From the NCBI GenBank assembly GCA_965222605.1, contig OZ244960.1, positions 1,248,001 to 1,312,000 of the forward strand: a stretch of 64,000 bases of DNA. The letters are read 5' to 3'. Origin of the DNA: Candidatus Latescibacterota bacterium (GTDB lineage: Bacteria; Latescibacterota; UBA2968). Below the pieces are notes generated by a model that had not been told where the DNA came from, searched no databases, and saw only the letters and a program-made list of their open reading frames with translations. This document shows, piece by piece, positions 1-64,000 of this stretch. How positions within the stretch are numbered: the first letter of the stretch is position 1; each line of letters begins with the position of its first letter. A program made the position numbers and the translations under genes.

Positions 1-117
1 AACATCTACGACGTCCTCAAAAACAACGGCCAACTCCTCATCACACCCGCGCAGGTACGCCAACAAATCGCCGTGATGGAAGAATCCCATCGGCAAAATC
101 CACTTCCCACAAAATAA
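1..117 (+). CDS. 3' end of a gene entering the window, probably a Gfo/Idh/MocA oxidoreductase
   Basis: Frame 1 reads NIYDVLKNNGQLLITPAQVRQQIAVMEESHRQNPLPTK* with stop at 115-117; resembles the C-terminal helix of this family. Confidence 0.5.
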   Translation, partial: NIYDVLKNNGQLLITPAQVRQQIAVMEESHRQNPLPTK

Positions 118-138
118 GGTGCAGCAAAGGAAAACCCC

Positions 139-990
139 ATGAGCATCCCCATCTTAGACACCCATCAACACCTCATCTATCCGAGCAAATATCCCTATTC
201 GTGGACCGATGGCCTACCGCCACTCAAAGGCAATGCCTTCCACATCGAAGACTATTTGACCGTCACAAAAGGCAGCGGCATCACGCGCACCATTTTCATG
301 GAAGCCTCGCCCAATGACCCCCACTGGCATGACGAAACGCAATTTGTTTATGAACTATCCGAACAACCCAATGCCATAATCGAAGGCGTCATCGCCAACT
401 GCCGTCCCGAATCCCCCTCTAAATTTGAAGCCTATATCGAATCTGTCCAGCACCCCAAACTCGTCGGCTTCCGCCGCATCCTGCACACCATGCCCGACGA
501 CCTTTCCCAATCGGATCACTTCGCGGCAAACATCCGCCTCCTCAAAAAATTCAACCTCACCTTCGACCTCTGCTTCCGCGCCGACCAACTACCCATCGCC
601 CGCGATCTCGCGCAAAAATGTCCAAACGTCCAATTCATCCTCGACCACTGCGGCGTGCCGGATATTGCAAACAACGAGACAGATCCCTGGCGTGACCACA
701 TCGCGCAAATGGCCGCCCTCCCCAATGTCGCCTGCAAAATCTCGGGCGTCCTGGCTTACTGCGCCGAGGGAAATGCCACCACCGAAGCGGTACGCCCCTA
801 TGTAGAACACTGCATCGCCAGCTTCGGCTGGAATCGCGTGGTCTGGGGCAGCGACTGGCCCGTTTGCAACACGCGGTCTGATCTTCCAGCCTGGGTCCAA
901 ATATCGCGCGAAATCGTCGCCAATGCCGACGAGGCAGACCAAGAAAAACTCTTCCACAAAAACGCAGAACGCATCTACCTAAAAAAATAA
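139..990 (+). CDS. Amidohydrolase_2 family protein (L-fuconolactonase-like sugar lactonase)
   Basis: DTHQH metal motif, ILDHCGVP, CKISG, WGSDWPVC; AAGGA upstream. Confidence 0.85.
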   Translation: MSIPILDTHQHLIYPSKYPYSWTDGLPPLKGNAFHIEDYLTVTKGSGITRTIFMEASPNDPHWHDETQFVYELSEQPNAIIEGVIANCRPESPSKFEAYIESVQHPKLVGFRRILHTMPDDLSQSDHFAANIRLLKKFNLTFDLCFRADQLPIARDLAQKCPNVQFILDHCGVPDIANNETDPWRDHIAQMAALPNVACKISGVLAYCAEGNATTEAVRPYVEHCIASFGWNRVVWGSDWPVCNTRSDLPAWVQISREIVANADEADQEKLFHKNAERIYLKK

Positions 991-996
991 TAACGA

Positions 997-1794
997 TCAC
1001 CCAACACGCGCGCTCAATCCCCCATCCACCGGAAGCAAAACGCCCGTAATATACTTCGCCTCATCTGAAGCGAGGAATAACGCAGCGGCAGCCACATCCC
1101 AGGCCGACCCCATCTTTTGTTCAAGAGGCACCTGTGCAGCGCGCTCCTGGCGAAGCGCATCCCGGTTGACACCCTGATCTTGAACGCGGGATTCAATCGC
1201 CATAGGCGTATCCATCAGACCGGGCAAAATCGCATTTACCCGAACACCATAAGGCGCGTTTTCAAGCGCGAGACTCTGCGTGAGCGCATTGATCCCCGCC
1301 TTGGCGATTTTGTACGCAAGCGTCCTGGGGCGAAAGCACACAGACGCCGTAGAAGAAATATTGATAATAACGCCATTTTTCTGCGCGCGCATAACGGGAA
1401 GTACATATTTACAGGTCAGGAACAGCCCTTTGAGATTGATATCCATAAGTCTCTGCCAGTCTTCACTACTCAGGCCAACAGAACCACCGTCGCCCCTCAA
1501 CGTACCGACATTATTGTGCAAAATATCGATACGCCCATAGCGATGGACGCAAGTCTCGGCAATAGCCTGACAATCATCTTCAATTGTAATATCCGCGCCG
1601 AGTACATAAGCGATCCCATCCTCTTGTAAAATCATCCGCGCGGTCTCCCCAGCAGACGCGATGTCTTTATCTACCAGAAGCACCCGCGCCCCCGCCCTGG
1701 CAAAACGAATGGCCGTTGCCCGTCCATTGCCAATGGTCTCGCCCGCCGACTGCCCTGCGCCAACGACAATCGCTATTTTGTCTTTAAGCTGCAT
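997..1794 (-). CDS. Short-chain dehydrogenase/reductase (SDR)
   Basis: VVGAGQSAGETIGNG Rossmann motif, NNVG, YKIAK (YxxxK), VNAILPG, VDGG; start taken at MQLKDK. Confidence 0.9.
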   Translation of the reverse strand: MQLKDKIAIVVGAGQSAGETIGNGRATAIRFARAGARVLLVDKDIASAGETARMILQEDGIAYVLGADITIEDDCQAIAETCVHRYGRIDILHNNVGTLRGDGGSVGLSSEDWQRLMDINLKGLFLTCKYVLPVMRAQKNGVIINISSTASVCFRPRTLAYKIAKAGINALTQSLALENAPYGVRVNAILPGLMDTPMAIESRVQDQGVNRDALRQERAAQVPLEQKMGSAWDVAAAALFLASDEAKYITGVLLPVDGGLSARVG

Positions 1795-1796
1795 AT

Positions 1797-3044
1797 TCAC
1801 TCTACCGCGCACGCATGCACAACATCCGACGCCATATTGATAAACGTATTCCCTTCAATCACCGTTCCGCGCGCTTCTCGCTCGATCGCAATCCCCACCT
1901 TCTGCCTTTCTGCTCCCGTATCCTCAATCCGATTATCCCGAATCTCCACATTGTATGTCGTACCGCGAATCTCAATCCCATATCCATTCTCGGCAAAACC
2001 ATTATCGCGAATCACACACGAATGAATCGCATTCCTGTGCGCTCCTCGAAACTCGGATAAAGGCGTCCGAAACAAAATGCCGACCTTGTGATTACCCACA
2101 ATCTCGCAATTGACAATGCGGTTATCCGTATCTCTGTGCCCAATTGAAATACCAAAATCCCGATTGTCCAAACACGCGCAATCCTCGGCGATGCCATCCG
2201 ACACCCCCCAACAAAAGAAAATACCCTGACTATTGCCCGTTGACCGACACAGACGAAACTGCGGCCGCTGCGATCCACTTCCCGGATGAAACCCCAGATT
2301 GGCATTGTTCTTCGACACACAATTTTCAAAAACAAAATCATCACAAACCTGAAAACTGAACCCATCGCCATTGTAATTGCGCGCCGTCACATTCCGAAAC
2401 GTATAGCGGTGGCAACGCTGCAAAAACACCGCACCTGAATAATTCCCATTGATCTCTTCATTCTCTTCCATATTGCCATCCAGAACTATATTTTCAATAT
2501 TTACATCGCAAACCCCTTCTTCCGCCGTCAAAATGGGGAAAATCGTCGCCAGCGTCGCCCGTTCATCCAACCACATATTTTTATACACGCGCTTGCTAAG
2601 CGAAATCACCCGCCCCTCAATCGCCGTCACAGTATCTTTCACCACCGTCATCCCGGACTTGCCATAAGACCGCAACATCACCCCGCATCCCACGCTGAAC
2701 CCGCTTGTGTCCTCCACCTCAACCTGCGCCTCATACCAATCGGAATCCCGCACCAAAGGGGTAACAACCCCCTCCGCCTTCTTCAGCACCGTCGCACTAC
2801 CCAACCCGCGCACAGTCAAATTTGGATGCAAATAAAGCGCGTTGCGCATCGTATATATCCCCGGCAAAATCTGCAAAACACCGCCGCCCAGACGGTGCAA
2901 ATAATCCACACCAGCCTGCAAAATCCTATCATCGCCCCCCTGCAAATCCCCCTCGCCCTGCCCCACCGTCAACACCATATCCCGCCGTGTTGTCATAGGC
3001 CGATTAGCAGAAAAATCCGACATGTCGAAGCTCCTCAAATTCAT
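1797..3044 (-). CDS. Right-handed parallel beta-helix protein (pectin-lyase-like fold)
   Basis: LQAGVDY...GGGVLQILPGIY N-terminal motif; repeated Asn-ladder units (NNANLGF, GNSQGIF, DNRDFGI, GNHKVGI). Confidence 0.8.
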   Translation of the reverse strand: MNLRSFDMSDFSANRPMTTRRDMVLTVGQGEGDLQGGDDRILQAGVDYLHRLGGGVLQILPGIYTMRNALYLHPNLTVRGLGSATVLKKAEGVVTPLVRDSDWYEAQVEVEDTSGFSVGCGVMLRSYGKSGMTVVKDTVTAIEGRVISLSKRVYKNMWLDERATLATIFPILTAEEGVCDVNIENIVLDGNMEENEEINGNYSGAVFLQRCHRYTFRNVTARNYNGDGFSFQVCDDFVFENCVSKNNANLGFHPGSGSQRPQFRLCRSTGNSQGIFFCWGVSDGIAEDCACLDNRDFGISIGHRDTDNRIVNCEIVGNHKVGILFRTPLSEFRGAHRNAIHSCVIRDNGFAENGYGIEIRGTTYNVEIRDNRIEDTGAERQKVGIAIEREARGTVIEGNTFINMASDVVHACAVE

Positions 3045-3119
3045 AAGTTATCTCACACGCACAAATCCAAAGATAAGAATGGATTATCCTGCATCCAAAG
3101 ACAATGTGTAATGTCAGAT

Positions 3120-3156
3120 AAAAAACAAAAAGCTCCGGTACAACACCAGAGCTTTT
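3120..3156 (-). terminator. Intrinsic terminator downstream of the DUF1585 remnant
   Basis: Minus strand AAAAGCTCTGGT-loop-ACCGGAGCTTTT followed by T-rich tail. Confidence 0.6.
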
Positions 3157-3182
3157 CTGTTCCACTTGTCCAGAAAACGCGA

Positions 3183-3367
3183 CTATTTGGTCAAGAACGG
3201 CTCACTCGTTACCACGAGCAGGATCAGATCTTTCAGACCATAGCCCTGTGATTTCAACTCATGTACGATGCGTTCTACCTCGGCGCGGTCGGTGGCTTCC
3301 AATGTGCGACCTGTCGCATAGGTCAGCATCTTTTCGGTCAGGCAGTGGGCAAATTGATCCTTCTTTT
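3183..3367 (-). pseudogene. C-terminal remnant of a DUF1585-type domain (DUF1592/DUF1588/DUF1585 protein), truncated by the IS
   Basis: Hand translation: KKDQFAHCLTEKMLTYATGRTLEATDRAEVERIVHELKSQGYGLKDLILLVVTSEPFLTK*; matches the remembered DUF1585 pattern (EKxLTYAxGR...GY...SxxF); 5' part replaced by the IS end. Confidence 0.7.
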
Positions 3368-4560
3368 CAATACCTTCGCCAAAAAAGTATAGTTAAAGGC
3401 CATCTCTGCGTGTATGTTTAAAGCATTTTTTGGATTCCTCGGCCTGCTATATTTTGGCTGGCGATGAGGTTGTAGTGACCAAATCAGGGAAGCAGACCTA
3501 TGGTTTAGGTCGGTTTTTCTCGTCGCTTTACAAGCGTGCCGTGCCCGGCGTATGCTTTTTTTCATTCGCGCTGATCAATACACAGACGCGGCGTGCCTAT
3601 CCTGTGCTATGCCAACAAGTGCTATCGGATAAAGATAAGGATGAACAGACCACCCCGTCAAAGAAAAAGCAAGCAGAAGCAGAAAAAGCCTCAAAAAGTC
3701 CCAAGAGGAAGCCCGGCAGACCCAAAGGGAGCAAGAATAAAGACAAAAGAAACCCCGACTTGTCACCCTATTTGCGCTTTATCCAGACCCACCTTAAAGG
3801 ACTCATACAACGCATGGGCACAGCCTTACCTTTCACCTATCTCGTCTTGGACGGTGCCTTTGGACACAATGATGCCCTCCAAATGACCCGACAATGCAAG
3901 ATGCATCTCATCTCCAAACTCAAAAGCAACTCGGCCTTGTATTTCCCCTATCAAGGCCCTCAAAAAGAGAGAGGCCAAAGACGCATATACGGCGATAAAA
4001 TAGATTACGACAACATACCGCATACCGATTTGAAAAACACAACCTATCAACAGGCCATTCAAACCCAAATTTATCACCTGATCTTGCGACATCAAAGCTT
4101 TGCCGACCCCATAAATGTCGTGCTCATCGTCAAAACGCATCTCGAAACACACAGAAAAGCCCACGTTGTCTTATTCAGCAGTGATCTTAACCTATCCTAT
4201 GAGACACTCATGGACTACTACGCTTTGCGCTTTCAAATTGAGTTCACCTTCCGCGATGCCAAGCAGTTTTGGGGCTTGGAAGATTTTATGAACATCACAC
4301 AAACTGCCGTCCATAATGGCGCCAATCTCGCTTTCTTCATGGTCAATATCGCACACATTATCCTGCAAAATGTGCGACAAGACACCGGCATAACCGATTG
4401 GAGTGTCCAAGACCTCAAGGCGCGGTTCACTGGCCTAAAATATGTCCGCGAAACATTAAAATTGCTTCCGAAAAAACCACATCCTATTTTTATTCGCCAT
4501 ATTAACACACATATCGCCACATTAGGGGCTATTCGCGCCGCTTAAATGGCGAAGGTATTG
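3368..4560 (+). mobile_element. Insertion sequence (DDE transposase, IS701/IS4-like), 1193 bp
   Basis: Perfect 14-bp terminal IRs CAATACCTTCGCCA (3368-3381) and TGGCGAAGGTATTG (4547-4560) enclosing a transposase; no obvious target duplication. Confidence 0.85.
3430..4545 (+). CDS. DDE transposase, probably N-terminally truncated
   Basis: LAGDEVVV (D1), LVLDGAFG (D2), YALRFQIEFTFRDAKQ (YREK-type); in-frame TAA at 3394 and only a TTG start shortly before D1. Confidence 0.8.
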   Translation: MDSSACYILAGDEVVVTKSGKQTYGLGRFFSSLYKRAVPGVCFFSFALINTQTRRAYPVLCQQVLSDKDKDEQTTPSKKKQAEAEKASKSPKRKPGRPKGSKNKDKRNPDLSPYLRFIQTHLKGLIQRMGTALPFTYLVLDGAFGHNDALQMTRQCKMHLISKLKSNSALYFPYQGPQKERGQRRIYGDKIDYDNIPHTDLKNTTYQQAIQTQIYHLILRHQSFADPINVVLIVKTHLETHRKAHVVLFSSDLNLSYETLMDYYALRFQIEFTFRDAKQFWGLEDFMNITQTAVHNGANLAFFMVNIAHIILQNVRQDTGITDWSVQDLKARFTGLKYVRETLKLLPKKPHPIFIRHINTHIATLGAIRAA

Positions 4561-4797
4561 TTCAAGAGCGGATCATTTATGCAATAAGTAGCATAAGGGA
4601 AGTCTGCGATTGATAAACGGCTGTTTGTGGCCTGAATAAAGGCTCTGTAAGTCCTATGTTTATTTGTATCGGGACAGAATTCGGAATTCGGCAACAGCAT
4701 CCAAAGCGGGGTAACTCCACATTCGTGGCGTAAGTCATGCCCCATATATAGAGAGTTTTCCATTCTCTGCAAGAGACAAGTTGTCCACTAAAATAGT

Positions 4798-4938
4798 TCA
4801 ATCCGTCCACGTCACCGTTACAGTGAATGTTTGGCTGGATGGTACCCCCTCATCAGGGGTCACTGTCACTGTGATCATTGCATTGCTCGCACTCATTGGC
4901 GTGATTGCCACGACTGAACCTACCTGGTCCACCACCAC
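4798..4938 (-). pseudogene. Out-of-frame half Ig-like domain at the 3' end of the giant gene
   Basis: VVVDQVGSVVAITPMSASNAMITVTVTPDEGVPSSQTFTVTV resembles DVSGSVVTITPVAEGTATITVIARDVAGSNQTAEQTIAVTV in the 1273-aa ORF. Confidence 0.55.
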
Positions 4939-7900
4939 ACCCTCACGGGAATGGTCTGCGTAGCCGTTGTGCCATCCGTAGAGGTCGCTGTCACTATGAT
5001 CTGGCACTCCTTTATAAAAGGTTGTATCACCAGATCAGGGGGAACCTCGCTCGTCGCCTGGATTGTCACGTTTGAACCGCGCACTCTCACCGTGGCAACG
5101 TCTTCATCGGATGACGTTGCGCTGTAGGCGTCTATACGCTTGTTATACTTCACTTCGAAGTAGTCCGACATGTCCACAGTTGCCTCACTACTGAACCCTG
5201 GAAATGGCGATCTCACATGTAGGAGCACCCTATCAATGCTGTTCTTAGACAAAACAGTTGGCACTGAAAGCAACCACGTACCTTTAAGTGTTTGCCACTC
5301 TGATTTAAGATTATCAAGCCAAGCCGGAACGTTACCAAGACGCAATTCGAGTTGTGCTTCAAAAAGCGATTCGGGTTTAACCGCGCTGCCGTTGGATTCG
5401 AGAACTTCGAGGGTGCTTTCTCTAAAACTGGCTGAATCGCCGTGAAAACCAACAATAATAGGTTTCACATAATAACCATAACTTCCAGAACTCGGCCAAA
5501 AATTATAATATTTTTCACTACTGACATCATGCGTGAAATTCCAGATCACCAGATGCCTGTAGTGGTTTGGCATATCCTTTTCAGCACCACCACTTCCGTC
5601 CAGTTTGCCGCGATTAATGCGATCATACAGATTGGCATAGGGTCGGGAAGCATGGCAATCAATTGGCTGATCTCTACTCTGATCAGCACGCCAATAAACA
5701 TCACCAGTCGTGGAAGACATCACATTTATGCCATGGATGTGATCTGCGAGGTCTTCTACAAGCCCAAACCATATACCGTAATTACCCACAGACCTCATAG
5801 AATAATGGGCATCATTGCCTGCTGTCGTGACCTGATAAACGGAGATGGCTGCACTATCCTTAACTTGAAGAGCGCGATTGACGTTGACAAAGGAGAGACG
5901 CCGCGCCCAAGAATTGACGCATCCGCGAAACAAGACCAAACTCCAGCCACTATTATGCCTGTCATTTTTGTGATGTTCAAAATCCTCCAACCACGAACCG
6001 TGAAAACTGATGTCTTCAACCCCAACTTCCTCGAGAAGAGGCGAATAGTCCCGCACCGTCCAACCATGATCTGCTTCGATCCGAAGGGTATGTATAGGTT
6101 CATTCAGGCGCACCCGATTGTCCCGAATTTCGGCAATGCTGTGCTTTTCAGTCACAGCAACGTCACCCCATGAGTCGCGTTTCGAATATGGGGCAAAAAA
6201 CTCATTAGTGACTGTGTTACTTCTCATACTCAGCACAATCCACTGATCCACCCTGAGTTGGGACGTGTTCGCCACTGTGATCCAGAAGGTTTCTCGAGCA
6301 GCATCTTCTGTAATCCTGGCTAACTCGGTGCTCGTCTCGTTCCATTTTACCCAGTAACTGTGCGGCCAATTAGAGGGCTTAAAAGTGAACATATAGGGAT
6401 TTGTGTAAAGTGTACCGGGAATGGATGGGGGCAGGTGGTTTACCTGTCGTATGACCGTGCCTCCACTTTCACGGCCGCTTCCCCTCAGAACGATATTACT
6501 CTTGCCAATGTAGATGGGTTTGTTGATCATATTGCCTTCGCCATCATCTTCTTTATCAGTATTGGTACTGACCAAAAATTCACCGGGTGGAAAAAAGATA
6601 ATACCACTGCCGTTGGCCTCTGCCGCATCAATGGCAGCCTGAATAGCACTCTGGTCAGACATATTATCATTGGGTACAGCACCATAATCTGTGACGGCGA
6701 ACTGTTGATGCGTGACATTGGGAACAGGTCTTTCAAAATAGTGATATCCCGAGTAGGAAAAATCGGGTAAAATGGGTTGTCTCTTATTCTTTTTGGCCTC
6801 CATAAAATCTGCCCAGGTGAACGATATATCATCTGCTGAAACCGAATGGTTTTGCGCCCATTCTCTGGCGAGTACCTCTTTTTCACGCTGATTGCCAAAT
6901 TCCTCCCAAGTAACACTTTCATCACCATTGAAGTCCGCTTTCAAGACGGGTAATTGGTCCGATGTCCCAAAGGTCCAGGGGGCGTCAGTGTTACCATCAT
7001 TATCTACATCTTCATCGTCCCAGGTCACGTAAATGGTCGGGTTCGCATCGGTCGGAGATCTCATCTCTGATAGCCACTTCCGCCATATTTCTATTGCTGT
7101 TCCATCACCAACGCCATCCGATCTGTAGCCATTTCTTTCCTGCCAGTAGTTGTCGCTAAAAGTTGTTCCTGAACGGGGATCACTCGCCCCGCCGAAAAAT
7201 CCACCAACACGACCACTCCTATTATCCCACACCCTACAAGTCGTGTAGCATATTCTGACGGTGCCAGTATCATTGTTCCACCCAACTAAACCACCAGCGT
7301 TCCTTGAGGTATTCACTATCCCCGTTGAATAGCATGCCATCAAAGTACCGTCATTCTGCCCAACCAGCCCACCTCCGTTCTCGGCATTGTCCACACTCAC
7401 ATTTGCATAGCTCGTGTAAATTCTGCCTTCGTTAAACCCTACCAGACCACCAACCACCCCACCACCCCCCACTTGTCCCGTCACATAACACACAAAAACC
7501 TTACCAGTCATATGACCGACCAAGCCACCAACCCATTGGCGGCCCGTCACATTGACCCCGACGAGTCCCACGTTTTTGATCTCGCCTGACGACTTGCCAA
7601 ACAAACCTGCTTCGTAGCTGTCTCGTTGAATGAACAGATGGGAAATGGTATGACCATTCCCGTGAAACGTAGTCGTGAATAAGTCTGAAGCGGTCCCTAT
7701 TGGCTCCCATCCATCACTTGATTTTATGGTCCAATCTGTGTTCACACTCCCTGAAGCATAGCTATCTGAGTCATTGAAATCCAAATCCTTCGTTAGTTCG
7801 TAGCCCGTGCAGATAGACGGACAGCCCATCCCAGAAGGCGCAAGGGGAAATGCCAAATCATAACTATTCGCATTGTTCGCATCGTCAACTGCGCCGTTAC

Positions 7901-10900
7901 CATCCAGGTCATAGCGGATGGCGTTTAGCTGCTCCAGGTTGGATACCTCAATGAGGCCATCATCGTCATCGTCGTAGTCGTCAAATAACGTCGCTCCTTC
8001 CAGTTCAGACCATTCTCCCTGCCCTTCTCCATTCGTTGCCCGCACCTGAACATCATATTCCGTAGCTGCATCCAAATCAATGAGTGTCAAGTACGCAGCC
8101 TTACCTGTATAATTCCCATTAGAAAACACACCCAATCTACGGAATCTATATTGCACTTCGTAATCGGCAATATCAGCCCAATGAATTGTATTTGTAACAT
8201 CGTCCGTCCAATATATCCTATACCTTCCGCCATCGAGAACAATATCCTGCGAAGATAAAAGTTCTGAGGTAATAAAATCTTCAACATTGCTTCCGTCAAG
8301 ATCAGCACGCCGAATTACATTTCTATTGCTACGGTCCGTCCAATACACCTTATCCCCGAACAAGTCCAATGCAATTTTATCTGCATTTATTCTACCTGAT
8401 CCGCCCGCATCGTTGCTCATAACAATATCTTCGATATTACTCCCATCAAGGTCAGCACGTCGAACTTTCCGATCAATATGATTATTCGTCCAGTAAATCT
8501 TGCCCCCTGAAACATCCAACGCAATATCCCGTGGAAAACCAACATCAAGGATAATTTCACTATTACTCCCATCAAGGTCGGCACGTCGAACACCATTCAC
8601 GATGTTCAAACCCTCGCTATGTGTCCAATAAATCTTGCCCCCTATAATATCCAATGCGATGTTCGCCACAACAGTTGGCCACCCTGTAGGCACAATATCT
8701 TCGATATCGCTTCCGTCAAGGTCAGCACGTCGAACTTTACCCGCTTCTGTCCAGTAAATCTGGCCCCTTACAAAATCCACCGCAATGTCTCCAGGACTAT
8801 TCAACCCCGTAGTAATAATGTTTTCAATATTGCTTCCGTCAAGATCAGCGCGTTGTATTCTGCTTCCGCCACTATCTATCCAATATATTTTATTTTTCAA
8901 CAAATCCAACGCAAGATCACGCGGCTCAGCCAGCGGAGTAGATAACTCATACGCCATAGCCATCATCAAGCTATTCCAAGTTGACCCCGTTACCTTCAGT
9001 TCACTAAGCGCAGGTGCCGTCACATCCGAAACAGTAACGGTAATCGCCTGTTCTGTCGTCAATGATTGATCCCCTAAATTATTTGTCGCCGTGACCTCAA
9101 CGATATATGAGTTATCCATATTATCATCCGACGCCATTTCATAGTCCGGTGCAGTCTTGAAGGTCAACAAATCTATATCTGAAAAAAATGAAAACTTATC
9201 CGCATCAACTCCACCCGTAATGGCGTAACTACTCGCATTACTCGCGGATACTATACCCACAAAAGGATTGTTTTCACCTACATCAAAACTCGTAACATTG
9301 AAAGACGGCGAAACCCTTTCTCTCGTCATACCTTCACCCGATTGAGACCATCCACCCTCCGCTTCCGAACTCACTACACGCACCTGTATATCATACTCAG
9401 TATTGCCATCCAAACCTACAATCGTCATAGTGTTATCCGTACCCATATAATCCGCATCGGCAAATGTATTCGCCCCACTAATGCTATATTGCACATCATA
9501 GTCAATATCAAGATCAGCACGTCCAATCTTACGCGTCCCACCATCCGACCAGTATATCTTGTTCCCCGCAACATCCAACGCGATACCCCGTGGATTATCC
9601 AACCCCATAGTGATAACATCTTCAACATTGCTCCCGTCAAGATCAGCACGTCCAATCTTACGCGTCCCACCATTCGACCAGTATATCTTGTTCCCCGCAA
9701 CATCCAACGCGATACCCCATGGATTATCCAACCCCATAGTGATAACATCTTCAACATTGCTCCCGTCAAGATCAACTTTCCGTATCTTATCTGTCCCAAC
9801 ATCCAACCAGTATATCTCACCATGCAATATATCCAACGCGATACCCCGTGGATTATCCAACCCCATAGTGATAACATCTTCAACATTGCTCCCGTCAAGA
9901 TCAGCATACCGAATCTTATTTGCATTACTATCCGTCCAATATATTTTTCCCCCTGCAATATCCAATGCAATACCCTTCATAGAACCCGACGTAACAATAG
10001 TTTCCACATTACTCCCATCAAAATCGGCTCTCTGTATTCTATTCGGACTGGTCTCCGCCCAGTATATCTTCTCCTCAGAAGTATCCAACGCAATATCCAG
10101 TAGATATCTATCACCGATAACCTCTTCAACATTACTCCCATCAAAATCAGCTCTCCATATTCCCGATAATCCGTCCGCCCAGTATATCTTCTCCTCAGAA
10201 GTATCCAACGCAACCGCAAGCAACCCCTGAGCCTGAGAATCAAATTCAAATTTTGCGGTCTCCCATGTTACCGTCACACTGCTTGGCGTTGTCTCCGTAA
10301 CTATTGGGGCATTCGGTATCTCCGGCACATGGCGCACATCCACAACGACAACTTCAATCGTATCCGTCGCGGTCAGTGTCCGAACACCCGCACCACTTGT
10401 CGCCATAACCACCACTATATATTCATTGTCTTCTACACCACTAACAGGCATAATGCTTTCAACATCTGTGGGTAACTCATAATTTGGAGCAACTTTAAAT
10501 CGTAATGCACCTGTACCTGAAACAATTGAGAAATGGTCTTGATCAGCACCGCCAACAATCGCATAACCTGTAACGCTATCCTCACTATCAGCATCATCAG
10601 CGACGACTACACCCACATTTATCTTATTTTCCAGTATGTCGAACCTCGCGATACTGGTGAAAGACGGTGCGCTGTTCTGCGTTGTTATCCCTTCAACTGT
10701 ATCTGACCACGCACCTGTACCTTCATCATTCTCTGCGCGCACCTGTATATCATAGCCCTTGTTCTGCGCCAAGCTACTAATCGTGTATTCAAGACTGCCA
10801 CTTGTCCAGGCATCTGTAACCACTGTCCACCTGGTATCATCTGCTTTATCTGTTGCACTTGCATTACTGGGAATATGGCGCACATCATAGGCACTGATCG

Positions 10901-13900
10901 CTGGCCCTGTATTATCAGGTACTGTCCAACTCACCTTCAGACTGTTAAGCGTCACTGCTGCTATCGTCGGAACAGATGGCTTACCTGGTGCTTCGTTCAC
11001 ATCACTCACTGTCACAGTAAGCGTCTGTGTCGTTGTCAGAACACGATCACCTGCCCCACCCGTCGCTGTAACGATCACGATGTATTCATTGTTATTGGCT
11101 GCATTGGCTGGGTCTGCGCTGACAACATCCTCTGGACGTTCATAATCCAGCGCAGTCTTGAAGCTCAACACGCCCGTATTTGAAACAATCTCGAACTGAT
11201 CCTTATCTACACCACCTGTGATAGCATAGCCTGTGATAGTGTCATCACTATCGGCATCTGTCGCTGTCACTGTCACAACCGATGTGCTGTTCTCATTCAC
11301 GGAGATCGCTGATACGCTTGTGAACACGGGTGCTACATCGGCCTTTGTCGTCCCTGCAACGGAGGTTGACCATCCACTCGTCCCTTCATCATTACTCGCA
11401 CGCACTTGAATATCATAACCTGTGTTCTGACTTAGGCTGCCAATCGTGTATGCAAGATTACCTCCATTATTACTCGTCCACGCATCCGCAACCTCTGTCC
11501 ACTTCGTATCATCTGCCTTATCAGAGGTACTGGCACTACTGAGGATGTAGCGCATGTCATAACTACTAATATCAGGACCTGTGTTCGTCGGCGCGCTCCA
11601 CTGCACCTTCAGGCTATTCAATGTTACTTCTGCCACTGTCGGGGTATCAGGCACACCGGGTGCTTCGTTCACATCACTCACTGTCACCGTAAGCGTCTGT
11701 GTAGCGGTCAACGCACGATCACCTGTACCACTCGTCGCTTCTACCACCACAATGTACTTATTATTCTTCTCAGCATTGGCTGGGTCTGTGCTGACAACAT
11801 CCTCTGGACGCTCATAGTCCAGCGCAGTCTCGAAGCTCAACACGCCGGTCTGGTCATCAATCTCAAACTGGTCCTTATCTACACCCCCCGTAATCGCATA
11901 GCCCTTGATGCTATCATCGTTATCAACATCTGTCGCTGTCACTGTCACAATAGCACCTGTGCTGTTCTCATTCACGGAGATCGCTGATACGCTTGTGAAC
12001 ACGGGCACTACATTGGCCTTTGTCGTCTCTGCAACCGACGACGACCAACTACTCGTCCCTTCATCGTTCTTTGCACGCACTTGAATATCATAGCTTGTAT
12101 TCTGACTCAGACTACCAATCGTGTATGCAAGATTACCTCCATTATTACCCGTCCACGCATCCGCATCCACCGTCCACTTGGCGTCATCTGCCTTATCTGT
12201 CTCACTGGCACTGCTGAGGATATAACGCACATCATAAGCACTGATCGCAGGTCCCGTGTTCGTCGGGGCTGTCCAACTGATCTTTAAACTATTAAATGTC
12301 GCCTCTGCTACTGTCGGTGCTGAAGGCGTGCCAGGGACTTCTGTCTCATCTGTCACCGTCACGGTAAGCGTCTGCGTCGCTGTCAACGCACGATCACCCG
12401 CACCACTCGTCGCTTCTACAATCACGATGTATTCATTATTACCCGCTACATTGGCTGGGTCTGCAACCGCGACATCAGTGGGCGACTCATAGTTCGGGGC
12501 CACATTGAACGTCAGCACACCGGTTGCTTCCACAATAGAGAACGCTGACCCATCTGCGCCACCTGTAATCTCATACCCTGTGATCGTATCATCTGTATCT
12601 GCATCCGTCGCACTCACCGTGACAATAACCCCTGTGATGTTCTCACTGACTGACAGAGGCTGGACAACCACGAAGACTGGGGCCTGATTCTGCGTGGTCA
12701 TACCAGCCTTTGTAGCTGACCAATCACTGGTCCCCTCATCATTCTCTGCGCGAACCTGCACATCATAGCTTGTGTTCTGACTCAGACTACCAATCGTGTA
12801 TTCCAAAGAACCACTCGTCCACGCATCTGTCACCTCTGTCCAATTGCTATCATCTGTTTTATCTGTGTCACTCGCACTGGTCAAGATATAACGCACATCG
12901 TAGGCACTAATATCAGGACCCGTGTTCGTCGGCGCACTCCAACTGATCTTCAAGCTGTTAAACGTCGCTTCTGCTATCGTCGGTGCAGCAGGCGCAGCAG
13001 GCGGTTCAGTCACATCTGTCACTGTGATGGTAAGCGTCTGTGTTGCTGTCAGTTCCCGATCACCTTCACCACTCGTCGCTTCAACGAACACAATGTATTC
13101 ATTGTTGTCCGCATTATTCTCAGGATCAGTTACTGCTACATCCTTTGGATCCTCATAATTGGGCACTGCCTTGAACGTCAGCACACCGGTAGATGCTCCA
13201 ATAGAGAACTGCTCCCCATCCGCGCCAGTAGCAATCCCATAACTTTCTATATCATCACCCGTATCTGCATCACTCGCCGTCACCGTCACGATATCCGCCG
13301 TGCTGTTCTCACTCAGAGTGAACGATGATGCACTCGTGATAACTGGTGCGACATTGGCCTGTGTCATACCTGCAACAGTATCTGACCAACCACTGGTCCC
13401 TTCATCATTCTCTGCACGCACCTGCACATCGTAGCTTGTGTCCTGGTCCAGACTGCCAATCGTGTATTCGAGATTACCACCATTACCACTTGTCCACGCA
13501 TCCTCAACCTCTGTCCAGTTGGCATCTACATTCTCATCTGCACTGGTCGGAATGTAGCGTATATCATAACTACTGATCGCAGGTCCCGTGTTCGTCGGCG
13601 CACTCCAACTCACCTTCAGGCTATTAAATGTGGCTTGTGCTATCGTCGGGGCTGCGGGCTTACCGGGTGCCTCATTGTCCTGATCCGTCACGGTGATGGT
13701 AAGCGTATCTCTTGCCGTCAACGCTCGGGCATTCTCCCCACCTGTCGCTTCAACAATCACGATGTATTCATTATTATCCGCTGCATTGTCATTATCTGAA
13801 TTGTTCGCATCAGTAAAAGCCACATCCTCAGGATCCTCATAGTTTGGGGAGGACTTGAACGTCAATACACCGGTCGCTTCACCAAGAGAGAACTGTGACC

Positions 13901-16900
13901 CATCTGCACCAGTAACAATAGCATAGCCGGTGATATTATCATCACCATCTGCATCCGTCGCAGTGACTGTCACAATGGCTCCTGTGCTGTTCTCATTCAC
14001 TGACTGCGGCTGGACAACCACGAAGACTGGGGCCTGATTCTGCGTGGTCATACCAGCCTTTGTAGCTGACCAATTACTTGTCCCTTCAGCATTCTCTGCG
14101 CGCACTTGTACATCATAGCTCGTGTTCGAAGACAGGTTCTCTATTGTGTAGGTCAGATCACCACTCGTCCACGCATCATCCTCCACCGTCCAGTTGGCGT
14201 CCACGTTCTCATCCTCACTGCTGAGGATATAACGCACATCATAAGCAGTGATAGATGGTCCTGTGTTCGTCGGCGCACTCCATTGCACTTTTAGGCTATT
14301 AAATGTCGCTTCTGCTATCGTCGGGGTGGCAGGCGTGCCTGGTGCTTCGCCAGCCACATTACTCACTGTCACTGTAATCGTCTGCGTTGCCGTCAACTCA
14401 CGATCACCCACACCACTCGTCGCTTCTACAATCACGATATACGCGTTATCCGTATCACTATCCCCTGGACGCTCAAAGTCCGGCGCAGTCTTGAAAGTCA
14501 ACGCACCGGTCTGGTCATCAATCTCAAACTGAGACTCATCTGCGCCACCTGTAATCTCATACCCTGTGATATTGTCGTCCGTATCACTGTCTGCTGCTGT
14601 CACTGTGACAACATCTGCTGTGCTGTTCTCACTCACTGAAATCGTTGACGTACTCGAGATGACTGGTGCGACATTGGCCTGTGTCACACCTGCAACAGTA
14701 TCTGACCAGCCACTGATCCCTTCATCATTCTCTGCACGCACTTGCACATCGTAGCTTGTGTTCTGGTCCAGGCTACTAATCGTGTATTCGAGATTGCCAC
14801 CATTACCACTTGTCCACGCATCCTCAACCTCTGTCCAGTTGTTGTCATTTGCTTTATCTACGTCACTTGCACTACTGAGGATGTAACGCACATCATAAGC
14901 AGTTATAGATGGTCCTGTGTTCTCAGGGGCGGTCCATTCTACCTTCAGGCTATTAAACGTCGCTTCTGCTATCGTCGGCGTAGCAGGCACACCGGGTGCC
15001 TCTGTCTCCACATCACTCACTGTCACGGTAAGCGTCTGTGTTGCTGTCAGTTCCCGATCACCTGCACCACTCGCCGCTTCTACAATCACGATGTATTCAT
15101 TATCACCCGCTCCACTTGCTGGGTCTGCAACCGCGACATCAGTGGGAGACTCATAGTTCGGGGCTACATTGAACGTCAGCACACCGGTTGCTTCCACAAT
15201 AGAGAACGCTGACCCATCTGCAGCGTCAACTATCCCATACCCTGTGATGTCGTCCTCAGCATCATCGTCCGTCGCACTGACTGTCACAATGGCTGTGATG
15301 ATGTTCTCACTCACGGTGATCGGCGCGACAGCAGCGAAGACCGGTCCCTGGTTTTCTACCGTCACCCCTGCAACAGTATCTGACCAGCCACTTATGCCTT
15401 CATCATTCTCTGCGCGAACCTGCACATCATAGCTTGTGTTCTGGTCCAGGCTGCCAATCGTGTATTCCAAAGAACCACTCGTCCACGCATCTTCTACCAC
15501 CGTCCAGTTGGCGTCATCTGTCTCATCTGCATTCGTCAGGATATAACGCACATCATAGGCACTAATATCAGGACCCGTGTTCGTCGGCGCACTCCATTCC
15601 ACCTTCAGACTATTAAACGTCGCTTCTGCTATCGTCGGCGTAGCTGGCTGATCCGGTGCCTCATTCACATCCGTCACGGTCACTGTAATTATCTGTGTTG
15701 TTGTCAACTCACGATCACCCGCACCACCCGTTGCTTCAACGAACACAATGTATTCATTGTTGTCCGCATCATTCTCAGGATCAGTTACTGCTACATCCTT
15801 TGGATCCTCATAATTGGGTGATGCCTTGAATGTCAGCACGCCCGTCGCTTCAACGATGGAGAACTGTGACCCATCTGCACCGGTAATGATCGCATACCCT
15901 GTGATGCCGTCATCCTCATCTGCATCTGTTGCTACTACTGTGCCAACTGTTGTGGCTGTCGTGATGTTCTCCGATACGGTGAACGATGAGACACTTGTAA
16001 TGACTGGCGCCTGGTTCTGTATCGTTGTCCCTGTCACCGATGAAGACCACGCGCTTGTCCCTTCATCACTCTCTGCACGCACTTGCACATCGTAGCTTGT
16101 GTTCTGGTTCAGGCTGCCAATCGTGTATTCCAAAGAACCACTCGTCCACGCATCTTCAACCTCTGTCCACTTCGTATCATCTGTCTCATCTGCACTGGTT
16201 AGAATGTAGCGTATATCATAAGCACTGATCGCAGGTCCTGTGTTCGTTGGGGCGGTCCAACTGTTCTTTAAACTATTAAACGTCGCCTCTGCTATCGTCG
16301 GTGTAGCAGGCTGACCCGGCGCCTCGGTCACATCGCTCACAGTGATCGTCAGTGTATCCCTTGCTGTCAGCGCTCGACTATCCGCACCACCCGTCGCCTC
16401 AACGAACACAATGTATTCATTGTTGTCCGCATCATTCTCAGGATCAGTTACCGCTACATCCTTTGGATCCTCATAGTTGGGGGCTACCTTGAAGGTCAAC
16501 ACGCCAGTAGATGCACCAATAGAGAACGCTGACCCATCTGCACCTGTAGCAATCCCATAACTTTCTATATCATCATCTGTATCAGCATCACTCGCCGTCA
16601 CCATCACGATATCTGCTGTGCTGTTCTCACTGACTGTAAACGATGATGCACTCGTAATGACCGGAGCCTGATTCGCACTCGTTGTCCCACTGACCGTATC
16701 TGACCATGCACCCGTCCCTTCATCATTCTCTGCGCGAACCTGCACATCGTAGCTTGTGTTCTGGTCCAGACTGCCAATCGTGTATTCCAAAGAACCACTC
16801 GTCCACGCATCCTCAACCTCTGTCCAGTTGGCGTCATCTGTCTCATCGGCACTGGTCAGAATGTAGCGCACATCGTAGGCACTAATCGCAGGTCCCGTGT

Positions 16901-19900
16901 TCGTCGGTGCGTTCCACACTACCTTTAAGCTATTAAACGTTGCTTCTGCTATCGTCGGTGCTGAAGGTGTGCCAGGGACTTCTGTCACATCTGTCACTGT
17001 CACGGTAAGCGTCTGTGTTGCTGTCAGTTCCCGATCACTTGCACCACCCGTCGCAGAGACCACCACGATATATTCATTATTACCCGCTACATTGGCTGGG
17101 TCTGTAACCGCGACATCAGTGGGCGACTCATAGTTCGGGGCCACATTGAACGTCAGCACACCGGTTGCTTCCATAATAGAGAACGCTGACCCATCTGCAG
17201 CGTCAACTATCCCATACCCTGTGATGTCGTCCTCAGCATCATCGTCCGTCGCACTGACTGTCACAATGGCTGTGATGATGTTCTCACTCACGGTGATCGG
17301 CGCGACAGCAGCGAAGACCGGTCCCTGGTTTTCTACCGTCACACCTGCAACAGTATCTGACCAGCCACTTATGCCTTCATCGTTCTCTGCGCGCACTTGC
17401 ACATCATAGCTTGTGTTCTGACTCAGACTGCTAATCGTATATTCAAGAGTACCACCATCACCACTTGTCCACGCATCCGCATCCACCGTCCACTTGGCGT
17501 CATCTGTCTCATCTGCACTGGTCAGAATATAGCGCACATCATAGGCACTAATATCAGGACCCGTGTTCGTCGGCGCACTCCATTCCACCTTCAGACTGTT
17601 AAATGTCGCCTCTGCTATCGTCGGGGCATCGGGTGTGCCGGGAGCCTCTGTATCCACATCCATCACTGTCACCTTGATCGTATCCATTGCCGTCAGTGCG
17701 CGCGCACCTGCACCACCCGTCGCAGAGACGATTACGATATATTCATTATTGCCTGCAACATTGTCATTGGCAGAATTGTTCGAATCGGTAAATTGAACAT
17801 CCTCAGGAGCCTCATAGTTGGGGGCAGTCTTGAAGGTCAACACGCCAGTAGATGCACCAATAGAGAACTGTGCCCCATCTGCATCGTCAACAATAGCATA
17901 GCCGGTGATATTATCATCCTCATCTGCATCCGTCGCAGTGACTGTCACAATGGCTCCTGTGCTGTTCTCATTCACTGACTGCGGCTGGACAACCACGAAG
18001 ACTGGGGCCTGATTCTGCGTGGTCATACCAGCCTTTGTAGCTGACCAATCACTGGTCCCCTCATCATTCTTCGCGCGTACCTGCACATCGTAGCTTGTGT
18101 TCTGGTCCAGACTGCCAATCGTGTATTCCAAAGAACCACTCGTCCACGCATCCTCAACCTCTGTCCAGTTGGCGTCATCTGTCTCACTTGCACTCGTAAG
18201 AATGTAACGCACATCGTAGGCACTAATGGTAGGACCCGTGTTCGTCGGTGCGTTCCACACTACCTTTAAGCTATTAAACGTTGCTTCTGCTATCGTCGGT
18301 GCTGAAGGTGTGCCAGGGACTTCTGTCTCATCTGTCACTGTCACGGTAAGCGTCTGCGTTGCCGTCAACTCACGATCACCCACACCACTCGTCGCTTCTA
18401 CAATCACGATGTATTCATTATCACCCGCTCCACTTGCAGGGGCTGTGCTAACAACATCAGTAGGTGCCTCATAGTTGGGTGCTACCTTGAAAGTCAACAC
18501 ACCCGTCGCTTCAACGATGGAGAACTGTGACCCATCTGCACCGGTAATGATCGCATACCCTGTGATGCCGTCATCCTCATCTGCATCTGTTGCTACTACT
18601 GTGCCAACTGTTGTGGCTGTCGTGATGTTCTCCGATACGGTGAACGATGAGACACTTGTAATGACTGGCGCCTGGTTCTGTATCGTTGTCCCTGTCACCG
18701 ATGAAGACCACGCGCTTGTCCCTTCATCACTCTCTGCGCGAACCTGCACATCGTAGCTCGTGTTCTGGTCCAGGCTACTAATCGTGTATTCGAGATTGCC
18801 ACCATTACCACTTGTCCACGCATCCTCAACCTCTGTCCAGTTGGCGTCATCTGTCTCATCCACACTGGTCAGGATATAACGCACATCATAACCACTAATA
18901 TCTGGTCCTGTGTTTGTCGGTGCTGTCCATTCTATCTTCAAGCTGTTCACCGTTGCTTCTGCTATCGTCGGGGCAGCAGGCGTGCCAGGGACTTCTGTCA
19001 CATCACTCACCGTCACTGTAAGCGTCTGCGTTGCCGTCAACGCACGATCACCCACACCACTCGTCGCTTCTACAATCACGATGTATTCATTATTACCCGC
19101 TACATTGGCTGGGTCTGCAACCGCGACATCAGTGGGCGACTCATAGTTCGGGGCTACATTGAACGTCAGCACACCGGTTGCTTCCACAATAGAGAACGCT
19201 GACCCATCTGCAGCGTCAACTATCCCATACCCTGTGATGTCGTCCTCAGCATCATCGTCCGTCGCACTGACTGTCACAATGGCTGTGATGATGTTCTCAC
19301 TCACGGTGATCGGCGCGACAGCAGCGAAGACCGGTCCCTGGTTTTCTACCGTCACCCCTGCAACAGTATCTGACCATGCACCCGTCCCTTCATCATTCTC
19401 TGCTCGCACTTGCACATCATAGCTCGTGTTCTGGTCCAGGCTGCCAATCGTGTATTCGAGATTGCCACCATTACCACTTGTCCACGCATCCGCATCCACC
19501 GTCCATTTAGAATCATCTGCCTTATCTGTCTCACTTGCACTGCTGAAAATGTAACGCACATCATAAGCACTAATATCAGGACCCGTGTTCGTTGGCGCAC
19601 TCCATTCCACCTTCAGACTATTAAATGTCGCCTCTGCTATCGTCGGTGTAGCTGGCTGACCCGGCACCTCGTCATCCTGATCCGTCACGGTGATGGTCAG
19701 TGTATCTCTTGCCGTCAACGCTCGGGCATTCTCCCCACCTGTCGCTTCAACGAACACAATGTATTCATTGTTGTCCGCATTATTCTCAGGATCAGTTACT
19801 GCTACATCCTTTGGATCCTCATAATTGGGCACTGCCTTGAACGTCAGCACACCGGTAGATGCTCCAATAGAGAACTGCTCCCCATCCGCGCCAGTAGCAA

Positions 19901-22900
19901 TCCCATAACTTTCTATATCATCACCCGTATCTGCATCACTCGCCGTCACCGTCACGATATCCGCCGTGCTGTTCTCACTGACTGTGAACGTTGATGCACT
20001 CGAGATGACTGGTGCGACATTGGCCTGTATCACACCTGCAACAGTATCTGACCAATCACTTATCCCTTCATCATTCTCTGCGCGAACCTGCACATCGTAG
20101 CTTGTGTTCTGGTCCAGGCTACTAATCGTGTATTCGAGATTACCACCATTACCACTTGTCCACACCTCCTCAACCTCTGTCCAGTTGGCATCTACATTCT
20201 CATCTGCACTGGTCGGAATGTAGCGTATATCATAACTACTGATCGCAGGTCCCGTGTTCGTCGGGGCTGTCCAGTTCACCTTCAGACTGTTAAACGTTGC
20301 TTCGGCTATCGTCGGGGCAGCAGGCGCAGCAGGTGGTTCAGTCACATCCGTCACCGTTACTGTCAGCGTATCTCTTGCTGTCAACGCTCGGGCATCCTCT
20401 CCGCCTGTGGCCTCAACATACACGATATATTCATTATCACCCGCTCCACTTGCTGGATCACTCACCAAAACATCAGTAGGTGCCTCATAGTTCGGGGAGG
20501 CACTGAAGGTCAACACGCCACTATCTGCCCCAATAGAGAACTGCCCTCCATCTGCACCTGTAGCAATGCCATAACTCTCAATGTCATCACCCGTATCTGC
20601 ATCACTCGCACTGATCGTCACGATATCACCCGTGCTATTCTCTGCCACACTAATCGCATCAATTAACGTAATAACTGGTGCAACATTCTCTGTAGTCATA
20701 CCCTCAACACTGTCCGACCAGCCACTTGTCCCCTCATCACTCTCAGCAAAAATCTGAACATCATACTCTGTATTCTGAGCCAATGGACTGATCGTATATT
20801 CAAGCGCGCCACCAGTACCACTCGTCCAGGCATCTTCTACCTCTGTCCACTTCGTATCATCTGCTTTATCTGTCTCACTGGCACTGCTGAGGATATAACG
20901 CACATCATAGGCACTGATCTCTGGTCCCGTGTTCGTCGGGGCTGTCCAACTCACCGTCAGGCTGTTAAATGTCGCCTCTGCTATCGTCGGTGCTGAAGGC
21001 GTGCCAGGGACTTCTGTCTCATCTGTCACCGTGACGGTAATCGTCTGCGTTACCGTCAACTCACGTGTACCTGTTCCACTCGTCGCCTCAACCACTACGA
21101 TATACTCATTATTGCCCGATGCATTCACAGGATCTGCACTAACAACATCCCCTGGATGCTCAAAGTCCGGCGCAGTCTTGAAAGTCAACGCACCGGTCTG
21201 GTCATCGATCTCAAACTGTGACCCATCTGCGCCACCTGTAATCTCATACCCTGTGATATTGTCGTCCGTATCACTGTCTGCTGCTGTTACAGTGACAACA
21301 TCTGCTGTGCTGTTCTCACTGACTGTGAACGTTGATGCACTCGAGATGACTGGTGCGACATTGGCCTGTATCACACCTGCAACAGTATCTGACCAATCAC
21401 TTATCCCTTCATCATTCTCTGCGCGAACCTGCACATCGTAGCTTGTGTTCTGGTCCAGGCTACTAATCGTGTATTCGAGATTACCACCATTACCACTTGT
21501 CCACACCTCCTCAACCTCTGTCCAGTTGGCATCTACATTCTCATCTGCACTGGTCAGAATGTAGCGTATATCATAAGCACTGATCGCAGGTCCCGTGTTC
21601 GTCGGAGCCGTCCATTCTACCTTCAGACTGTTAAACGTTGCTTCTGCTATCGTCGGTACAGCAGGCGCAGCTGGCGGTTCAGTCACATCCGTCACAGTGA
21701 TGGTAAGCGTATCCCGTACCGTCAACACTCGGGCATTCTCTCCACCTGTCGCTTCAACAATCACGATGTATTCATTATTATCCGCTGCATTGTCATTATC
21801 TGAATTGTTCGCATCAGTAAAAGCCACATCCTCAGGATCCTCATAGTTTGGGGAGGACTTGAACGTCAATACACCGGTCGCTTCACCAAGAGAGAACTGT
21901 GACCTATCTGCACCAGTAACAATGGCATACCCTGTGATACTATCATCTGCATCGGCGTCTGTCGCACTCACTGTGCCAACCGTTGTGGCTGTCGTAATGT
22001 TTTCACTCACGGTGAACGACGATGTGCTTGTAATCACTGGGGCCACATTCACACTCGTCATCCCTTTAACCGTATCTGACCAATCACTTGTCCCTTCATC
22101 ACTCTCAGCAAGAATCTGAACATCATACTCTGTATCCTGAGCCAATGGACTGATCGTGTATTCCAGCGCGCCACCAGTACCACTCGTCCAAGCATCTGTT
22201 ATCACCGTCCAGTTAGCATCATCTGTCTCATCGGCACTCGTCAGGATATACCGCACATCATAAGCACTAATAGCAGGTCCCGTGTTCGTCGGCGCTGTCC
22301 AGTTCACCTTCAAGCTATTAAATGTCGCCTGTGTTATCGTCGGGGCATCGGGTGTGCCGGGAGCCTCTGTATCCACATCCATCACCGTCACTTTGATCGT
22401 ATCCATTGCCGTCAGAACACGCGCACCTGCACCACCCGTCGCAGAGACGATTACGATATATTCATTATTGCCTGCAACATTGTCATTGGCAGAATTGTTC
22501 GAATCGGTAAATTGAACATCCTCAGGAGCCTCATAGTTGGGGGCAGTCTTGAAGGTCAACACGCCAGTAGATGCACCAATAGAGAACTGTGCCCCATCTG
22601 CATCGTCAACAATAGCATAGCCGGTGATATTATCATCCTCATCTGCATCCGTCGCAGTGACTGTCACAATGGCTGTGATGATGTTCTCACTCACGGTGAT
22701 CGGCGCGACAGCAGCGAAGACCGGTCCCTGGTTTTCTACCGTCACCCCTGCAACAGTATCTGACCATGCACCCGTCCCTTCATCACTCTCTGCACGCACT
22801 TGCACATCATAGCTTGTGTTCTGGTCCAGGCTGCCAATCGTGTATTCGAGATTGCCACCATTACCACTTGTCCACGCATCTTCAACCTCTGTCCACTTCG

Positions 22901-25886
22901 TATCATCTGTCTTATCAGAGGCACTGGCACTGGTCAGAATGTAGCGTATATCATAGATAGAGATAGAGGGCCCTGTATTCGTCGGGGCTGTCCAACTCAC
23001 CTTCAGGCTGTTAAATGTGGCTTGTGCTATCGTCGGGGCTGCGGGCTTACCGGGTGCCTCATTGTCCTGATCCGTCACCGTGATCGTCAGCGTATCTCGC
23101 GCTGTCAACGCTCGACTATCCGCACCACCCGTTGCTTCAACGAACACAATGTATTCATTGTTGTCCCCATCATTAGCCGGGTCTGTAACCGCTACATCGG
23201 TAGGTGCTTCATAGTTGGGTGCTACCTTGAAAGTCAACACGCCCGTCGCTTCAACGATGGAGAACTGTGACCCATCTGCACCGGTAATGATCGCATACCC
23301 TGTGATGCCGTCATCCTCATCTGCATCTGTTGCTACTACTGTGCCAACTGTTGTGGCTGTCGTGATGTTCTCCGATACGGTGAACGATGAGACACTTGTA
23401 ATGACTGGCGCCTGGTTCTGTATCGTTGTCCCTGTCACCGATGAAGACCACGCGCTTGTCCCTTCATCACTCTCTGCGCGAACCTGCACATCGTAGCTCG
23501 TGTTCTGGTCCAGGCTACTAATCGTGTATTCGAGATTGCCACCATTACCACTTGTCCACGCATCCTCAACCTCTGTCCAGTTGGCATCTACATTCTCATC
23601 GGCACTGGTCAGGATATAACGCACATCATAACCACTAATATTTGGTCCCGTATTCGTCGGTGCTGTCCAGTCTATCTTCAAGCTGTTCACCGTTGCTTCT
23701 GCTACTGTCGGGGCAGCAGGCGTGCCAGGGACTTCTGTCACATCACTCACCGTCACTGTAAGCGTCTGCGTTGCCGTCAACGCACGATCACCCACACCAC
23801 TCGTCGCTTCTACAATCACGATGTATTCATTATTACCCGCTACATTGGCTGGGTCTGCAACCGCGACATCAGTGGGCGACTCATAGTTCGGGGCTACATT
23901 GAACGTCAGCACACCGGTTGCTTCCACAATAGAGAACGCTGACCCATCTGCAGCGTCAACTATCCCATACCCTGTGATGTCGTCCTCAGCATCATCGTCC
24001 GTCGCACTGACTGTCACAATGGCTGTGATGATGTTCTCACTCACGGTGATCGGCGCGACAGCAGCGAAGACCGGTCCCTGGTTTTCTACCGTCACCCCTG
24101 CAACAGTATCTGACCATGCACCCGTCCCTTCATCATTCTCTGCTCGCACTTGCACATCATAGCTTGTGTTCTGGTCCAGGCTGCCAATCGTGTATTCGAG
24201 ATTGCCACCATTACCACTCGTCCAGGCATCCGCATCCACCGTCCACTTGGCGTCATCTGTCGCATCTGCACTGGTCAGAATATAGCGCACATCATAGGCA
24301 CTAATATCAGGACCCGTGTTCGTCGGCGCACTCCATTCCACCTTCAGACTGTTAAATGTCGCCTCTGCTATCGTCGGTGTAGCTGGCACACCGGGTGCTT
24401 CGCCAGCCACATTACTCACTGTCACCGTAATCGTCTGCGTTGCTGTCAACGCACGATCACCCACACCACTCGTCGCTTCTACCACCACGATATACGCGTT
24501 ATCCGTATCACTATCCCCTGGACGCTCAAAGTCCGGCGCAGTCTTGAAAGTCAACACACCTGTACCTGACACAATCTCGAACTGTGACTCATCTGCGCCA
24601 CCTGTAATCTCATACCCTGTGATATTGTCGTCAGTATCACTGTCTGCTGCGGTCACTGTGACAACATCTGCTGTGCTGTTCTCACTGACTGAAATCGTTG
24701 ACGTACTCGAGATGACTGGTGCGACATTGGCCTGTGTCACACCTGCAACAGTATCTGACCAACCACTGGTCCCCTCATCATTCTCTGCGCGAACCTGCAC
24801 ATCGTAGCTTGTGTTCTGACTCAGGCTACCAATCGTGTATTCCAAAGAACCACTTGTCCACGCATCTTCAACCTCTGTCCAGTTGGCATCTACATTCTCA
24901 TCCGCACTGGTCAGGATATAACGCATATCATAACCACTAATATCTGGTCCCGTGTTCGTCGGGGCTGTCCAGTTCACCTTCAGGCTGTTCACCGTCGCCT
25001 CTGCTATCGTCGGGGCAGCAGGCGTGCCAGGGACTTCTGTCTCATCTGTCACTGTCACTGTAATCGTCTGCGTTGCCGTCAACTCACGTGTACCTGTTCC
25101 ACTCGTCGCCTCAACCACTACGATATACTCATTATTGCCCGATGCATTCACAGGATCTGCACTAACAACATCCCCTGGACGCTCAAAGTCCGGCGCAGTC
25201 TTGAAAGTCAACGCACCGGTCTGGTCATCAATCTCAAACTGAGACTCATCTGCGCCACCTGTAATCTCATACCCTGTGATATTGTCGTCAGTATCACTGT
25301 CTGCTGCTGTTACAGTGACAACATCTGCTGTGCTGTTCTCACTCACTGAAATCGTTGACGTACTCGAGATGACTGGTGCGACATTCGCACTCGTGGTACC
25401 ACTCACGGTATCTGACCAGTCACCCGTCCCTTCATCGCTCTCTGCTCGCACCTGTATATCATACCCTGTATCAGGCTCTAATGAACCAATCACATATTCA
25501 AGATTACCACCAGTACCACTCATCCAGGCATCTTCCACCTCTGTCCAGTTATTGTCATCTGCCTTATCTGTCTCACTGGCACTGCTGAGGATATAACGCA
25601 CATCATAAGCACTGATCGCAGGTCCCGTGTTCGTCGAGGCTGTCCAACTGATCTTTAAACTATTAAATGTCGCCTCTGCTACTGTCGGTGCTGAAGGCGT
25701 GCCAGGGACTTCTGTCTCATCTGTTACTGTCACTGTAAGCGTCTGCGTTGCCGTCAACCCACGATCACCCGTGCCACTCGTCGCTTCTACAATCACGATG
25801 TATTCATTATCACCCGCTCCACTTGCAGGGGCTGTGCTAACAACATCAGTAGGTGCCTCATAGTTCGGGGCTACCTTGAAAGTCAA
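4920..25886 (-). CDS. Giant surface protein, C-terminal part: FN3+cadherin repeats, two YWTD propellers, GLUG region, DUF4955-like beta-helix domain, Ig-like domain
   Basis: 6988-aa open frame; cadherin motifs (VSEN, ATDAD, PNYE), FN3 motifs (SLKVxW, YDVRY, TSYDVQVRA, GxWS), 12 IYWxD-type repeats, VGGLVG repeats, LPDFSYSGYH domain; starts mid-repeat at a frameshift. Confidence 0.9.
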   Translation of the reverse strand: MTFKVAPNYEAPTDVVSTAPASGAGDNEYIVIVEATSGTGDRGLTATQTLTVTVTDETEVPGTPSAPTVAEATFNSLKISWTASTNTGPAISAYDVRYILSSASETDKADDNNWTEVEDAWMSGTGGNLEYVIGSLEPDTGYDIQVRAESDEGTGDWSDTVSGTTSANVAPVISSTSTISVSENSTADVVTVTAADSDTDDNITGYEITGGADESQFEIDDQTGALTFKTAPDFERPGDVVSADPVNASGNNEYIVVVEATSGTGTRELTATQTITVTVTDETEVPGTPAAPTIAEATVNSLKVNWTAPTNTGPDISGYDMRYILTSADENVDANWTEVEDAWTSGSLEYTIGSLSQNTSYDVQVRAENDEGTSGWSDTVAGVTQANVAPVISSTSTISVSENSTADVVTVTAADSDTDDNITGYEITGGADESQFEIVSGTGVLTFKTAPDFERPGDSDTDNAYIVVVEATSGVGDRALTATQTITVTVSNVAGEAPGVPATPTIAEATFNSLKVEWSAPTNTGPDISAYDVRYILTSADATDDAKWTVDADAWTSGNGGNLEYTIGSLDQNTSYDVQVRAENDEGTGAWSDTVAGVTVENQGPVFAAVAPITVSENIITAIVTVSATDDDAEDDITGYGIVDAADGSAFSIVEATGVLTFNVAPNYESPTDVAVADPANVAGNNEYIVIVEATSGVGDRALTATQTLTVTVSDVTEVPGTPAAPTVAEATVNSLKIDWTAPTNTGPNISGYDVRYILTSADENVDANWTEVEDAWTSGNGGNLEYTISSLDQNTSYDVQVRAESDEGTSAWSSSVTGTTIQNQAPVITSVSSFTVSENITTATTVGTVVATDADEDDGITGYAIITGADGSQFSIVEATGVLTFKVAPNYEAPTDVAVTDPANDGDNNEYIVFVEATGGADSRALTARDTLTITVTDQDNEAPGKPAAPTIAQATFNSLKVSWTAPTNTGPSISIYDIRYILTSASASDKTDDTKWTEVEDAWTSGNGGNLEYTIGSLDQNTSYDVQVRAESDEGTGAWSDTVAGVTVENQGPVFAAVAPITVSENIITAIVTVTATDADEDDNITGYAIVDDADGAQFSIGASTGVLTFKTAPNYEAPEDVQFTDSNNSANDNVAGNNEYIVIVSATGGAGARVLTAMDTIKVTVMDVDTEAPGTPDAPTITQATFNSLKVNWTAPTNTGPAISAYDVRYILTSADETDDANWTVITDAWTSGTGGALEYTISPLAQDTEYDVQILAESDEGTSDWSDTVKGMTSVNVAPVITSTSSFTVSENITTATTVGTVSATDADADDSITGYAIVTGADRSQFSLGEATGVLTFKSSPNYEDPEDVAFTDANNSDNDNAADNNEYIVIVEATGGENARVLTVRDTLTITVTDVTEPPAAPAVPTIAEATFNSLKVEWTAPTNTGPAISAYDIRYILTSADENVDANWTEVEEVWTSGNGGNLEYTISSLDQNTSYDVQVRAENDEGISDWSDTVAGVIQANVAPVISSASTFTVSENSTADVVTVTAADSDTDDNITGYEITGGADGSQFEIDDQTGALTFKTAPDFEHPGDVVSADPVNASGNNEYIVVVEATSGTGTRELTVTQTITVTVTDETEVPGTPSAPTIAEATFNSLTVSWTAPTNTGPEISAYDVRYILSSASETDKADDTKWTEVEDAWTSGTGGALEYTISPLAQNTEYDVQIFAESDEGTSGWSDSVEGMTTENVAPVITLIDAISVAENSTGDIVTISASDADTGDDIESYGIATGADGGQFSIGADSGVLTFSASPNYEAPTDVLVSDPASGAGDNEYIVYVEATGGEDARALTARDTLTVTVTDVTEPPAAPAAPTIAEATFNSLKVNWTAPTNTGPAISSYDIRYIPTSADENVDANWTEVEEVWTSGNGGNLEYTISSLDQNTSYDVQVRAENDEGISDWSDTVAGVIQANVAPVISSASTFTVSENSTADIVTVTASDADTGDDIESYGIATGADGEQFSIGASTGVLTFKAVPNYEDPKDVAVTDPENNADNNEYIVFVEATGGENARALTARDTLTITVTDQDDEVPGQPATPTIAEATFNSLKVEWSAPTNTGPDISAYDVRYIFSSASETDKADDSKWTVDADAWTSGNGGNLEYTIGSLDQNTSYDVQVRAENDEGTGAWSDTVAGVTVENQGPVFAAVAPITVSENIITAIVTVSATDDDAEDDITGYGIVDAADGSAFSIVEATGVLTFNVAPNYESPTDVAVADPANVAGNNEYIVIVEATSGVGDRALTATQTLTVTVSDVTEVPGTPAAPTIAEATVNSLKIEWTAPTNTGPDISGYDVRYILTSVDETDDANWTEVEDAWTSGNGGNLEYTISSLDQNTSYDVQVRAESDEGTSAWSSSVTGTTIQNQAPVITSVSSFTVSENITTATTVGTVVATDADEDDGITGYAIITGADGSQFSIVEATGVLTFKVAPNYEAPTDVVSTAPASGAGDNEYIVIVEATSGVGDRELTATQTLTVTVTDETEVPGTPSAPTIAEATFNSLKVVWNAPTNTGPTISAYDVRYILTSASETDDANWTEVEDAWTSGSLEYTIGSLDQNTSYDVQVRAKNDEGTSDWSATKAGMTTQNQAPVFVVVQPQSVNENSTGAIVTVTATDADEDDNITGYAIVDDADGAQFSIGASTGVLTFKTAPNYEAPEDVQFTDSNNSANDNVAGNNEYIVIVSATGGAGARALTAMDTIKVTVMDVDTEAPGTPDAPTIAEATFNSLKVEWSAPTNTGPDISAYDVRYILTSADETDDAKWTVDADAWTSGDGGTLEYTISSLSQNTSYDVQVRAENDEGISGWSDTVAGVTVENQGPVFAAVAPITVSENIITAIVTVSATDDDAEDDITGYGIVDAADGSAFSIMEATGVLTFNVAPNYESPTDVAVTDPANVAGNNEYIVVVSATGGASDRELTATQTLTVTVTDVTEVPGTPSAPTIAEATFNSLKVVWNAPTNTGPAISAYDVRYILTSADETDDANWTEVEDAWTSGSLEYTIGSLDQNTSYDVQVRAENDEGTGAWSDTVSGTTSANQAPVITSASSFTVSENSTADIVMVTASDADTDDDIESYGIATGADGSAFSIGASTGVLTFKVAPNYEDPKDVAVTDPENDADNNEYIVFVEATGGADSRALTARDTLTITVSDVTEAPGQPATPTIAEATFNSLKNSWTAPTNTGPAISAYDIRYILTSADETDDTKWTEVEDAWTSGSLEYTIGSLNQNTSYDVQVRAESDEGTSAWSSSVTGTTIQNQAPVITSVSSFTVSENITTATTVGTVVATDADEDDGITGYAIITGADGSQFSIVEATGVLTFKASPNYEDPKDVAVTDPENDADNNEYIVFVEATGGAGDRELTTTQIITVTVTDVNEAPDQPATPTIAEATFNSLKVEWSAPTNTGPDISAYDVRYILTNADETDDANWTVVEDAWTSGSLEYTIGSLDQNTSYDVQVRAENDEGISGWSDTVAGVTVENQGPVFAAVAPITVSENIITAIVTVSATDDDAEDDITGYGIVDAADGSAFSIVEATGVLTFNVAPNYESPTDVAVADPASGAGDNEYIVIVEAASGAGDRELTATQTLTVTVSDVETEAPGVPATPTIAEATFNSLKVEWTAPENTGPSITAYDVRYILSSASDVDKANDNNWTEVEDAWTSGNGGNLEYTISSLDQNTSYDVQVRAENDEGISGWSDTVAGVTQANVAPVISSTSTISVSENSTADVVTVTAADSDTDDNITGYEITGGADESQFEIDDQTGALTFKTAPDFERPGDSDTDNAYIVIVEATSGVGDRELTATQTITVTVSNVAGEAPGTPATPTIAEATFNSLKVQWSAPTNTGPSITAYDVRYILSSEDENVDANWTVEDDAWTSGDLTYTIENLSSNTSYDVQVRAENAEGTSNWSATKAGMTTQNQAPVFVVVQPQSVNENSTGAIVTVTATDADGDDNITGYAIVTGADGSQFSLGEATGVLTFKSSPNYEDPEDVAFTDANNSDNDNAADNNEYIVIVEATGGENARALTARDTLTITVTDQDNEAPGKPAAPTIAQATFNSLKVSWSAPTNTGPAISSYDIRYIPTSADENVDANWTEVEDAWTSGNGGNLEYTIGSLDQDTSYDVQVRAENDEGTSGWSDTVAGMTQANVAPVITSASSFTLSENSTADIVTVTASDADTGDDIESYGIATGADGEQFSIGASTGVLTFKAVPNYEDPKDVAVTDPENNADNNEYIVFVEATSGEGDRELTATQTLTITVTDVTEPPAAPAAPTIAEATFNSLKISWSAPTNTGPDISAYDVRYILTSASDTDKTDDSNWTEVTDAWTSGSLEYTIGSLSQNTSYDVQVRAENDEGTSDWSATKAGMTTQNQAPVFVVVQPLSVSENITGVIVTVSATDADTDDTITGYEITGGADGSAFSIVEATGVLTFNVAPNYESPTDVAVADPANVAGNNEYIVIVEATSGAGDRALTATQTLTVTVTDETEVPGTPSAPTVAEATFNSLKISWTAPTNTGPAISAYDVRYILSSASETDKADDAKWTVDADAWTGNNGGNLAYTIGSLSQNTSYDIQVRAKNDEGTSSWSSSVAETTKANVVPVFTSVSAISVNENSTGAIVTVTATDVDNDDSIKGYAITGGVDKDQFEIDDQTGVLSFETALDYERPEDVVSTDPANAEKNNKYIVVVEATSGTGDRALTATQTLTVTVSDVNEAPGVPDTPTVAEVTLNSLKVQWSAPTNTGPDISSYDMRYILSSASTSDKADDTKWTEVADAWTSNNGGNLAYTIGSLSQNTGYDIQVRASNDEGTSGWSTSVAGTTKADVAPVFTSVSAISVNENSTSVVTVTATDADSDDTITGYAITGGVDKDQFEIVSNTGVLSFKTALDYERPEDVVSADPANAANNNEYIVIVTATGGAGDRVLTTTQTLTVTVSDVNEAPGKPSVPTIAAVTLNSLKVSWTVPDNTGPAISAYDVRHIPSNASATDKADDTRWTVVTDAWTSGSLEYTISSLAQNKGYDIQVRAENDEGTGAWSDTVEGITTQNSAPSFTSIARFDILENKINVGVVVADDADSEDSVTGYAIVGGADQDHFSIVSGTGALRFKVAPNYELPTDVESIMPVSGVEDNEYIVVVMATSGAGVRTLTATDTIEVVVVDVRHVPEIPNAPIVTETTPSSVTVTWETAKFEFDSQAQGLLAVALDTSEEKIYWADGLSGIWRADFDGSNVEEVIGDRYLLDIALDTSEEKIYWAETSPNRIQRADFDGSNVETIVTSGSMKGIALDIAGGKIYWTDSNANKIRYADLDGSNVEDVITMGLDNPRGIALDILHGEIYWLDVGTDKIRKVDLDGSNVEDVITMGLDNPWGIALDVAGNKIYWSNGGTRKIGRADLDGSNVEDVITMGLDNPRGIALDVAGNKIYWSDGGTRKIGRADLDIDYDVQYSISGANTFADADYMGTDNTMTIVGLDGNTEYDIQVRVVSSEAEGGWSQSGEGMTRERVSPSFNVTSFDVGENNPFVGIVSASNASSYAITGGVDADKFSFFSDIDLLTFKTAPDYEMASDDNMDNSYIVEVTATNNLGDQSLTTEQAITVTVSDVTAPALSELKVTGSTWNSLMMAMAYELSTPLAEPRDLALDLLKNKIYWIDSGGSRIQRADLDGSNIENIITTGLNSPGDIAVDFVRGQIYWTEAGKVRRADLDGSDIEDIVPTGWPTVVANIALDIIGGKIYWTHSEGLNIVNGVRRADLDGSNSEIILDVGFPRDIALDVSGGKIYWTNNHIDRKVRRADLDGSNIEDIVMSNDAGGSGRINADKIALDLFGDKVYWTDRSNRNVIRRADLDGSNVEDFITSELLSSQDIVLDGGRYRIYWTDDVTNTIHWADIADYEVQYRFRRLGVFSNGNYTGKAAYLTLIDLDAATEYDVQVRATNGEGQGEWSELEGATLFDDYDDDDDGLIEVSNLEQLNAIRYDLDGNGAVDDANNANSYDLAFPLAPSGMGCPSICTGYELTKDLDFNDSDSYASGSVNTDWTIKSSDGWEPIGTASDLFTTTFHGNGHTISHLFIQRDSYEAGLFGKSSGEIKNVGLVGVNVTGRQWVGGLVGHMTGKVFVCYVTGQVGGGGVVGGLVGFNEGRIYTSYANVSVDNAENGGGLVGQNDGTLMACYSTGIVNTSRNAGGLVGWNNDTGTVRICYTTCRVWDNRSGRVGGFFGGASDPRSGTTFSDNYWQERNGYRSDGVGDGTAIEIWRKWLSEMRSPTDANPTIYVTWDDEDVDNDGNTDAPWTFGTSDQLPVLKADFNGDESVTWEEFGNQREKEVLAREWAQNHSVSADDISFTWADFMEAKKNKRQPILPDFSYSGYHYFERPVPNVTHQQFAVTDYGAVPNDNMSDQSAIQAAIDAAEANGSGIIFFPPGEFLVSTNTDKEDDGEGNMINKPIYIGKSNIVLRGSGRESGGTVIRQVNHLPPSIPGTLYTNPYMFTFKPSNWPHSYWVKWNETSTELARITEDAARETFWITVANTSQLRVDQWIVLSMRSNTVTNEFFAPYSKRDSWGDVAVTEKHSIAEIRDNRVRLNEPIHTLRIEADHGWTVRDYSPLLEEVGVEDISFHGSWLEDFEHHKNDRHNSGWSLVLFRGCVNSWARRLSFVNVNRALQVKDSAAISVYQVTTAGNDAHYSMRSVGNYGIWFGLVEDLADHIHGINVMSSTTGDVYWRADQSRDQPIDCHASRPYANLYDRINRGKLDGSGGAEKDMPNHYRHLVIWNFTHDVSSEKYYNFWPSSGSYGYYVKPIIVGFHGDSASFRESTLEVLESNGSAVKPESLFEAQLELRLGNVPAWLDNLKSEWQTLKGTWLLSVPTVLSKNSIDRVLLHVRSPFPGFSSEATVDMSDYFEVKYNKRIDAYSATSSDEDVATVRVRGSNVTIQATSEVPPDLVIQPFIKECQIIVTATSTDGTTATQTIPVRVWWWTR

Positions 25887-27000
25887 CGCACCGGTCTGGT
25901 CTCAAACTGAGACTCATCTGCGCCACCTGTAATCTCATACCCTGTGATATTGTCGTCAGTATCACTGTCTGCTGCTGTTACAGTGACAACATCTGCTGTG
26001 CTGTTCTCACTCACTGAAATCGTTGACGTACTCGAGATGACTGGTGCGACATTGGCCTGTGTCACACCTACAACAGTATCTGACCATCCACTGGTCCCCT
26101 CATCATTCTCTGCGCGAACCTGCACATCGTAGCTTGTGTTCTGACTCAGGCTACCAATCGTGTATTCCAAAGAACCACTTGTCCACGCATCTTCAACCTC
26201 TGTCCAGTTGGCATCTACATTCTCATCCGCACTGGTCAGGATATAACGCACATCATAAGCACTAATATTTGGTCCTGTGTTTGTCGGTGCTGTCCAGTCT
26301 ATCTTCAAGCTGTTCACCGTTGCTTCTGCTATCGTCGGTGTAGCAGGCGTGCCAGGGACTTCTGTCTCATCTGTCACTGTCACTGTAAGCGTCTGCGTTG
26401 CCGTCAACTCACGATCACCCACACCACTCGTCGCTTCTACCACCACGATGTATTCATTGTTATTGGCTGCATTGGCAGGGTCTGTAACCTCAACATCTGC
26501 AGGTGCCTCATAGTTGGGTGCCACCTTGAAAGTCAACACACCCGTTTGATCACCAATCTCGAACTGTGACCCATCTGCATCATTAACAATGCCATAACCC
26601 TCTATGCTGTCATCACTATCACCGTCTGTCGCTGTGACTGTACCAATGTCCCCTGTGCTGTTCTCACTGACTGAGATCGCCGATACATTCGTGAACACAG
26701 GTGCCTGATTCTGCTGCGTCGTCCCCATAACCGATGAAGACCACACACCTGTCCCCTCGTCATTCTTCGCTCGCACCTGTATCTCATAACCCGTGTTCTG
26801 CTCCAGGCCCGTGATCGTGGCACTCAAACCCGTGCCATCGTGAGGCCAAGAAGTGAAGTCACCACTGTTGCCGACCCGATACTGCACATCGTAAGCTGTG
26901 ATCGCAGGTCCCGTATTCGTCGGCGCTGTCCAACTTATGGTCAAGCTATTTAGCGTTGAGGCTGATACTGTCGGTACTGCTGGCTGACCCGGCACCTCGG
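10330..27000 (-). repeat. Tandem array of 25 FN3+cadherin units, about 670 nt each
   Basis: Counted 25 occurrences of the T[F/V/L]NSL FN3 motif at about 670-nt spacing; long near-identical DNA blocks, e.g. 18475-19450 vs 23215-24190. Confidence 0.9.
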
Positions 27001-29704
27001 TCACATCGGTCAAGGTGATCGTCACATCTATGCTTGCACGCCCACCTTGACCATCCGCCACACGCACCACCACTGAATAGCTATCTTTCACCTCATAGTT
27101 ATACGTCACACCGTCCGTCGTCTGAAGCTGCCCACTCGTTGAAACAATGGCAAAACTCGCTGCATCAGCCCCTTCCAGGCTATAGGTCAATGTCCCACCG
27201 TCACTGTCTGTCGCAACTACCGCGTCCCCTATATTCTCCCCCGCCACCGTGTTCTCAGCAAAACTGCGCGCTAGATCGACCTCGCTGAATATCGGAACCT
27301 GATTGGCCGATTTCACCTCTATGGAGAATATGAGTTCGGCACTGTTCCCGGCGCCATCCCTCGCTTGCCATTTATATTCCCTTGCCTCTGTTGCAACCCT
27401 CGGCGTGCCGCTAATCGTACGGGTTCCTACATCTATGATCAGACCATCAGGCAATGCCGGCGTGAGGGTATAGCCAATCGCAACATAGCCACCCGTCGCT
27501 TCGGGCAGTTGGAGATCGGTAATCTGTGTCCCTACTGTGTAAGTCTGATCCGGTAATGTCGCACCATCAAAACTCAGTTTCACATCCGCCTTGTTCACCG
27601 TCACTGCAATAGTCTGCTCGGCAGTCTGATTCGAGCCTGCTACATCTCGCGCAATCACTGTAATCGTCGCCGTGCCCTCAGCCACAGGTGTGATCGTCAC
27701 TACAGAACCCGACACATCCACCTTTGCAATGGCGTCATCACTCGACGCTGCCACGTATGTCAAATCATCGCCATCAGGATCAGAAAACCTGGCCGATACA
27801 TCTATTTTCAAGGCTTCGTCACCCATCTTCAGCGTCTGTGCCGCAAACCTTCCCACCGCCACAGGTGCGCGGTTGACACGCACGCCGCCAACCCCAAAGA
27901 GAGAGAACATATCGGTATAACCGCAGACCTCATCACCAGCCACACGCTGCCGCTCAAGCATTTCCCAGGCACTCTCGTAATGGACAATGACAGGATCAGA
28001 AATATTCTCAGGCACAGTCAGACAAATCTCCACAGATGCTTGCAACGCATCGCCGATATCAACATCCTGGTTATCGACCTGAGCCTTCAGGTCTATATCA
28101 AAAAGGGATGAACTGGCAGGAATGGCAAAACCCGCCTGAGCAGATACATCCGGGGCATCGGAAACCGCTATCTTGCCGACTTCTGCGAAGACGCCCTCGA
28201 TCTCCTCATGCGGGATACTAACAGGAAGAGCGGCGCGAGTGACAATGATTCTGCCCCCTTCACCTGTAAAAGGAGACAGGTCAATAACCGCATATGCTCT
28301 ATCGCCCTCACCCTGAAATTGTGCAAGCTTCGGTTCCTCTTTAGGTGGCTCATAGACCGGCGTACCCGAAACAGGCTCAGACCAATCGCTTGCGCCATCA
28401 CTGTTCCATGTGCGAACACGAACCTGATACAATTGACCATTGATCAAGTAGGGATCGTGATAACGAGGAACTTTTAACTCATGATAATAAACAGAGGTAT
28501 TGGTACGACCATAGATAGTCTTTCGATCCCCCCAGATGCCGTCTTCACCCTTGCGAATCTCGGCATGATACCCCCTTACTGGCGGTCTCCCACGCTCATC
28601 AGGCACCGTAGCGTAGTGGACGGTGAGGGACTCGTTGGCCGGAATAACCAGAAAATTCGACGGCGGTGAAGAGGGCGGTTCTTTCAAATCGTTAATTTTG
28701 ATGATCACCAAAAGGCGCGCTGTCCCCCCCTGACCATCGCTCACCTCAACAATCACGGAGTAGGTCGTCCGATATTCATAGTCATACGTGATGTCTTCCC
28801 GCGTCTGAAGCTGACCCGTGCGTGTGTCAATGGCAAAAAGATCGACATCCGTACCGCTGAGGTGGTAGGTCACAATATCGCCGTCAGCATCGGTCGCAGA
28901 GATAGGACTACCTATCAGTTCACTCCCCGGCGTGTTCTCATCTATAAAGTGTGTCACATAAGTCTCTGACGTGAAGACCGGTGCGTGATTTATCCATTTG
29001 CCATAGCTCTTGATAAAAATCAAGAAATCGTCTAACCCAATCTCACCATTCCCATTCAGGTCGTATTTTGCCTCATACTGCTCTTGACCTTCTTGATAGC
29101 CATACAACCCGATCAACAAAGAAAAGTCTTGAAAATCCACAAACCCACTCCCATCAAAATCCGGGGAAGGTGCTACAGCGACCTGTAGCACGACACGTAT
29201 GTTCAACATCACACTTTCAACTTGCCCACTGCGGCTAAGTTCGGCACGCACCAATAGAATCTCGGTCTGTGAAAAGGCATCTGTCGTGCGAAAGCGAATC
29301 GTGCCAACAAGACCGCTGTTGACCGTTGCAGACCCACTCAAAGAAGCTATGTTGATCTGCACAGAGCTTGGATTTGTACCCTCTGATACCCTCATATCAG
29401 GATTGGGCAATACATCACCTGCATCAAAATCCGTGTAAACAACCTGAGTGACATCGTATTCAAAACGTGCGGAAAGACCGCTCGCATTTTGAATATCTGT
29501 GCCAAAAATCTGAATGGAAACATCTTGATTGGGGGATACATCGAGAGAGTGGATACCCTGATCACCTTCAGAACCATCCAAACTTAGAGAAAGGGAAAAA
29601 CTGCTCGTCTGTGTGGATACAGACCACGGAGACATCAAGAGCATATAGCCCAGTAGGCTGGTAATACCAAGCGCGAAAGAGAGCGATTTAACCTGGAGTG
29701 TCAT
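25883..29704 (-). CDS. Giant surface protein, N-terminal part: signal peptide, cohesin-like, dockerin/EF-hand-like, cadherin, FN3 and Ig-like domains
   Basis: Hydrophobic N-terminus; DFDGSGFVDFQDF...YDLNGNGEIGLDDF; ends in a repeat unit cut by a 7-bp deletion at 25900/25901. Confidence 0.88.
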   Translation of the reverse strand: MTLQVKSLSFALGITSLLGYMLLMSPWSVSTQTSSFSLSLSLDGSEGDQGIHSLDVSPNQDVSIQIFGTDIQNASGLSARFEYDVTQVVYTDFDAGDVLPNPDMRVSEGTNPSSVQINIASLSGSATVNSGLVGTIRFRTTDAFSQTEILLVRAELSRSGQVESVMLNIRVVLQVAVAPSPDFDGSGFVDFQDFSLLIGLYGYQEGQEQYEAKYDLNGNGEIGLDDFLIFIKSYGKWINHAPVFTSETYVTHFIDENTPGSELIGSPISATDADGDIVTYHLSGTDVDLFAIDTRTGQLQTREDITYDYEYRTTYSVIVEVSDGQGGTARLLVIIKINDLKEPPSSPPSNFLVIPANESLTVHYATVPDERGRPPVRGYHAEIRKGEDGIWGDRKTIYGRTNTSVYYHELKVPRYHDPYLINGQLYQVRVRTWNSDGASDWSEPVSGTPVYEPPKEEPKLAQFQGEGDRAYAVIDLSPFTGEGGRIIVTRAALPVSIPHEEIEGVFAEVGKIAVSDAPDVSAQAGFAIPASSSLFDIDLKAQVDNQDVDIGDALQASVEICLTVPENISDPVIVHYESAWEMLERQRVAGDEVCGYTDMFSLFGVGGVRVNRAPVAVGRFAAQTLKMGDEALKIDVSARFSDPDGDDLTYVAASSDDAIAKVDVSGSVVTITPVAEGTATITVIARDVAGSNQTAEQTIAVTVNKADVKLSFDGATLPDQTYTVGTQITDLQLPEATGGYVAIGYTLTPALPDGLIIDVGTRTISGTPRVATEAREYKWQARDGAGNSAELIFSIEVKSANQVPIFSEVDLARSFAENTVAGENIGDAVVATDSDGGTLTYSLEGADAASFAIVSTSGQLQTTDGVTYNYEVKDSYSVVVRVADGQGGRASIDVTITLTDVTEVPGQPAVPTVSASTLNSLTISWTAPTNTGPAITAYDVQYRVGNSGDFTSWPHDGTGLSATITGLEQNTGYEIQVRAKNDEGTGVWSSSVMGTTQQNQAPVFTNVSAISVSENSTGDIGTVTATDGDSDDSIEGYGIVNDADGSQFEIGDQTGVLTFKVAPNYEAPADVEVTDPANAANNNEYIVVVEATSGVGDRELTATQTLTVTVTDETEVPGTPATPTIAEATVNSLKIDWTAPTNTGPNISAYDVRYILTSADENVDANWTEVEDAWTSGSLEYTIGSLSQNTSYDVQVRAENDEGTSGWSDTVVGVTQANVAPVISSTSTISVSENSTADVVTVTAADSDTDDNITGYEITGGADESQFETRPVR

Positions 29705-29820
29705 CTATCGATATCTTCAAAGAAGGGCTACTTGTAATGAGCACGATGTGGTTTACGTTGTGCATTTGGATCGAACGGGATTTGTCTGGGGTTGTTTGGC
29801 AGAACCTGTGAGACTTCGAT

Positions 29821-29860
29821 AAGACAATCGTTTGTAGTCAATTATACAAACGACTGTCTT
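29821..29860. promoter_or_regulatory. Pair of inverted LacI-like operator sites upstream of the giant gene
   Basis: AAGACAATCGTTTGT (29821-29835) and ACAAACGACTGTCTT (29846-29860); each near-palindromic around a central CG. Confidence 0.5.
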
Positions 29861-29943
29861 AGATCAAAATATATATATAGGAACGTCAGGTGTGTCTTTC
29901 TCAATAGTGTGACTCCTGATGAATGAGGCAAATAGTGCGCTAC

Positions 29944-29983
29944 AAATAAGAAAAACCGAGTGCCATCACCTATGACACCCGGT
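29944..29983 (-). terminator. Intrinsic terminator in the giant gene leader
   Basis: Minus strand ACCGGGTGTCAT-AGGTG-ATGGCACTCGGT (12 bp, 2 G-U pairs valid only on this strand) followed by TTTTCTTATTT. Confidence 0.8.
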
Positions 29984-30148
29984 TGATTCATTGTTTATGC
30001 CGGTCAAATGCCACAGGCTGTTAGACTCTCTCTATAGCTCAGATTGAGTTCGGTCCTTTCGGAAACCGAAACCATAGCATTTAACCGGCTGGAAATAGAT
30101 CAAATTATACCTGGTTCTTTCCAGCCGGAGCTATAAATAGAGTCTAAC
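29944..30148 (-). ncRNA. Structured RNA: candidate riboswitch/attenuator or sRNA, family not recognised
   Basis: Starts 6 nt after a -10 box; closing stem plus two internal hairpins (one GAAA-capped), an alternative 18-bp helix, then a terminator. Confidence 0.6.
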
Positions 30149-30154
30149 GATCTT

Positions 30155-30183
30155 ATATTACAAAATTTAAATAACGTTTGCAA
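30155..30183 (-). promoter_or_regulatory. Sigma70-type promoter driving the structured RNA / giant gene leader
   Basis: TTGCAA (30183-30178), 17 nt spacer, TAATAT (30160-30155). Confidence 0.7.
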
Positions 30184-30214
30184 GAGGAAAATTACCCATA
30201 AGACAAATTGCCCT

Positions 30215-30245
30215 AAAAAAATACCCGGCGAGAACCGGGTATTTT
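30215..30245 (-). terminator. Intrinsic terminator after the YesU-like gene
   Basis: AAAATACCCGG-loop-CCGGGTATTTTTTT on the minus strand. Confidence 0.8.
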
Positions 30246-30271
30246 AGCACGTAAAAATAGTCTGTAAGTCT

Positions 30272-31123
30272 TTATACCTGAGCACTGACCTCACACACCT
30301 TCAAATTCGCATATTCGCCAATCAAAGGTGCCATCTGTCGAAAACCAATCTTGCCACCGCCCAGCAAAGGTCCATACGTCTGACCATCATCAACCCAGTG
30401 GAAAATCTTCAAATCGCGAATATAAAAAACAACCTCTGATCCGCATTTGATCAGCGTAATCGGGTATGGCGGTCTGGCATCGTCAACTGAAGGTAGAGGA
30501 TCGGCACCTTGACAGACCATGTGAAAACCATAACTCTTGCGCAAATTGCAAACCTGAAAAGCGCGTTCCTTGAGAGCCTTTCGCCGAAAATAAGACACGT
30601 GCAACGCATTGATATCGCTGCTGTGATACTGCTTGTATTCGCCAGCCCGCGGCGCCAATGACGAATCAAACACATCTTCACCCCCTCGCCCCAAAGCAGA
30701 AAAAAACAAAATGCACAACCCCGGCTCGCGCACCGGCCAAAAATCCCACGTCACGGCAATATCCGCTGGAAAATCTTCAGGACACCAGAAAACAAAATTT
30801 GCCGCCTGCCCTTCCCCGGGATCGCGGCGGTTCTCCATTCGCATGCGACCATTTGGAAAAGTGATTGCAGCATCTCCCTCCATCCGAAACCCTTCAATAT
30901 CTGACGCTGAAGACAGGGGATTGTCGTAAAGCAATTCGCCAAATTCAAAATTATCCATAACACCACTCCTGATGCGTTGACGTATTGGGTTCTTCGCCGC
31001 ATGAACAGCCTGCCTCAAAAACAGCGGCGCACTGCCAAAAGATACAGAAAACAATACCATATTGCTGCATTTTATAAACGCCCTGCGCGTCCATTCCATC
31101 ATTTTATCTCTCGTGTTATTCAA
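30272..31123 (-). CDS. YesU/DUF1961 family protein with an in-frame Tat-like leader; alternative start at 30958
   Basis: LYDNPLS...FRMEG, NFVFWCPEDFP, ALHVSYFRR, CNLRKS, GGKIGFRQMAP; TRRAFIK leader; AGGAG RBS before ATG 30958. Confidence 0.8.
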   Translation of the reverse strand: MNNTRDKMMEWTRRAFIKCSNMVLFSVSFGSAPLFLRQAVHAAKNPIRQRIRSGVMDNFEFGELLYDNPLSSASDIEGFRMEGDAAITFPNGRMRMENRRDPGEGQAANFVFWCPEDFPADIAVTWDFWPVREPGLCILFFSALGRGGEDVFDSSLAPRAGEYKQYHSSDINALHVSYFRRKALKERAFQVCNLRKSYGFHMVCQGADPLPSVDDARPPYPITLIKCGSEVVFYIRDLKIFHWVDDGQTYGPLLGGGKIGFRQMAPLIGEYANLKVCEVSAQV

Positions 31124-31126
31124 ATA

Positions 31127-32818
31127 TCACTTTGGAAGTGGGGTCTTGCGAAGCGTTTCCCATTCTTTGTGCAGCGTATTTAGCCAGATAGGCAGCTTTC
31201 CAAGACGCAAAGCGAGTTGGGCCTCGAAAAGAGATTTCGGCTCAACTGGACTACCGTTGGATTCGAGAACCTCAAGCGTATTTTCATTGAAGGTGACGGG
31301 ATTGCCGTGAAATCCCACAACAATCGGATGCAAAAATCGAAGATACCCCTGCCAAAAATCGTAGCGCGTATCATCCCCCCCGTGATTGAAATTCCAAAAC
31401 ACAAGATGCCTGAGATGGTGTGGCTGAACGCCGGCACCGCTGCTGCCATATAGCCTGCCGTTATTCACGCGATCGTACAAATTGGCATAGCTCGGTTTGG
31501 TCTTATGGATATCGAGCGACTGTTTGGAACCCATATCAAAGCGATAAACCACATTGCCGGTCGTGCTATGGCTCATGCCCACGCCATGGAGTTGATTTGC
31601 CAGGTCTTCCGAAAGTCCAACCCATATCCCGTAACTGCCCTGACTCTTAATCGCATAATGCCCCTTATTGCCCGCCACCGTGACTTGATAAACGGACACG
31701 GCTGCACTGCTGAGTATGTCAAGAGCACAACTGATATTAATGAAAGAGATGCGCCGAACCCATGAATTAACGCATCGGTTAAATTCGATCAAACTATAGC
31801 CCCCATCGTGGATGGCATTTTTGTGATGGACAAATTCCTCCAGGAACGAGCCGTGAAAGCTAATGTCTTCAACACCGACTTCCTCGAGATGCGGATAGAC
31901 GCGCACACGCCATTTATGCGCGGGATTGACATGCGCGTGCAGGGGTTCATTGAGACGAATTCGGTTGCCCTGAATTTCGGCAATACGGTGTTCTTCATCT
32001 ATAGTAATCCCTTCGTCGAAAAGTTTTTTCCAGCGTCTTTCGGGCGAACGCGGGGCAAGAAACTCATCAATAGCCTCAGGACCCCTCATATAGACCTTGA
32101 TCCACTGACCAACTTCAAGCCTGGAAGCATCTGCCACTGTAATCCAAAAAGTTTCTCTATCTGCACTTTCTGTAATGCGCGTTATATTTGGGGAGCGTGT
32201 CTTACTGGGTTTAAAAATGAACATATAGGGCGTTGAAAACAGTTGATTGGGATTTTTTGGAGGCAGATGATTAACCTGTCGAATGACCGTACCTCCCCTT
32301 CGGCTACCGCTGCCTCTCAGAACAATATGGCTGCTATGGATGTAGATAGGCTCATTATTATCAGCATCGGTATTAACGAGAATTTCACCCGGCGGAAAGA
32401 AGATAACACCGCTTCCATTGGCCTCTGCTGCTGCAATAGCTGCCTGGATAGCCTTCTGATCAGACAGAGCATCATTGGGTATCGCACCATACTTTGTGAC
32501 ATCGAAAATGGGATGCGCGACATCGGGCACTGGCTCGCTGAAGTAGTGATATCCCGCGTAGGAAAAATCGGGCAAAATGGGTTCTGTCCCATTCTCTTTG
32601 GCCTCCACAAACTGTTGATAAGTAGTCGAGATGCGTGAAGGACGAGCATTGATTTCCGCTGGAATATTGCCTTTGTGGTCATTCTCTACTTTTACATCAG
32701 AGGTGACAGTTCGATCGCCTTCAGAACCATTCAGGTTCAGAGATGGTTGAATCAATACAGCTATAATTGCAAAAGTCAAAACATGTGCGAAACGCACGCG
32801 ATGTAGCAACTCGGGCAT
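31127..32818 (-). CDS. Secreted DUF4955-like / Pectate_lyase_3-type beta-helix protein (putative glycan lyase or hydrolase)
   Basis: Signal-like N-terminus; LPDFSYAGYH, DVTKYGAIPND, AIQAAI...IFFPPG, FVHHKNAIHDGG, VEPKSLFEAQL. Confidence 0.75.
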   Translation of the reverse strand: MPELLHRVRFAHVLTFAIIAVLIQPSLNLNGSEGDRTVTSDVKVENDHKGNIPAEINARPSRISTTYQQFVEAKENGTEPILPDFSYAGYHYFSEPVPDVAHPIFDVTKYGAIPNDALSDQKAIQAAIAAAEANGSGVIFFPPGEILVNTDADNNEPIYIHSSHIVLRGSGSRRGGTVIRQVNHLPPKNPNQLFSTPYMFIFKPSKTRSPNITRITESADRETFWITVADASRLEVGQWIKVYMRGPEAIDEFLAPRSPERRWKKLFDEGITIDEEHRIAEIQGNRIRLNEPLHAHVNPAHKWRVRVYPHLEEVGVEDISFHGSFLEEFVHHKNAIHDGGYSLIEFNRCVNSWVRRISFINISCALDILSSAAVSVYQVTVAGNKGHYAIKSQGSYGIWVGLSEDLANQLHGVGMSHSTTGNVVYRFDMGSKQSLDIHKTKPSYANLYDRVNNGRLYGSSGAGVQPHHLRHLVFWNFNHGGDDTRYDFWQGYLRFLHPIVVGFHGNPVTFNENTLEVLESNGSPVEPKSLFEAQLALRLGKLPIWLNTLHKEWETLRKTPLPK

Positions 32819-32833
32819 CTTGTACTCCTCTTA

Positions 32834-35800
32834 TTAGGGACGTTCAATACCCATTTTTTTCATTTTGCTATACAGAGTAGAAGGCGGTAATCCCAGCAGA
32901 GTCGCCGCACCCTTTGCTCCCTTTACCCGCCAGTTCGTGTCTTTGAGCACTTCGATGATGTAGCGGCGTTCAAATTCCTCCAAAGGCACGACTCTGTGGT
33001 CTTGATCTAAGATGCTCCTCTCAAGATCGAGAGTTGTATCTTCGATTTGAGAACCGTACAGTCCCAGATCCCGCACTTCAATTTGAGAACCACGACACAC
33101 AATTACGGCTCGCTGTATGACATGCTCCAGTTCTCTCACATTTCCCGGCCAATGGTAGGCTTGTAACGCCTCTATAACCCCTGACGTCAAGGAGCCGATT
33201 TGCTTACCCAAATGCGCTGCCATGCGATTCTTGAAAAATTCGGCCAGGCGCCGTATATCCTTCTTGCGCTCGCGCAAGGCTGGCAGATGAATTGGAAAAA
33301 CCTGGAAGCGATAATAGAGATCCTCGCGGAAAGCTCCCGCGCTGACTATCTCTTTCAGGTCACGATTCGTCGCGGCCACAATGCGCGCCTGTACCTTCAG
33401 CGTCTCGCTGCCCCCAACGCGCTCAAACGTGCGCTCTTCCAGCAAGCGCAACATCCTCGCCTGTGTTTTCGGAGCCATATCCCCGATCTCATCCAAAAAG
33501 AGCGTGCCATCTTTCGCCAGTTCCACCTTGCCCAGCCTGCGGAAAACTGCGCTGGTAAACGCCCCTCTCTCGTGACCAAAAAGTTCACTATCGATCAGCG
33601 ATTCGGGTAAAGCACCGCAGTTGACCTGTATAAAAGGACCATCGCAATGGGCACTCAGTGCGTGTAACACCCGCGCAGCCACCCCTTTGCCCACACCCGT
33701 CTCGCCCAGAATCAGCACCGTCAGATCAGTGGGAGCCACCTCCATGAGTTTGATTTGAAACTGATGCATAGCTGTGCTCTGACCGATAAACTCCTTGCCA
33801 ACGCCATCAGCGCTATTGAGTACGGCGGTCAGTGCGCTGATGTGCGGATCCACCTCTACCGAAAGCCGCGCCTGTGCCATCTCCGAGTAATTGAGATCGC
33901 GATCTATAGCCCTGACCTGGAATGTGTAGTCTCCTGGTAGCAAATCCCGGTAACAGACTCGCATCTCTCGGGTCGCTGGTTGCCAGTCGGAATCATAGCC
34001 CTTCAAGCGATAGACATAGAGCATGTCGCGGGGATGGGTGGAAAAACTCATACCTTTGTACTCGAAAATTACCTGCTGATCCGTCGTAGATACGATGACT
34101 TCCTCTAAATTCTCATAGACCTGATCGGCCATGACCTGGAGCAGCCGAACCATGGGCGGAATGTGCCGCAAGCGGTAGCGTATTATGGCCCCTCCCGCAG
34201 TGCCAAACCAGAAGTCCCCTTTGCGATCTTCGAGTATTTGGAGAATCGATCCTATATGCGGTGACTTGATGGTCTGGAAAAACCGACCATCGTAGTGAGC
34301 CACGCCCCCGTCTGCGCCGAGCCAGAGGTGTCCACGCGAATCCTCGAACAAGCAATGGATGCGGTTGCACGGCAAGCCATCTTTGGTGGTAAAGTTGCGA
34401 AAGACAACACCATCAAAACAACTGAGACCTCTTTGAGTAGCGATCCACAGGTTTCCATGGCGGTCTTCCAGCAGGTCGGTGATCCGGTTGTCTAACAACC
34501 CATCTGCGACAGTATAAAAAGAAATGCCATCTTCTGGATGCCACCGCCCAATGCCCTTGCCACTGCCGAAGGGATTGTAGGTACCTACACTAAACCAGAA
34601 CTCGCGGTTGCGCCTGACGATCAAGGCACTAATGTAATTGCACCAATCTCCTTTTTTTTTGAAAACAGTATGGCACTGCCCGCCCCGGTAGTAAACTATC
34701 TGCAATGGGCTGGCAAAGCGACCTCCTCTTTTTTTAGTCGTGCCATTTTCCCACTTTCCGAAAAGAAGTTGCCCTGCCTGGTCCTCGGCGATTGCGCTGA
34801 CCCCCACCTCACCAAAACTTGCGGTAGTGTCCATTTTTTCAAAGCCCTGTCCATCGTAGCGGAACAGGCCGTTACCGCCTCCAAACCACACATGACCGTC
34901 TCGGTCTTCGTAAATAGCAAAACAACTGTTGAGATCGAGACCCTGTTCTGCGCCAACAAGTTCAAAGTACTCGCCATCGAAGCGCACGAGGCTTTTGGTT
35001 GCGGGCCCCAGAAAAGGATCGGAAAACCCGATCCATATATCTCCGCGTCGATCTTGCCGCATCTGCGATATTTTGCTATCGTCTTCGGGAAAATCTGCGC
35101 TGAAATCGAAAATGCTGATACTATGCGCATCGTAGAGCACCACACCGCCGCCCCATGTGGCAAACCAAAACTGATGCTCGCGATCCTGAAATACGGCGTT
35201 GACAACGGGATGAGGCAGACCATCGGCAGTGGTAAACTTGCAAAAACTGTCACCCTCCTGGTAGAGCACTCCTGCTGAGGTACAGAACCACATCCGACCT
35301 GTACCGTCACTCTGAATTTTGCGTAACTCACCACCCAAATTTACCTCAACAGACTGAAAGGTGCCATCGACATAGCACCAGAGTCCATCTCTGCGTTGAG
35401 ACCGACCGATCCATACCTTGCCGGTATGATCTTTGCCCACAGTATAGCTACTCTGGTCCGGTGGAAAACCCTCATCCTCTTCGTAGCGGTGGAAGGACTC
35501 GCCATCAAAGCGGATGAGGTAGTCAAAGCCAAACCACATGTGACCTTCCATATCCTGGGTAATACCCCAACACTGGTTGGTCCACTGAGGAGAAGGAGGC
35601 TGCTCGTAGTGCTGCAGATAGAGCGGAATCAAATCGTGGAAAGCTGTGCCATCGTAATACCCCAGAGTACTGATACCACCAAACCATATACGGCCCTTAT
35701 TATCTTCGTATATAAATAGCACGGATCGGCCTGCAATGCCGTCGTCCTCCAAATGGTGGAAAACCGCCCCATCGTACCAGCAGACGCCATTCATTGTACC

Positions 35801-36040
35801 GAACCATAGCCGATCCTGGCTATCCAGGTGGATGGCAAAAACTCGGTCACTACACAAACCGTCCTGTTCGGTAAACGTCTCGAACTTGTCCCCATCAAAA
35901 TGGCTGACACCACTATCCCAGGTAGCAATCCAGAGACAACCCTTGTTGTCTTCGGCAATATGTTCGGTGCGCACTCCAGCCAGGCCATTGGCAAGGGAAT
36001 AAGTCCGCCAGGTGCCCTTTCTATCGAGTGACTTGATCAT
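32834..36040 (-). CDS. Sigma54-interacting regulator with N-terminal Reg_prop beta-propeller repeats and Y_Y_Y domain
   Basis: Repeated ED..G.LW(F/I)GT units, [12 protein letters not shown]...GDYTFQVRA, Walker [14 protein letters not shown], Walker [16 protein letters not shown], Fis-type HTH. Confidence 0.9.
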
Positions 36041-36284
36041 GGCAAAGAAACCTCATGATATGGGTGAAAGAAAACCGGATAGATGTCACTACTCCTCCCA
36101 ACAAATATCACGCAACGTCCCAGCCAGAATATTTTATCCAGGTCAGTAAATTCTGTCCCCAGGGTGATAGGTAGCCCTATTATTTTTGACGCTTTACTTC
36201 TCTAATGGTTCGCACACTTTTGATAGATTTCCAATTAGGCGATTGTACTTATAAAACGTTACTTTTAATCAAGATATAACTTTC

Positions 36285-36360
36285 AAAAAATAAAGAAGCC
36301 AGATTGAATTATATTTTAATGAACGACATATCGTCCATTAACAGTCAATCTGGCTTCTTT
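36285..36360 (-). terminator. Long hairpin / terminator after the aminotransferase
   Basis: Perfect 16-bp IR AAAGAAGCCAGATTGA / TCAATCTGGCTTCTTT with an inner stem, followed by ATTTTTT on the minus strand. Confidence 0.65.
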
Positions 36361-36410
36361 GAGCCTGCTTATACTGGGTTTTATAATAAAAGTCTCTATA
36401 CCGTCCGTGT

Positions 36411-37703
36411 TCATCTGTGGTTGCTTTTTGCCACATCGGCAACCGCTTCAATCGTCGCATCGATCACGTCATCTGTATGCGCTGTCGATAAAAACCACGC
36501 GCCTCGCTCCAACGCGCGCACGCCTTTGTAATGAAGTGCCTCTGTAAATTTGATATACCGCTCGCGATCGGCTTGAAGCGAACTGCGATAATCGGTAACT
36601 GGAGAATCAACGCCAAAGCCGACGTGAAAAATCTGCGGGAAACCCGCAACCCTGGCTTGAATACCGGCATCTCTTAGTGCGCACGCAATACCTTCCATAA
36701 GCCGATTGCCCCGCGCATTGAGCACATCAAACGTCTCTTTTTTGCCCAACTCGGTCAGCGTAGCGATCACCGCGGCCATAGAAGCGGGTTGCGCATTATA
36801 AGTGCCTCCGTGCATCACACCCGCGACGAGCATATCCATCAAATCGCCTCGCCCGGCCAAACACGAAACCGGAAACCCATTGGCTATCGCCTTGCCAAAC
36901 GTCGCCAGATCGGGCGTCACCCCAAAGTATTGCTGCGCGCCGCCAGGCGCCACGCGAAACCCCGTAATTACCTCGTCAAAAATGAGCACCGTTCCCGTAT
37001 CGGTACACACCTCCCGAACCCCTTCCAAATAGCCCTCAGCGGGAAAAATCGCGCTGGTATTACACATCACAGGCTCCATAATAACAGCGGCGACATCCCC
37101 GCGTTTCAGACGCGCACGCAGAAGCTCCAGATTATTCCAGGGAAGCACCTCAGTGTGCCGACCTGCCACCAGATCTTGTCCTGCACTGGCGGGAATGGGG
37201 ATGGGCGCGTCAGCCGGGCCATACTGATCGGACGGGGGCGCAATAGACCACAGCACACTGTCAAACCAGCCGTGATAATGCCCCTCAAATTTGATCGCAA
37301 TTAACCGCCCCGTAGCCGCCCGCGCCAGGCGCAAAGCCGCTTGCACCACTTCGCTACCCGTGCAGTTAAACCGCACCCGCTCCGCGCACGGCACCATATC
37401 GCAAACCATCCTGGCTGCCTCTTGCTCAATCGCTGTCTGCCCGGCAAAAAGAATGCCCGACTTGAGCTGTTCCCGAACAGCAAACAGCACGGATTCCGGA
37501 TTGTGCCCCAGAATCATCGGCCCCATGCCCAGATAATAATCTACCAAACGATTGCCATCCACATCGTAGAGATACGGTCCTTCGCCGCGTTCAAAAACCA
37601 GAGGCGAGGGAACCATCCCCAGTCGAAAATTGCTATTTACACCGCCCGGTAAATATCGCGAGGCCTCGGCGATCAAACGCCTGGATTTTTCAAAACTTTT
37701 CAT
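36411..37703 (-). CDS. Class-III aminotransferase, glutamate-1-semialdehyde aminomutase-like
   Basis: PGGVNSNFR, FEGHYHG, IFDEVITGFR, TFGKAIANG, HGGTYN; start taken at MKSFEKS. Confidence 0.85.
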   Translation of the reverse strand: MKSFEKSRRLIAEASRYLPGGVNSNFRLGMVPSPLVFERGEGPYLYDVDGNRLVDYYLGMGPMILGHNPESVLFAVREQLKSGILFAGQTAIEQEAARMVCDMVPCAERVRFNCTGSEVVQAALRLARAATGRLIAIKFEGHYHGWFDSVLWSIAPPSDQYGPADAPIPIPASAGQDLVAGRHTEVLPWNNLELLRARLKRGDVAAVIMEPVMCNTSAIFPAEGYLEGVREVCTDTGTVLIFDEVITGFRVAPGGAQQYFGVTPDLATFGKAIANGFPVSCLAGRGDLMDMLVAGVMHGGTYNAQPASMAAVIATLTELGKKETFDVLNARGNRLMEGIACALRDAGIQARVAGFPQIFHVGFGVDSPVTDYRSSLQADRERYIKFTEALHYKGVRALERGAWFLSTAHTDDVIDATIEAVADVAKSNHR

Positions 37704-37790
37704 GCGAGTTCCTAACAGAAGGCGGGGACAATGGTTTGAAAAATCATGATAATCCACAATCCGCTGAAAGTCGATAGGTTTTCGACCGCG

Positions 37791-38762
37791 TTATTCAGAT
37801 TTTGTTACCTGGGATGATTCTTGATCGAGTTCCATAAATCGCACACGCGAGGAAACATCTTCGAGAAGAGCGCGGTTGGTGGCGATGAGATCGGCGACAA
37901 TACCGGTGAGAAACATCTGAAATCCAGCGAGCAGGAGGATGGCGGCGAGAATGAGCGATTGAATGTGGAGCGCGCCTTCGTCGGTAAAAAAGAAAAAATA
38001 GAGAAATCGGAGACCGATTAACGTGCCAAAAGCGAATACAACAGCACCAAAAGCTGAAAAAATGCGGAGTGCTTTGTAGCGTGCGTAAGTCCGCAGACTA
38101 ATCATGCCCGACTTAAAAACAAATACGCCCGGATTTTTGAAGAGGCGCGATTCGCGCGTTTTGGGATTTGTGCGAATGGACACAGTTTCGACAGCAAGAC
38201 GGTCTTGACCTGCTTGCACAACGTGCTCGGCAGTGTGATCAAAATCCGTGAACATCGACAAATGCAGGGCGGCGTCTCGAGAATAGGCGCGAAAACCACT
38301 GGCAACATCGGGCACCTCAATATGGGCGAGGCGACTGATGACGCGGCTGCCCAAACGCTGTAACCATCGCTTAATAAAAGAAAAGTGGCCGATGCCACTT
38401 GTCTGCCGATCTCCAATCACAATATGAGCGCGTTTCTCGATAATGGGCTGAACGAGTACGACAATATCGGGGCCATAGTACTGGTTATCGCCATCGGTAT
38501 TGACAATAATATCAGCACCGCGTTTGAGGCAGGTGTCAAAACCCGCTTTGAATGCATGACCCAGGCCGCGATTTTTTGGGAATTTGACAATATGATCCAC
38601 GCCGAGGTCGCGCGCGACCTCAGACGTGCGATCCGTAGAACCATCGTCAATGACCAGAATCTCGACTTTATCAATACCGGGAACTTCGCGCGGAATATCG
38701 TTAACCGTATCGGGCAGGGTTTCTTCTTCGTTGAGGCAGGGGATCTGGACAATTAGTTTCAT
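37791..38762 (-). CDS. Glycosyltransferase family 2 with C-terminal TM helices
   Basis: IPCLNEE, IDDGSTD, TDGDNQY, SGFRAYSR. Confidence 0.9.
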   Translation of the reverse strand: MKLIVQIPCLNEEETLPDTVNDIPREVPGIDKVEILVIDDGSTDRTSEVARDLGVDHIVKFPKNRGLGHAFKAGFDTCLKRGADIIVNTDGDNQYYGPDIVVLVQPIIEKRAHIVIGDRQTSGIGHFSFIKRWLQRLGSRVISRLAHIEVPDVASGFRAYSRDAALHLSMFTDFDHTAEHVVQAGQDRLAVETVSIRTNPKTRESRLFKNPGVFVFKSGMISLRTYARYKALRIFSAFGAVVFAFGTLIGLRFLYFFFFTDEGALHIQSLILAAILLLAGFQMFLTGIVADLIATNRALLEDVSSRVRFMELDQESSQVTKSE

Positions 38763-38764
38763 TT

Positions 38765-40438
38765 TTAATCGCCAAAGATAGCAGCTGAAGCGGCTTCGGC
38801 CTTTTCCATTCTTTCTTCATCGGATAAATCGCCCATCGCTTTGTAAAAAATCTCATCGTAATCGCGCGTTTTGATAACCACGGGCATGGGGACTGCATGC
38901 CCAAATACAAGGGCTTGCTGTTTGGAATCGAGACTGGCCAGGACACTGCGCAAGCCAGAGGCATTGGATACCCCTGTGAGCACCCCCTGGATGTCTTTTT
39001 CGTCATTGAGCAAAGCCGTGATTTTTGTGCCGAGTTGTGAAAGCACTTCTTCGTCAATGCCCGAGGGACGTTGATCAACCACGAGGAGCGAGACGTAGTA
39101 TTTGCGCATTTCCCTGGCAATCGTGCCAAAAATGGTTTGCCGCGCTGTCGCGGGGTTGAGAAACTTGTGGGCTTCTTCAATGGTGATGACCAGAGGCCGG
39201 GGCTGATCTTCGGGATTTTGCGAGGCGTAAAATTTTTCGCTTTTTGTGACGTATTGTTCGTGAATACGACGCGAGAGAATATTCGCCACGAGCAAATAGG
39301 CGAGCATACTGGTCTGCCGACCAAATTCGAGCACAATGTGAATACCGCGGTCGATGTAGTCCATCATTGTATCGACAGCATCGGCACCATTCAGACTGTT
39401 GACCATAAAGGGAAAGGTCTCAATGCGTTTGAGTTTGCGGTGCAACGCGGAAAGCGAGCTTTTATTGGCGCCAATATCCTCGGCAAATTGCTCGACATCG
39501 GGACCGTCAAGAGAGAGCAATTGGCGCAGCCAGCGGTTTTTGTACATCGCGTAAACCAGATAGGCAGATTCAGAGGCCGTAGGATTGAGTTGCAGTTCGT
39601 CTTGCAACGCAATAACATCTTCAACGGCGATCTGATCGTAGGTAATGTACACCTCGTGATCGGGTTGAATCCCGCGCTGTCGAGACGATTCGGGGTCGAG
39701 GGAAAATAGGGCGACCTGATTCCCAAAAAGTTGTTTGAGACCCTTGACAAAGCTATTTCCTTGACCGCCCTCTTTCATAGCGCGAAAACCGTATTCGTTG
39801 TGCATATCAAAAATGAGATTGACGGCTTTCTTGTTTTTAATCAGACCACACAACACCAGGCGCGTGAGAAAAGATTTTCCCGTGCCCGTTTTGCCAAAAA
39901 TGCCATTGCTGCGCTCGACAAAGCGATTGAGATTGATGCACACCGGCGTATCCATGTCCAACGGCGTACCCATGTTGAAAAACCGGTCGTCTTTCTCCTC
40001 GCTGCCAAAAACGCGCGATACATCTTCTTCATCGGCGTCAACGACTTTAGAAAAATGACTGGGAATGGTTTTCACCGGACGCGGTTCATCGACGATTTCT
40101 TCGCCCTGTTCCAGCATGAGCATGGGGCGCAGTGCAACGGTGACGTAGGTGCTGGAACCATTGAGAACGCTGTGCAACAACTGGTCGCCCTCGCGCGGCG
40201 GATAAAGCAAAATTTCGGGATTGGTCGCATCCAAACTCAGATCGGTAATCATAGAGAAGAACTGATTTTTATAGCCATCAATAACCACAAATTTGCCGGC
40301 TTTGACGTCTTCCACACTGCGGTCGGGGTTGAGTTTCATCTCAACGCCCTCGGTCAAAGACCCCTGCGTGACAACGCCGATTTCGCCGCCATCCTGAATA
40401 TTGGGCGAACCATTTAGATTATTCCAGAGATCGTTCAT
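38765..40438 (-). CDS. herA: HerA-type ATPase with N-terminal HAS barrel
   Basis: GKTGTGKS, IFDMHNEY, IEEAHKF, AREMRKY, DQRPS; linked to nurA. Confidence 0.88.
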   Translation of the reverse strand: MNDLWNNLNGSPNIQDGGEIGVVTQGSLTEGVEMKLNPDRSVEDVKAGKFVVIDGYKNQFFSMITDLSLDATNPEILLYPPREGDQLLHSVLNGSSTYVTVALRPMLMLEQGEEIVDEPRPVKTIPSHFSKVVDADEEDVSRVFGSEEKDDRFFNMGTPLDMDTPVCINLNRFVERSNGIFGKTGTGKSFLTRLVLCGLIKNKKAVNLIFDMHNEYGFRAMKEGGQGNSFVKGLKQLFGNQVALFSLDPESSRQRGIQPDHEVYITYDQIAVEDVIALQDELQLNPTASESAYLVYAMYKNRWLRQLLSLDGPDVEQFAEDIGANKSSLSALHRKLKRIETFPFMVNSLNGADAVDTMMDYIDRGIHIVLEFGRQTSMLAYLLVANILSRRIHEQYVTKSEKFYASQNPEDQPRPLVITIEEAHKFLNPATARQTIFGTIAREMRKYYVSLLVVDQRPSGIDEEVLSQLGTKITALLNDEKDIQGVLTGVSNASGLRSVLASLDSKQQALVFGHAVPMPVVIKTRDYDEIFYKAMGDLSDEERMEKAEAASAAIFGD

Positions 40439-40440
40439 AA

Positions 40441-40528
40441 AAGTCAGTGGTTAATAGTTAGTAGTCAGCCCAGCCCCCAGTCCCCAGCCCCTCTTTTTTA
40501 TCTGCGTTCATCTGCGTCATCTGCGGAT
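40441..40528. repeat. Composite short tandem repeats in the intergenic spacer
   Basis: AGTCAGT/AGTTAGT units, CCCCAG[CT] units, ATCTGCG x3. Confidence 0.6.
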
Positions 40529-40533
40529 CACAC

Positions 40534-41130
40534 TTATTGCGAAATCCGCCGCATAATAGAACTCAGCCGGTCGTAGTCATCGCGGATGAGGCGACACAGG
40601 TCTTTGCCAATGCCCACCAGATAGGGCATATCGAAAGCGCGGGCTGCCCACGCATTTCGCACCGAGGCGATGATGAGATCGTCGGCGGGCAGGCGGTTAC
40701 CGCATAAAATGCTGCGTAGAAAATCCCCGCTATTGGTCAAGGCTTTAATTTCAGACTCAGTACAGGGAAAAACAAAACTGTGAATGCCGGGCGGTTGCGG
40801 GGGCAAAACCTGTTGCGGACCTCGGTCGTCGCCATAGCCAATAATAACAGCTTCAAATTCTGTCTTGAGAAGTTCAAAAATTTGCGGTTGTTCTTCGCGC
40901 AATTCTTGCTCGGTAAGCCCATACGCCGTGGCGCGTCGGTTGGGTTCAATAGAGTGCGTACACACATTGAAAACCAGACCATATACAGGCAATGCGCCAA
41001 GGGTCTTGACAAAGGAGCCGAATGGCGGCGCGCCATTTAACTCCCGGCTTTCAGAAGTAAATTGTGAAGTAGAGCTTTCTACAATTTCGCCGATATATTC
41101 AGTGCTGATATCGAGTTGCGCGAGTGACAT
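40534..41130 (-). CDS. Stand-alone HAS-barrel domain protein (NurA-HerA accessory)
   Basis: IGEIVESST, PPFGSFVK, EQPQIFELLKTEF, PPQPPGIHSFV, DDYDRL; position in the nurA-herA cluster. Confidence 0.75.
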   Translation of the reverse strand: MSLAQLDISTEYIGEIVESSTSQFTSESRELNGAPPFGSFVKTLGALPVYGLVFNVCTHSIEPNRRATAYGLTEQELREEQPQIFELLKTEFEAVIIGYGDDRGPQQVLPPQPPGIHSFVFPCTESEIKALTNSGDFLRSILCGNRLPADDLIIASVRNAWAARAFDMPYLVGIGKDLCRLIRDDYDRLSSIMRRISQ

Positions 41131-41138
41131 ACGGACCT

Positions 41139-41375
41139 CTATCGTGAAAGGATATACCAGTCTGATGCTGTAATTTCGCGTTCGAGAATCGCTCCAATTT
41201 CTCGGACCATGAACCGCAATTGCGGAACAGAGTATTCAGAATTGGACGGAATGGATAATCGGTGATTTTGATAGGTCATAAACTGGTGACGTGTACCCGA
41301 ATAGGGACCATCAAATCCGAGTTTACGAAGACGACGAATAAAATCGCGACGTTTACACGGTGTCCAACGATTCAT
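41139..41375 (-). CDS. hicA: HicA family toxin
   Basis: 78 aa, LRKLGF...GTRHQFM...IP; overlaps hicB. Confidence 0.8.
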   Translation of the reverse strand: MNRWTPCKRRDFIRRLRKLGFDGPYSGTRHQFMTYQNHRLSIPSNSEYSVPQLRFMVREIGAILEREITASDWYILSR

Positions 41376-41625
41376 ACATGGGCACCTTGTTTAAGTCAAT
41401 ATCATTAATTACAGGAAGTGTATGTCCAAGCTTAATACCCACGAAAATCCAATCTTCGAGTGTGGAATGAAGTTCCGATTCACAATCGCGAAGCGAATTG
41501 GCAAATGCCACTACACCTTTGCATAGAGGAATACGTCCACCGAATGTACCATCTTCAAGTTTGTCGTATTCGGCCTGCGCCATGAGGTCGTTAATATAAT
41601 CCGTGAGGATAAATTGAGTAGCCAT
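41353..41625 (-). CDS. hicB: HicB family antitoxin, short form without DNA-binding domain
   Basis: EDGTFGGRIPLCKGVVAFANSL...LEDWI...LP. Confidence 0.8.
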   Translation of the reverse strand: MATQFILTDYINDLMAQAEYDKLEDGTFGGRIPLCKGVVAFANSLRDCESELHSTLEDWIFVGIKLGHTLPVINDIDLNKVPMYESLDTV

Positions 41626-41636
41626 TGATAGCCTCT

Positions 41637-42857
41637 CTACACTGCTGCCGCTATTTTTTTTAGTTGTTTGAGCGACTGTTCGGTTTTGATATTATTTTTG
41701 ACAAAAGCGTCTTTCAAGAACTTAAAAAATATGTCGCGGTCAGCCCCGCGCACAATGGCGCGTTCGTGGGATTCGGATAAGACGACGGGATATCCGCGCC
41801 CCTTATCGACCTGATCGACAATCGTGGCGTGTACGAGATCGAGCAACTCGCGGTCTTTGGCAACCCATTCGGGGATTTCGACGCGCCCAATTTCCCAACC
41901 CGTGTGTACGTAAAAAAAGCAAATGCGGTGGGGACCATAGTCCTCGAGAATTTTAGACGCGCTGCGATAAACACCACTGCGCTCGCCGCGTTTGAGTTTG
42001 CGGGCATACAGCATATCGTCGGTAACACCGGCGATGGGTTCACAGGGAATGGGTGCAGGCGGTTCAGAATCGCCATCAAAATCGAGAAGATGCTGCGCCT
42101 CGGCTGCTTTCCACGGGCACTTGTCGCAGTTGGGGGGCTGTTCGGGACAAAGTCCCACGCGCAGGGCATTGAGCACATCGGCACTGCCGGGATCTGAAAT
42201 ATACCCGGCAATGGGAACGCGGAGTTCGCGCAGATGCTCCAAACCGGCGAGCGTGGCCTGGAGAGTTTCGCGGCGGAAATCGTAGGGTTTGCCTTCGAGC
42301 ATCCACAAAATCAGGGTTCCATCGGTCAGCCCGACACAGGTTCGACCTTCTGCGTGCGCTTGAGCAGAGAGGGCGACGACCTTTTCGAGTTCCATGGCAT
42401 TTCGCCGCACGCCAACGACTTCTCGGGTGATAGGGCTGCGCTTGCCCGCCCATTCCTGATAGAGGTCGTCTTCATCGTAAAAAAGCGTTGGTTCGCTGTT
42501 TAACACGGGGCGTTCTCCCGTGCCATAATGAATGACGACATAGCCAATATTGATCAAAAAACAATTGGCGACTTCGTGCCGGTCGGGGAAAATCTGAGAT
42601 CCATCGGCGGCAATAACAGTGAGTTCTTTTGGACGGTCGGATTTTGGACACGCCTCGGTAACCGGCCCACCGAGTTGGGCAACCAGCCAGGAAGTGCGGC
42701 TGCGCGCAATTTTAATACCCAGAGTCTCCCAGGCATCTTCCCAGCGATCCATCTCGGAACACGCGAGATCAATGCGAGCAAAAAAGTCGTCTTGCAGAGT
42801 ACTGGCATCAACCGCCATCTGGTCAATCTGGCGTTTGAGCAACCCGTAATCGAGCAT
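41637..42857 (-). CDS. nurA: NurA nuclease
   Basis: AADGSQI, LTDGTL, GYISDP, RVEIPEWV, GYPVVLSESHERA; start taken at MLDYG. Confidence 0.88.
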   Translation of the reverse strand: MLDYGLLKRQIDQMAVDASTLQDDFFARIDLACSEMDRWEDAWETLGIKIARSRTSWLVAQLGGPVTEACPKSDRPKELTVIAADGSQIFPDRHEVANCFLINIGYVVIHYGTGERPVLNSEPTLFYDEDDLYQEWAGKRSPITREVVGVRRNAMELEKVVALSAQAHAEGRTCVGLTDGTLILWMLEGKPYDFRRETLQATLAGLEHLRELRVPIAGYISDPGSADVLNALRVGLCPEQPPNCDKCPWKAAEAQHLLDFDGDSEPPAPIPCEPIAGVTDDMLYARKLKRGERSGVYRSASKILEDYGPHRICFFYVHTGWEIGRVEIPEWVAKDRELLDLVHATIVDQVDKGRGYPVVLSESHERAIVRGADRDIFFKFLKDAFVKNNIKTEQSLKQLKKIAAAV

Positions 42858-42884
42858 AAGAGGCTCCAATGACGTGGCTCGTGA

Positions 42885-43442
42885 CTATACGATTGATTCA
42901 TAAAAGAATTGCCGGCCACCGCCGGGTACACTGCCATCGCGCACACGGCACACGAGGCCCATTTTTTGAAGGGCATTGAGCCGATTGCATGCGATATTGA
43001 TATTTTTGTGCAGTGCATGGGCAAACTCGGAAGACGTGCCTTTTTTTCGAGTCAGGACAACGTCAAGGGCTTCCCGAATGGGCGTTTTGAGCACACCAAG
43101 CACCTGAATATCGCCTTCGTCATCTTTGAAAAGTGCGGCCAGGTCGCGCAATTTGAGCACGGCCTCAAAGGTCTCGCGCACGGAATCATTGGCATTTTGG
43201 ATAAAAGAAAAACGATTGCCAAGCTCTCCACTGCCAATACGCATGAGGAGTTTGCAGAGCAACTCGTCGGCACAGGAGATATCGATAAACGAGACATTGG
43301 TAAAGTCGAGAGGCGTAACCGCATCGTCATCGGCTGTTTGCATAAATGCCATAAGCTGATTGAGCAGGACTTCACCTCGATCGCGCCCACTCAGAATACC
43401 CGTAGGCGTTTCAAAAACAAAAGGGGGGGTTTGTTCAGGCAT
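42885..43442 (-). CDS. STAS-like (DUF4325-like) plus winged-HTH protein, putative regulator
   Basis: GRDRG, LDFTNVSFIDISCADE; C-terminal SSEFAHALHKNINIACNRLNALQKMGLV...GGRQFFY. Confidence 0.7.
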   Translation of the reverse strand: MPEQTPPFVFETPTGILSGRDRGEVLLNQLMAFMQTADDDAVTPLDFTNVSFIDISCADELLCKLLMRIGSGELGNRFSFIQNANDSVRETFEAVLKLRDLAALFKDDEGDIQVLGVLKTPIREALDVVLTRKKGTSSEFAHALHKNINIACNRLNALQKMGLVCRVRDGSVPGGGRQFFYESIV

Positions 43443-43507
43443 CTCATCGTCCCTTAAAATTCGGTTGAAATTCTATTTGTGGGGGTTGGGGGAACGATGG
43501 GGAAGAA

Positions 43508-43531
43508 AACTTAATTGAATTCAGTTAAGTT
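43508..43531. promoter_or_regulatory. 24-bp palindromic operator at the +1 of the nurA cluster promoter
   Basis: AACTTAATTGAATTCAGTTAAGTT, one mismatched pair. Confidence 0.6.
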
Positions 43532-43537
43532 GTTGAG

Positions 43538-43566
43538 AAATTAGGCGTTCTGAAATAATATGTCAA
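43538..43566 (-). promoter_or_regulatory. Sigma70-type promoter of the STAS-wHTH/nurA cluster
   Basis: TTGACA, 17 nt, TAATTT on the minus strand. Confidence 0.65.
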
Positions 43567-43592
43567 GTATTTTCTTTTATCTGGTGCATTAC

Positions 43593-43621
43593 TTGCAAAT
43601 ACGGCGCGTGTGAGATATATT
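43593..43621 (+). promoter_or_regulatory. Sigma70-type promoter of queE
   Basis: TTGCAA, 17 nt, TATATT. Confidence 0.55.
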
Positions 43622-43701
43622 TCTTTAACATCATAGACGACTGCTAAAGAGCACAACTTCATAAAGGCTTAAATGTGAACCCTCCGGCATCCAGAGATCA
43701 A

Positions 43702-44298
43702 ATGCCCGTTTGGCGCGGCGATGGCGAGATCTTGCAAATCAATGAAATTTTCTATTCTATAGAAGGTGAGGGCCTGCGCGTGGGACAACCCACAACATTT
43801 GTCAGGCTTGCGCGTTGCAATTTGCGCTGCTTCTTTTGCGATACGGAATTTGATTCTTTTGAAGAAATGACTATTGCTCAAATTGTCGATGAAATCATGC
43901 ATCACCCGGCAAAGTGGGTGTGTTTGACCGGGGGAGAGCCGCTGGGGCAAAATATCACGCCACTGTGCCGGGAACTCGTCAGCGCGGATTTTCGGTTGCA
44001 CATCGAGACAAATGGAACGATTGATCCAGATTCAGCTTTGTGCGATCTAATTGAACACTGGACTGTATCGCCCAAACGGCAAAAAATTGCCGATGGTCTG
44101 ACGCATATCACCGAACTCAAATACGTGGTGGGCAAAGCGTTTTGCGAAAATACAGTCGATGAAAACCGCGCAAAATATATTTATTTACAGCCCGAATCGA
44201 GCAAACCCCAATACATTCACAAGGCATTGGAAATTTTGTCGCGACATCCCAACTGGCGCTTGTCGTGTCGCATTCACAAAATGTTGCAATTGCCTTAA
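43702..44298 (+). CDS. queE: 7-carboxy-7-deazaguanine synthase (radical SAM)
   Basis: EIFYSIEGEG, RLARCNLRCFFCDT, TGGEP, IETNG, TVSPK, YLQP; start at 43675 (GTG) or 43702 (ATG). Confidence 0.85.
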   Translation: MPVWRGDGEILQINEIFYSIEGEGLRVGQPTTFVRLARCNLRCFFCDTEFDSFEEMTIAQIVDEIMHHPAKWVCLTGGEPLGQNITPLCRELVSADFRLHIETNGTIDPDSALCDLIEHWTVSPKRQKIADGLTHITELKYVVGKAFCENTVDENRAKYIYLQPESSKPQYIHKALEILSRHPNWRLSCRIHKMLQLP

Positions 44299-44310
44299 GG
44301 AGACAGGTAC

Positions 44311-45312
44311 ATGATCAAATTGGGTATGATTGGATGTGGCGGCATGGGAGGTGCCCACATGCGGCGGTTTCACACACTGAGCGATCGGGTCAAATTGGCC
44401 GCCGCCGTCGATGTTGTGCCAGAACGCGCAGAAGCAGTCGCGCAGCAATTTCCAGGAGCCTGTGTGGCGACAGATTATCGCGAGATTTTAGACTCGGTAG
44501 ATGCCGTATTGCTCGCACTACCCCACCATTTGCACTTTTCCGTGGGACATGCGTGTCTCAATGCTGGCGTTCATGTCTTGCTCGAAAAACCCATGGCAAA
44601 TTACGAAGTCGCCTGCAAAGAACTGAACGAGGCATCTGAAACCTCGGGCAAAGTGCTAATGATTGCGTATTGTATGCGCTTTCATCCAATTGTACAGCGT
44701 TTAAAAGCATTGCTGAATGAAGGCGCGTACGGCGACGTATTTCAAGTGTCGATCTGGACCGAACAACTCACTCGATATCCCCCCGATCACTGGGCTTCGA
44801 GCAAAGAGCGGTTGGGCGGGGGGCAGTTGTTTAGTCACGGCTGTCATTATATCGACTTATTGCTCTGGTTTTTAGGACGACCCGTGCAGGGCATGCACAT
44901 GGGCACAAATTTTGGTACGCCGTGGATGGAGCGAGAAGGCACGAGCAATGTGACGATGGAATTTGAAGATGGCCGTCTGGGATATCACTTTGGCACCTGG
45001 GGCGCACGGGGCACCCGGTTGCGGTACTCAATCCATGCGCATTGCACAGAAGGTTTGCTCGATGCCGATCTTTCAGGTGGCAAACTCGTGCATATCATAC
45101 GCGGTCAAGAGAAAGTTTTGTTCGAAGCAGAGCCGGGCAAACACACAGAAAATGAGATGGCCCATTTTCTCGATTGCATTGAAACCGGACAAACACCACT
45201 GACAGATGGCAAAAGCAGCTTGCAGGGATTGCGCGTGATCTGGCGGTTATATGAAGCTGAGCAAGCAGGGAATATTGCAGATTTGACGGGATTGGGTTTG
45301 GATGAAGTCTAA
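44311..45312 (+). CDS. Gfo/Idh/MocA oxidoreductase
   Basis: GCGGMG, HVLLEKPMA, GGGQLFSHGCHYID; AGGAG RBS. Confidence 0.9.
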   Translation: MIKLGMIGCGGMGGAHMRRFHTLSDRVKLAAAVDVVPERAEAVAQQFPGACVATDYREILDSVDAVLLALPHHLHFSVGHACLNAGVHVLLEKPMANYEVACKELNEASETSGKVLMIAYCMRFHPIVQRLKALLNEGAYGDVFQVSIWTEQLTRYPPDHWASSKERLGGGQLFSHGCHYIDLLLWFLGRPVQGMHMGTNFGTPWMEREGTSNVTMEFEDGRLGYHFGTWGARGTRLRYSIHAHCTEGLLDADLSGGKLVHIIRGQEKVLFEAEPGKHTENEMAHFLDCIETGQTPLTDGKSSLQGLRVIWRLYEAEQAGNIADLTGLGLDEV

Positions 45313-45375
45313 TAAGTTTCGAAAATTCAATGAATTGAGGTTGTGATTCTATCTCCGCAATTGGGGAATTTCCGC

Positions 45376-45404
45376 TTGACACTCCGATACTCTTATTATA
45401 GATT
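45376..45404 (+). promoter_or_regulatory. Sigma70-type promoter of thrS
   Basis: TTGACA, 17 nt, TAGATT. Confidence 0.65.
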
Positions 45405-45532
45405 TACCAGACTTTGGCAGGTTTCTATCTTTTAATCTTCATTGCTGAGGGATATCTGCGGGCGAAACTGCTCACCGAACAGTTCCACGATTTCACATCT
45501 CGCGCGCCGGCAATTCCCGAGCGCGATTTTTT

Positions 45533-47467
45533 ATGGCCGAAAATCATTCCATAACCATTACGCTTCCCGACGGTTCAACCAAAGAAATTGAGCGCGGCAC
45601 AACCGTGCTACAAGTGGCCGAATCCATCGGTGCAGGCCTTGCCCGCGCAGCACTGGTCGGGCGGATTGATGGTCGAGCTGTGGATTTGAGTTACCCGGTT
45701 GCTTCAGATGCTGCGGTTGAGATTTTGACTTTTTCCGACGATGAAGGCAAAGAGGTTTACTGGCATAGCACAGCACATGTGATGGCACAAGCCGTGCAGG
45801 ATTTGTTTCCCAATGCCAAAGTAACCATTGGTCCGCCCATCGAAAACGGATTCTATTACGATTTTGATATCGATCGGCCATTTACGCCCGATGAACTGAA
45901 AAAAATTGAAGCGCGAATGTTGGAAATTGTCAAAGAAGACCAGCCCTTTTCTCGCGAGGAAGTCTCGCGCGATGAGGCGTCCTCGCGTTTTCGTGATTTG
46001 GGTGAATCCTACAAACTCGAGCTTTTAGATGCCATTGCGCCCGATGAGACCGTGAGCATCTACAGAAATACCAGGTGGTTTGATCTGTGTCGGGGACCAC
46101 ACCTACCGTCAACGGGGCGCATTAAGGCCATCAAATTGTTAAACGCATCCGGGGCTTATTGGCGGGGCGATGAAAACAACAAAATGCTGCAACGCATCTA
46201 CGGTATCTCGTTTCCTGGCAAAAAAGAATTGCAGGCATATCTCGATAAACTCGAAGAGGCCAAACGCCGAGACCACCGCACTTTGGGCGTGCAGTTGGAC
46301 CTGTATTCAATAAATGAAAATGTAGGTCCCGGCCTGGTGCTCTGGCATCCTAAGGGAATGCGAATTCGACACGAGGTTGAATCATTCTGGCACAGCGCCC
46401 ATTTCGATGGCGGATATGAACTCGTCGGTTCCCCCCATATTGGGCGGTCCAACCTGTGGGAAACGAGCGGGCATCTGGATTTTTTCCGCGAAAATATGTA
46501 CTCGCCAATGGATGTCGATGGACAGGAATATTTCGCCAAACCCATGAATTGCCCTTTTCACAGCATGATTTACAAAAGCCGCCGTCGAAGTTATCGCGAG
46601 TTGCCATTTCGCTGGGCAGAAATGGGAACGGTTTATCGCTATGAACAGGCGGGAGCGCTACACGGGCTTTTGCGGGTGCGAGGATTTACACAGGATGACG
46701 CGCATATCTTCTGTCGCCCAGACCAGGTCGAAAGTGAAATTAAACGGACCATAGATTTTACACTGTTTATTTTGCGGTCATTTGGTCTCGAAGATTTTAA
46801 GATCGATATTTCCACGCGACCCGAAAAAGCCGTAGGTGATCCTCGCGATTGGGATATGGCGACAAATGCCTTAAAGGCCGCGATAGACGCACAGGGCTTA
46901 AAATATGGCATGGACGAAGGCGGCGGTGCATTTTATGGACCCAAAATTGACGTGCAAATTAGAGATGCATTGGGGCGCGAATGGCAGTGTTCGACAATTC
47001 AGTTTGACTTCAATCTGCCCGAGCGATTCGATTTGAGTTTTGCCGGGCAAGATGGCAAGATGCATCGCCCCTATATGGTACATCGCGCACTTTTGGGGTC
47101 AATAGAACGATTTTTTGGCACGCTCATCGAGCATTATGCTGGTAATTTCCCCGTGTGGTTGGCCCCTGTGCAAGCCGTTATTTTACCTGTATCGGATCGT
47201 TTTATCGACTATGCACAGCAAGTTGCCAAACTGCTTCGAGATGCTCAGGTACGCATTGAAGTGGATGATCAGGATGCCAAACTGGGCTACAAAATTCGCG
47301 AGGCAGAAGTTCAAAAAGTGCCCTACATGCTTATTGTTGGCGCGCGGGAAGTTGAGAATGGCACAGTATCTGTCCGCCGTCATGGACAGGGGGATTTGGG
47401 TGCGCTGAGCCTGAAAAATTTAATCGCGCGTATTCAGAAAGAGGTCGAATCCAAACAGTTGTCATAA
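45533..47467 (+). CDS. thrS: Threonine--tRNA ligase
   Basis: TGS domain, WHSTAH, DLCRGPH, KPMNCP, RVRGFTQDDAH, AFYGPK. Confidence 0.98.
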   Translation: MAENHSITITLPDGSTKEIERGTTVLQVAESIGAGLARAALVGRIDGRAVDLSYPVASDAAVEILTFSDDEGKEVYWHSTAHVMAQAVQDLFPNAKVTIGPPIENGFYYDFDIDRPFTPDELKKIEARMLEIVKEDQPFSREEVSRDEASSRFRDLGESYKLELLDAIAPDETVSIYRNTRWFDLCRGPHLPSTGRIKAIKLLNASGAYWRGDENNKMLQRIYGISFPGKKELQAYLDKLEEAKRRDHRTLGVQLDLYSINENVGPGLVLWHPKGMRIRHEVESFWHSAHFDGGYELVGSPHIGRSNLWETSGHLDFFRENMYSPMDVDGQEYFAKPMNCPFHSMIYKSRRRSYRELPFRWAEMGTVYRYEQAGALHGLLRVRGFTQDDAHIFCRPDQVESEIKRTIDFTLFILRSFGLEDFKIDISTRPEKAVGDPRDWDMATNALKAAIDAQGLKYGMDEGGGAFYGPKIDVQIRDALGREWQCSTIQFDFNLPERFDLSFAGQDGKMHRPYMVHRALLGSIERFFGTLIEHYAGNFPVWLAPVQAVILPVSDRFIDYAQQVAKLLRDAQVRIEVDDQDAKLGYKIREAEVQKVPYMLIVGAREVENGTVSVRRHGQGDLGALSLKNLIARIQKEVESKQLS

Positions 47468-47522
47468 CGCACCAGGCGTTTGTGATATACCATCGAATAC
47501 ATCCAATCTGGAGGTGGTCACA

Positions 47523-48062
47523 ATCAATAGAGGTTCAAGAAGTCGAGATACCAGACGAGAAATCGGGCCGCGCGTGAATCGGCAGATTCGCATTCCACAG
47601 GTTCGCTTGATCGGTGAATCAGGTGCTCAAGTTGGTATTGTAGAAACGAGCAAAGCTCTGACAATGGCTCAGGGGGCCGGGCTTGATCTGGTCGAAGTCG
47701 CGCCAAATGCACGCCCACCTGTTTGCCGGATTATGGACTACGGTAAATACAGGTATGAGCGAGGGAAAAAAGCCAGAAAGAATCGTCAGAGTACCTCGCA
47801 ATTAAAAGAAATTCGGATGCGTGTTCGAATCAGCGATCACGATTATCAATTTAAGCTCCGGCATGCCGAGAAATTTTTGACCCAGCGCCATAAAGTGCGG
47901 ATTGTTATTGAGTTTTTTGGGCGAGAAAATGCACATCGCGATATGGGCCGCGATCTATTGCAGCGCATTGAAGACCATTTGCAACATATTGGACAGATCG
48001 AAACCCATCCCCGCGACGAAGGGCGAAAGCTCGTGATGATTGTCGCGCCCAAATCTCAGTAG
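47523..48062 (+). CDS. infC: Translation initiation factor IF-3, probable ATC start
   Basis: RVNRQIRIPQVRLI, DLVEVAPNARPPVCRIMDYGK; GGAGG 8 nt before ATC 47523. Confidence 0.95.
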   Translation: MNRGSRSRDTRREIGPRVNRQIRIPQVRLIGESGAQVGIVETSKALTMAQGAGLDLVEVAPNARPPVCRIMDYGKYRYERGKKARKNRQSTSQLKEIRMRVRISDHDYQFKLRHAEKFLTQRHKVRIVIEFFGRENAHRDMGRDLLQRIEDHLQHIGQIETHPRDEGRKLVMIVAPKSQ

Positions 48063-48110
48063 TAATCCTGTTTTAACCGATCTTTGATGTTGTTCTCAAA
48101 GGAGTTTGTC

Positions 48111-48305
48111 GTGCCCAAAATGAAAACCCATAGCGGTGCCAAAAAGCGTTTCAAAAAGCGCAGTTCTGGCAAAATCAGCCGTCGCCAGGCCACTGCAGCG
48201 CACAATCTGACCAAAAAGACGAGCAAGCGCAAAAGAGGCCTCCGTCAAACTGTACATGTTCACGACGCTGACCAGAGCCGCGTCAATCGCCTGCTGGCGT
48301 CTTGA
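48111..48305 (+). CDS. rpmI: 50S ribosomal protein L35
   Basis: PKMKTHSGAKKRF; GTG start after AAGGAG. Confidence 0.95.
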   Translation: MPKMKTHSGAKKRFKKRSSGKISRRQATAAHNLTKKTSKRKRGLRQTVHVHDADQSRVNRLLAS

Positions 48306-48340
48306 CAAGGGTTGGTGATCACTGTTAATTGGAGATAAAA

Positions 48341-48694
48341 ATGTCGAGAGTAACCAACAGTCCTGCATCGAGACGCAGGCGAAAAAAAATTTTGAAACAG
48401 GCTAAGGGCTATCGGGGGGGGCGCAGCAAACTGCTTCGCACAGCCAGCAATGCCGTGGATCGCGCATTGCAATACGCCTATCGCGACCGCAGACAAAAGA
48501 AAAGAAACTTCAGAGCATTGTGGATTGCGCGAATCAACGCTGCGGCAAGGCAACACGGATTGACTTACAGTCGATTTATGGCGGGTTTGAAACGCGACGG
48601 TATCGATATCAACCGCAAAGTATTGGCTAATCTGGCTGTAACCGACGCCAATGCATTTGCCGCCCTGGCCGAAAGAGTTAAGCAAAACGCCTGA
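48341..48694 (+). CDS. rplT: 50S ribosomal protein L20
   Basis: MSRV...[27 protein letters not shown]. Confidence 0.97.
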
Positions 48695-48709
48695 GTATCT
48701 CATTGATTC

Positions 48710-48749
48710 CAAAAAGCGAAATCCGGCATTGTGTGGATTTCGCTTTTTG
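48710..48749 (+). terminator. Intrinsic terminator after rplT
   Basis: AAAAAGCGAAATCC-loop-GGATTTCGCTTTTT. Confidence 0.75.
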
Positions 48750-48778
48750 CATGAGGGTCAAATCCTCGTGGGGCGAGC

Positions 48779-48807
48779 TTGACTTTCGGATAAGATGATG
48801 TTAAATT
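48779..48807 (+). promoter_or_regulatory. Sigma70-type promoter of the zapB-like/zapA genes
   Basis: TTGACT, 17 nt, TAAATT. Confidence 0.55.
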
Positions 48808-48850
48808 GCCTCTATATTTAATAGCTTTTGATTTTTTTAAGGAGCAGACT

Positions 48851-49357
48851 ATGGATATTAACCCCTGGACCGTTAGAAACGCCAAAAAAGTAGAGGAAGT
48901 TGATGAAATAGAGGAAGTGGAGGGCAACGCCGAGGCAGCTGAAGACACCGAAGAAGTAGAGGAAGTTGATGAAATAGAGGAAGTGGAGGGCAACGCCGAG
49001 ACGATCGAAGACGCCGAAGAAGTAGAGGAAATGGCGGAGGAAGTAGATCTGTTGGATATTAACGCTGGGGCAGTGGCGGAAGGAGTGGATCGGCTCGTTG
49101 AAGCAATTAACAACGCCGTTGCAACCATTGAAGATTTGCGTCGTGAAAATGCCGAATTGAAGCAACAGAGTCAGGCATTGCAGTCAGATATATCGCGCCT
49201 CGAAGAAGAACGGGTGGCTCTGTGTAGCGAGCGAGACCGACTGCAAGACATTTACAACGACAATGTGCTTCTGATAGACAATAAGGCGGAAATCCTGGAT
49301 AAGGTCGAGGCGATGTTGCAGCGCCTCAATTCCTTAAACCCCCAAAAAGATGAGTGA
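48851..49357 (+). CDS. ZapB-like coiled-coil protein with a repeated acidic N-terminal extension
   Basis: Heptad coiled coil (IEDLRRENAELK...KVEAMLQRL), directly upstream of zapA; AAGGAG RBS. Confidence 0.65.
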   Translation: MDINPWTVRNAKKVEEVDEIEEVEGNAEAAEDTEEVEEVDEIEEVEGNAETIEDAEEVEEMAEEVDLLDINAGAVAEGVDRLVEAINNAVATIEDLRRENAELKQQSQALQSDISRLEEERVALCSERDRLQDIYNDNVLLIDNKAEILDKVEAMLQRLNSLNPQKDE

Positions 49358-49635
49358 TGCCTGTTTTGTCCGACGTGCGCGTTCAGATATTTGGCTCAGA
49401 ATATCGCATTGCCAGTGAAACTGATCCCGAACATATCCGCAAGGTGGCGAGTTATGTCGATCAGAAAATGCGAGAAGTAGCCAGTGCCCTTGCACTCCGC
49501 ACCAGATCAACAGTAGCTGTATTGACGGCTGTGAATTTGGCTGATGAGCTTTTTAAGATCGAGGAAGAAGGTCGTCGGATAGATCAGATTTCACGCGAGA
49601 AAGCCGATCAACTCGCAGACTCGGTCAACCTTTAG
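49357..49635 (+). CDS. zapA: Cell division protein ZapA
   Basis: VQIFGSEY, VASYVDQKM, AVLTAVNLADEL. Confidence 0.9.
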   Translation: MPVLSDVRVQIFGSEYRIASETDPEHIRKVASYVDQKMREVASALALRTRSTVAVLTAVNLADELFKIEEEGRRIDQISREKADQLADSVNL

Positions 49636-49701
49636 CGCACGAGCGAAGCGAGTAAACCGTACAATGCGAGTGTGAGACAAGCTATCTCACGGGATTGTGA
49701 A

Positions 49702-49754
49702 CCCCGCCGCGTTTGTCCTTAAAAATGAGCACAAGCGCGGTGGGGATTTCTTTT
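49702..49754 (+). terminator. Hairpin / terminator-like structure between zapA and rny
   Basis: CCCCGCCGCGTTTGT...ACAAGCGCGGTGGGG then ATTTCTTTT. Confidence 0.5.
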
Positions 49755-49777
49755 AATACTACTATTTGGAGAAAGTC

Positions 49778-51340
49778 ATGGAAATCGTATCTGTAATTGC
49801 GCTATCTACCGGGCTATTGGTGCTGGGATTTGTTGTGGGTTGGCTGATCAGCAGTAAAATTGCTCACAAGCGCTTTTACCGCACTGACGCCTCAATTGAA
49901 CAAATTTTGGAAGATGCTCGAAGAGAAGCAGAAACTGAAAAACGCACCGCGTTTTTAGAAGCTAAGGATCAGATTTATCACGAGCGCGTACAAGCCGAAA
50001 AAGCACTGGAAGACCGCAACAATGAAGTGGAACGCAAAGAAGAAGAATTGGATCGCATGTCGAACGAGTTGAATCGGCGTGCAGATCTGCTCAACCACAA
50101 AGCTGGACAAATGGAAGAACTGGAACAAAAATTGGTACAGCAGCAGGATGAACTATCCGTAAAAGAACTGGAATTGGAAGCGATCTTGGAGGCTCAAAAT
50201 GCGCGATTAGAACGCATTGCAGCCCTGACGCGCCATCAGGCCAAACGCGAGTTGATGGAAAATTTGGAGGCCGAAGCCCAGCGCGAAGTTGCCTGGCACT
50301 TAAAAGAGATTCGGGAAGACGCACAAGCGCGGGCCAATGATGAAGCGAGAGAAATTATCGCAAGTGCCATTCAGAGACTGGCAGTCGATTATACGGTAGA
50401 ATCAACGGTGACAGTTGTCGATTTGCCAGCCGATGAAATGAAAGGTCGAATTATCGGGCGCGAAGGGCGCAATATTCGATCTTTTGAGATGTGCACAGGC
50501 GTGGATGTGATTGTTGACGACACCCCCAAAGCCGTAGTGCTGTCCGGGTTTGATCCCATTCGCCGCGCGGTTGCCAAGACAGCTTTGGAACACCTTGTAA
50601 TGGATGGACGCATTCATCCTGGTCGAATCGAAGAAGTAGTTAAAAAATCGCGAGAAAATATGCAGGAATTGATCCGGCAAGCGGGAGAAGAGGCCATTTT
50701 TGACATGGGAGTGCCCGGCTTGCATGACCGCCTGATTGAATGTCTTGGGCGATTAAAATTTCGGACGAGCTATGGGCAAAATATGTTAAACCACAGCAAA
50801 GAGGTGGCTTTTTTAGCCGGGATGATGGCCACGCATTTGGGGCTGGATGCACAACTTGCCAAACGCGCCGGTTTGCTACACGACATCGGCCATGGAATCA
50901 GCCACGAATTTGAAGGCACACCCGGCCAAAATGGTGCTGATATGGCAAAAAAATACAATGAGGATGAAGAGGTAATCAACGCAATTGAAGCTCATCACGG
51001 AGAGGCGGACCCAATCTCGCCAATTGCAGTGCTGGTCGATGCCGCAGACGCCATTTCGAGGGTTCGTCCGGGCGCGAGGCGCGAGGTGTTGGAAAATTAT
51101 GTACGTCGATTGGAGCATCTGGAGCAAACCGCCCGAGAAATAGAAGGAGTAGATGCGGTTTACGCCATTCAAGCGGGTCAGGAGATTCGGGTGGTCGCCA
51201 ACTATGGATTAATCAGCGATGAAGACACCGAGAGACTATCTGCTCAAATTGCCGAACGGCTGGAAAAGACGATGACGTATCCGGGGCATATAAAAGTGAC
51301 CGTGATTCGCGAGGTTCGCTCCGTCAATTTTGCGCGATAA
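49778..51340 (+). CDS. rny: Ribonuclease Y
   Basis: N-terminal TM, coiled coil, KH (KGRIIGREGRNIR), HD (LLHDIG). Confidence 0.97.
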   Translation: MEIVSVIALSTGLLVLGFVVGWLISSKIAHKRFYRTDASIEQILEDARREAETEKRTAFLEAKDQIYHERVQAEKALEDRNNEVERKEEELDRMSNELNRRADLLNHKAGQMEELEQKLVQQQDELSVKELELEAILEAQNARLERIAALTRHQAKRELMENLEAEAQREVAWHLKEIREDAQARANDEAREIIASAIQRLAVDYTVESTVTVVDLPADEMKGRIIGREGRNIRSFEMCTGVDVIVDDTPKAVVLSGFDPIRRAVAKTALEHLVMDGRIHPGRIEEVVKKSRENMQELIRQAGEEAIFDMGVPGLHDRLIECLGRLKFRTSYGQNMLNHSKEVAFLAGMMATHLGLDAQLAKRAGLLHDIGHGISHEFEGTPGQNGADMAKKYNEDEEVINAIEAHHGEADPISPIAVLVDAADAISRVRPGARREVLENYVRRLEHLEQTAREIEGVDAVYAIQAGQEIRVVANYGLISDEDTERLSAQIAERLEKTMTYPGHIKVTVIREVRSVNFAR

Positions 51341-51350
51341 AAAATAGCGA

Positions 51351-52142
51351 ATGAAAATTTTATTTGTAGGCGATGTTTATGGCAAGCCCGGGCGACGGGC
51401 CGCCGCACATTTGATTCCTCAACTGATCGCACAGCACGCCATTGATTTCTGCGTTGTTAATGGCGAAAATTCTGCTGGCGGTTTTGGTATTACCGCCAAA
51501 ATCGGACAAAAATTTCACGCTTATGGCGCCGATGTAATTACCATGGGCGATCACGTCTGGGATCAAAAAGATTCGGTTGACTATATCCAAACGGGCGACC
51601 GGGTTTTGCGTGCAGCCAACTTCCCCAAAGAGGTTGGGGGTGTTGGTGCAGCGGTTTTTTCAGCACGCAATGGCGTGTCGGTTGCAGTGCTCAGTCTGCT
51701 TGGGCGAACATATATGAAAATGGCGTTGGACTGTCCCTTTAGAATAGGGCAATGCACCGTAGAGCAACTGCAAAAGAAAACGCCTATTATTCTCGTCGAT
51801 TTCCACGCCGAAGCAACCTCGGAAAAAATTGCTTTTGGGCACTATATGGACGGCAAAGTCAGCGCGGTTTTGGGCACGCATACCCATGTCCAAACAGCCG
51901 ATAATGGGATTTTACCCGGCGGAACCGCGTATATGACAGATGTCGGCATGACAGGGCCTCACGATTCGGTTATTGGCGCGAAAAAAGACCCTGCGATTCG
52001 CCGATTTATAAACCAGATGCCCGTGCGTTTTGAGCCAGCTACAGGCGATATAAAACTCTGCGGAGCACTCATCGATGTGGATGAACGCTCCGGGCGTGCG
52101 CGACACATAGAGCGACTACGGCTCGATTTAGAGGAGGGATAA
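51351..52142 (+). CDS. ymdB: YmdB/TIGR00282 metallophosphoesterase
   Basis: GDVYG, NGEN, DFHAEATSEK, GTHTH, DVGMTG. Confidence 0.92.
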   Translation: MKILFVGDVYGKPGRRAAAHLIPQLIAQHAIDFCVVNGENSAGGFGITAKIGQKFHAYGADVITMGDHVWDQKDSVDYIQTGDRVLRAANFPKEVGGVGAAVFSARNGVSVAVLSLLGRTYMKMALDCPFRIGQCTVEQLQKKTPIILVDFHAEATSEKIAFGHYMDGKVSAVLGTHTHVQTADNGILPGGTAYMTDVGMTGPHDSVIGAKKDPAIRRFINQMPVRFEPATGDIKLCGALIDVDERSGRARHIERLRLDLEEG

Positions 52143-53333
52143 GTGGAACATCCGCTTTCCGTATCGGACGTCACACAAGCGGTCAAGCAAACCCTTGAGA
52201 TGCAATTTCCTCCCATGTGGATCGTCGGTGAGTTGACCTCCTTCTCTCAGCCCTCATCTGGACACCGGTATTTCACGCTCTCAGACCCGCACAGTCAATT
52301 GCGCTGTGTGATGTGGCGCTCGCGTTCCATAACCGGGTTTCGTCCCACAGCGGGGATGGCAGTGTTGGCTCAGGGGCAGTTGACGGTATATGAACGGCGG
52401 GGCGAATACCAGTTTAACGTGTCACAACTATTTCCCGCAGGGGTGGGACAACAGCTAATCGCCTATGAAAAACTGAAAAAAAAAATATCAGAAGAGGGGC
52501 TTTTTGACGAAGACCGAAAACGCCCTTTGCCCGAATACCCCAGAACAATAGGGGTTGTGACTTCGCAGACAGGCGCAGCTTTTCGAGATATTTTGGACGT
52601 GTTGAAGCGGCGGTTTCCCTCTGTTCGCATTGTTTTGCGTCCCGCCCTGGTGCAGGGATTGGACGCGCCAGAAGATATTGCACAAGGCATTGCCGAACTC
52701 AATGACTTTGGCGAAGTAGATATACTGATTGTTGGACGCGGCGGCGGCTCCGCTGAAGATTTGGCGGCATTTAATGACGAGACAGTGGTGCGGGCAATCG
52801 CGGATTCTGTAATCCCAGTTATTTCAGCCGTAGGACACGAGATCGACATTTCCCTATCGGATCTAACGGCTGACGTGCGCGCACCAACCCCTTCTGCTGC
52901 TGCAGAAATTGCCGTACGCGATGTTTTAGAGGTGCGCGAACAAGTCGGGCGGCTCACACTTCGCACACGGGAGGCCATGCAGCGGTTGTTAGACGAAAAT
53001 AAAGACCTGCTGGAAGCGTACGAAGGTAGTTATAGCATGCGGCGGTTGTCCGATTTGATCTTTCAGAATGCGCAACACGTCGATGAATTACACCGCGATT
53101 TATACGCGCTTCTGAGGCGACTATTTGAAAGCCGATTGGCCGACTATCACCGCATGACCGGCAAATTGGGATCGCTCAGCCCCCTATCGGTGCTCGAGCG
53201 AGGATTTGGCCTCGTACAACGCGAAGACGGTTCGGTCGTATCTGATGCAGGGGGTTTGACACCCCGTGAACATCTGCACATTCGATTTGCAAAAGGCGAG
53301 GCAACCTGTCGAGTAGAAAAAATAAAAAGGTAA
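52143..53333 (+). CDS. xseA: Exodeoxyribonuclease VII large subunit
   Basis: SGHRYFTL, GRGGGSAEDL, SAVGHE, RAPTPSAAAE. Confidence 0.95.
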   Translation: MEHPLSVSDVTQAVKQTLEMQFPPMWIVGELTSFSQPSSGHRYFTLSDPHSQLRCVMWRSRSITGFRPTAGMAVLAQGQLTVYERRGEYQFNVSQLFPAGVGQQLIAYEKLKKKISEEGLFDEDRKRPLPEYPRTIGVVTSQTGAAFRDILDVLKRRFPSVRIVLRPALVQGLDAPEDIAQGIAELNDFGEVDILIVGRGGGSAEDLAAFNDETVVRAIADSVIPVISAVGHEIDISLSDLTADVRAPTPSAAAEIAVRDVLEVREQVGRLTLRTREAMQRLLDENKDLLEAYEGSYSMRRLSDLIFQNAQHVDELHRDLYALLRRLFESRLADYHRMTGKLGSLSPLSVLERGFGLVQREDGSVVSDAGGLTPREHLHIRFAKGEATCRVEKIKR

Positions 53334-53338
53334 AATGA

Positions 53339-53596
53339 ATGCCAAAAAAAAAGACAGAAGAACCTACATTTGAAGCAGCTTTGAAGCAATTGGAGATAGC
53401 TGTGGATCGTTTAGAGGAAGGTGCACTACCCTTGTCAGAGGCACTAAAAATTTTTGAAGAAGGTCTAAAAGCATCCAATCAATGCCGCAGTTTATTAGAA
53501 AATGCGCGGCAACAGATTGAAGTGCTCGTGCGCGACAGCGATGGTGAATTTGAATTGGTATCCATAGATTCCAATAAAGGGTTTGCAGACGAATGA
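53339..53596 (+). CDS. xseB: Exodeoxyribonuclease VII small subunit
   Basis: FEAALKQLE...LEEG.LPL.EAL..FEEG. Confidence 0.93.
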   Translation: MPKKKTEEPTFEAALKQLEIAVDRLEEGALPLSEALKIFEEGLKASNQCRSLLENARQQIEVLVRDSDGEFELVSIDSNKGFADE

Positions 53597-54453
53597 AGTC
53601 CATCGGTTTGTTTTCGAACCCGACCCAACCGGGCATGGGCGTTGCGGTTGATCAATTGGCCCAGCGCATCCATCAAAAAGGCATTGAGGTGCTGATCGCC
53701 GATAACCTGCGAAAAATTTGCACCTCTGATTCCAATTGGTTTTGTCCGGTCGATCAGTTGCCCACACGCGCTGATATCATTGTGGCGATGGGCGGCGATG
53801 GCACCTTGTTGCGGGCAGCCGATGTCGTTTATCCGCACAGTACGCCAATTTTGGGCGTGAATCTGGGGCGGTTGGGGTTTTTGTCGGGCGCTGAACCCCG
53901 CGAATTAGACGATGGTCTGGATCGGTTGTTGTGTGGCGATTATACCGTTGAAGAGCGGATTGCACTACACGCAAAAACCCGTACGCAAAAAGCGTTCGCG
54001 CTCAATGAAGTCGTAATCGAACGCAGTGTCACGGCGCGTCTGGTCCAGGTCGTGATGCTGGTTGAAGGTCTGCCCGTAAGTTCTTTTTCTGGCAATGGGT
54101 TGATTCTGGCAACGCCGACGGGATCCACCGGTTACAGTTTGTCTTCGGGCGGCCCAATTGTTCATCCAAATTTGTCTGTGCTGGTCGCTACGCCTATATG
54201 CCCGCATTCGCTTTCTCTGCGTCCAATGGTGATGCCAGGCGAGCAGTCGGTAACAGTTAAGGTGATAGCCGACCAGTCTGATGAAATTATGTTATCCACA
54301 GATGGACGCACTGTGTGTTCGCTTTCGGTTGAAGAACCCGTTACAGTGCAGCGGGCATCTGCGCCAGTGCGCTTTATCAATATGCAGGGGTTGACTTTTT
54401 ACGATTTGTTGCAGCGCAAATTAGACTGGGGCCTGGATTGGCGAGATGAGTGA
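53593..54453 (+). CDS. nadK: NAD(+) kinase
   Basis: GGDGTLL, GRLGFL, ALNE, TPTGSTGYSLS. Confidence 0.93.
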   Translation: MKSIGLFSNPTQPGMGVAVDQLAQRIHQKGIEVLIADNLRKICTSDSNWFCPVDQLPTRADIIVAMGGDGTLLRAADVVYPHSTPILGVNLGRLGFLSGAEPRELDDGLDRLLCGDYTVEERIALHAKTRTQKAFALNEVVIERSVTARLVQVVMLVEGLPVSSFSGNGLILATPTGSTGYSLSSGGPIVHPNLSVLVATPICPHSLSLRPMVMPGEQSVTVKVIADQSDEIMLSTDGRTVCSLSVEEPVTVQRASAPVRFINMQGLTFYDLLQRKLDWGLDWRDE

Positions 54454-54465
54454 AGGAGTCGTGCC

Positions 54466-56169
54466 TTGTTGTGTCAATTGCATGTGATAAATTACGCCCT
54501 GATCGACGACATGGAAGTCGCGTTTGGCAAAGGGTTAAACATCATTACCGGTGAAACCGGCGCAGGGAAGTCCATTCTGGTCGGGGCATTGGGTCTAATG
54601 CTGGGTATGCGGGCGAGTCCCGACGTGATCCGCACAGGCGAAAAAAAATGCACGGTAGAAGCCATTTTTGAACTCTATCTTCAACACCCAGCACTCAAAC
54701 TCCTGAATGACATGGGCATTGAGACAGAAGATGGTGAGCTGATTTTGCGGCGGGATGTACTATTAGAAGGGCGCAGTCGGTGCTATGCCAATGGCCTGTC
54801 CATCCCCGTGCGTGTACTTCGAGAATTGGGCCGCGCGTTGGTCGATTTGCACGGTCAACACGACCATCAATCGCTTCTGAATATCGATCAGCATCTGGAC
54901 TTTTTAGACGGCTTTGGCGGCTTGCAAACAGCACGCGCACAGGTCGAAAAATCATATCATCAGGTGGTGCGGCTGCAAAACCGGCTGATCGAAAAAACTG
55001 CCGTTGCCCAGCGTCAGCGAGAAAGGCGCGAACTGTTGGACTTTCAGATCAAAGAAATCCATGCGGCAAAACCGGAGCCTGGCGAAGACGAACGCCTACA
55101 ACGCGAACAGTCCATGCTTTTGCATGCAGAACGGCTACTCGAGATCGCCTATCAGATCGAACAGGTGCTTTATGAAGGCGAACAATCGGTGGCCGATCAA
55201 CTCGGCGAAGGCGCACACCTCTTAGATGAGGCCGCACAAATGGACAGCAGTTTGGCGCCGATAGCCGAAGAACTCAATGGTCTGCGGTATGGGGCAGAGG
55301 AACTGGCTCGAGCCTTTGGCGATTATGCCAATCGCGTAGAACACAATCCTCAACGCCTATCAGAAGTAACAGAGCGATTAGAAACGCTGAACGCGCTGAA
55401 AAAAAAATACGGCGGCGATTTAGAAAGTGTGCTGTCTTATGAAAAAAAAGCCCAAAAAGAATTGGAACTAACCGACGAACTCGAAGCATCTCTCAAGAAA
55501 ATTCAGATTAAAATTGACGATGCGATGCAGACGTTCGCGCTCGATTGTGAGAAATTGTCAAGAGGAAGGCAAAAAGCCGCTGGCAAATTGTCAAAAGCGA
55601 TATGCCGCACATTGCGCGAACTGGGCATGCCCGATGTGCAATTTGACGTTCAACTGGATCGGCGCCCAGACCCCGAAGGCTTGATTGAATGCGATGGGCA
55701 GCGATTTGAAGCGGGACCTCGGGGCATAGAGCGCGGCGAATTTTTTATTTCGACCAACCCGGGCGAAGCCATCCGCCCGCTGGTAAAAGTGGCATCGGGC
55801 GGTGAAATTTCGCGTATTATGCTCGCGATGAAAACCGTGCTGGCGCATACAGATTCGGTGCAGGTGTTAATTTTTGACGAAATCGACATCGGAATTTCCG
55901 GGCGTATTGCAGAGGTCGTGGGCAAGAAATTGCGCGACCTATCAGAAACGTATCAAACCATTTCAATTACGCATTTACCACAAATTGCAAAAATGGCTGA
56001 CCGGCATTTTTCAGTCAGAAAAGAAGTGGTTGAGCAACGTGCAGTAACCCGGGTGATCCCACTGGATGAAGAGGCACGCGCCGGCGAACTCGCTTTGATG
56101 ATGGGCGGCGAAGAGATTTCAGAACTGACCATGCAACACGCCCGCGAGATGCTGGCGGAAAAGCCGTAG
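54466..56169 (+). CDS. recN: DNA repair protein RecN
   Basis: TGETGAGKS, HGQHD, ASGGEISR, FDEID, THLPQIA. Confidence 0.96.
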   Translation: MLCQLHVINYALIDDMEVAFGKGLNIITGETGAGKSILVGALGLMLGMRASPDVIRTGEKKCTVEAIFELYLQHPALKLLNDMGIETEDGELILRRDVLLEGRSRCYANGLSIPVRVLRELGRALVDLHGQHDHQSLLNIDQHLDFLDGFGGLQTARAQVEKSYHQVVRLQNRLIEKTAVAQRQRERRELLDFQIKEIHAAKPEPGEDERLQREQSMLLHAERLLEIAYQIEQVLYEGEQSVADQLGEGAHLLDEAAQMDSSLAPIAEELNGLRYGAEELARAFGDYANRVEHNPQRLSEVTERLETLNALKKKYGGDLESVLSYEKKAQKELELTDELEASLKKIQIKIDDAMQTFALDCEKLSRGRQKAAGKLSKAICRTLRELGMPDVQFDVQLDRRPDPEGLIECDGQRFEAGPRGIERGEFFISTNPGEAIRPLVKVASGGEISRIMLAMKTVLAHTDSVQVLIFDEIDIGISGRIAEVVGKKLRDLSETYQTISITHLPQIAKMADRHFSVRKEVVEQRAVTRVIPLDEEARAGELALMMGGEEISELTMQHAREMLAEKP

Positions 56170-56189
56170 AACAGTATAAGGAGCATAGT

Positions 56190-57338
56190 GTGAGACCGAT
56201 AATTCCCAACGATCTCCGAGACATCGAAGAAAAAGTAAACCTGGGGCAACGGCTTTCTGCCGAAGATGGCATGCGGCTGTACGAGACGCCCGATCTCAAT
56301 GCCGTGGGGTATTTGGCCAATATCTCGCGCGAACGCCTGTGTGGCAATGTGGCGTGGTACGTGCGAAATCAGCACATTAACTATACCAATGTGTGCAACA
56401 AGCTGTGCCGATTTTGCTCCTTTTATGTCAAGCCAAAAGACGATCGGGGCTATGTATTATCCCCCGAAGATATTCAAAAGCGCGTATTGGAATACATCGA
56501 CCTGCCCATTTCTGAAATCCACATGGTCGCGGGTATCAATCCCAAACTTCCCTATTCGTATTATCTCGATATCGTGCGCGCAGTCAAAGACGTGCGTCCC
56601 GATGTGGCGGTAAAAGCATTTACCGCAATTGAATGGGTGCAAATTGCGCGTATCGCAAAAAAGCCATTGAAGGATGTCATGATCGAATTAAAAGCGGCCG
56701 GCGTATCGTCCATTCCCGGCGGGGGCGCAGAAGTATTTAGCGATCGCGTACAGGAAGATTTATTCTGGACCAAAGCGGACTCCGAAGAGTGGCTCGAGAT
56801 AGCGCGCACGGCGCATGAAGTCGGCCTGCCTACCAATGCGACAATGCTATATGGGCATATTGAAAACCCGCGAGAACGCATCGATCATCTCGTGCGATTG
56901 CGCGAATTACAAGATGAGACCGGCGGTTTTTTGACGTATATTCCCCTATCATTTCATCCCGAGCGCACCGAATTAGAGCATTTGTCCGGCCCGACAGGCA
57001 TCGCGGATTTGAGAGAAATTGCCGTGGGGCGATTGATGCTGGACAATTTCCTCCACATCAAAACGTTCTGGATTATGAATACCATTGAAATTTCACAGGT
57101 AGCTTTGTGGTATGGCGCAGACGATATCGACGGCACAATTCAGGAATATGAAATTACGCGCCGTTCATATTCAGAGACGCGACAGGTGCTCACGCGCAAG
57201 CAACTCGTAGAGCGCGTTATAGAAGCCGGACGCGATCCCGTCGAACGGGATAATTTATACAATATTTTATCGGCCGAGCGAGAGATTGTCGAAGAAACAC
57301 CCATCGGAATCCCAGGTGAAATACCAGTGATTTCGTAA
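56190..57338 (+). CDS. mqnE: Aminofutalosine synthase (radical SAM)
   Basis: NYTNVCNKLCRFC, KAFTAIE, IPGGGAE, NATMLYGH, GADDIDGT; linked to mqnC/mqnA. Confidence 0.88.
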   Translation: MRPIIPNDLRDIEEKVNLGQRLSAEDGMRLYETPDLNAVGYLANISRERLCGNVAWYVRNQHINYTNVCNKLCRFCSFYVKPKDDRGYVLSPEDIQKRVLEYIDLPISEIHMVAGINPKLPYSYYLDIVRAVKDVRPDVAVKAFTAIEWVQIARIAKKPLKDVMIELKAAGVSSIPGGGAEVFSDRVQEDLFWTKADSEEWLEIARTAHEVGLPTNATMLYGHIENPRERIDHLVRLRELQDETGGFLTYIPLSFHPERTELEHLSGPTGIADLREIAVGRLMLDNFLHIKTFWIMNTIEISQVALWYGADDIDGTIQEYEITRRSYSETRQVLTRKQLVERVIEAGRDPVERDNLYNILSAEREIVEETPIGIPGEIPVIS

Positions 57339-57378
57339 AACGCCCCTCTCCCATGGCATTATTTTAGCGAGGTGTGTG

Positions 57379-57966
57379 ATGGCAACAGACATTGTGATTC
57401 CCCAAAAAGAGCGATGGACCTATGAAGACTATCTCCATCTCATCCCGCCAGATAGTTTTGGATTTGAAGTTTTGAGAGGAGAACTGGTCGTGTCACCTTC
57501 GCCAAACCGAAAACATCAGCGAACTGTTCTGAGCCTTGGCAGGATTCTCGATGTACATGTCAATACGCAGAATTTGGGCGAAATATTCGTCGCACCTTTT
57601 GATGTTGTATTAGATGCCGATTCCTCCGTATCCGAAAATATAGTACAGCCGGATTTGATGTTTGTCTCAAAAGATCGCCTGAATATAATCACAGATGATA
57701 ATATTCGGGGCGCACCCGATCTGGTTATCGAAGTACTTTCCGATTCGACTGCGCGTTACGACCGGGTGGGAAAGATGCGTACATACACCGAATTTGGCGT
57801 GAAGGAATACTGGATTATTGATGCAGACCAAAAAACGTTAGAGGCTTTCGGCTTAACGGGCGACGAGCCTGTTCTTCAAGCGACTCTGGCTGAATCCGAT
57901 GTGTTTGAGCCGAGGTTATTTCCGGGATTGGCAATCGCGCTTTCTGAACTCTGGTATCCTGAGTAA
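57379..57966 (+). CDS. Uma2 family PD-(D/E)XK endonuclease, copy 1
   Basis: WTYEDY, PSP...HQ, VQPDL, APDLVIEVLS, GVKEYWIID. Confidence 0.9.
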   Translation: MATDIVIPQKERWTYEDYLHLIPPDSFGFEVLRGELVVSPSPNRKHQRTVLSLGRILDVHVNTQNLGEIFVAPFDVVLDADSSVSENIVQPDLMFVSKDRLNIITDDNIRGAPDLVIEVLSDSTARYDRVGKMRTYTEFGVKEYWIIDADQKTLEAFGLTGDEPVLQATLAESDVFEPRLFPGLAIALSELWYPE

Positions 57967-58039
57967 GCGGAAAAGTGGGAAGATTGGAAAGTGAAGATGA
58001 CAACCCATCTGGATGATACGGAAACCCATGAGGTGTGTG

Positions 58040-58624
58040 ATGGCAACAGACATTGTAATTCCCCAAAAAGAGCGATGGACTTATGAAGACTATCTTCATC
58101 TCACTCCGCCAGACAATTTTGGATTTGAAATTTTGAGAGGAGAATTAGCAGTGGCTCCCGCACCGGTACCGAGACATCAATGGGCTTGTGATGAACTAAC
58201 GAGTTTGGTGCGTATATTTGTGAAACAGAACGACCTCGGGCGGGTTTTTAGTTCGCCAATAGATGTTATTCTGGGAGGACAGACAGAGGCAGAAAACGTC
58301 GTTCAACCGGATATCCTGTTCGTAGCCAAAGATCGCCTGGATATTATCACTGAAACCAATATTCTCGGCGTACCCGATTTGATGATTGAAGTTTTGTCTG
58401 CTTCAAGTATCCAACGGGATCGGGTCGATAAAATGAAAATATATGCCGAATTTGGCGTGAAGGAATATTGGATTATCGATGCAGATGAAAAAACGTTAGA
58501 GGCTTTTGACTTAACGGGCGACGAGCCTGTTCTACAAGCGACCCTGGCCGAGTCTGATGTGTTTAAACCAAAATTGTTTCCAGGATTAGAAATCTCACTC
58601 TCTGAACTCTGGTATCCCGAATGA
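58040..58624 (+). CDS. Uma2 family PD-(D/E)XK endonuclease, copy 2
   Basis: Same motifs; 5' and 3' ends near-identical to copy 1, start codons 661 nt apart. Confidence 0.9.
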   Translation: MATDIVIPQKERWTYEDYLHLTPPDNFGFEILRGELAVAPAPVPRHQWACDELTSLVRIFVKQNDLGRVFSSPIDVILGGQTEAENVVQPDILFVAKDRLDIITETNILGVPDLMIEVLSASSIQRDRVDKMKIYAEFGVKEYWIIDADEKTLEAFDLTGDEPVLQATLAESDVFKPKLFPGLEISLSELWYPE

Positions 58625-58677
58625 TGGGCGGCCCTACGCTCTCACGTCTCACCTCTTACCGCCTTATGGAAAACGAC

Positions 58678-59778
58678 ATGATCGACGACATTGTTGAAAA
58701 AGTATATAACGACGAGCGCATTTCCACAGATGACGCCACGCGCTTATTTGCACACCCCAATGTGACCGAATTGGGCTTGTTGGCCGATGTGGTGCGGCGG
58801 CGCAAATGGCCCAAAGACACGGTAACTTATAATATCGGGCGAAATATCAATTACACCAATGTGTGCTGGGTAAGATGCGATTTTTGTGCATTTTATCGCC
58901 CGCCGGGATCCGACGAAGGCTACATATTGCCCAGAGAACAGATCTTTGAAAAAATTGACGAACTCATTGCCGTGGGCGGCGACGTGCCAAAAGGCAGCGA
59001 GATTTTGATGCAAGGGGGCCTGAACCCAAAACTGCGCGTGGATTATTACGAAGACCTGTTTTCTTCGATACGCAATCGCTACCCCCAAATCCATCAGCAT
59101 TGTTTATCTGCCACAGAGATTATTTATATCGCGCATATCTCGCGTTTGTCACTCGAAAATTGCATTCGCCGCTTGCGCGATGCCGGGCTGGATTCTATCC
59201 CGGGAGCTGGCGCGGAAATTTTGTCGGACGAAGTGCGCGACATCATCGGTTTTCGCAAAGACCGCGTCCACGAATGGCTTGCGGTGCATCGCATTGCACA
59301 CGAATTGGACATGCACACATCGGCGACCATGATGTATGGACATGTCGAAACCATTGAACAGCGAATAGAACATCTGGAACACATTCGCAATTTGCAGGAT
59401 GAGGCGGGGGGATTCACCGCATTTATCGCGTGGAATTTTCAGCCGGATTACACGGCTCTTGCCAATGATCAGGGGCGATGGGATGGCGTGAAAGCCACCG
59501 GATTTGACTATTTGCGAACCATTGCCATCGCGCGCCTGTTTTTGGACAATATCAAAAGTTTTCAAGCCTCGTGGGTAACGCAGGGTGCCAAAGTCGCACA
59601 GGTCAGCTTAAAATACGGCGTAAACGATTTTGGCAGCACAATGATGGAGGAAAACGTGGTCAGCGCAGCGGGCACGAGCCATACGGATACTATGACACTC
59701 CAGGAGATGCAACGGCTCATTCGAGATGCGGGATACGAGCCTGTGAGGCGAAATACGCGGTACGAGATTTTGAATTAG
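58678..59778 (+). CDS. mqnC: Cyclic dehypoxanthine futalosine synthase (radical SAM)
   Basis: RNINYTNVCWVRCDFCAFYR, MQGG, ATMMYGH, QASWVTQG, NDFGSTMMEENVV; start at 58666 or 58678. Confidence 0.9.
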   Translation: MIDDIVEKVYNDERISTDDATRLFAHPNVTELGLLADVVRRRKWPKDTVTYNIGRNINYTNVCWVRCDFCAFYRPPGSDEGYILPREQIFEKIDELIAVGGDVPKGSEILMQGGLNPKLRVDYYEDLFSSIRNRYPQIHQHCLSATEIIYIAHISRLSLENCIRRLRDAGLDSIPGAGAEILSDEVRDIIGFRKDRVHEWLAVHRIAHELDMHTSATMMYGHVETIEQRIEHLEHIRNLQDEAGGFTAFIAWNFQPDYTALANDQGRWDGVKATGFDYLRTIAIARLFLDNIKSFQASWVTQGAKVAQVSLKYGVNDFGSTMMEENVVSAAGTSHTDTMTLQEMQRLIRDAGYEPVRRNTRYEILN

Positions 59779-59790
59779 GGGTGTGTAACG

Positions 59791-60582
59791 ATGCGTGTGC
59801 GTTTGGGCGTGGTGTCATACTTAAACACGCGGCCACTGGTTGAGGTACTGCGCACGGGTGCGATTGGTCGCGATTTTGAACTGATCTACGATGTGCCCTC
59901 GCGATGCGCCGAACGGTTGCACATGGGTGAAACCGATGTGGCGTTGATCCCCGCTGTAGAAATTGGACGCGGACAAGACCCCTACCGGATTGTACCCAAT
60001 GTCGGCATTATTTCAAACGGGCCAGTTGGCAGTGTATTTATCGCACTAAACAAAGAACCCGAAGAAATTCAAACACTGGCTCTGGATCGCGGATCGCGCA
60101 CATCAGTCGTGCTGGCGCAGATCATCCTGGCGCGGCAATTTGGCTGTCGGCCAGAGGTATTTTTTCATCCCCCAGATATAGACGCAATGCTCAAATGCGC
60201 CGATGCCGCCTTACTGATAGGCGATCCCGCGCTGGCATTGCAACGCTATCGAATCCTGGACCTGGGCGAAATTTGGACGCAAATGACCGGGTTGCCTTTT
60301 GTCTATGCCTGCTGGACCGGGCGCCCCGATGCATTGACGCCATATCATATTGCCAAACTGATTGAAGCCAGGGAAAAAGGTAAGCCGCTTATTCCCAAAA
60401 TCGCAAAGGACTATGCCGCTGAAACCCGCACCCTATCGCCCGCTTTTTATGCCGAATATCTAACCAAAAATATCCTCTACGATTTGGGCGATGCAGAACT
60501 GGAAGGCTTGAGGCGATTCTATGCTTATGGTGTAGAACTGGGATTGTTGGACGCAGTGCCAGATATCCGCTTCTATGTTTAA
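59791..60582 (+). CDS. mqnA: Chorismate dehydratase (futalosine pathway)
   Basis: VSYLNTRP, SRTSV, LLIGD, DLGEIW...TGLPFVYA. Confidence 0.9.
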   Translation: MRVRLGVVSYLNTRPLVEVLRTGAIGRDFELIYDVPSRCAERLHMGETDVALIPAVEIGRGQDPYRIVPNVGIISNGPVGSVFIALNKEPEEIQTLALDRGSRTSVVLAQIILARQFGCRPEVFFHPPDIDAMLKCADAALLIGDPALALQRYRILDLGEIWTQMTGLPFVYACWTGRPDALTPYHIAKLIEAREKGKPLIPKIAKDYAAETRTLSPAFYAEYLTKNILYDLGDAELEGLRRFYAYGVELGLLDAVPDIRFYV

Positions 60583-60634
60583 ATCTAAAAAAATCGGCCT
60601 ATTGCCGATTTTTTTATCCTCTGGAGAACTTGTG

Positions 60635-61888
60635 ATGCCCAAAAAAAACAAACCACACAAACCGATTCGCGTGGGAGTCGTCGGCGTTGGGCGCGGGCGA
60701 TCATTTATGCGGACGCCAACGGGGATGGAACTGGTTGCAATTTGCGATACCTGGGAAGAGCGATTAGAACCCGAAGGCAAAGCACTCGGTGTATCGACTT
60801 ATGTGGATTACCAGGCATTTTTGGAACACGATATGGATGCGGTAGTACTCGCCAATTATTTTCACGAACACGCGCCCTTTGCCGTTAAAGCACTGAACGC
60901 CGGGAAACACGTCATGAGCGAAACCGCTGCCTGCCATACATTGGGCGAAGGCGTCGCACTTGCGCGGGCCGTAGAGCGCAGTGGCAAAATTTATATGTTT
61001 GCCGAAAATTATCCCTGTACGGCGTATAATCAGGAAATGAAGCGGCTCTACCAAAAAGGACATGTGGGGGAATTTAAATACGGAGAGGGCGAATACGTGC
61101 ATCCCGATCCGCCAGAAGTGAAATTGGGGCGCAGTTGTGGGCGCAATCACTGGCGCAACTGGATTCCCTCGACCTATTATTGCACGCATTCGATTGCACC
61201 GGTAATGTACATTACCGATACGCGTCCGGTGAAAGTGAACGGATTTGTTATCCCCTACGATTTTGGCGATATGACCAAAACCCTGCACATGAACCGCGCG
61301 GATACAGCAGGCGTGATCATCTGTCGAATGGACAATGACGCCGTCATGAAATCCCTGCACGGCGCGTTGCGCGGGCACGGCAATTACGTCAGAATCCACG
61401 GCAACAAAGGCGTGATGGAAAACTGTCGAAACGGCGATAAATATCGGCTGCGTATATGGAGAGAACCGTGGGAAAAGCGAAAAGAGGAACCGGTAGAAAC
61501 CGTTTACAGACCGGATTTCCCAGTGCATCACGATCGCGCAACACAAGCCGGGCATGGCGGCGGCGATTTTTTTACGAGTTACCATTTCGCCGAAGCGATT
61601 CGCACGGGTGAGCAACCCTACCTCGATGTGTATCGCGGCATCGATATGAGTATCGCGGGGATTCAAGCGTGGCGGTCGGCACTCAGTGATTCAGCACCGA
61701 TGGAAGTACCCGATTTTCGCGACGAGTCCATAAGAAAAAAATACGAACGAGATGATTGGTCGCCCGATCCCGCTCGCAAAAAGTCGGGACAACCGCCGAG
61801 CAGTATTCTGGGTGATATCGAACCATCTGATGGCGCCAAAGCACTGGCAAAAAAAGTTTGGGCAAGCCGGGGATACTTTGGAAAATGA
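60635..61888 (+). CDS. Gfo/Idh/MocA oxidoreductase
   Basis: VGVVGVGRG, HVMSE, MFAENY, YCTHS, GHGGGD. Confidence 0.85.
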   Translation: MPKKNKPHKPIRVGVVGVGRGRSFMRTPTGMELVAICDTWEERLEPEGKALGVSTYVDYQAFLEHDMDAVVLANYFHEHAPFAVKALNAGKHVMSETAACHTLGEGVALARAVERSGKIYMFAENYPCTAYNQEMKRLYQKGHVGEFKYGEGEYVHPDPPEVKLGRSCGRNHWRNWIPSTYYCTHSIAPVMYITDTRPVKVNGFVIPYDFGDMTKTLHMNRADTAGVIICRMDNDAVMKSLHGALRGHGNYVRIHGNKGVMENCRNGDKYRLRIWREPWEKRKEEPVETVYRPDFPVHHDRATQAGHGGGDFFTSYHFAEAIRTGEQPYLDVYRGIDMSIAGIQAWRSALSDSAPMEVPDFRDESIRKKYERDDWSPDPARKKSGQPPSSILGDIEPSDGAKALAKKVWASRGYFGK

Positions 61889-61898
61889 GGATCTGGTC

Positions 61899-62336
61899 AT
61901 GATTGAAATAGCACAAGTGGTACTGGCGATTTACGGCATATTGTTGATTGTGGGAGGCATCGTGGGAAAGATGAAATCCGAGAGTTCTGCCTCCCTATTC
62001 GCAGGCGCGATCTGCGGTATTGTTGCACTCGTTGGATTCTGGCAAAGCCTGAGCGATCCCGCTACTGGATTTTTGACCGGCGGATTGGTCGGATTGTTGC
62101 TCACAGGCATTTTTATGAGCCGATTTGTCCGCACGCGAAAATTTATGCCCGCGGGATTGGTGCTGTTACTCAGTATTCTGGTCGGTATTTTGACAATGAT
62201 GGCGAGACAGGAATATTTGCTCAATCAAGACAAACCAGCAGAGGAACTGACAGACAAAAAAGGGCCAGGAACAATGTCCCTGGCCCAACGTCTGAAGGGT
62301 CACAGCCTGAAAATCAGGCGCTCACCTCCGAGTTAA
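61899..62336 (+). CDS. TMEM14 family membrane protein with C-terminal extension
   Basis: YGILLIVGGIVG..K..S..SL, RF..TRKFMPAG. Confidence 0.75.
   Translation: MIEIAQVVLAIYGILLIVGGIVGKMKSESSASLFAGAICGIVALVGFWQSLSDPATGFLTGGLVGLLLTGIFMSRFVRTRKFMPAGLVLLLSILVGILTMMARQEYLLNQDKPAEELTDKKGPGTMSLAQRLKGHSLKIRRSPPS
62256..62286 (-). terminator. Antisense intrinsic terminator inside the TMEM14 3' end
   Basis: Minus strand GGGCCAGG-loop-CCTGGCCC followed by TTTTTT. Confidence 0.55.
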
Positions 62337-62597
62337 AATGTTCCACATTAACCTCCTTTCGATATGCGCGACTCCGCTTCCGGAAAGCGTTTTGCGCGGT
62401 GAATGCCAATATATCAGCAAACCGCACCAACCTGTTGGCTCGGTTACATAAACACTGGAATGGATGCAGTTTTATGCGGCGTACATCGCCTTTTTTTTAT
62501 AAGTCAATGTAGCGAGTTTTACGAGATCACAGAGCAGTTGATCAGGTGGGAGCACGGGCTAAGATCGCAAAAGGGATTGACCTGGTAGAAATCGCTA

Positions 62598-62662
62598 TAT
62601 ATTTTTTTTGCAAAAAGACAAACGGTTGTGTATATTTTTTTCCAAAAAAGACAAACGATTGC
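62598..62662 (+). promoter_or_regulatory. Direct repeat (31 nt, period 33) with LacI-like sites upstream of the TonB receptor
   Basis: TATATTTTTTTTGCAAAAAGACAAACGGTTG and TATATTTTTTTCCAAAAAAGACAAACGATTG; TTGACC at 62577. Confidence 0.6.
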
Positions 62663-62822
62663 CAGTCAAATAAAAAATAATTCCTTAATACCGTGAATGC
62701 GTCCCTCGGTGCCAACACGCCAACGAGCTTTGATCCCGAAACCTATATCCAGACAGATACCAATTTCAATTTTGCCTGTTCTGAGAAACCCATTTTCACA
62801 CCCTTATCACAGGAGGTACACG

Positions 62823-64000
62823 ATGCAACACAAATGTCGTTTTTTGTCTCTCTTACTCGGCATGGCTGCCATGCTCATTCTGTATGGACCTGCCGTGTCG
62901 CAGGAAACGCCGCGTTCCGAAAGCACAGATACGACATCTGTCTTTTCGGAAGTGATCATCCTCGAAGAATTGGTGGTCATTGGTTCCCGAGCAAAACCGC
63001 GTTCCGTCGTCGAATCGGCCGTGCCCGTTGATGTGGTTACCAGTGCAGAGATCGTCAAACAAGGCGAAGCCGATTTACAAAATCTGGTGAGAACGGTTGT
63101 GCCTTCCTTCAATATCAACACCCAACCCATCAGCGATGCCTCCACCCTTGTCCGTCCGGCCAATCTGCGCGGCCTGGCACCCGACCACACGCTGGTACTC
63201 ATCAACGGCAAACGCCGCCATCGCAGCTCTCTCGTCGTTTGGCATGGCAATGGCGTATCTGATGGCGCGCAAGGGACCGACATATCGGCCATTCCAGCGA
63301 TTGCCCTGAAACAAGTGGAAGTCCTGCGCGATGGTGCCTCCGCACAATACGGTTCTGACGCCATTGCCGGCGTGATGAGCTTTCAACTCAAAGACCACTA
63401 CCGGGGCGGCTCAATAGAAATCAAACCCGGTATCTATCAGGCAGGCGATGGTTTTAAGTACAGTGTTGCTGGCAATATCGGTCTGGGAAGCGAAAATGCG
63501 TGGGCCAACCTCAGCCTGGAATATGGCAACGCAGAGGATACTGATCGATCTGCACAACGCGATGACGCCAAAGCTCTCATTGCCGCCGGCAATACCGATG
63601 TGGCCGATCCCGCCCAAATTTGGGGTTCGCCCATCATTAGAAATGACCTTAAATTTTTTGCCAACTACGGCGGAAGTCTGTCGGAAAACACCAAATTCTA
63701 TGGCTATGCCAACTATGCGAGCAAAGAAGTGGAAGGCGGATTCTTCTTCAGAAATCCCAATACGCGCGGGGGCGTCTTCAGTACCGATGGCGGTCAGACA
63801 TTGCTCGTGGGCAAATTGAACCCCAATGCGCCCGATCCTCCCGCTGTCAACATAACCAACAACGTGGCAGACCCGAACGCGCTACAACAGGTTTTAAATA
63901 ATAAAAACGACTATTTCACATTTCGCGAACTCTTTCCGGGGGGTTTTACTCCCCGATTTGGTGGCACCACCGCCGATTATGCCCTTCTCGCGGGTGTTAA
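62823..64000 (+). CDS. TonB-dependent receptor (partial, runs off the window)
   Basis: AGGAGG RBS; signal peptide MQHKCRF..., TonB box EELVVIGSR, plug motifs LRGLAPDHTLVLINGKRRH and VEVLRDGASAQYGSDAIAGV. Confidence 0.92.
   Translation, partial: MQHKCRFLSLLLGMAAMLILYGPAVSQETPRSESTDTTSVFSEVIILEELVVIGSRAKPRSVVESAVPVDVVTSAEIVKQGEADLQNLVRTVVPSFNINTQPISDASTLVRPANLRGLAPDHTLVLINGKRRHRSSLVVWHGNGVSDGAQGTDISAIPAIALKQVEVLRDGASAQYGSDAIAGVMSFQLKDHYRGGSIEIKPGIYQAGDGFKYSVAGNIGLGSENAWANLSLEYGNAEDTDRSAQRDDAKALIAAGNTDVADPAQIWGSPIIRNDLKFFANYGGSLSENTKFYGYANYASKEVEGGFFFRNPNTRGGVFSTDGGQTLLVGKLNPNAPDPPAVNITNNVADPNALQQVLNNKNDYFTFRELFPGGFTPRFGGTTADYALLAGV

Follow-up and report, generated by a model that had tools for sequence, protein, structure and literature searches.

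The giant gene and its frameshift

The present study analyzes a window of 64,000 nucleotides from a Candidatus Latescibacterota genome, in which positions 4920..29704 of the minus strand are occupied by a giant gene. In the assembly this gene lies in two minus-strand open reading frames of different frame, ORF A (25883..29704, 1,273 aa), which is its N-terminal part, and ORF B (4920..25886, 6,988 aa), which is the remainder, and public gene calls likewise carry the two as separate entries. A preliminary description gave a single frame of about 8,263 aa; its coordinates and its order of domains hold, but the single frame is absent from the assembly. The frames are separated by a 7-base gap within a cadherin repeat (25899..25900, minus strand), unmentioned in that description; alignment with four paralogous repeat copies that are intact places the seven missing bases at about position 25,899. 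Reading through the gap gives a protein of about 8,264 aa and about 874 kDa. The same cluster holds a DUF1961 gene (30272..31123, minus strand) and a stand-alone BT3328/PL29-like gene of 563 aa (31127..32818, minus strand), with a sensor propeller/sigma-54 activator upstream of the cluster (32834..36040, minus strand), while conserved genes downstream (139..3044) encode a beta-helix protein, a short-chain dehydrogenase and an amidohydrolase. Upstream sigma-70-type promoters were not found above chance (one found, 1.5 expected).

Short-read contigs favour the intact allele. The seven bases are present in contigs from four runs (three studies), this read evidence consisting of contigs obtained through a filter that omits records. 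In runs X1 and X2 all depth at position 25,910 comes from a contig having the seven bases, none lacking them covers that position, and the long pieces match the window with zero differences; 31-mers sampled across the gap occur once each in the assembly, from which a contig lacking the seven bases would be expected. JGI metagenome contigs scanned for the sequence directly downstream of the gap gave no match. ORF B is open over 6,988 codons and the conserved residues of its head are all kept except three variable ones, and a relative (G014) has one frame of 6,395 codons at the syntenic position. The frameshift is thus quite probably an assembly (sequencing) error. An alternative explanation could be a true pseudogene in this strain, where the 1,273-aa base alone would be produced, with no stalk or head. 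The gap is after all present in the assembly, the genome has three further dockerin giants that are broken as well, and the giant gene is closely followed by an insertion sequence, which together make real gene decay possible; an out-of-frame Ig remnant follows the stop, and at the corresponding locus of another relative (G019) the giant gene is entirely missing. Set against the contigs of X1 and X2 and the long open frame with its conserved head, such decay appears unlikely.

Two further artefacts were considered and ruled out. Chimeric misassembly is rejected because exact internal repeats reach 458 bases at most and because the architecture recurs in G014 and in P0263, an independent fragment of 1,943 aa with stalk, propeller, GLUG region and head in the same order, the short-read contigs being unable to confirm the exact repeat number of the stalk. 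A second frameshift at the C-terminus is rejected because the G014 protein stops at the same place.

Base, stalk and propellers

The giant protein (all coordinates on the minus strand) begins with a Sec-type signal peptide, read by eye at about residues 1-31 (29612..29704), and continues with a cohesin-like domain (A36-176, 29177..29599) and a dockerin-like double EF-hand (A178-239, 28988..29173). Both fall slightly below the Pfam cut-offs, the cohesin with E 1.3e-4 (22.6 bits, cut-off 24.1) and the dockerin with E 2.7e-4 (21.5 bits, cut-off 22.9). Then come the first cadherin and FN3 domains (28355..28987), a ZU5/FIIND/GAIN-like domain (A450-612, 27869..28357), and a Big_9 Ig, a He_PIG Ig and a cadherin (27005..27874). 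The stalk proper (10338..27001) runs from A902 to B5183 as 25 strictly alternating FN3 and cadherin pairs, with mean pairwise identity among the ORF B repeats of 76% for FN3 and 65% for cadherin. It is followed by two YWTD propellers of six blades each, the first (9513..10244) inserted inside an FN3 domain, a nesting absent from the preliminary description, and the second (8172..8939) succeeded by the C-terminal two thirds of an FN3. The GLUG-type region (6882..7982) is without a Pfam match, though with an Atlas score of 0.95 to PF07581 clusters; the beta-helix head (5307..6836) and a terminal Ig domain (4938..5192), which is of the repeat type of the internal Big_9 and not a type IX tail, complete the protein. 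As described earlier, the protein has no RTX motif (0 matches), no C-terminal LPxTG and no autotransporter match.

Domains of this kind measure 4-4.5 nm each, and the earlier estimate of a rod of about 200 nm follows from the 50 domains. Of the original interpretation, the long stalk of a secreted protein bearing an enzyme at its head is supported, but calcium rigidification, its other element, appears doubtful. A full cadherin calcium junction requires two neighbouring cadherins, and every stalk cadherin here adjoins an FN3; the DxD motif is kept in 23/23 linkers but the DxN(D/E) linker in only 3/23, compared with 11/13 of the cadherin-cadherin linkers of the G014 orthologue. That orthologue, at the syntenic place, has no propellers, and the propellers are therefore accessory. 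LDL-receptor (YWTD-type) repeats have already been reported from Poribacteria (PMC3909097).

The ZU5-like domain at the base was likewise missed by the preliminary description. Its profile gave no sequence match in the PDB, but its predicted model (pLDDT 89) found ZU5, FIIND, GAIN or axonemal chains in all of the top 16 structural matches, the best being ankyrin ZU5 with a modest Z of 8.7 (rmsd 3.4 over 125 residues), with CARD8 at Z 8.3; the best Foldseek match was NLRP1 (E 0.009). Phe600 (model residue 151) aligns with NLRP1 residue 1212, so that Phe600-Ser601 falls at the NLRP1 self-cleavage position, and this Phe-Ser is kept in 11 of 12 close relatives. His575 lies 25 residues before Phe600 (26 in CARD8) and is present in 7/12 close relatives, with Arg or Tyr variants in distant ones; together with Glu584 it is spaced similarly to His270 and Glu279 of CARD8 (PMC3210808). 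Classical HFS self-cleavage is ruled out, since Met precedes the Phe-Ser and His stands there in 0/12, and neither an HFS nor a CxH motif occurs in the domain.

The head and its relatives

The head, described earlier as an enzyme, is supported as such and can now be named as BT3328/PL29-like (PF12708 + DUF4955; DUF4955 with Pfam E 4e-42). It matches positions 305-840 of the 840 of NF058554, the PL29/BT3328 model, with E 2.2e-93, at 314 bits compared with a curated cut-off of 1,100, the N-terminal spacer being absent; by this alignment it corresponds to the C-terminal region, presumed to be catalytic, of the BT3328/PL29 family of glycosaminoglycan lyases. The predicted structure is a beta-helix (pLDDT 94.6) that matches depolymerases and lyases, a fold that also includes hydrolases, epimerases and adhesins. 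Eight residues (five histidines among H294-H431, plus H431, E280 and D411) are kept, as they are in 120/120 proteins of a separate set, in which those with a named source belong to Bacteroidota. A conserved-pattern scan gave the head 31-34% identity with the longest two of the named homologues and, across the genome contigs, hit only three loci, all distant. Neither sequence nor Foldseek search of the PDB returned a solved PL29 structure, and our search found no literature on DUF4955.

The head probably acts by beta-elimination on uronic-acid polysaccharides, whether sulfated or not, for instance on chains resembling chondroitin or hyaluronan. The source genome has 154 sulfatase matches and 11 heparinase II/III-type matches. 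BT3328 of Bacteroides thetaiotaomicron, on which polysaccharide lyase family PL29 was founded, is a surface enzyme set on an N-terminal spacer (PMC6994673, PMC9067506) and acts as a lyase on chondroitin sulfate and hyaluronan (PMC6994673). In Bacteroides GH88 follows PL29, but GH88 has only one weak match in this genome, below the cut-off, and no SusC/SusD pair occurs among the scanned neighbouring genes of the window. Here about 7,600 residues, among them the cohesin-dockerin base, take the place of the 300-residue spacer of BT3328, and the stalk would hold the head 200 nm or more from the cell.

Relatives of the protein have a common base with differing heads and stalk lengths. The family was found in 27/30 genomes of the taxonomic family and in 0/137 other genomes of the phylum, and NCBI labels of close proteins read both 'Gemmatimonadota' and 'Candidatus Latescibacteria'. 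In paralogues the same base is topped by leucine-rich-repeat tips or by a region resembling peptidase M8, the head shares 46% identity with its G014 orthologue while neighbouring genes are 91-96% identical, and five other PL29-like genes occur in the genome. These patterns could reflect a protein that is mainly an adhesin or tether, in which host matrix or other cells are bound by the stalk, the propellers and the GLUG region, and the head is an exchangeable sugar-binding tip with little or no cutting, the more so as sponge symbionts show an enrichment of cadherin and FN3 genes, interpreted there as attachment factors (PMC8163846). We consider this rather unlikely, as the family-invariant polar residues are retained in the head and the conserved cluster to which the gene belongs includes another PL29-like gene.

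Possible docking and export, and comparison with known systems

The export and anchoring of the giant were called unexplained in the preliminary description; a route remains to be proven, though a candidate is present in the genome. SprA is encoded there (TIGR04189, 632 bits, cut-off 200), PorV-like barrels gave 13 matches, 11 of them over the cut-off, and no secretin was found. The genome further encodes 106 dockerin ORFs, that of the giant included, of which two have a type IX tail, and five cohesin ORFs that carry such a tail, three of them only 268-280 aa long. The tail-bearing cohesin type has matches in 41/41 close genomes, and the small cohesin and tail protein is free of further domains and shows 82-96% identity within the genus wherever the match covers its full length. 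Dockerins stand at or near the protein end in 99/106 proteins (55 C-terminal, 29 N-terminal, 15 behind an N-terminal cohesin), as docking tags do. With two cohesin profiles no multi-cohesin scaffold was found, each ORF having one domain (16/16 for the cohesin type of the giant, 5/5 for the tail-bearing type), although distant cohesins could escape these profiles. On the giant itself no type IX C-terminal sorting domain was found by Pfam, NCBIfam or lineage profile, and among 85 longer head homologues 12 have the Pfam type IX tail, 13 a dockerin and none both. Being without its own anchor or type IX tail, the giant may be kept at the cell surface through attachment of its dockerin to one of the five cohesin and tail proteins, a tentative assignment that we place slightly short of an even chance, and its own cohesin may recruit additional dockerin proteins. 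The predicted complex of the dockerin with the small tail-bearing cohesin scored 0.13 against a mark of 0.32, with no controls folded, and gave no indication for or against binding.

It could also be that the dockerin-like module is a calcium-binding or folding domain, or binds its own cohesin so as to form chains, with some other export and anchor such as an uncleaved signal anchor, or release into the medium. In 15/16 proteins a dockerin stands immediately behind the cohesin type of the giant, in some paralogues a proline comes right before the presumed signal-peptide cleavage site, and the type IX system appears incomplete. PorU reached 316 bits compared with a cut-off of 420, and the motor/ring components GldN, GldM and GldL had no match in the genome, nor in control genomes. 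This alternative is somewhat unlikely given the terminal position of nearly all dockerins and the conservation of the small cohesin and tail protein.

What can be read from the sequence is a Sec-type signal, a cohesin-dockerin base, a ZU5-like domain, a stalk of 50 domains and a PL29-like beta-helix head with family-invariant residues. Our preferred explanation is one gene for a surface-displayed, stalked polysaccharide lyase docked via its dockerin, which as a whole we hold to be a possibility of not quite one in two. Crossing of the outer membrane by the giant is the least secure step of this explanation. A review calls the tail necessary for type IX export (PMC10202324), but the giant has none. 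One proposal is that the dockerin is a detachable type IX export tag: small cohesin and tail proteins would bind dockerin cargo in the periplasm, pass SprA and retain the cargo on the surface, so that about 100 tail-less proteins, including the 870-kDa stalked lyase, would share a reduced type IX system. The ZU5/FIIND-like domain would then self-cleave at Phe600-Ser601 as a release point, like the GAIN of adhesion receptors, and stalk and enzyme would be shed into the matrix. This combined scheme is speculative and, in our judgement, improbable.

Judging from its relatives in the literature, this organism probably lives in a sponge. Robbins et al. describe sponge symbionts as rich in eukaryote-like repeat proteins with few recognisable secretion systems (PMC8163846). 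If true, a cohesin-dockerin adaptor for the type IX translocon would be a testable answer to this gap, as it requires two small domains that are expressible in E. coli. The protein would in addition be an example of a gut-type glycosaminoglycan lyase carried by a very long and exchangeable stalk, its family being limited to one branch of the phylum.

Giant bacterial repeat adhesins such as LapA and SiiE have a long Ig-type stalk with tip domains, and the giant resembles these, SprB and the eukaryote-like repeat proteins of sponge symbionts in that respect. It differs from them, and from type I-secreted RTX adhesins, in having neither RTX motif nor type IX tail, but a Sec-type signal and an N-terminal docking base. 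No literature on this architecture was found by listings and abstracts, although the ZU5 supplement of PMC3482391 may include similar proteins. Very large bacterial proteins in which cadherin, Big and dockerin domains occur are already catalogued (PMC11573180), and bacterial ZU5 domains at the base of large enzyme-bearing surface proteins have earlier been proposed as release sites (PMC3482391). The domain at A450-612 has its fold in common with the ZU5 superfamily (NLRP1/CARD8 FIIND, PIDD, GAIN, bacterial ZU5 proteins) but differs from the self-cleaving members in its motifs. For Latescibacteria, cellulosome-affiliated enzymes are mentioned in PMC7081726, citing another study. The closest likeness of the docking arrangement is to Candidatus Stygibacter (Cloacimonadota), with a predicted cellulosome-like complex of dockerin enzymes and a type IX-type-tailed cohesin protein for surface attachment (PMC8542988), itself a prediction rather than an experiment. 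Both have dockerin-tagged secreted proteins and a tail-bearing cohesin protein, but Stygibacter has a multi-cohesin scaffold of 3,755 aa where single-cohesin proteins face the 106 dockerin proteins here, and in the present genome the cargo is itself giant, with its own cohesin.

Reading frame of the giant protein

As assembled, the protein of about 8,263 aa preliminarily placed at window 4920..29704 is two ORFs in different frames, ORF A (29704..25883, minus strand; 1,273 aa) and ORF B (25886..4920, minus strand; 6,988 aa), which read through would give about 8,264 aa (874 kDa). The break falls within a cadherin repeat; four other in-gene copies of this stretch carry 7 bases more than the break site, and the 154 bases upstream of it match one intact paralogue base for base. 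When contigs from four runs (three studies) were aligned to window 25,450-29,800, all four runs had 7 bases inserted at 25,899. By itself this is not decisive because paralogous repeats would produce the same insertion. Each 31-mer sampled across the gap occurs once in the assembly, and therefore a true deletion should yield a contig over 25,910 that lacks the 7 bases. Runs X1 and X2, one sample and possibly the assembly's source, gave long pieces identical to the window, with depths at 25,910 of 138.2 and 97.2, respectively, all from the contig with the 7 bases. In run X4 one contig over 25,794-25,975 contains the 7 bases plus one further difference; its depth is about 6x the run's single-copy depth. 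This evidence consists of filtered contigs, not reads, and three other dockerin giants in the genome are likewise broken, which counts against assembly error; on balance an assembly error is nevertheless the likely source of the gap. The other broken cohesin-dockerin giants (G000:C1, in the genome under study, 560368-565810, 1313591-1322645 and 1322649-1330697) owe their breaks to small indels or a short duplication, and the first has its N-terminus in common with an intact 2,942-codon PL29-like giant at 4036662.

Modular composition and relatives

The domain order first proposed was borne out, including 25 alternating FN3+cadherin pairs, and the fifty domains of the stalk, at known per-domain sizes, would span 200-225 nm if straight, in agreement with the suggested rod of about 200 nm. 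Calcium is probably bound, as the DxD and LDRE-like motifs are kept in 23/23 ORF B cadherins, but the proposed calcium-dependent rigidity is weakly supported: every ORF B cadherin precedes an FN3, and the DxN(D/E) linker occurs in 3/23, compared with 11/13 cadherin-cadherin linkers in the relative G014. Propeller 1 (window 9513-10244, minus strand) interrupts an FN3 domain behind the latter's first quarter; Sevenless/ROS1 reportedly nests FN3 and YWTD comparably.

G014 has the same cluster of sigma-54 activator, stand-alone head gene, DUF1961, giant, beta-helix protein, dehydrogenase and amidohydrolase, its giant being a single open frame of 6,395 codons with the same base (the N-terminal cohesin-dockerin part), three-cadherin runs in the stalk and no propellers, followed by GLUG region, head and Ig. 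Identity is 46-74% across the giant's modules and 91-96% for three neighbour genes. The giant's slot holds an 860-codon dockerin-cadherin-head frame in a second relative (G015) and no giant in a third (G019). A 5,846-codon G014 paralogue joins the same base to a tip of leucine-rich repeats, and a paralogue in G000 adds a peptidase M8-like region to such repeats. The same base with differing tips and stalks therefore makes the giant one member of a mix-and-match family.

Several features were seen nearby or in relatives. Half an Ig domain lies out of frame after the giant's stop codon (window 4800-4925, minus strand) and is missing in G014. A DDE transposase (3430-4545, plus strand) separates the giant from the beta-helix gene; none was found at the G014 locus among ORFs of at least 250 aa. 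The stand-alone PL29-like gene (31127-32818, minus strand) has a signal peptide and then a few residues resembling the cohesin of the giant at its first strand, an N-terminus that looks as if the base-stalk region had been deleted. Genes for NurA, a HAS-barrel protein and a HerA-like helicase stand in a row at 38765-42869 (minus strand). Frames of 8,739 codons (G014 L098 2-19087) and 1,169 codons (G014 L099 1405-11606) end in FN3-cohesin-dockerin-cadherin, each with a type IX tail on the next gene, and a giant in G010 (L108 2-12508) is made up of repeats, each a GLUG region with two or three FN3 domains.

The base and possible export

The dockerin-like domain of the giant (ORF A residues 178-239) is one of 106 in the genome (55 C-terminal, 29 N-terminal, 15 behind an N-terminal cohesin, 7 internal), and all 41 close genomes have 24-125 matches each. 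Type IX-type tails occur on fifteen ORFs, five of which carry a second cohesin type; three of these five are 268-280 aa without other domains and two are large, with dockerin, cohesin and tail. This cohesin type has matches in 41/41 close genomes and 104/168 of the phylum. SprA was above the cut-off, a PorU-like protein below it, and PorV-like matches numbered 13; no secretin was found in the genome, nor were type IX motor and ring genes, for which control genomes were uninformative. Among 85 longer head homologues, Pfam gave a type IX tail in 12, a dockerin in 13 and both in none, while lineage profiles gave 19 and 2. These distributions fit a putative docking of the giant on tail-bearing cohesin proteins and, at the bold end, a hypothetical piggyback export with them. 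At L027 (G000:C1 2629407-2638095) two large tandem proteins ending in dockerin-cohesin-type IX tail, with no further Pfam match, may form a surface layer or serve as the main anchor.

ORF A residues 450-612 have no Pfam match, an Atlas lead to ZU5 (0.86) and a model (pLDDT 89) resembling ankyrin ZU5 (Z 8.7, rmsd 3.4, 125 residues), with further structural matches to CARD8, CD97 and NLRP1; Phe600 aligns structurally to NLRP1 residue 1212. CARD8 is reported to be cleaved at Phe296-Ser297, with His270 required and Glu279 modulating (PMC3210808); set against these, His575 and Glu584 of the giant sit 25 and 16 residues ahead of Phe600. The histidine is present in 7/12 close relatives and variable across 63 wider matches, the HFS/CxH motif is absent from the domain, and self-cleavage appears rather doubtful.

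The head and comparison with known systems

Over positions 305-840 of the BT3328-family model (840 positions in all) the head scores 314 bits (E 2e-93), against a cut-off of 1,100. BT3328 is described as a PL29 surface lyase of chondroitin sulfate and hyaluronan, its first 300 residues a proposed spacer (PMC6994673, PMC9067506). Structure prediction gives the head a right-handed beta-helix with high confidence (pLDDT 94.6); its nearest structures are phage depolymerases, lyases and epimerases, with low TM-scores. In a separate homologue set the head's E280, H294, H295, H350, H374, H401, D411 and H431 were kept in 120/120 proteins. The head, PL29-like rather than an established member, probably acts in the manner of PL29 lyases, and its substrate may differ from that of BT3328. 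The head family occurs in 28/168 phylum genomes, all in the bacterium's own family, with six copies in this genome beside 154 sulfatase, 11 heparinase II/III-type and a single weak GH88 match.

NCBI labels close proteins as Gemmatimonadota and Candidatus Latescibacteria, and sponge association of the bacterium rests on literature pointing that way for such lineages (PMC8163846, PMC7081726). Our literature search found no paper on this domain combination or on tail-less cargo with small cohesin+tail proteins, and the part of PMC4454575 drawn on here mentions neither cohesin nor dockerin. A modular PL29 is reported from Segatella oris (bioRxiv 2026.10.07.757250). Every part of the giant is known from elsewhere: very large proteins with cadherin and dockerin domains (PMC11573180), YWTD repeats of sponge symbionts (PMC3909097), PL29 on a spacer, and ZU5 at the base of surface enzymes, where ZU5 release sites have already been published as a prediction for bacteria (PMC3482391). 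A comparable arrangement is predicted for Candidatus Stygibacter (PMC8542988), where the scaffold is multi-cohesin, whereas here the cohesin+tail proteins have one cohesin each and three of them measure only 268-280 aa.

Follow-up and report, generated by a model that had tools for sequence, protein, structure and literature searches.

End modules that appear to move between stalks: a PL29-like lyase domain in a giant FN3/cadherin gene of a Latescibacterota genome

The locus and the giant gene

The window, meaning the whole stretch of 64,000 nucleotides that was analysed, carries two genes with a DUF4955 domain: a standalone gene, and a giant repeat gene in which the domain lies near the C-terminus. 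We refer to the genome that carries both as G000, and to its relatives as G014 and so on. The features of the locus, in window coordinates, are as follows.

1797..3044, minus strand: conserved beta-helix gene, 415 aa; downstream border of a variable slot
3430..4545, plus strand: DDE transposase (Pfam), between the giant and the beta-helix gene
4920..5270, minus strand: C-terminal tail of the giant, 116 aa, Ig-like by eye, resembling the Big_2-matching tail of a 712-aa paralogue
5271..6827, minus strand: PL29-like (DUF4955) lyase-like domain of the giant, aa 6354-6872 (PF16315, NF058554)
6828..8018, minus strand: GLUG-motif region, immediately ahead of the lyase-like domain (Pfam Glug, E 2.7e-5, above cut-off)
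8190..10240, minus strand: two YWTD/LDL-receptor-class-B-like propeller regions with FN3 and cadherin units between them (Ldl_recept_b, E 1.4e-55; motif positions)
10400..25886, minus strand: stalk of alternating FN3 and cadherin-like repeats (motif counts; borders approximate)
25883..25910, minus strand: frame break within a cadherin-like repeat, lacking 7 nt that are present in the intact copies at 25252 and 14542
25883..29704, minus strand: 5' part of the giant, 1,273 aa, ending out of frame (Pfam, by eye)
29954..29984, minus strand: 13-bp hairpin and T run in the gap between YesU and the giant (consensus match only)
30272..31123, minus strand: DUF1961/YesU homologue, between the two lyase-like genes (PDB 1oq1, E 5.8e-77)
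31127..32818, minus strand: standalone PL29-like (DUF4955) gene, 563 aa, without a stalk (PF16315, NF058554)
32834..36040, minus strand: Sigma54-type activator with a periplasmic-sensor-like propeller (Reg_prop, Y_Y_Y)

A frameshift in the assembly splits the giant gene into two open reading frames (ORFs), together about 8,260-8,300 aa. The 6,988-aa ORF is the 3' part only, and the gene starts at 29704. At its beginning the 5' ORF has a hydrophobic N-terminus that by eye resembles a signal peptide. The cap then comprises a cohesin-like domain (aa 54-145, E 1.7e-4) and a dockerin-like double EF-hand (aa 182-232, E 2.7e-4), both scoring just below the respective Pfam cut-offs (22.3 against 24.1 for Cohesin, 21.5 against 22.9 for Dockerin_1); the dockerin of the 712-aa paralogue scores 26.6, above cut-off. 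Cadherin, FN3 and Ig repeats come after the cap. The 6,988-aa ORF contains 22-24 FN3 and 25 cadherin-like motifs, and inclusion of the 5' ORF brings the counts to 24-26 and 28, respectively. Pfam fn3 and Cadherin were matched on the 5' ORF and on the last 1,988 aa of the giant, and no RTX family was among the Pfam matches in those last 1,988 aa. The lyase-like domain had been called the tip, a name we keep: it does lie near the C-terminus, but the 116-aa tail comes after it.

Because of the frameshift, the giant may not be made as an intact, full-length protein in this strain. A serious possibility, although not the outcome we expect, is that the 7-nt deletion is real and the giant freshly broken, leaving a truncated, secreted 1,273-aa stub, either as the sole product or alongside one of 6,988 aa that lacks a signal peptide. 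This would fit the clean deletion seen against two intact repeat copies, the transposase directly downstream, and the finding that another giant of this genome is both frameshifted and truncated. Against it, the rest of the 21 kb is free of stops, the G014 counterpart is one unbroken frame of 6,392 aa, and the break lies within near-identical repeats, where consensus errors are to be expected. Contigs of four runs were compared over 24500-30500; none of the listed pieces spans the break, and the comparison is confounded by reads that derive from other copies of the repeat. A real break would in any case be limited to this strain and leave the model of the gene family unaffected.

The standalone gene also has an N-terminus that resembles a signal peptide by eye, and the Sigma54-type activator gene lies 15 nt upstream of it. 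No sigma54 promoter match was present in 29705-30271 or immediately upstream of the standalone gene, and the excess of matches sits in the repeats. The hairpin at 29954..29984 is a possible terminator, which would split the YesU and giant transcripts; six matches to the terminator consensus were found where 3.8 were expected. The YesU protein of B. subtilis is described as binding fucosylated glycans in the accessible part of PMC6120924. Among the 32 window proteins scanned there was no SusC/D, PL8, GH88 or sulfatase.

The flanks of the slot are conserved in the relatives (91-99% amino-acid identity), and the interval from YesU to the 415-aa beta-helix gene varies. Its content in 17 genomes was as follows.

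Lyase-ended giant: 2 of 17 genomes (G000, G014)
Capped lyase of about 850 aa: 6 of 17 (G003, G007, G012 and G015; split in G017; partial in G013, which is outside the tree)
Empty: 4 of 17 (G004, G008, G019, G020)
Unrelated block: 3 of 17 (G005, G009, G011)
Unreadable or otherwise arranged: 2 of 17 (G006, G001)

A lyase is found on both sides of YesU in three of these genomes (G000, G014, G015). We also considered whether the giant might be an orthologue of the 850-aa slot gene that has expanded; this was ruled out, as the two are 49% identical and fall in separate clades. More widely, DUF4955 is present in 20 of 20 genomes of the same genus, 22 of 24 of the family and 1 of 16 of the sister family, and 24 of 41 genomes overall have at least one copy. 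Homologues with a label come from Latescibacteria or Gemmatimonadetes/Gemmatimonadota MAGs, with one from Poribacteria. FN3 accompanies the DUF4955-type domain in 8 of the 97 longer homologues.

The two DUF4955 domains

Comparison by BLASTP of the standalone protein (31127-32818) with the 6,988-aa ORF (4920-25886) gave a single alignment, in which standalone residues 63-561 pair with giant aa 6354-6872 (window 6827-5271). Identity is 295 of 525 columns (56%; 593 bits, E 0.0), and all the collinear motifs that the earlier note had quoted are present in the alignment, including HHKN, YANLYDR and HLV(I/F)WNF, so the paralogy it had claimed is borne out. At the DNA level the two are 65.7% identical over 1,498 nt. 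The dN/dS ratio is 0.32 with a dS of 1.02 (NG86), and both copies are under purifying selection. The likeness is far above chance, yet not peculiar to this pair, because four further copies lie elsewhere in the genome; the six DUF4955 domains are found in proteins of 563, 643, 712, 869, 2,904 and 6,988 aa. The paralogy in itself is ordinary. At 56% identity, the tip and the standalone enzyme may differ in substrate.

Both domains match PF16315 (DUF4955) well above its gathering cut-off of 25, the standalone with 134 bits and the giant with 144, and both also match PF12708, a pectate-lyase-like N-terminal family. The profile NF058554, which stands for the hyaluronan endo-lyases of the BT3328 family, is matched over positions 305-840 by the standalone (363 bits, E 3.1e-108) and by the giant (314 bits, E 2.7e-93). 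The equivalog cut-off of this profile, 1100, is reached by neither domain and by 0 of 13 further homologues; because of this we call both domains PL29-like and do not assign them as BT3328 equivalogs. From these matches, both are likely to be glycan lyases of the PL29 kind. Of the columns of a 98-row alignment, 100 reach 75% conservation or more when the 96 rows besides these two are counted; 93 of them are kept in the tip and 96 in the standalone, with every conserved His among them. Of 22 polar or aromatic positions chosen for comparison, the tip departs from the commonest residue at one, with N for D; further homologues, the 643-aa paralogue among them, carry this change as well. A lack of the catalytic residues in the tethered copy would have refuted the earlier note; going by conservation, they may be kept. 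A parallel beta-helix is the predicted fold of PL29 lyases. The match to solved beta-helix enzymes is confined to the N-terminal ~80 positions, and the Atlas feature neighbours belong to pectate-lyase-like or beta-helix clusters. A sequence search found no full-length solved structure for the PL29 family, and two characterised members were found in the literature covered.

The founder of PL29, BT3328, performs endolytic beta-elimination of chondroitin sulfate (CS), dermatan sulfate (DS) and hyaluronan (HA) at the cell surface, according to the accessible parts of PMC9067506, PMC7793863 and PMC12877422. SoPL29 of Segatella oris is described in the accessible part of its preprint as endo-acting and modular, with a CBM105 (bioRxiv 10.64898/2026.10.07.757250), and as far as the available text of PMC9067506 and of that preprint goes, PL29 members are endo-lyases on HA, CS and DS. 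Genome-wide, G000 has 154 sulfatase matches and 11 heparinase II/III-like matches; no GH88 above cut-off was found in the genome, where there is one weak match, and this counts against a standard glycosaminoglycan (GAG) pathway.

The lack of a GH88 above cut-off would also suit an adhesin role of the tip, as a module that binds glycans and has minor or no catalytic activity, by which the giant grips host glycans. The stalk, YWTD and GLUG regions are of the adhesin type, LRR binding domains can end sibling giants, and cadherin/FN3 genes of sponge symbionts have been interpreted as attachment factors in the accessible part of PMC8163846. We nevertheless consider this improbable, as the conserved His, Asp, Glu and Arg positions of the tip are uneroded, and other siblings end in a peptidase family, which is in keeping with enzyme display.

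Ancestry of the tip and probable exchange of end modules

The earlier note had proposed a local duplication that joined an enzyme to an adhesin and so gave tethered and free isoenzymes. One copy is indeed borne on a stalk and the other free, and several observations fit such an origin: the two lie on the same strand, about 24 kb apart, the standalone is the best in-genome match of the tip, albeit by only about 1 point (56.2% against 54.9%), and lyases flank YesU on both sides in the three genomes named above. The trees do not support it. In the 52-, 26- and 39-row trees the standalone clusters with its orthologues in G019, G015 and G017 (87-96% identity) and then with the clade of the 643-aa gene (C1:2244539), while the tip falls outside; placement in distant clades is what the earlier note itself had named as a refutation. 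Monophyly of tip and standalone was rejected by AU tests in both sets used, with p 2.1e-5 (26 of 52 rows) and p 9e-57 (26 of 39 rows). The standalone is also nearer to two distant copies (67.6% and 63.7% identity) than to the tip, and the tip subtype recurs at 85% identity on another stalk. By dS as well, the standalone is marginally the closest paralogue of the tip (1.02, against 1.04-2.89 for the others; NG86). With a dS of about 1.0, any duplication shared by tip and standalone would be old. Taken together, the local-duplication origin is rejected, and we regard it as highly improbable.

The trees behind both AU tests and the careful 39-row tree were built under LG+G4, which is more prone to long-branch effects than a mixture model. 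Two partial domains of low coverage (G009, G013) and three duplicate loci were left out of the 52-row tree, 26 of its 52 rows were left out of the first AU set, and 13 of 39 rows were left out of the second (long branches, one identical row, speed). Two groupings were put aside: a single tethered clade, in which the tip joined the tip of the other giant (94/93 in the 26-row tree), was flagged as long branches meeting, and a nine-row clade of large modular proteins (SH-aLRT 93 in the quick 39-row tree) collapsed in the careful tree. A very old duplication at this locus may still be conceived of, because the standalone is marginally the best in-genome match of the tip and the deep nodes of the 39-row tree lack resolution. 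The standalone is probably a free enzyme from the same lyase family as the tip, older and inherited separately.

The origin of the tip is better approached through the giant that occupies the same slot in G014. Its cap is 72% identical to that of the studied giant and its tail is similar, and it is the best match within the genus for the GLUG region of the studied giant (56%). Its lyase, by contrast, is 71% identical to the 712-aa gene of G000 and 49% to the studied tip, and its DNA is 77.6% identical to that of the 712-aa gene over 1,586 nt. In the 39-row tree the G014 tip is sister to the 712-aa gene with support 100/100, and monophyly of the two giants' tips was rejected (AU p 4.9e-5). Informative sites in the G014 lyase were shared with the studied giant and with the 712-aa gene in the ratio 29:133, against 17:13 in the tail (Fisher p 2.4e-5).

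A second line of evidence comes from P0281, a 1,943-aa fragment from a 7.4-kb contig that could be chimeric. Eight of its stalk segments are 82-98% identical to the G000 giants at C1:560933 and C1:4036776, compared with 44-68% identity to the stalk of the studied giant, whereas in its GLUG region and at the start of its lyase it shares 71-87% identity with the studied giant (85% over 203 lyase residues). A broken relic of a P0281-type join is present in G000 itself at C1:560395-561220, and its part at C1:560395-560650 is 91.5% identical to the start of the GLUG region of the giant. A third lyase subtype, with 48% identity to the tip, forms the end of the twin stalk at C1:4036776, and the stalked lyase P0280 nests within the short 850-aa forms (100/97). 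The standalone of G014 is a mosaic, in which blocks alternate between the standalone and 643-aa types. The cap is common to 17 ORFs, in two of them weakly, and a scan of four sibling ends gave Peptidase_M8 in two, LRR only in one and no end family in one. Two types of stalk share one end module, and different lyase subtypes occur on a single stalk type or at a single locus. Such a distribution suggests that end modules move between stalks.

Could the same pattern arise with little true swapping, if the stalked lyases were ancestral and the short free forms derived from them by deletion of repeats? The 712-aa gene consists of cap, lyase and tail, which amounts to a giant without its stalk, and it is the sister of the G014 tip; the slot is occupied by a giant in some genomes and by an 850-aa capped lyase in others, and G000 contains a truncated twin giant. 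However, the 850-aa slot lyases are just 49% identical to the tip, and such collapse of stalks, taken alone, leaves unexplained the discordance between lyase and tail, the presence of one end module on two stalk types and the mosaic standalone of G014. As a full account it seems unlikely to us, but it may be responsible for part of the swapping pattern, and exchange may have run in either direction.

A probable stalked lyase among known systems

The reading we prefer, with moderate confidence, is that the giant encodes a stalked, surface-held PL29-like lyase whose end came by recombination among stalked genes and not from the neighbouring standalone. The protein would be exported by means of its signal-like N-terminal peptide, and anchored or assembled through the cohesin/dockerin-like cap. 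The FN3/cadherin extender would then project the PL29-like lyase into a glycan-rich matrix, where the tip may cut a chondroitin- or hyaluronan-like, or other uronic-acid, glycan of the host by endo beta-elimination, and the short paralogues would act as free enzymes. Ends would be swapped by homologous recombination in the common repeats, the GLUG region and the tail. The host of this Latescibacterota lineage is presumably of the sponge type. More tentatively, the family as a whole may form a mix-and-match enzyme on a pole, with near-megadalton FN3/cadherin stalks, a shared cohesin/dockerin-like cap, and lyase, M8-like peptidase or LRR ends exchanged by recombination between paralogous loci. 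More notable than the paralogy is this giant stalked gene family with its seemingly exchangeable PL29-like ends.

If the preferred reading is true, a candidate glycosaminoglycan lyase and an adhesin-like stalk share one polypeptide, and the genus offers a panel of divergent PL29-like enzymes. The proposal in the accessible part of PMC8163846 that attachment and the use of host glycans are linked in sponge-type symbionts would then become directly testable with separately expressible 520-aa domains. In that part of the study (Robbins et al.), cadherin and FN3 are reported as enriched in the symbiont lineages that have genes for host glycosaminoglycan use. There the association is one of genomic co-occurrence, whereas here the stalk and the candidate GAG lyase are joined in one polypeptide. 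This co-occurrence, like the modular nature of PL29 enzymes, is already known. No literature was found under DUF4955 or PF16315, and neither a stalked PL29 nor module swapping in this lineage was found in the literature covered, with subscription papers and supplements outside the search. Term searches of two Latescibacterota genome papers gave no mention of PL29, cadherin or dockerin in PMC12993501, nor of dockerin or cohesin in PMC4454575; PL29 is named once in the accessible part of PMC11669647.

Compared with PL29 proper, i.e. BT3328 (BtCDH of Bacteroides thetaiotaomicron; NF058554) and SoPL29, the likeness consists of homology over profile positions 305-840, of the DUF4955 domain in the C-terminal part, and of an extracellular placement that is probable for the studied proteins. 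SoPL29 is modular like the studied giant and, in what is available of its description, has a CBM105. Unlike BT3328, the studied copies lack the first ~300 profile positions and score far below the equivalog cut-off, and the locus is without the SusC/D-PL8-GH88 set of known PL29 loci. The studied genome further differs from PL29 systems in having six copies of several subtypes, two of them on stalks of 2,900-8,300 aa.

Giant repeat adhesins offer a second comparison. RTX adhesins of the LapA, MpIBP and SiiE type, and the stalked surface glycosidases of streptococci, consist of long repeats with ligand-binding or catalytic tips. The studied giant shares with them a long Ig-like extender that would hold a functional module far from the cell, and a varying number of repeats (about 8,260 aa in G000, 6,392 aa in G014). 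In contrast to adhesins secreted by T1SS or attached by sortase, it has, by eye, a signal-like N-terminal peptide and a cohesin/dockerin-like cap, and the alternation of FN3 with cadherin and the PL29-like end belong to the studied giant.

Finally, polymorphic toxins such as Rhs and CDI exchange C-terminal modules on a conserved N-terminal scaffold. The modules of the studied giants are glycan lyases, peptidases and LRRs instead of toxins; no immunity genes were seen with them, a tail follows the module, and no fixed junction motif is established. What the systems have in common is the conserved N-terminal scaffold, C-terminal modules that appear exchangeable, and the occurrence of relics or partial copies at other places in the genome. 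Should the mix-and-match reading be true, such ends would amount to a polymorphic-toxin-like variation of tips, devoted to digesting and matching the glycans of the host extracellular matrix.

Capped giant genes and the dockerin-like module

Genes for giant proteins that carry the N-terminal cap, made up of a cohesin-like domain and a dockerin-like double EF-hand, are clustered in three regions of the genome to which the window belongs (contig coordinates C1:916876-997274, 1313591-1343217 and 3574633-3589310). Several of them lie in tandem, and their products, of 0.8-3.6 kaa, end in M8-peptidase-like or LRR domains. When the cap served as a query against the whole genome, 90 ORFs were matched, mainly via the dockerin-like double EF-hand, which was found at the N- or C-terminal end of diverse secreted proteins. 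Across the lineage, this module may serve as a tag for anchoring or sorting.

The lyase locus and other genes of the window

Past the stop of the window's giant gene, a short stretch (4760-4910, minus strand) resembles by eye a remnant of another Ig-type tail. The orthologue of the standalone DUF4955 gene in the relative G009 (L036:13457-14353; 298 aa) has an in-frame internal deletion, with query residues 1-138 fused to 386-563. In several relatives (L053/G004, L057/G005, L060/G015) the sigma54 propeller regulator is present at the locus in tandem or multiple copies.

Elsewhere in the window, consecutive genes at 38765-42869 encode a HerA helicase, a HAS-barrel protein and a NurA nuclease; HerA and the adjoining glycosyltransferase are conserved in relatives. 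At 57376-58624, a tandem pair of Uma2-family genes interrupts the menaquinone cluster, where it separates two radical SAM genes of the MqnC/CofH type.

Twin, GLUG-type and beta-helix-like proteins

The gene for the 2,904-aa DUF4955-bearing giant (C1:4036776) has a frameshifted and truncated twin outside the window, at C1:560395-565735. The two share 3.7 kb at 96.8%, and another 6.8 kb downstream is duplicated at 98%. Of a GLUG region resembling that of the window's giant, the twin retains the start alone. Genome-wide, matches to the GLUG region numbered 89 in the relative G010 and 16 in G018, many inside open frames of 1,000-6,400 aa; in part of the genus, another family of giant proteins has thereby undergone a large expansion.

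C1:2788220-2789812 and 156664-159213 encode two beta-helix-like proteins that are distant paralogues, at 22-24% identity. One of them shares its N-terminal modules with the 869-aa DUF4955 protein but carries the other enzyme domain at its end, a further case of module exchange.

Follow-up and report, generated by a model that had tools for sequence, protein, structure and literature searches.

In phage P1 the c4 antisense RNA is cut from a longer precursor by RNase P, and sites termed a1 and b1 lie upstream of it. Some riboswitch leaders persist as terminated small RNAs, as does SreA of Listeria, which is derived from a SAM riboswitch, and hok-type mRNAs combine fold-back inhibition with a long-range lock at the 5' end, an alternative fold after trimming and coupled covariation. 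The usual RNA before giant adhesin genes is the c-di-GMP-I (GEMM-I) riboswitch. Clan CL00128 of Rfam joins the c4-2 RNA (RF02944) with the c4 antisense RNA of phages P1 and P7. The accessible text of PMC12197685 describes c4 RNA as base-pairing with its target around the ribosome-binding site and so preventing translation, a c4-a1b1 motif is listed in the available part of PMC2864571, and c4-2 is termed a likely distant homologue of an earlier RNA in an excerpt of PMC5737381. The strands UAUGG and CCUAAG together make up the 11-nt GAAA receptor, whose wild type is given as CCUAAG_UAUGG in the available portion of a recent preprint (bioRxiv 10.1101/2024.03.11.584472).

The RNA described here lies on the minus strand of a 64,000-nt stretch of a Candidatus Latescibacterota genome (GCA_965222605.1, OZ244960.1:1248001-1312000), referred to as the window, whose positions are used throughout. 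Our analysis shows 29944-30149 of this strand to be an autonomous gene that specifies a structured non-coding RNA, about 205 nt long, and has its own conserved promoter and an intrinsic terminator. Along the minus strand the terminator of an upstream DUF1961 gene is followed by the promoter, the structured stretch, the terminator T1 and an ATG at 29704 (Table 1). A sequence-only reading of the window had proposed a TTGCAA-N17-TAATAT promoter here and a terminator 240 nt before the ATG, and both were found on the minus strand, with the ATG at that distance. A T-rich tract lies directly 5' of the -35 element, in the source copy and likewise in relatives. A consensus promoter scanner did not report the promoter at 30155-30183, because it matches 8 of 12 positions where the threshold is 9. 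The pattern TTGnnn-N16-18-TAnnnT nevertheless recurs in 19 of 21 full-length copies, always equally far from the RNA, 12 of them with the exact TTGCAA-N17 arrangement, and in the two copies missed by the pattern promoters can be read by eye (TTGCGT-N17-TACTAT and TTTACG..TATAAT).

Table 1. Features of the RNA gene in the window (numbering from the first nucleotide of the stretch).
Feature	Position	Strand	Description
Promoter	30155..30183	-	-35 TTGCAA 30183-30178, N17 spacer, -10 TAATAT 30160-30155
Whole predicted RNA	29944..30149	-	About 205 nt, from +1 (30148/30149) to the terminator T-tract
A	30128..30148	-	5' arm of closing helix, fold 1; sequence differs between copies
B	30118..30128	-	5' arm of 11-bp stem
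B'	30085..30095	-	3' arm of 11-bp stem; last 5 nt (GCCGG) common with C
C	30070..30089	-	5' arm of alternative 19-20-bp helix of fold 2; contains UAUGG
D	30050..30069	-	Hairpin with GAAA tetraloop at 30060-30057; occurs in fold 1 and fold 2
Hairpin 2 of fold 2	30026..30048	-	CTCAATCT / AGAGAGAG; loop and 3' arm belong to A'
A'	30020..30040	-	3' arm of closing helix, fold 1
C'	29999..30019	-	3' arm of alternative helix; single-stranded in fold 1
A/U-rich linker	29985..29998	-	Between C' and terminator; variable in length and sequence
T1 intrinsic terminator	29944..29984	-	13-pair stem 29984-29954, then T-rich tail TTTCTTATTT

The T1 helix is 93.5% paired across copies, with both-sided changes at 5 pairs. 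A pattern search recognises its T-rich tail in no fewer than 19 of 22 copies. At least 6 copies carry a similar terminator (T2) in tandem after it, with more seen by eye. Conservation of both an own promoter and an intrinsic terminator is one mark of a free-standing bacterial sRNA gene, and both are conserved here. The predicted length of the RNA ranges from 198 to 211 nt across 21 relatives. The minimum free energy (MFE) of the minus-strand RNA is -82.2 kcal/mol, as against -50.7 +/- 4.1 in 200 shuffled sequences (z = -7.62; none of the 200 is as stable), and the plus strand folds less well (-71.0, z = -6.23). A small protein was rejected as the product of the locus: the sole shared ATG opens 13-17 codons, changes fall on second codon bases and a ribosome-binding site is lacking. 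A scan found no tRNA or tmRNA at the locus.

Among the contigs of one public sponge metatranscriptome run, a single contig, of 215 nt, matches the interval 29000-31000. Its positions 2-214 correspond to 29937-30149 with 3 differences at a depth of 2.4, and it thereby covers the RNA from the predicted start site to a few bases beyond its T-tract, although contigs fix neither ends nor strand and an RNA library may hold DNA. We take this contig as a hint, not proof, of expression of the ~205-nt RNA; there is no other cover on 29000-31000 in the run, which is uninformative on the flanking genes. The sequence-only reading had offered an sRNA of about 200 nt as its second choice, and this fits the promoter in 19 of 21 copies, the T-rich tail in at least 19 of 22 and the 215-nt contig.

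Along the RNA, from 5' to 3', lie segment A; B, a loop and B'; C; hairpin D; a short spacer; A'; C'; the A/U-rich linker; and T1. Between copies the sequence is free to vary in A, A', the loops and the linker, and C, D and C' are nearly invariant. Comparison among copies shows two incompatible predicted folds, each preserved by compensatory change. In fold 1, A and A' (arms of 21 nt, 90% complementary) form a helix of about 20 bp closing a three-way junction with B-B' and D, and C' is unpaired just 5' of the linker and terminator. In fold 2, C pairs with C' over 19-20 bp, enclosing D and hairpin 2, and A is freed. The two helices cross (segment order A, C, A', C'), and A' and C' are 0-3 nt apart; the two ~20-bp helices are therefore mutually exclusive. 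Every helix proposed from the sequence alone is confirmed at the coordinates given for it. Its closing stem is part of the MFE fold, which consists of a three-way junction and the terminator; its 11-bp stem is a perfect inverted repeat of 11 nt (92.9% paired across copies); its GAAA hairpin is D (96-98% paired); and the second helix that it saw competing with the 11-bp stem and crossing the closing stem is part of the consensus fold of 19 homologues.

For fold 1, the pairing of A with A' can be examined free of any alignment. Cognate A/A' duplexes have a mean energy of -29.0 kcal/mol, as against -12.6 (sd 3.7) for non-cognate ones, and the cognate pairing is the best of all pairings in 20 of 21 copies (the exception is L024), among arms that fall into some 10 unrelated sequence types. 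Fold 1 is the single-sequence MFE structure in 17 of 21 distinct copies, and with a transcript start near +1 it is lower in energy than fold 2 in 20 of 21 (mean -59.4 vs -52.8 kcal/mol). An unfitted MAFFT alignment of 10 copies has both-sided changes at 8 of the 20 A-A' pairs. In a model-fitted alignment of 24 distinct sequences, which is biased towards the model, changes on both sides are seen at each of the 20 A-A' pairs, 92.7% of cells hold a pair, and 0 of 500 shuffles attain the observed score. The covariation that the earlier reading had named as a check on its closing helix is found.

Fold 2 is the RNAalifold consensus of 19 copies, and its predicted stability is about 6.6 kcal/mol below that of fold 1; when the first 26 nt are blocked, fold 2 is the computed structure. 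In an unfitted alignment the 20 C-C' pairs are formed in 98.9% of cells and 11 of the 20 vary: 8 pairs are invariant, 9 change on one side through G-U and 2 change on both sides, values that 0 of 500 shuffles reach. With 25 sequences, 5 C-C' pairs change on both sides (again 0 of 500 shuffles), and covariation is found in the second helix too. The two divergent copies from a second genus (G021) are informative. One carries an AU-to-GC change from UUAAAUGC/GCAUUUGA to UCGAGUGC/GUGUUCGA with C-C' kept, and the other a matched 4-nt deletion in both C-C' arms, again with the helix kept; hairpin 2 is there a wholly different stem, CAUAC/GUAUG in place of CAAUCU/AGAGUG, and both copies carry an A-A' pairing of their own, of unrelated sequence. 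A CG-to-UA change occurs in hairpin 2 of relatives. C', linker and T1 are retained together in shortened derivatives, for example at C1:6300663-6300773 in the source genome, which speaks for C' as the functional segment. In paired columns G-U cells outnumber A-C cells by 85 to 16 in the fold 1 alignment and by 158 to 12 in the fold 2 alignment; the selected molecule is therefore the minus-strand RNA. This agrees with the strand that the sequence-only reading had assigned from the G-U pairs of its second helix.

About 24 full-length copies are known to us, all in one family of Candidatus Latescibacterota metagenome-assembled genomes (MAGs) of uncultured, sponge-associated bacteria, with 0 to 4 per genome. 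BLAST with 261 nt gave matches in 15 of 41 related genomes, the source genome included; by family, 14 of 24 genomes of the same family and 0 of 16 of the sister family had a match. A degenerate pattern of 44 positions, run against one genome for each of 185,579 species, found 22 loci, 20 of them in entries titled Candidatus Latescibacterota or uncultured Latescibacteria MAGs; the remaining two lie on a 1,064-nt contig labelled Candidatus Poribacteria and in an entry labelled "uncultured bacterium". A covariance model of the core (R1) gave 20 matches of at least 90 bits in 11 of 21 genomes of genus g1, the source genome included, and two divergent copies (71 and 65 bits) in one genome of the second genus, and found no match in 122 sampled genomes from 13 other families of the phylum. 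JGI metagenome contigs yielded 1 match, a full copy. The viral contigs searched held 0 matches to the family, and a phage origin was rejected on this ground. The source genome holds one full copy and the shortened copy already mentioned. The RNA family is real, expressed-looking, previously undescribed and narrow in distribution, with strong two-state covariation.

Such a patchy distribution, with 20 strong matches in about half of the genomes of one genus, might also be expected of DNA without any RNA function, be it a promoter-terminator cassette, a decaying MITE-like mobile repeat or a protein-bound DNA palindrome. Truncated and rearranged copies do exist: some retain only B'-C-D, fused to a NucS-like ORF, and others only C', linker and T1; one copy adjoins an IS256-type transposase. 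We nonetheless regard an absence of RNA function as very improbable. Four helices show compensatory change with G-U far in excess of A-C, which shows selection on an RNA of the minus strand; copies are 72-86% identical, and those within one genome 75-85%, hence not near-identical; the inverted repeat is not terminal in the unit and varies in sequence among copies; and the RNA contig matches the unit. A MITE in particular was rejected, the arms being of some 10 types and the source genome having one full copy, and the MITE remnant without covariation that the sequence-only reading had named as the case against itself is not what we observe.

The described family closest to this RNA is c4-2, which is the best Rfam match on the core of the source copy (25.0 bits at E 0.011, where the gathering score is 41 bits) and matches 4 of 12 loci of relatives at 27.8-33.3 bits, likewise below threshold. 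In the source genome, of 6.3 Mb, the RNA locus is the only c4-2 match at E <= 10. Common to c4-2 and fold 2 are a long closing helix, UAUGG at its inner end, a GAAA-capped first hairpin and a second, variable hairpin. The RNA is also placed as c4 is, upstream of a gene and co-oriented with it, and has upstream segments complementary to its body, as P1 has in a1/b1. Opposite UAUGG, the c4-2 consensus has CCUAA, whereas all 21 Latescibacterota copies have CCUGUGG or CCUAUGG, which can pair with UAUGG through G-U. The RNA also has, unlike c4-2, a 5' domain of 55 nt through which the entire molecule is refolded. It is chromosomal, whereas c4 is listed for Proteobacteria and phages in the available part of PMC2864571.

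These likenesses allow the RNA to be read as a c4-type antisense RNA, in which fold 1 would be the precursor, with A and B in the manner of a1 and b1 of P1, and removal of the 5' leader would give a mature fold 2 of about 125 nt whose hairpin 2 loop acts on an mRNA. The computed switch to fold 2 on blocking of the 5' 26 nt is consistent with this, as are the Rfam matches, the sole match in the source genome, the shared hairpins, closing helix and UAUGG strand, and the position before a co-oriented gene. We nevertheless consider this doubtful. All scores lie under 41 bits, and a control search found a sub-threshold c4-2 match in 1 of 14 genomes as well; the RNA contig contains the 5' leader; and a phage or plasmid immunity context is not apparent, the viral contigs giving no match and the scanned neighbours being surface, ankyrin, LRR and similar genes, not phage genes. 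Unlike for c4, no target complementary to the loop was found downstream, where a search for copy-specific partners of A' or A covered 1.2-1.8 kb; none was found, and cognate ranks were spread from 1 to 21.

A locus-specific antisense target of A' or A in the downstream sequence was accordingly rejected, since cognates rank no better than non-cognates. Pairing of C' at the start of the next gene was rejected too, being worse than background in most loci and within the best tenth in 1 of 20, and so were extended trans targets in the source genome, where there are only chance complementary matches of 13-16 nt. A search of the source genome (98.7% complete) for the Hfq family PF17209 gave no match, and a control search was positive in 5 of 14 genomes, so that action by the usual route through Hfq is improbable.

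The ATG at 29704 opens an ORF for a 1273-aa cadherin/FN3/Big_9 protein, which an ORF of 6988 aa follows with a 4-base overlap. The sequence-only reading had put forward a riboswitch or attenuator gating a 25-kb gene here. If it were a leader acting in cis, whether as attenuator, riboswitch or processive-antitermination RNA, its transcription would normally stop at T1, and a signal shifting the balance of fold 1 and fold 2 would permit read-through, in this case into the giant adhesin-like gene. The neighbourhood offers some ground for this. The longest ORF within 1.5 kb downstream shares the strand of the RNA in every one of the 20 loci open to assessment, with upstream genes mixed. Free-standing sRNA genes do not usually show such co-orientation, which hints at a link in cis to the downstream gene, although the copies, being related, are not independent. 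Both copies in the source genome precede paralogous genes, the one after the shortened copy matching the N-terminal part of the giant gene at 48% identity over 262 aa, and parts of this N-terminal module follow 5 of 21 full copies elsewhere. Two exclusive conserved pairings (A-A' and C-C') are a mark of attenuators and typical of riboswitches, and the RNA contig extends to 29937, a few bases past the T-tract.

A pairing that includes or excludes the terminator, another mark of an attenuator, is however not what we see, and we consider a cis-acting leader unlikely. T1 is present both in the MFE structure with fold 1 and in the consensus structure with fold 2, and no conserved antiterminator pairing was found; on this ground a small RNA that stands alone and has two states is the reading that fits best. 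The sequence-only reading had noted that CCGGTT of the second helix can pair with AACCGG in the 5' arm of T1. The complementarity is there, trivially, but it is not conserved: in two copies with a changed C (L047 and L085) it is lost, while C' has followed C and C-C' is kept. Nor does this pairing, the only antiterminator proposed, covary. In most relatives the RNA is separated from the downstream gene by a second terminator and by an apparent convergent RNA gene, conserved nucleotides lie in helices and not in junctions, and the downstream genes are of many kinds with no common function. Among 18 downstream products scanned, three are ankyrin-repeat proteins, and there is one each of an LRR plus dockerin protein, the cadherin/cohesin/dockerin protein of the source locus, an outer-membrane barrel, a PEGA lipoprotein, an FGE-sulfatase domain protein, an IS256-type transposase and a product with a sub-threshold dockerin match only; no Pfam family was found for 8 of the 18.

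Searches of Rfam likewise give no riboswitch. In the 64-kb window there were 0 matches at gathering score and no riboswitch among 9 weak matches below it, in line with the earlier reading, which had recognised no known riboswitch consensus; weak matches other than c4-2 (an enteroviral element, AbsR28 and others) were dismissed, as they fall on hairpins or terminators. With the c-di-GMP-I riboswitch the RNA shares its place before a giant cadherin/FN3 surface-protein gene, a GAAA tetraloop and half of the 11-nt receptor. It differs in giving no Rfam match to that family at any threshold tried, in the layout of its helices and in that most copies in relatives are not before adhesin genes, and control of the giant gene by any known second-messenger riboswitch is improbable. 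With SreA-type leaders it shares a promoter, a conserved structured RNA, a terminator and a co-oriented gene, two exclusive folds and a short product seen as RNA; unlike them, it matches no known aptamer, its downstream genes have no pathway in common, its competing strand is 5' of the core and its terminator stands outside the switch.

We therefore return to the stand-alone small RNA, and hold with moderate confidence that it acts in trans, has two states in which C and C' differ in availability, and leaves termination ahead of the giant gene unaffected. Transcription would first yield the RNA in fold 1, since A' emerges, and can pair with A, ahead of C'; at that stage C' would be exposed beside the linker and terminator. 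Trimming or capture of the 5' arm A would switch it to the compact, c4-2-like fold 2, in which both C and C' would be hidden. The output of such a switch would be invariant C and C' segments that are free for, or hidden from, a partner, which may be a target RNA or a protein and would act in trans; read-through into the giant gene would not be part of it. The parallel to hok-type mRNAs is close in several respects, since here too a long-range pairing of the 5' end locks the RNA, trimming would give an alternative fold, and covariation is coupled, although this RNA, unlike hok-type mRNAs, has no conserved reading frame. More speculatively, and with little confidence, the switch may have a riboswitch-like sensing core specific to sponge-symbiotic Latescibacterota, in which a signal from the host or the symbiosis, or processing, would flip the folds, expose or hide C and C', and so tune neighbouring families of surface and eukaryote-like proteins (cadherin/dockerin, ankyrin and LRR).

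To our knowledge, almost nothing is known of RNA regulation in the Latescibacterota, a candidate phylum without a cultured sponge symbiont. Our literature searches turned up no publication on small RNAs in this phylum, although one may exist. Against this background the RNA has unusually clear comparative support for two exclusive structures and a first trace of expression, and it adjoins classes of genes thought to mediate contact with the host. If it is a trans-acting switch of the speculative kind just outlined, it would also be the first relative of the phage c4 RNAs to be seen on a chromosome outside Proteobacteria, and if its two states are a real switch it would offer a compact, well-defined model of a small RNA that gates its own active segment. 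If its likeness to c4-2 reflects descent, a clan of phage immunity RNAs would extend to a new phylum and a new setting.

The sequence between the terminators and the downstream gene holds a further conserved element of about 170 nt, element 2, in 13 of 21 loci of relatives. It has no match in the source genome and is therefore not needed for the copy of the RNA found there. On the strand opposite to the RNA it carries a promoter (CTTGAT-N17-TACATT), two hairpins and a canonical terminator, and variation in its hairpins is more consistent with G-U pairing on that strand; judged by these features, element 2 looks like a small-RNA gene convergent with the one described here.

Of the 21 relatives' loci, 13 contain a second conserved element, about 170 nt in length, at a distance of 100-300 nt 3' of the main RNA, and at some loci it occurs more than once ahead of the next gene. 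Its opposite strand carries a promoter (CTTGAT-N17-TACATT) followed by two hairpins and a canonical terminator, and the element probably represents a further small-RNA gene that has escaped annotation. The first 9-10 nt of the C' segment of the main RNA are complementary to the loop of one of these hairpins, CCACAGGCUG. The element had no match in Rfam and none in the window's own genome.

The window's own genome carries a shortened copy of the main RNA. Absent from it are C and the GAAA hairpin D; what remains is a promoter, a hairpin resembling B, C', the linker and the intrinsic terminator T1. At the corresponding site in relatives there is a full copy in genome G014 and T1 only in genome G009. 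A gene for an ABC transporter and an ORF of 193 aa precede this site, and the gene that follows the shortened copy is a paralogue of the N-terminus of the giant surface-protein gene.

Rearranged copies were also seen in relatives. At loci L019/L046, L028/L086 and L020/L075 the 5' half of the RNA (B'-C-D) runs straight into a ribosome-binding site and then an ORF of approximately 338 aa with a weak match to NucS_C, with the break falling within A' and the overlapping hairpin of the second fold (hairpin 2). These fusions look as if another gene had captured the RNA's strong promoter and leader. At L029/L032, a 150-nt insertion is found at this same spot. In L045, the RNA copy adjacent to a transposase gene, together with 110 nt of upstream flank, has an identical counterpart elsewhere in its genome.

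The terminator hairpins have a wider distribution. The arm AACCG(G/C)(G/A)TG(T/C)CAT is common to T1 and to T2, the second terminator found downstream of T1 (L037-L058), and hairpins of this type recur elsewhere in these genomes as terminators, which accounts for weak matches on both strands to R1, our covariance model of the RNA core.

Coordinates of the additional features
Feature	Location	Strand	Description
1068-aa protein	window 32834-36040	-	Reg_prop / Y_Y_Y sensor repeats, sigma-54 activator AAA+ domain, Fis-type HTH
DDE transposase gene	window 3430-4545	+	distant from the RNA element
IS256/Mutator-type transposase	L045:544-1782	-	directly 3' of one relative's RNA copy
17-nt inverted repeat	window 29820-29861		arms 94% complementary, 8 nt apart
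Giant-gene ORF 1	window 25883-29704	-	1273 aa
Giant-gene ORF 2	window 4920-25886	-	6988 aa
Second conserved element	L058:1588-1794	-	another 16 copies occur in L037-L057 (alignment A3)
Shortened RNA copy	own genome C1:6300663-6300773		L002/L087

Between the terminator and the ATG of the giant gene, the 17-nt inverted repeat overlaps a TATAAT (29846-29841), and looks like either an RNA hairpin or an operator covering a promoter that belongs to the giant gene itself. The "25-kb gene" of the sequence-only reading (window 4920-29704, minus strand) consists of two ORFs with a 4-base overlap, which may be two coupled genes or a single gene with a frame change. The shorter ORF contains regions resembling cohesin, dockerin, cadherin, Big_9 and FN3.
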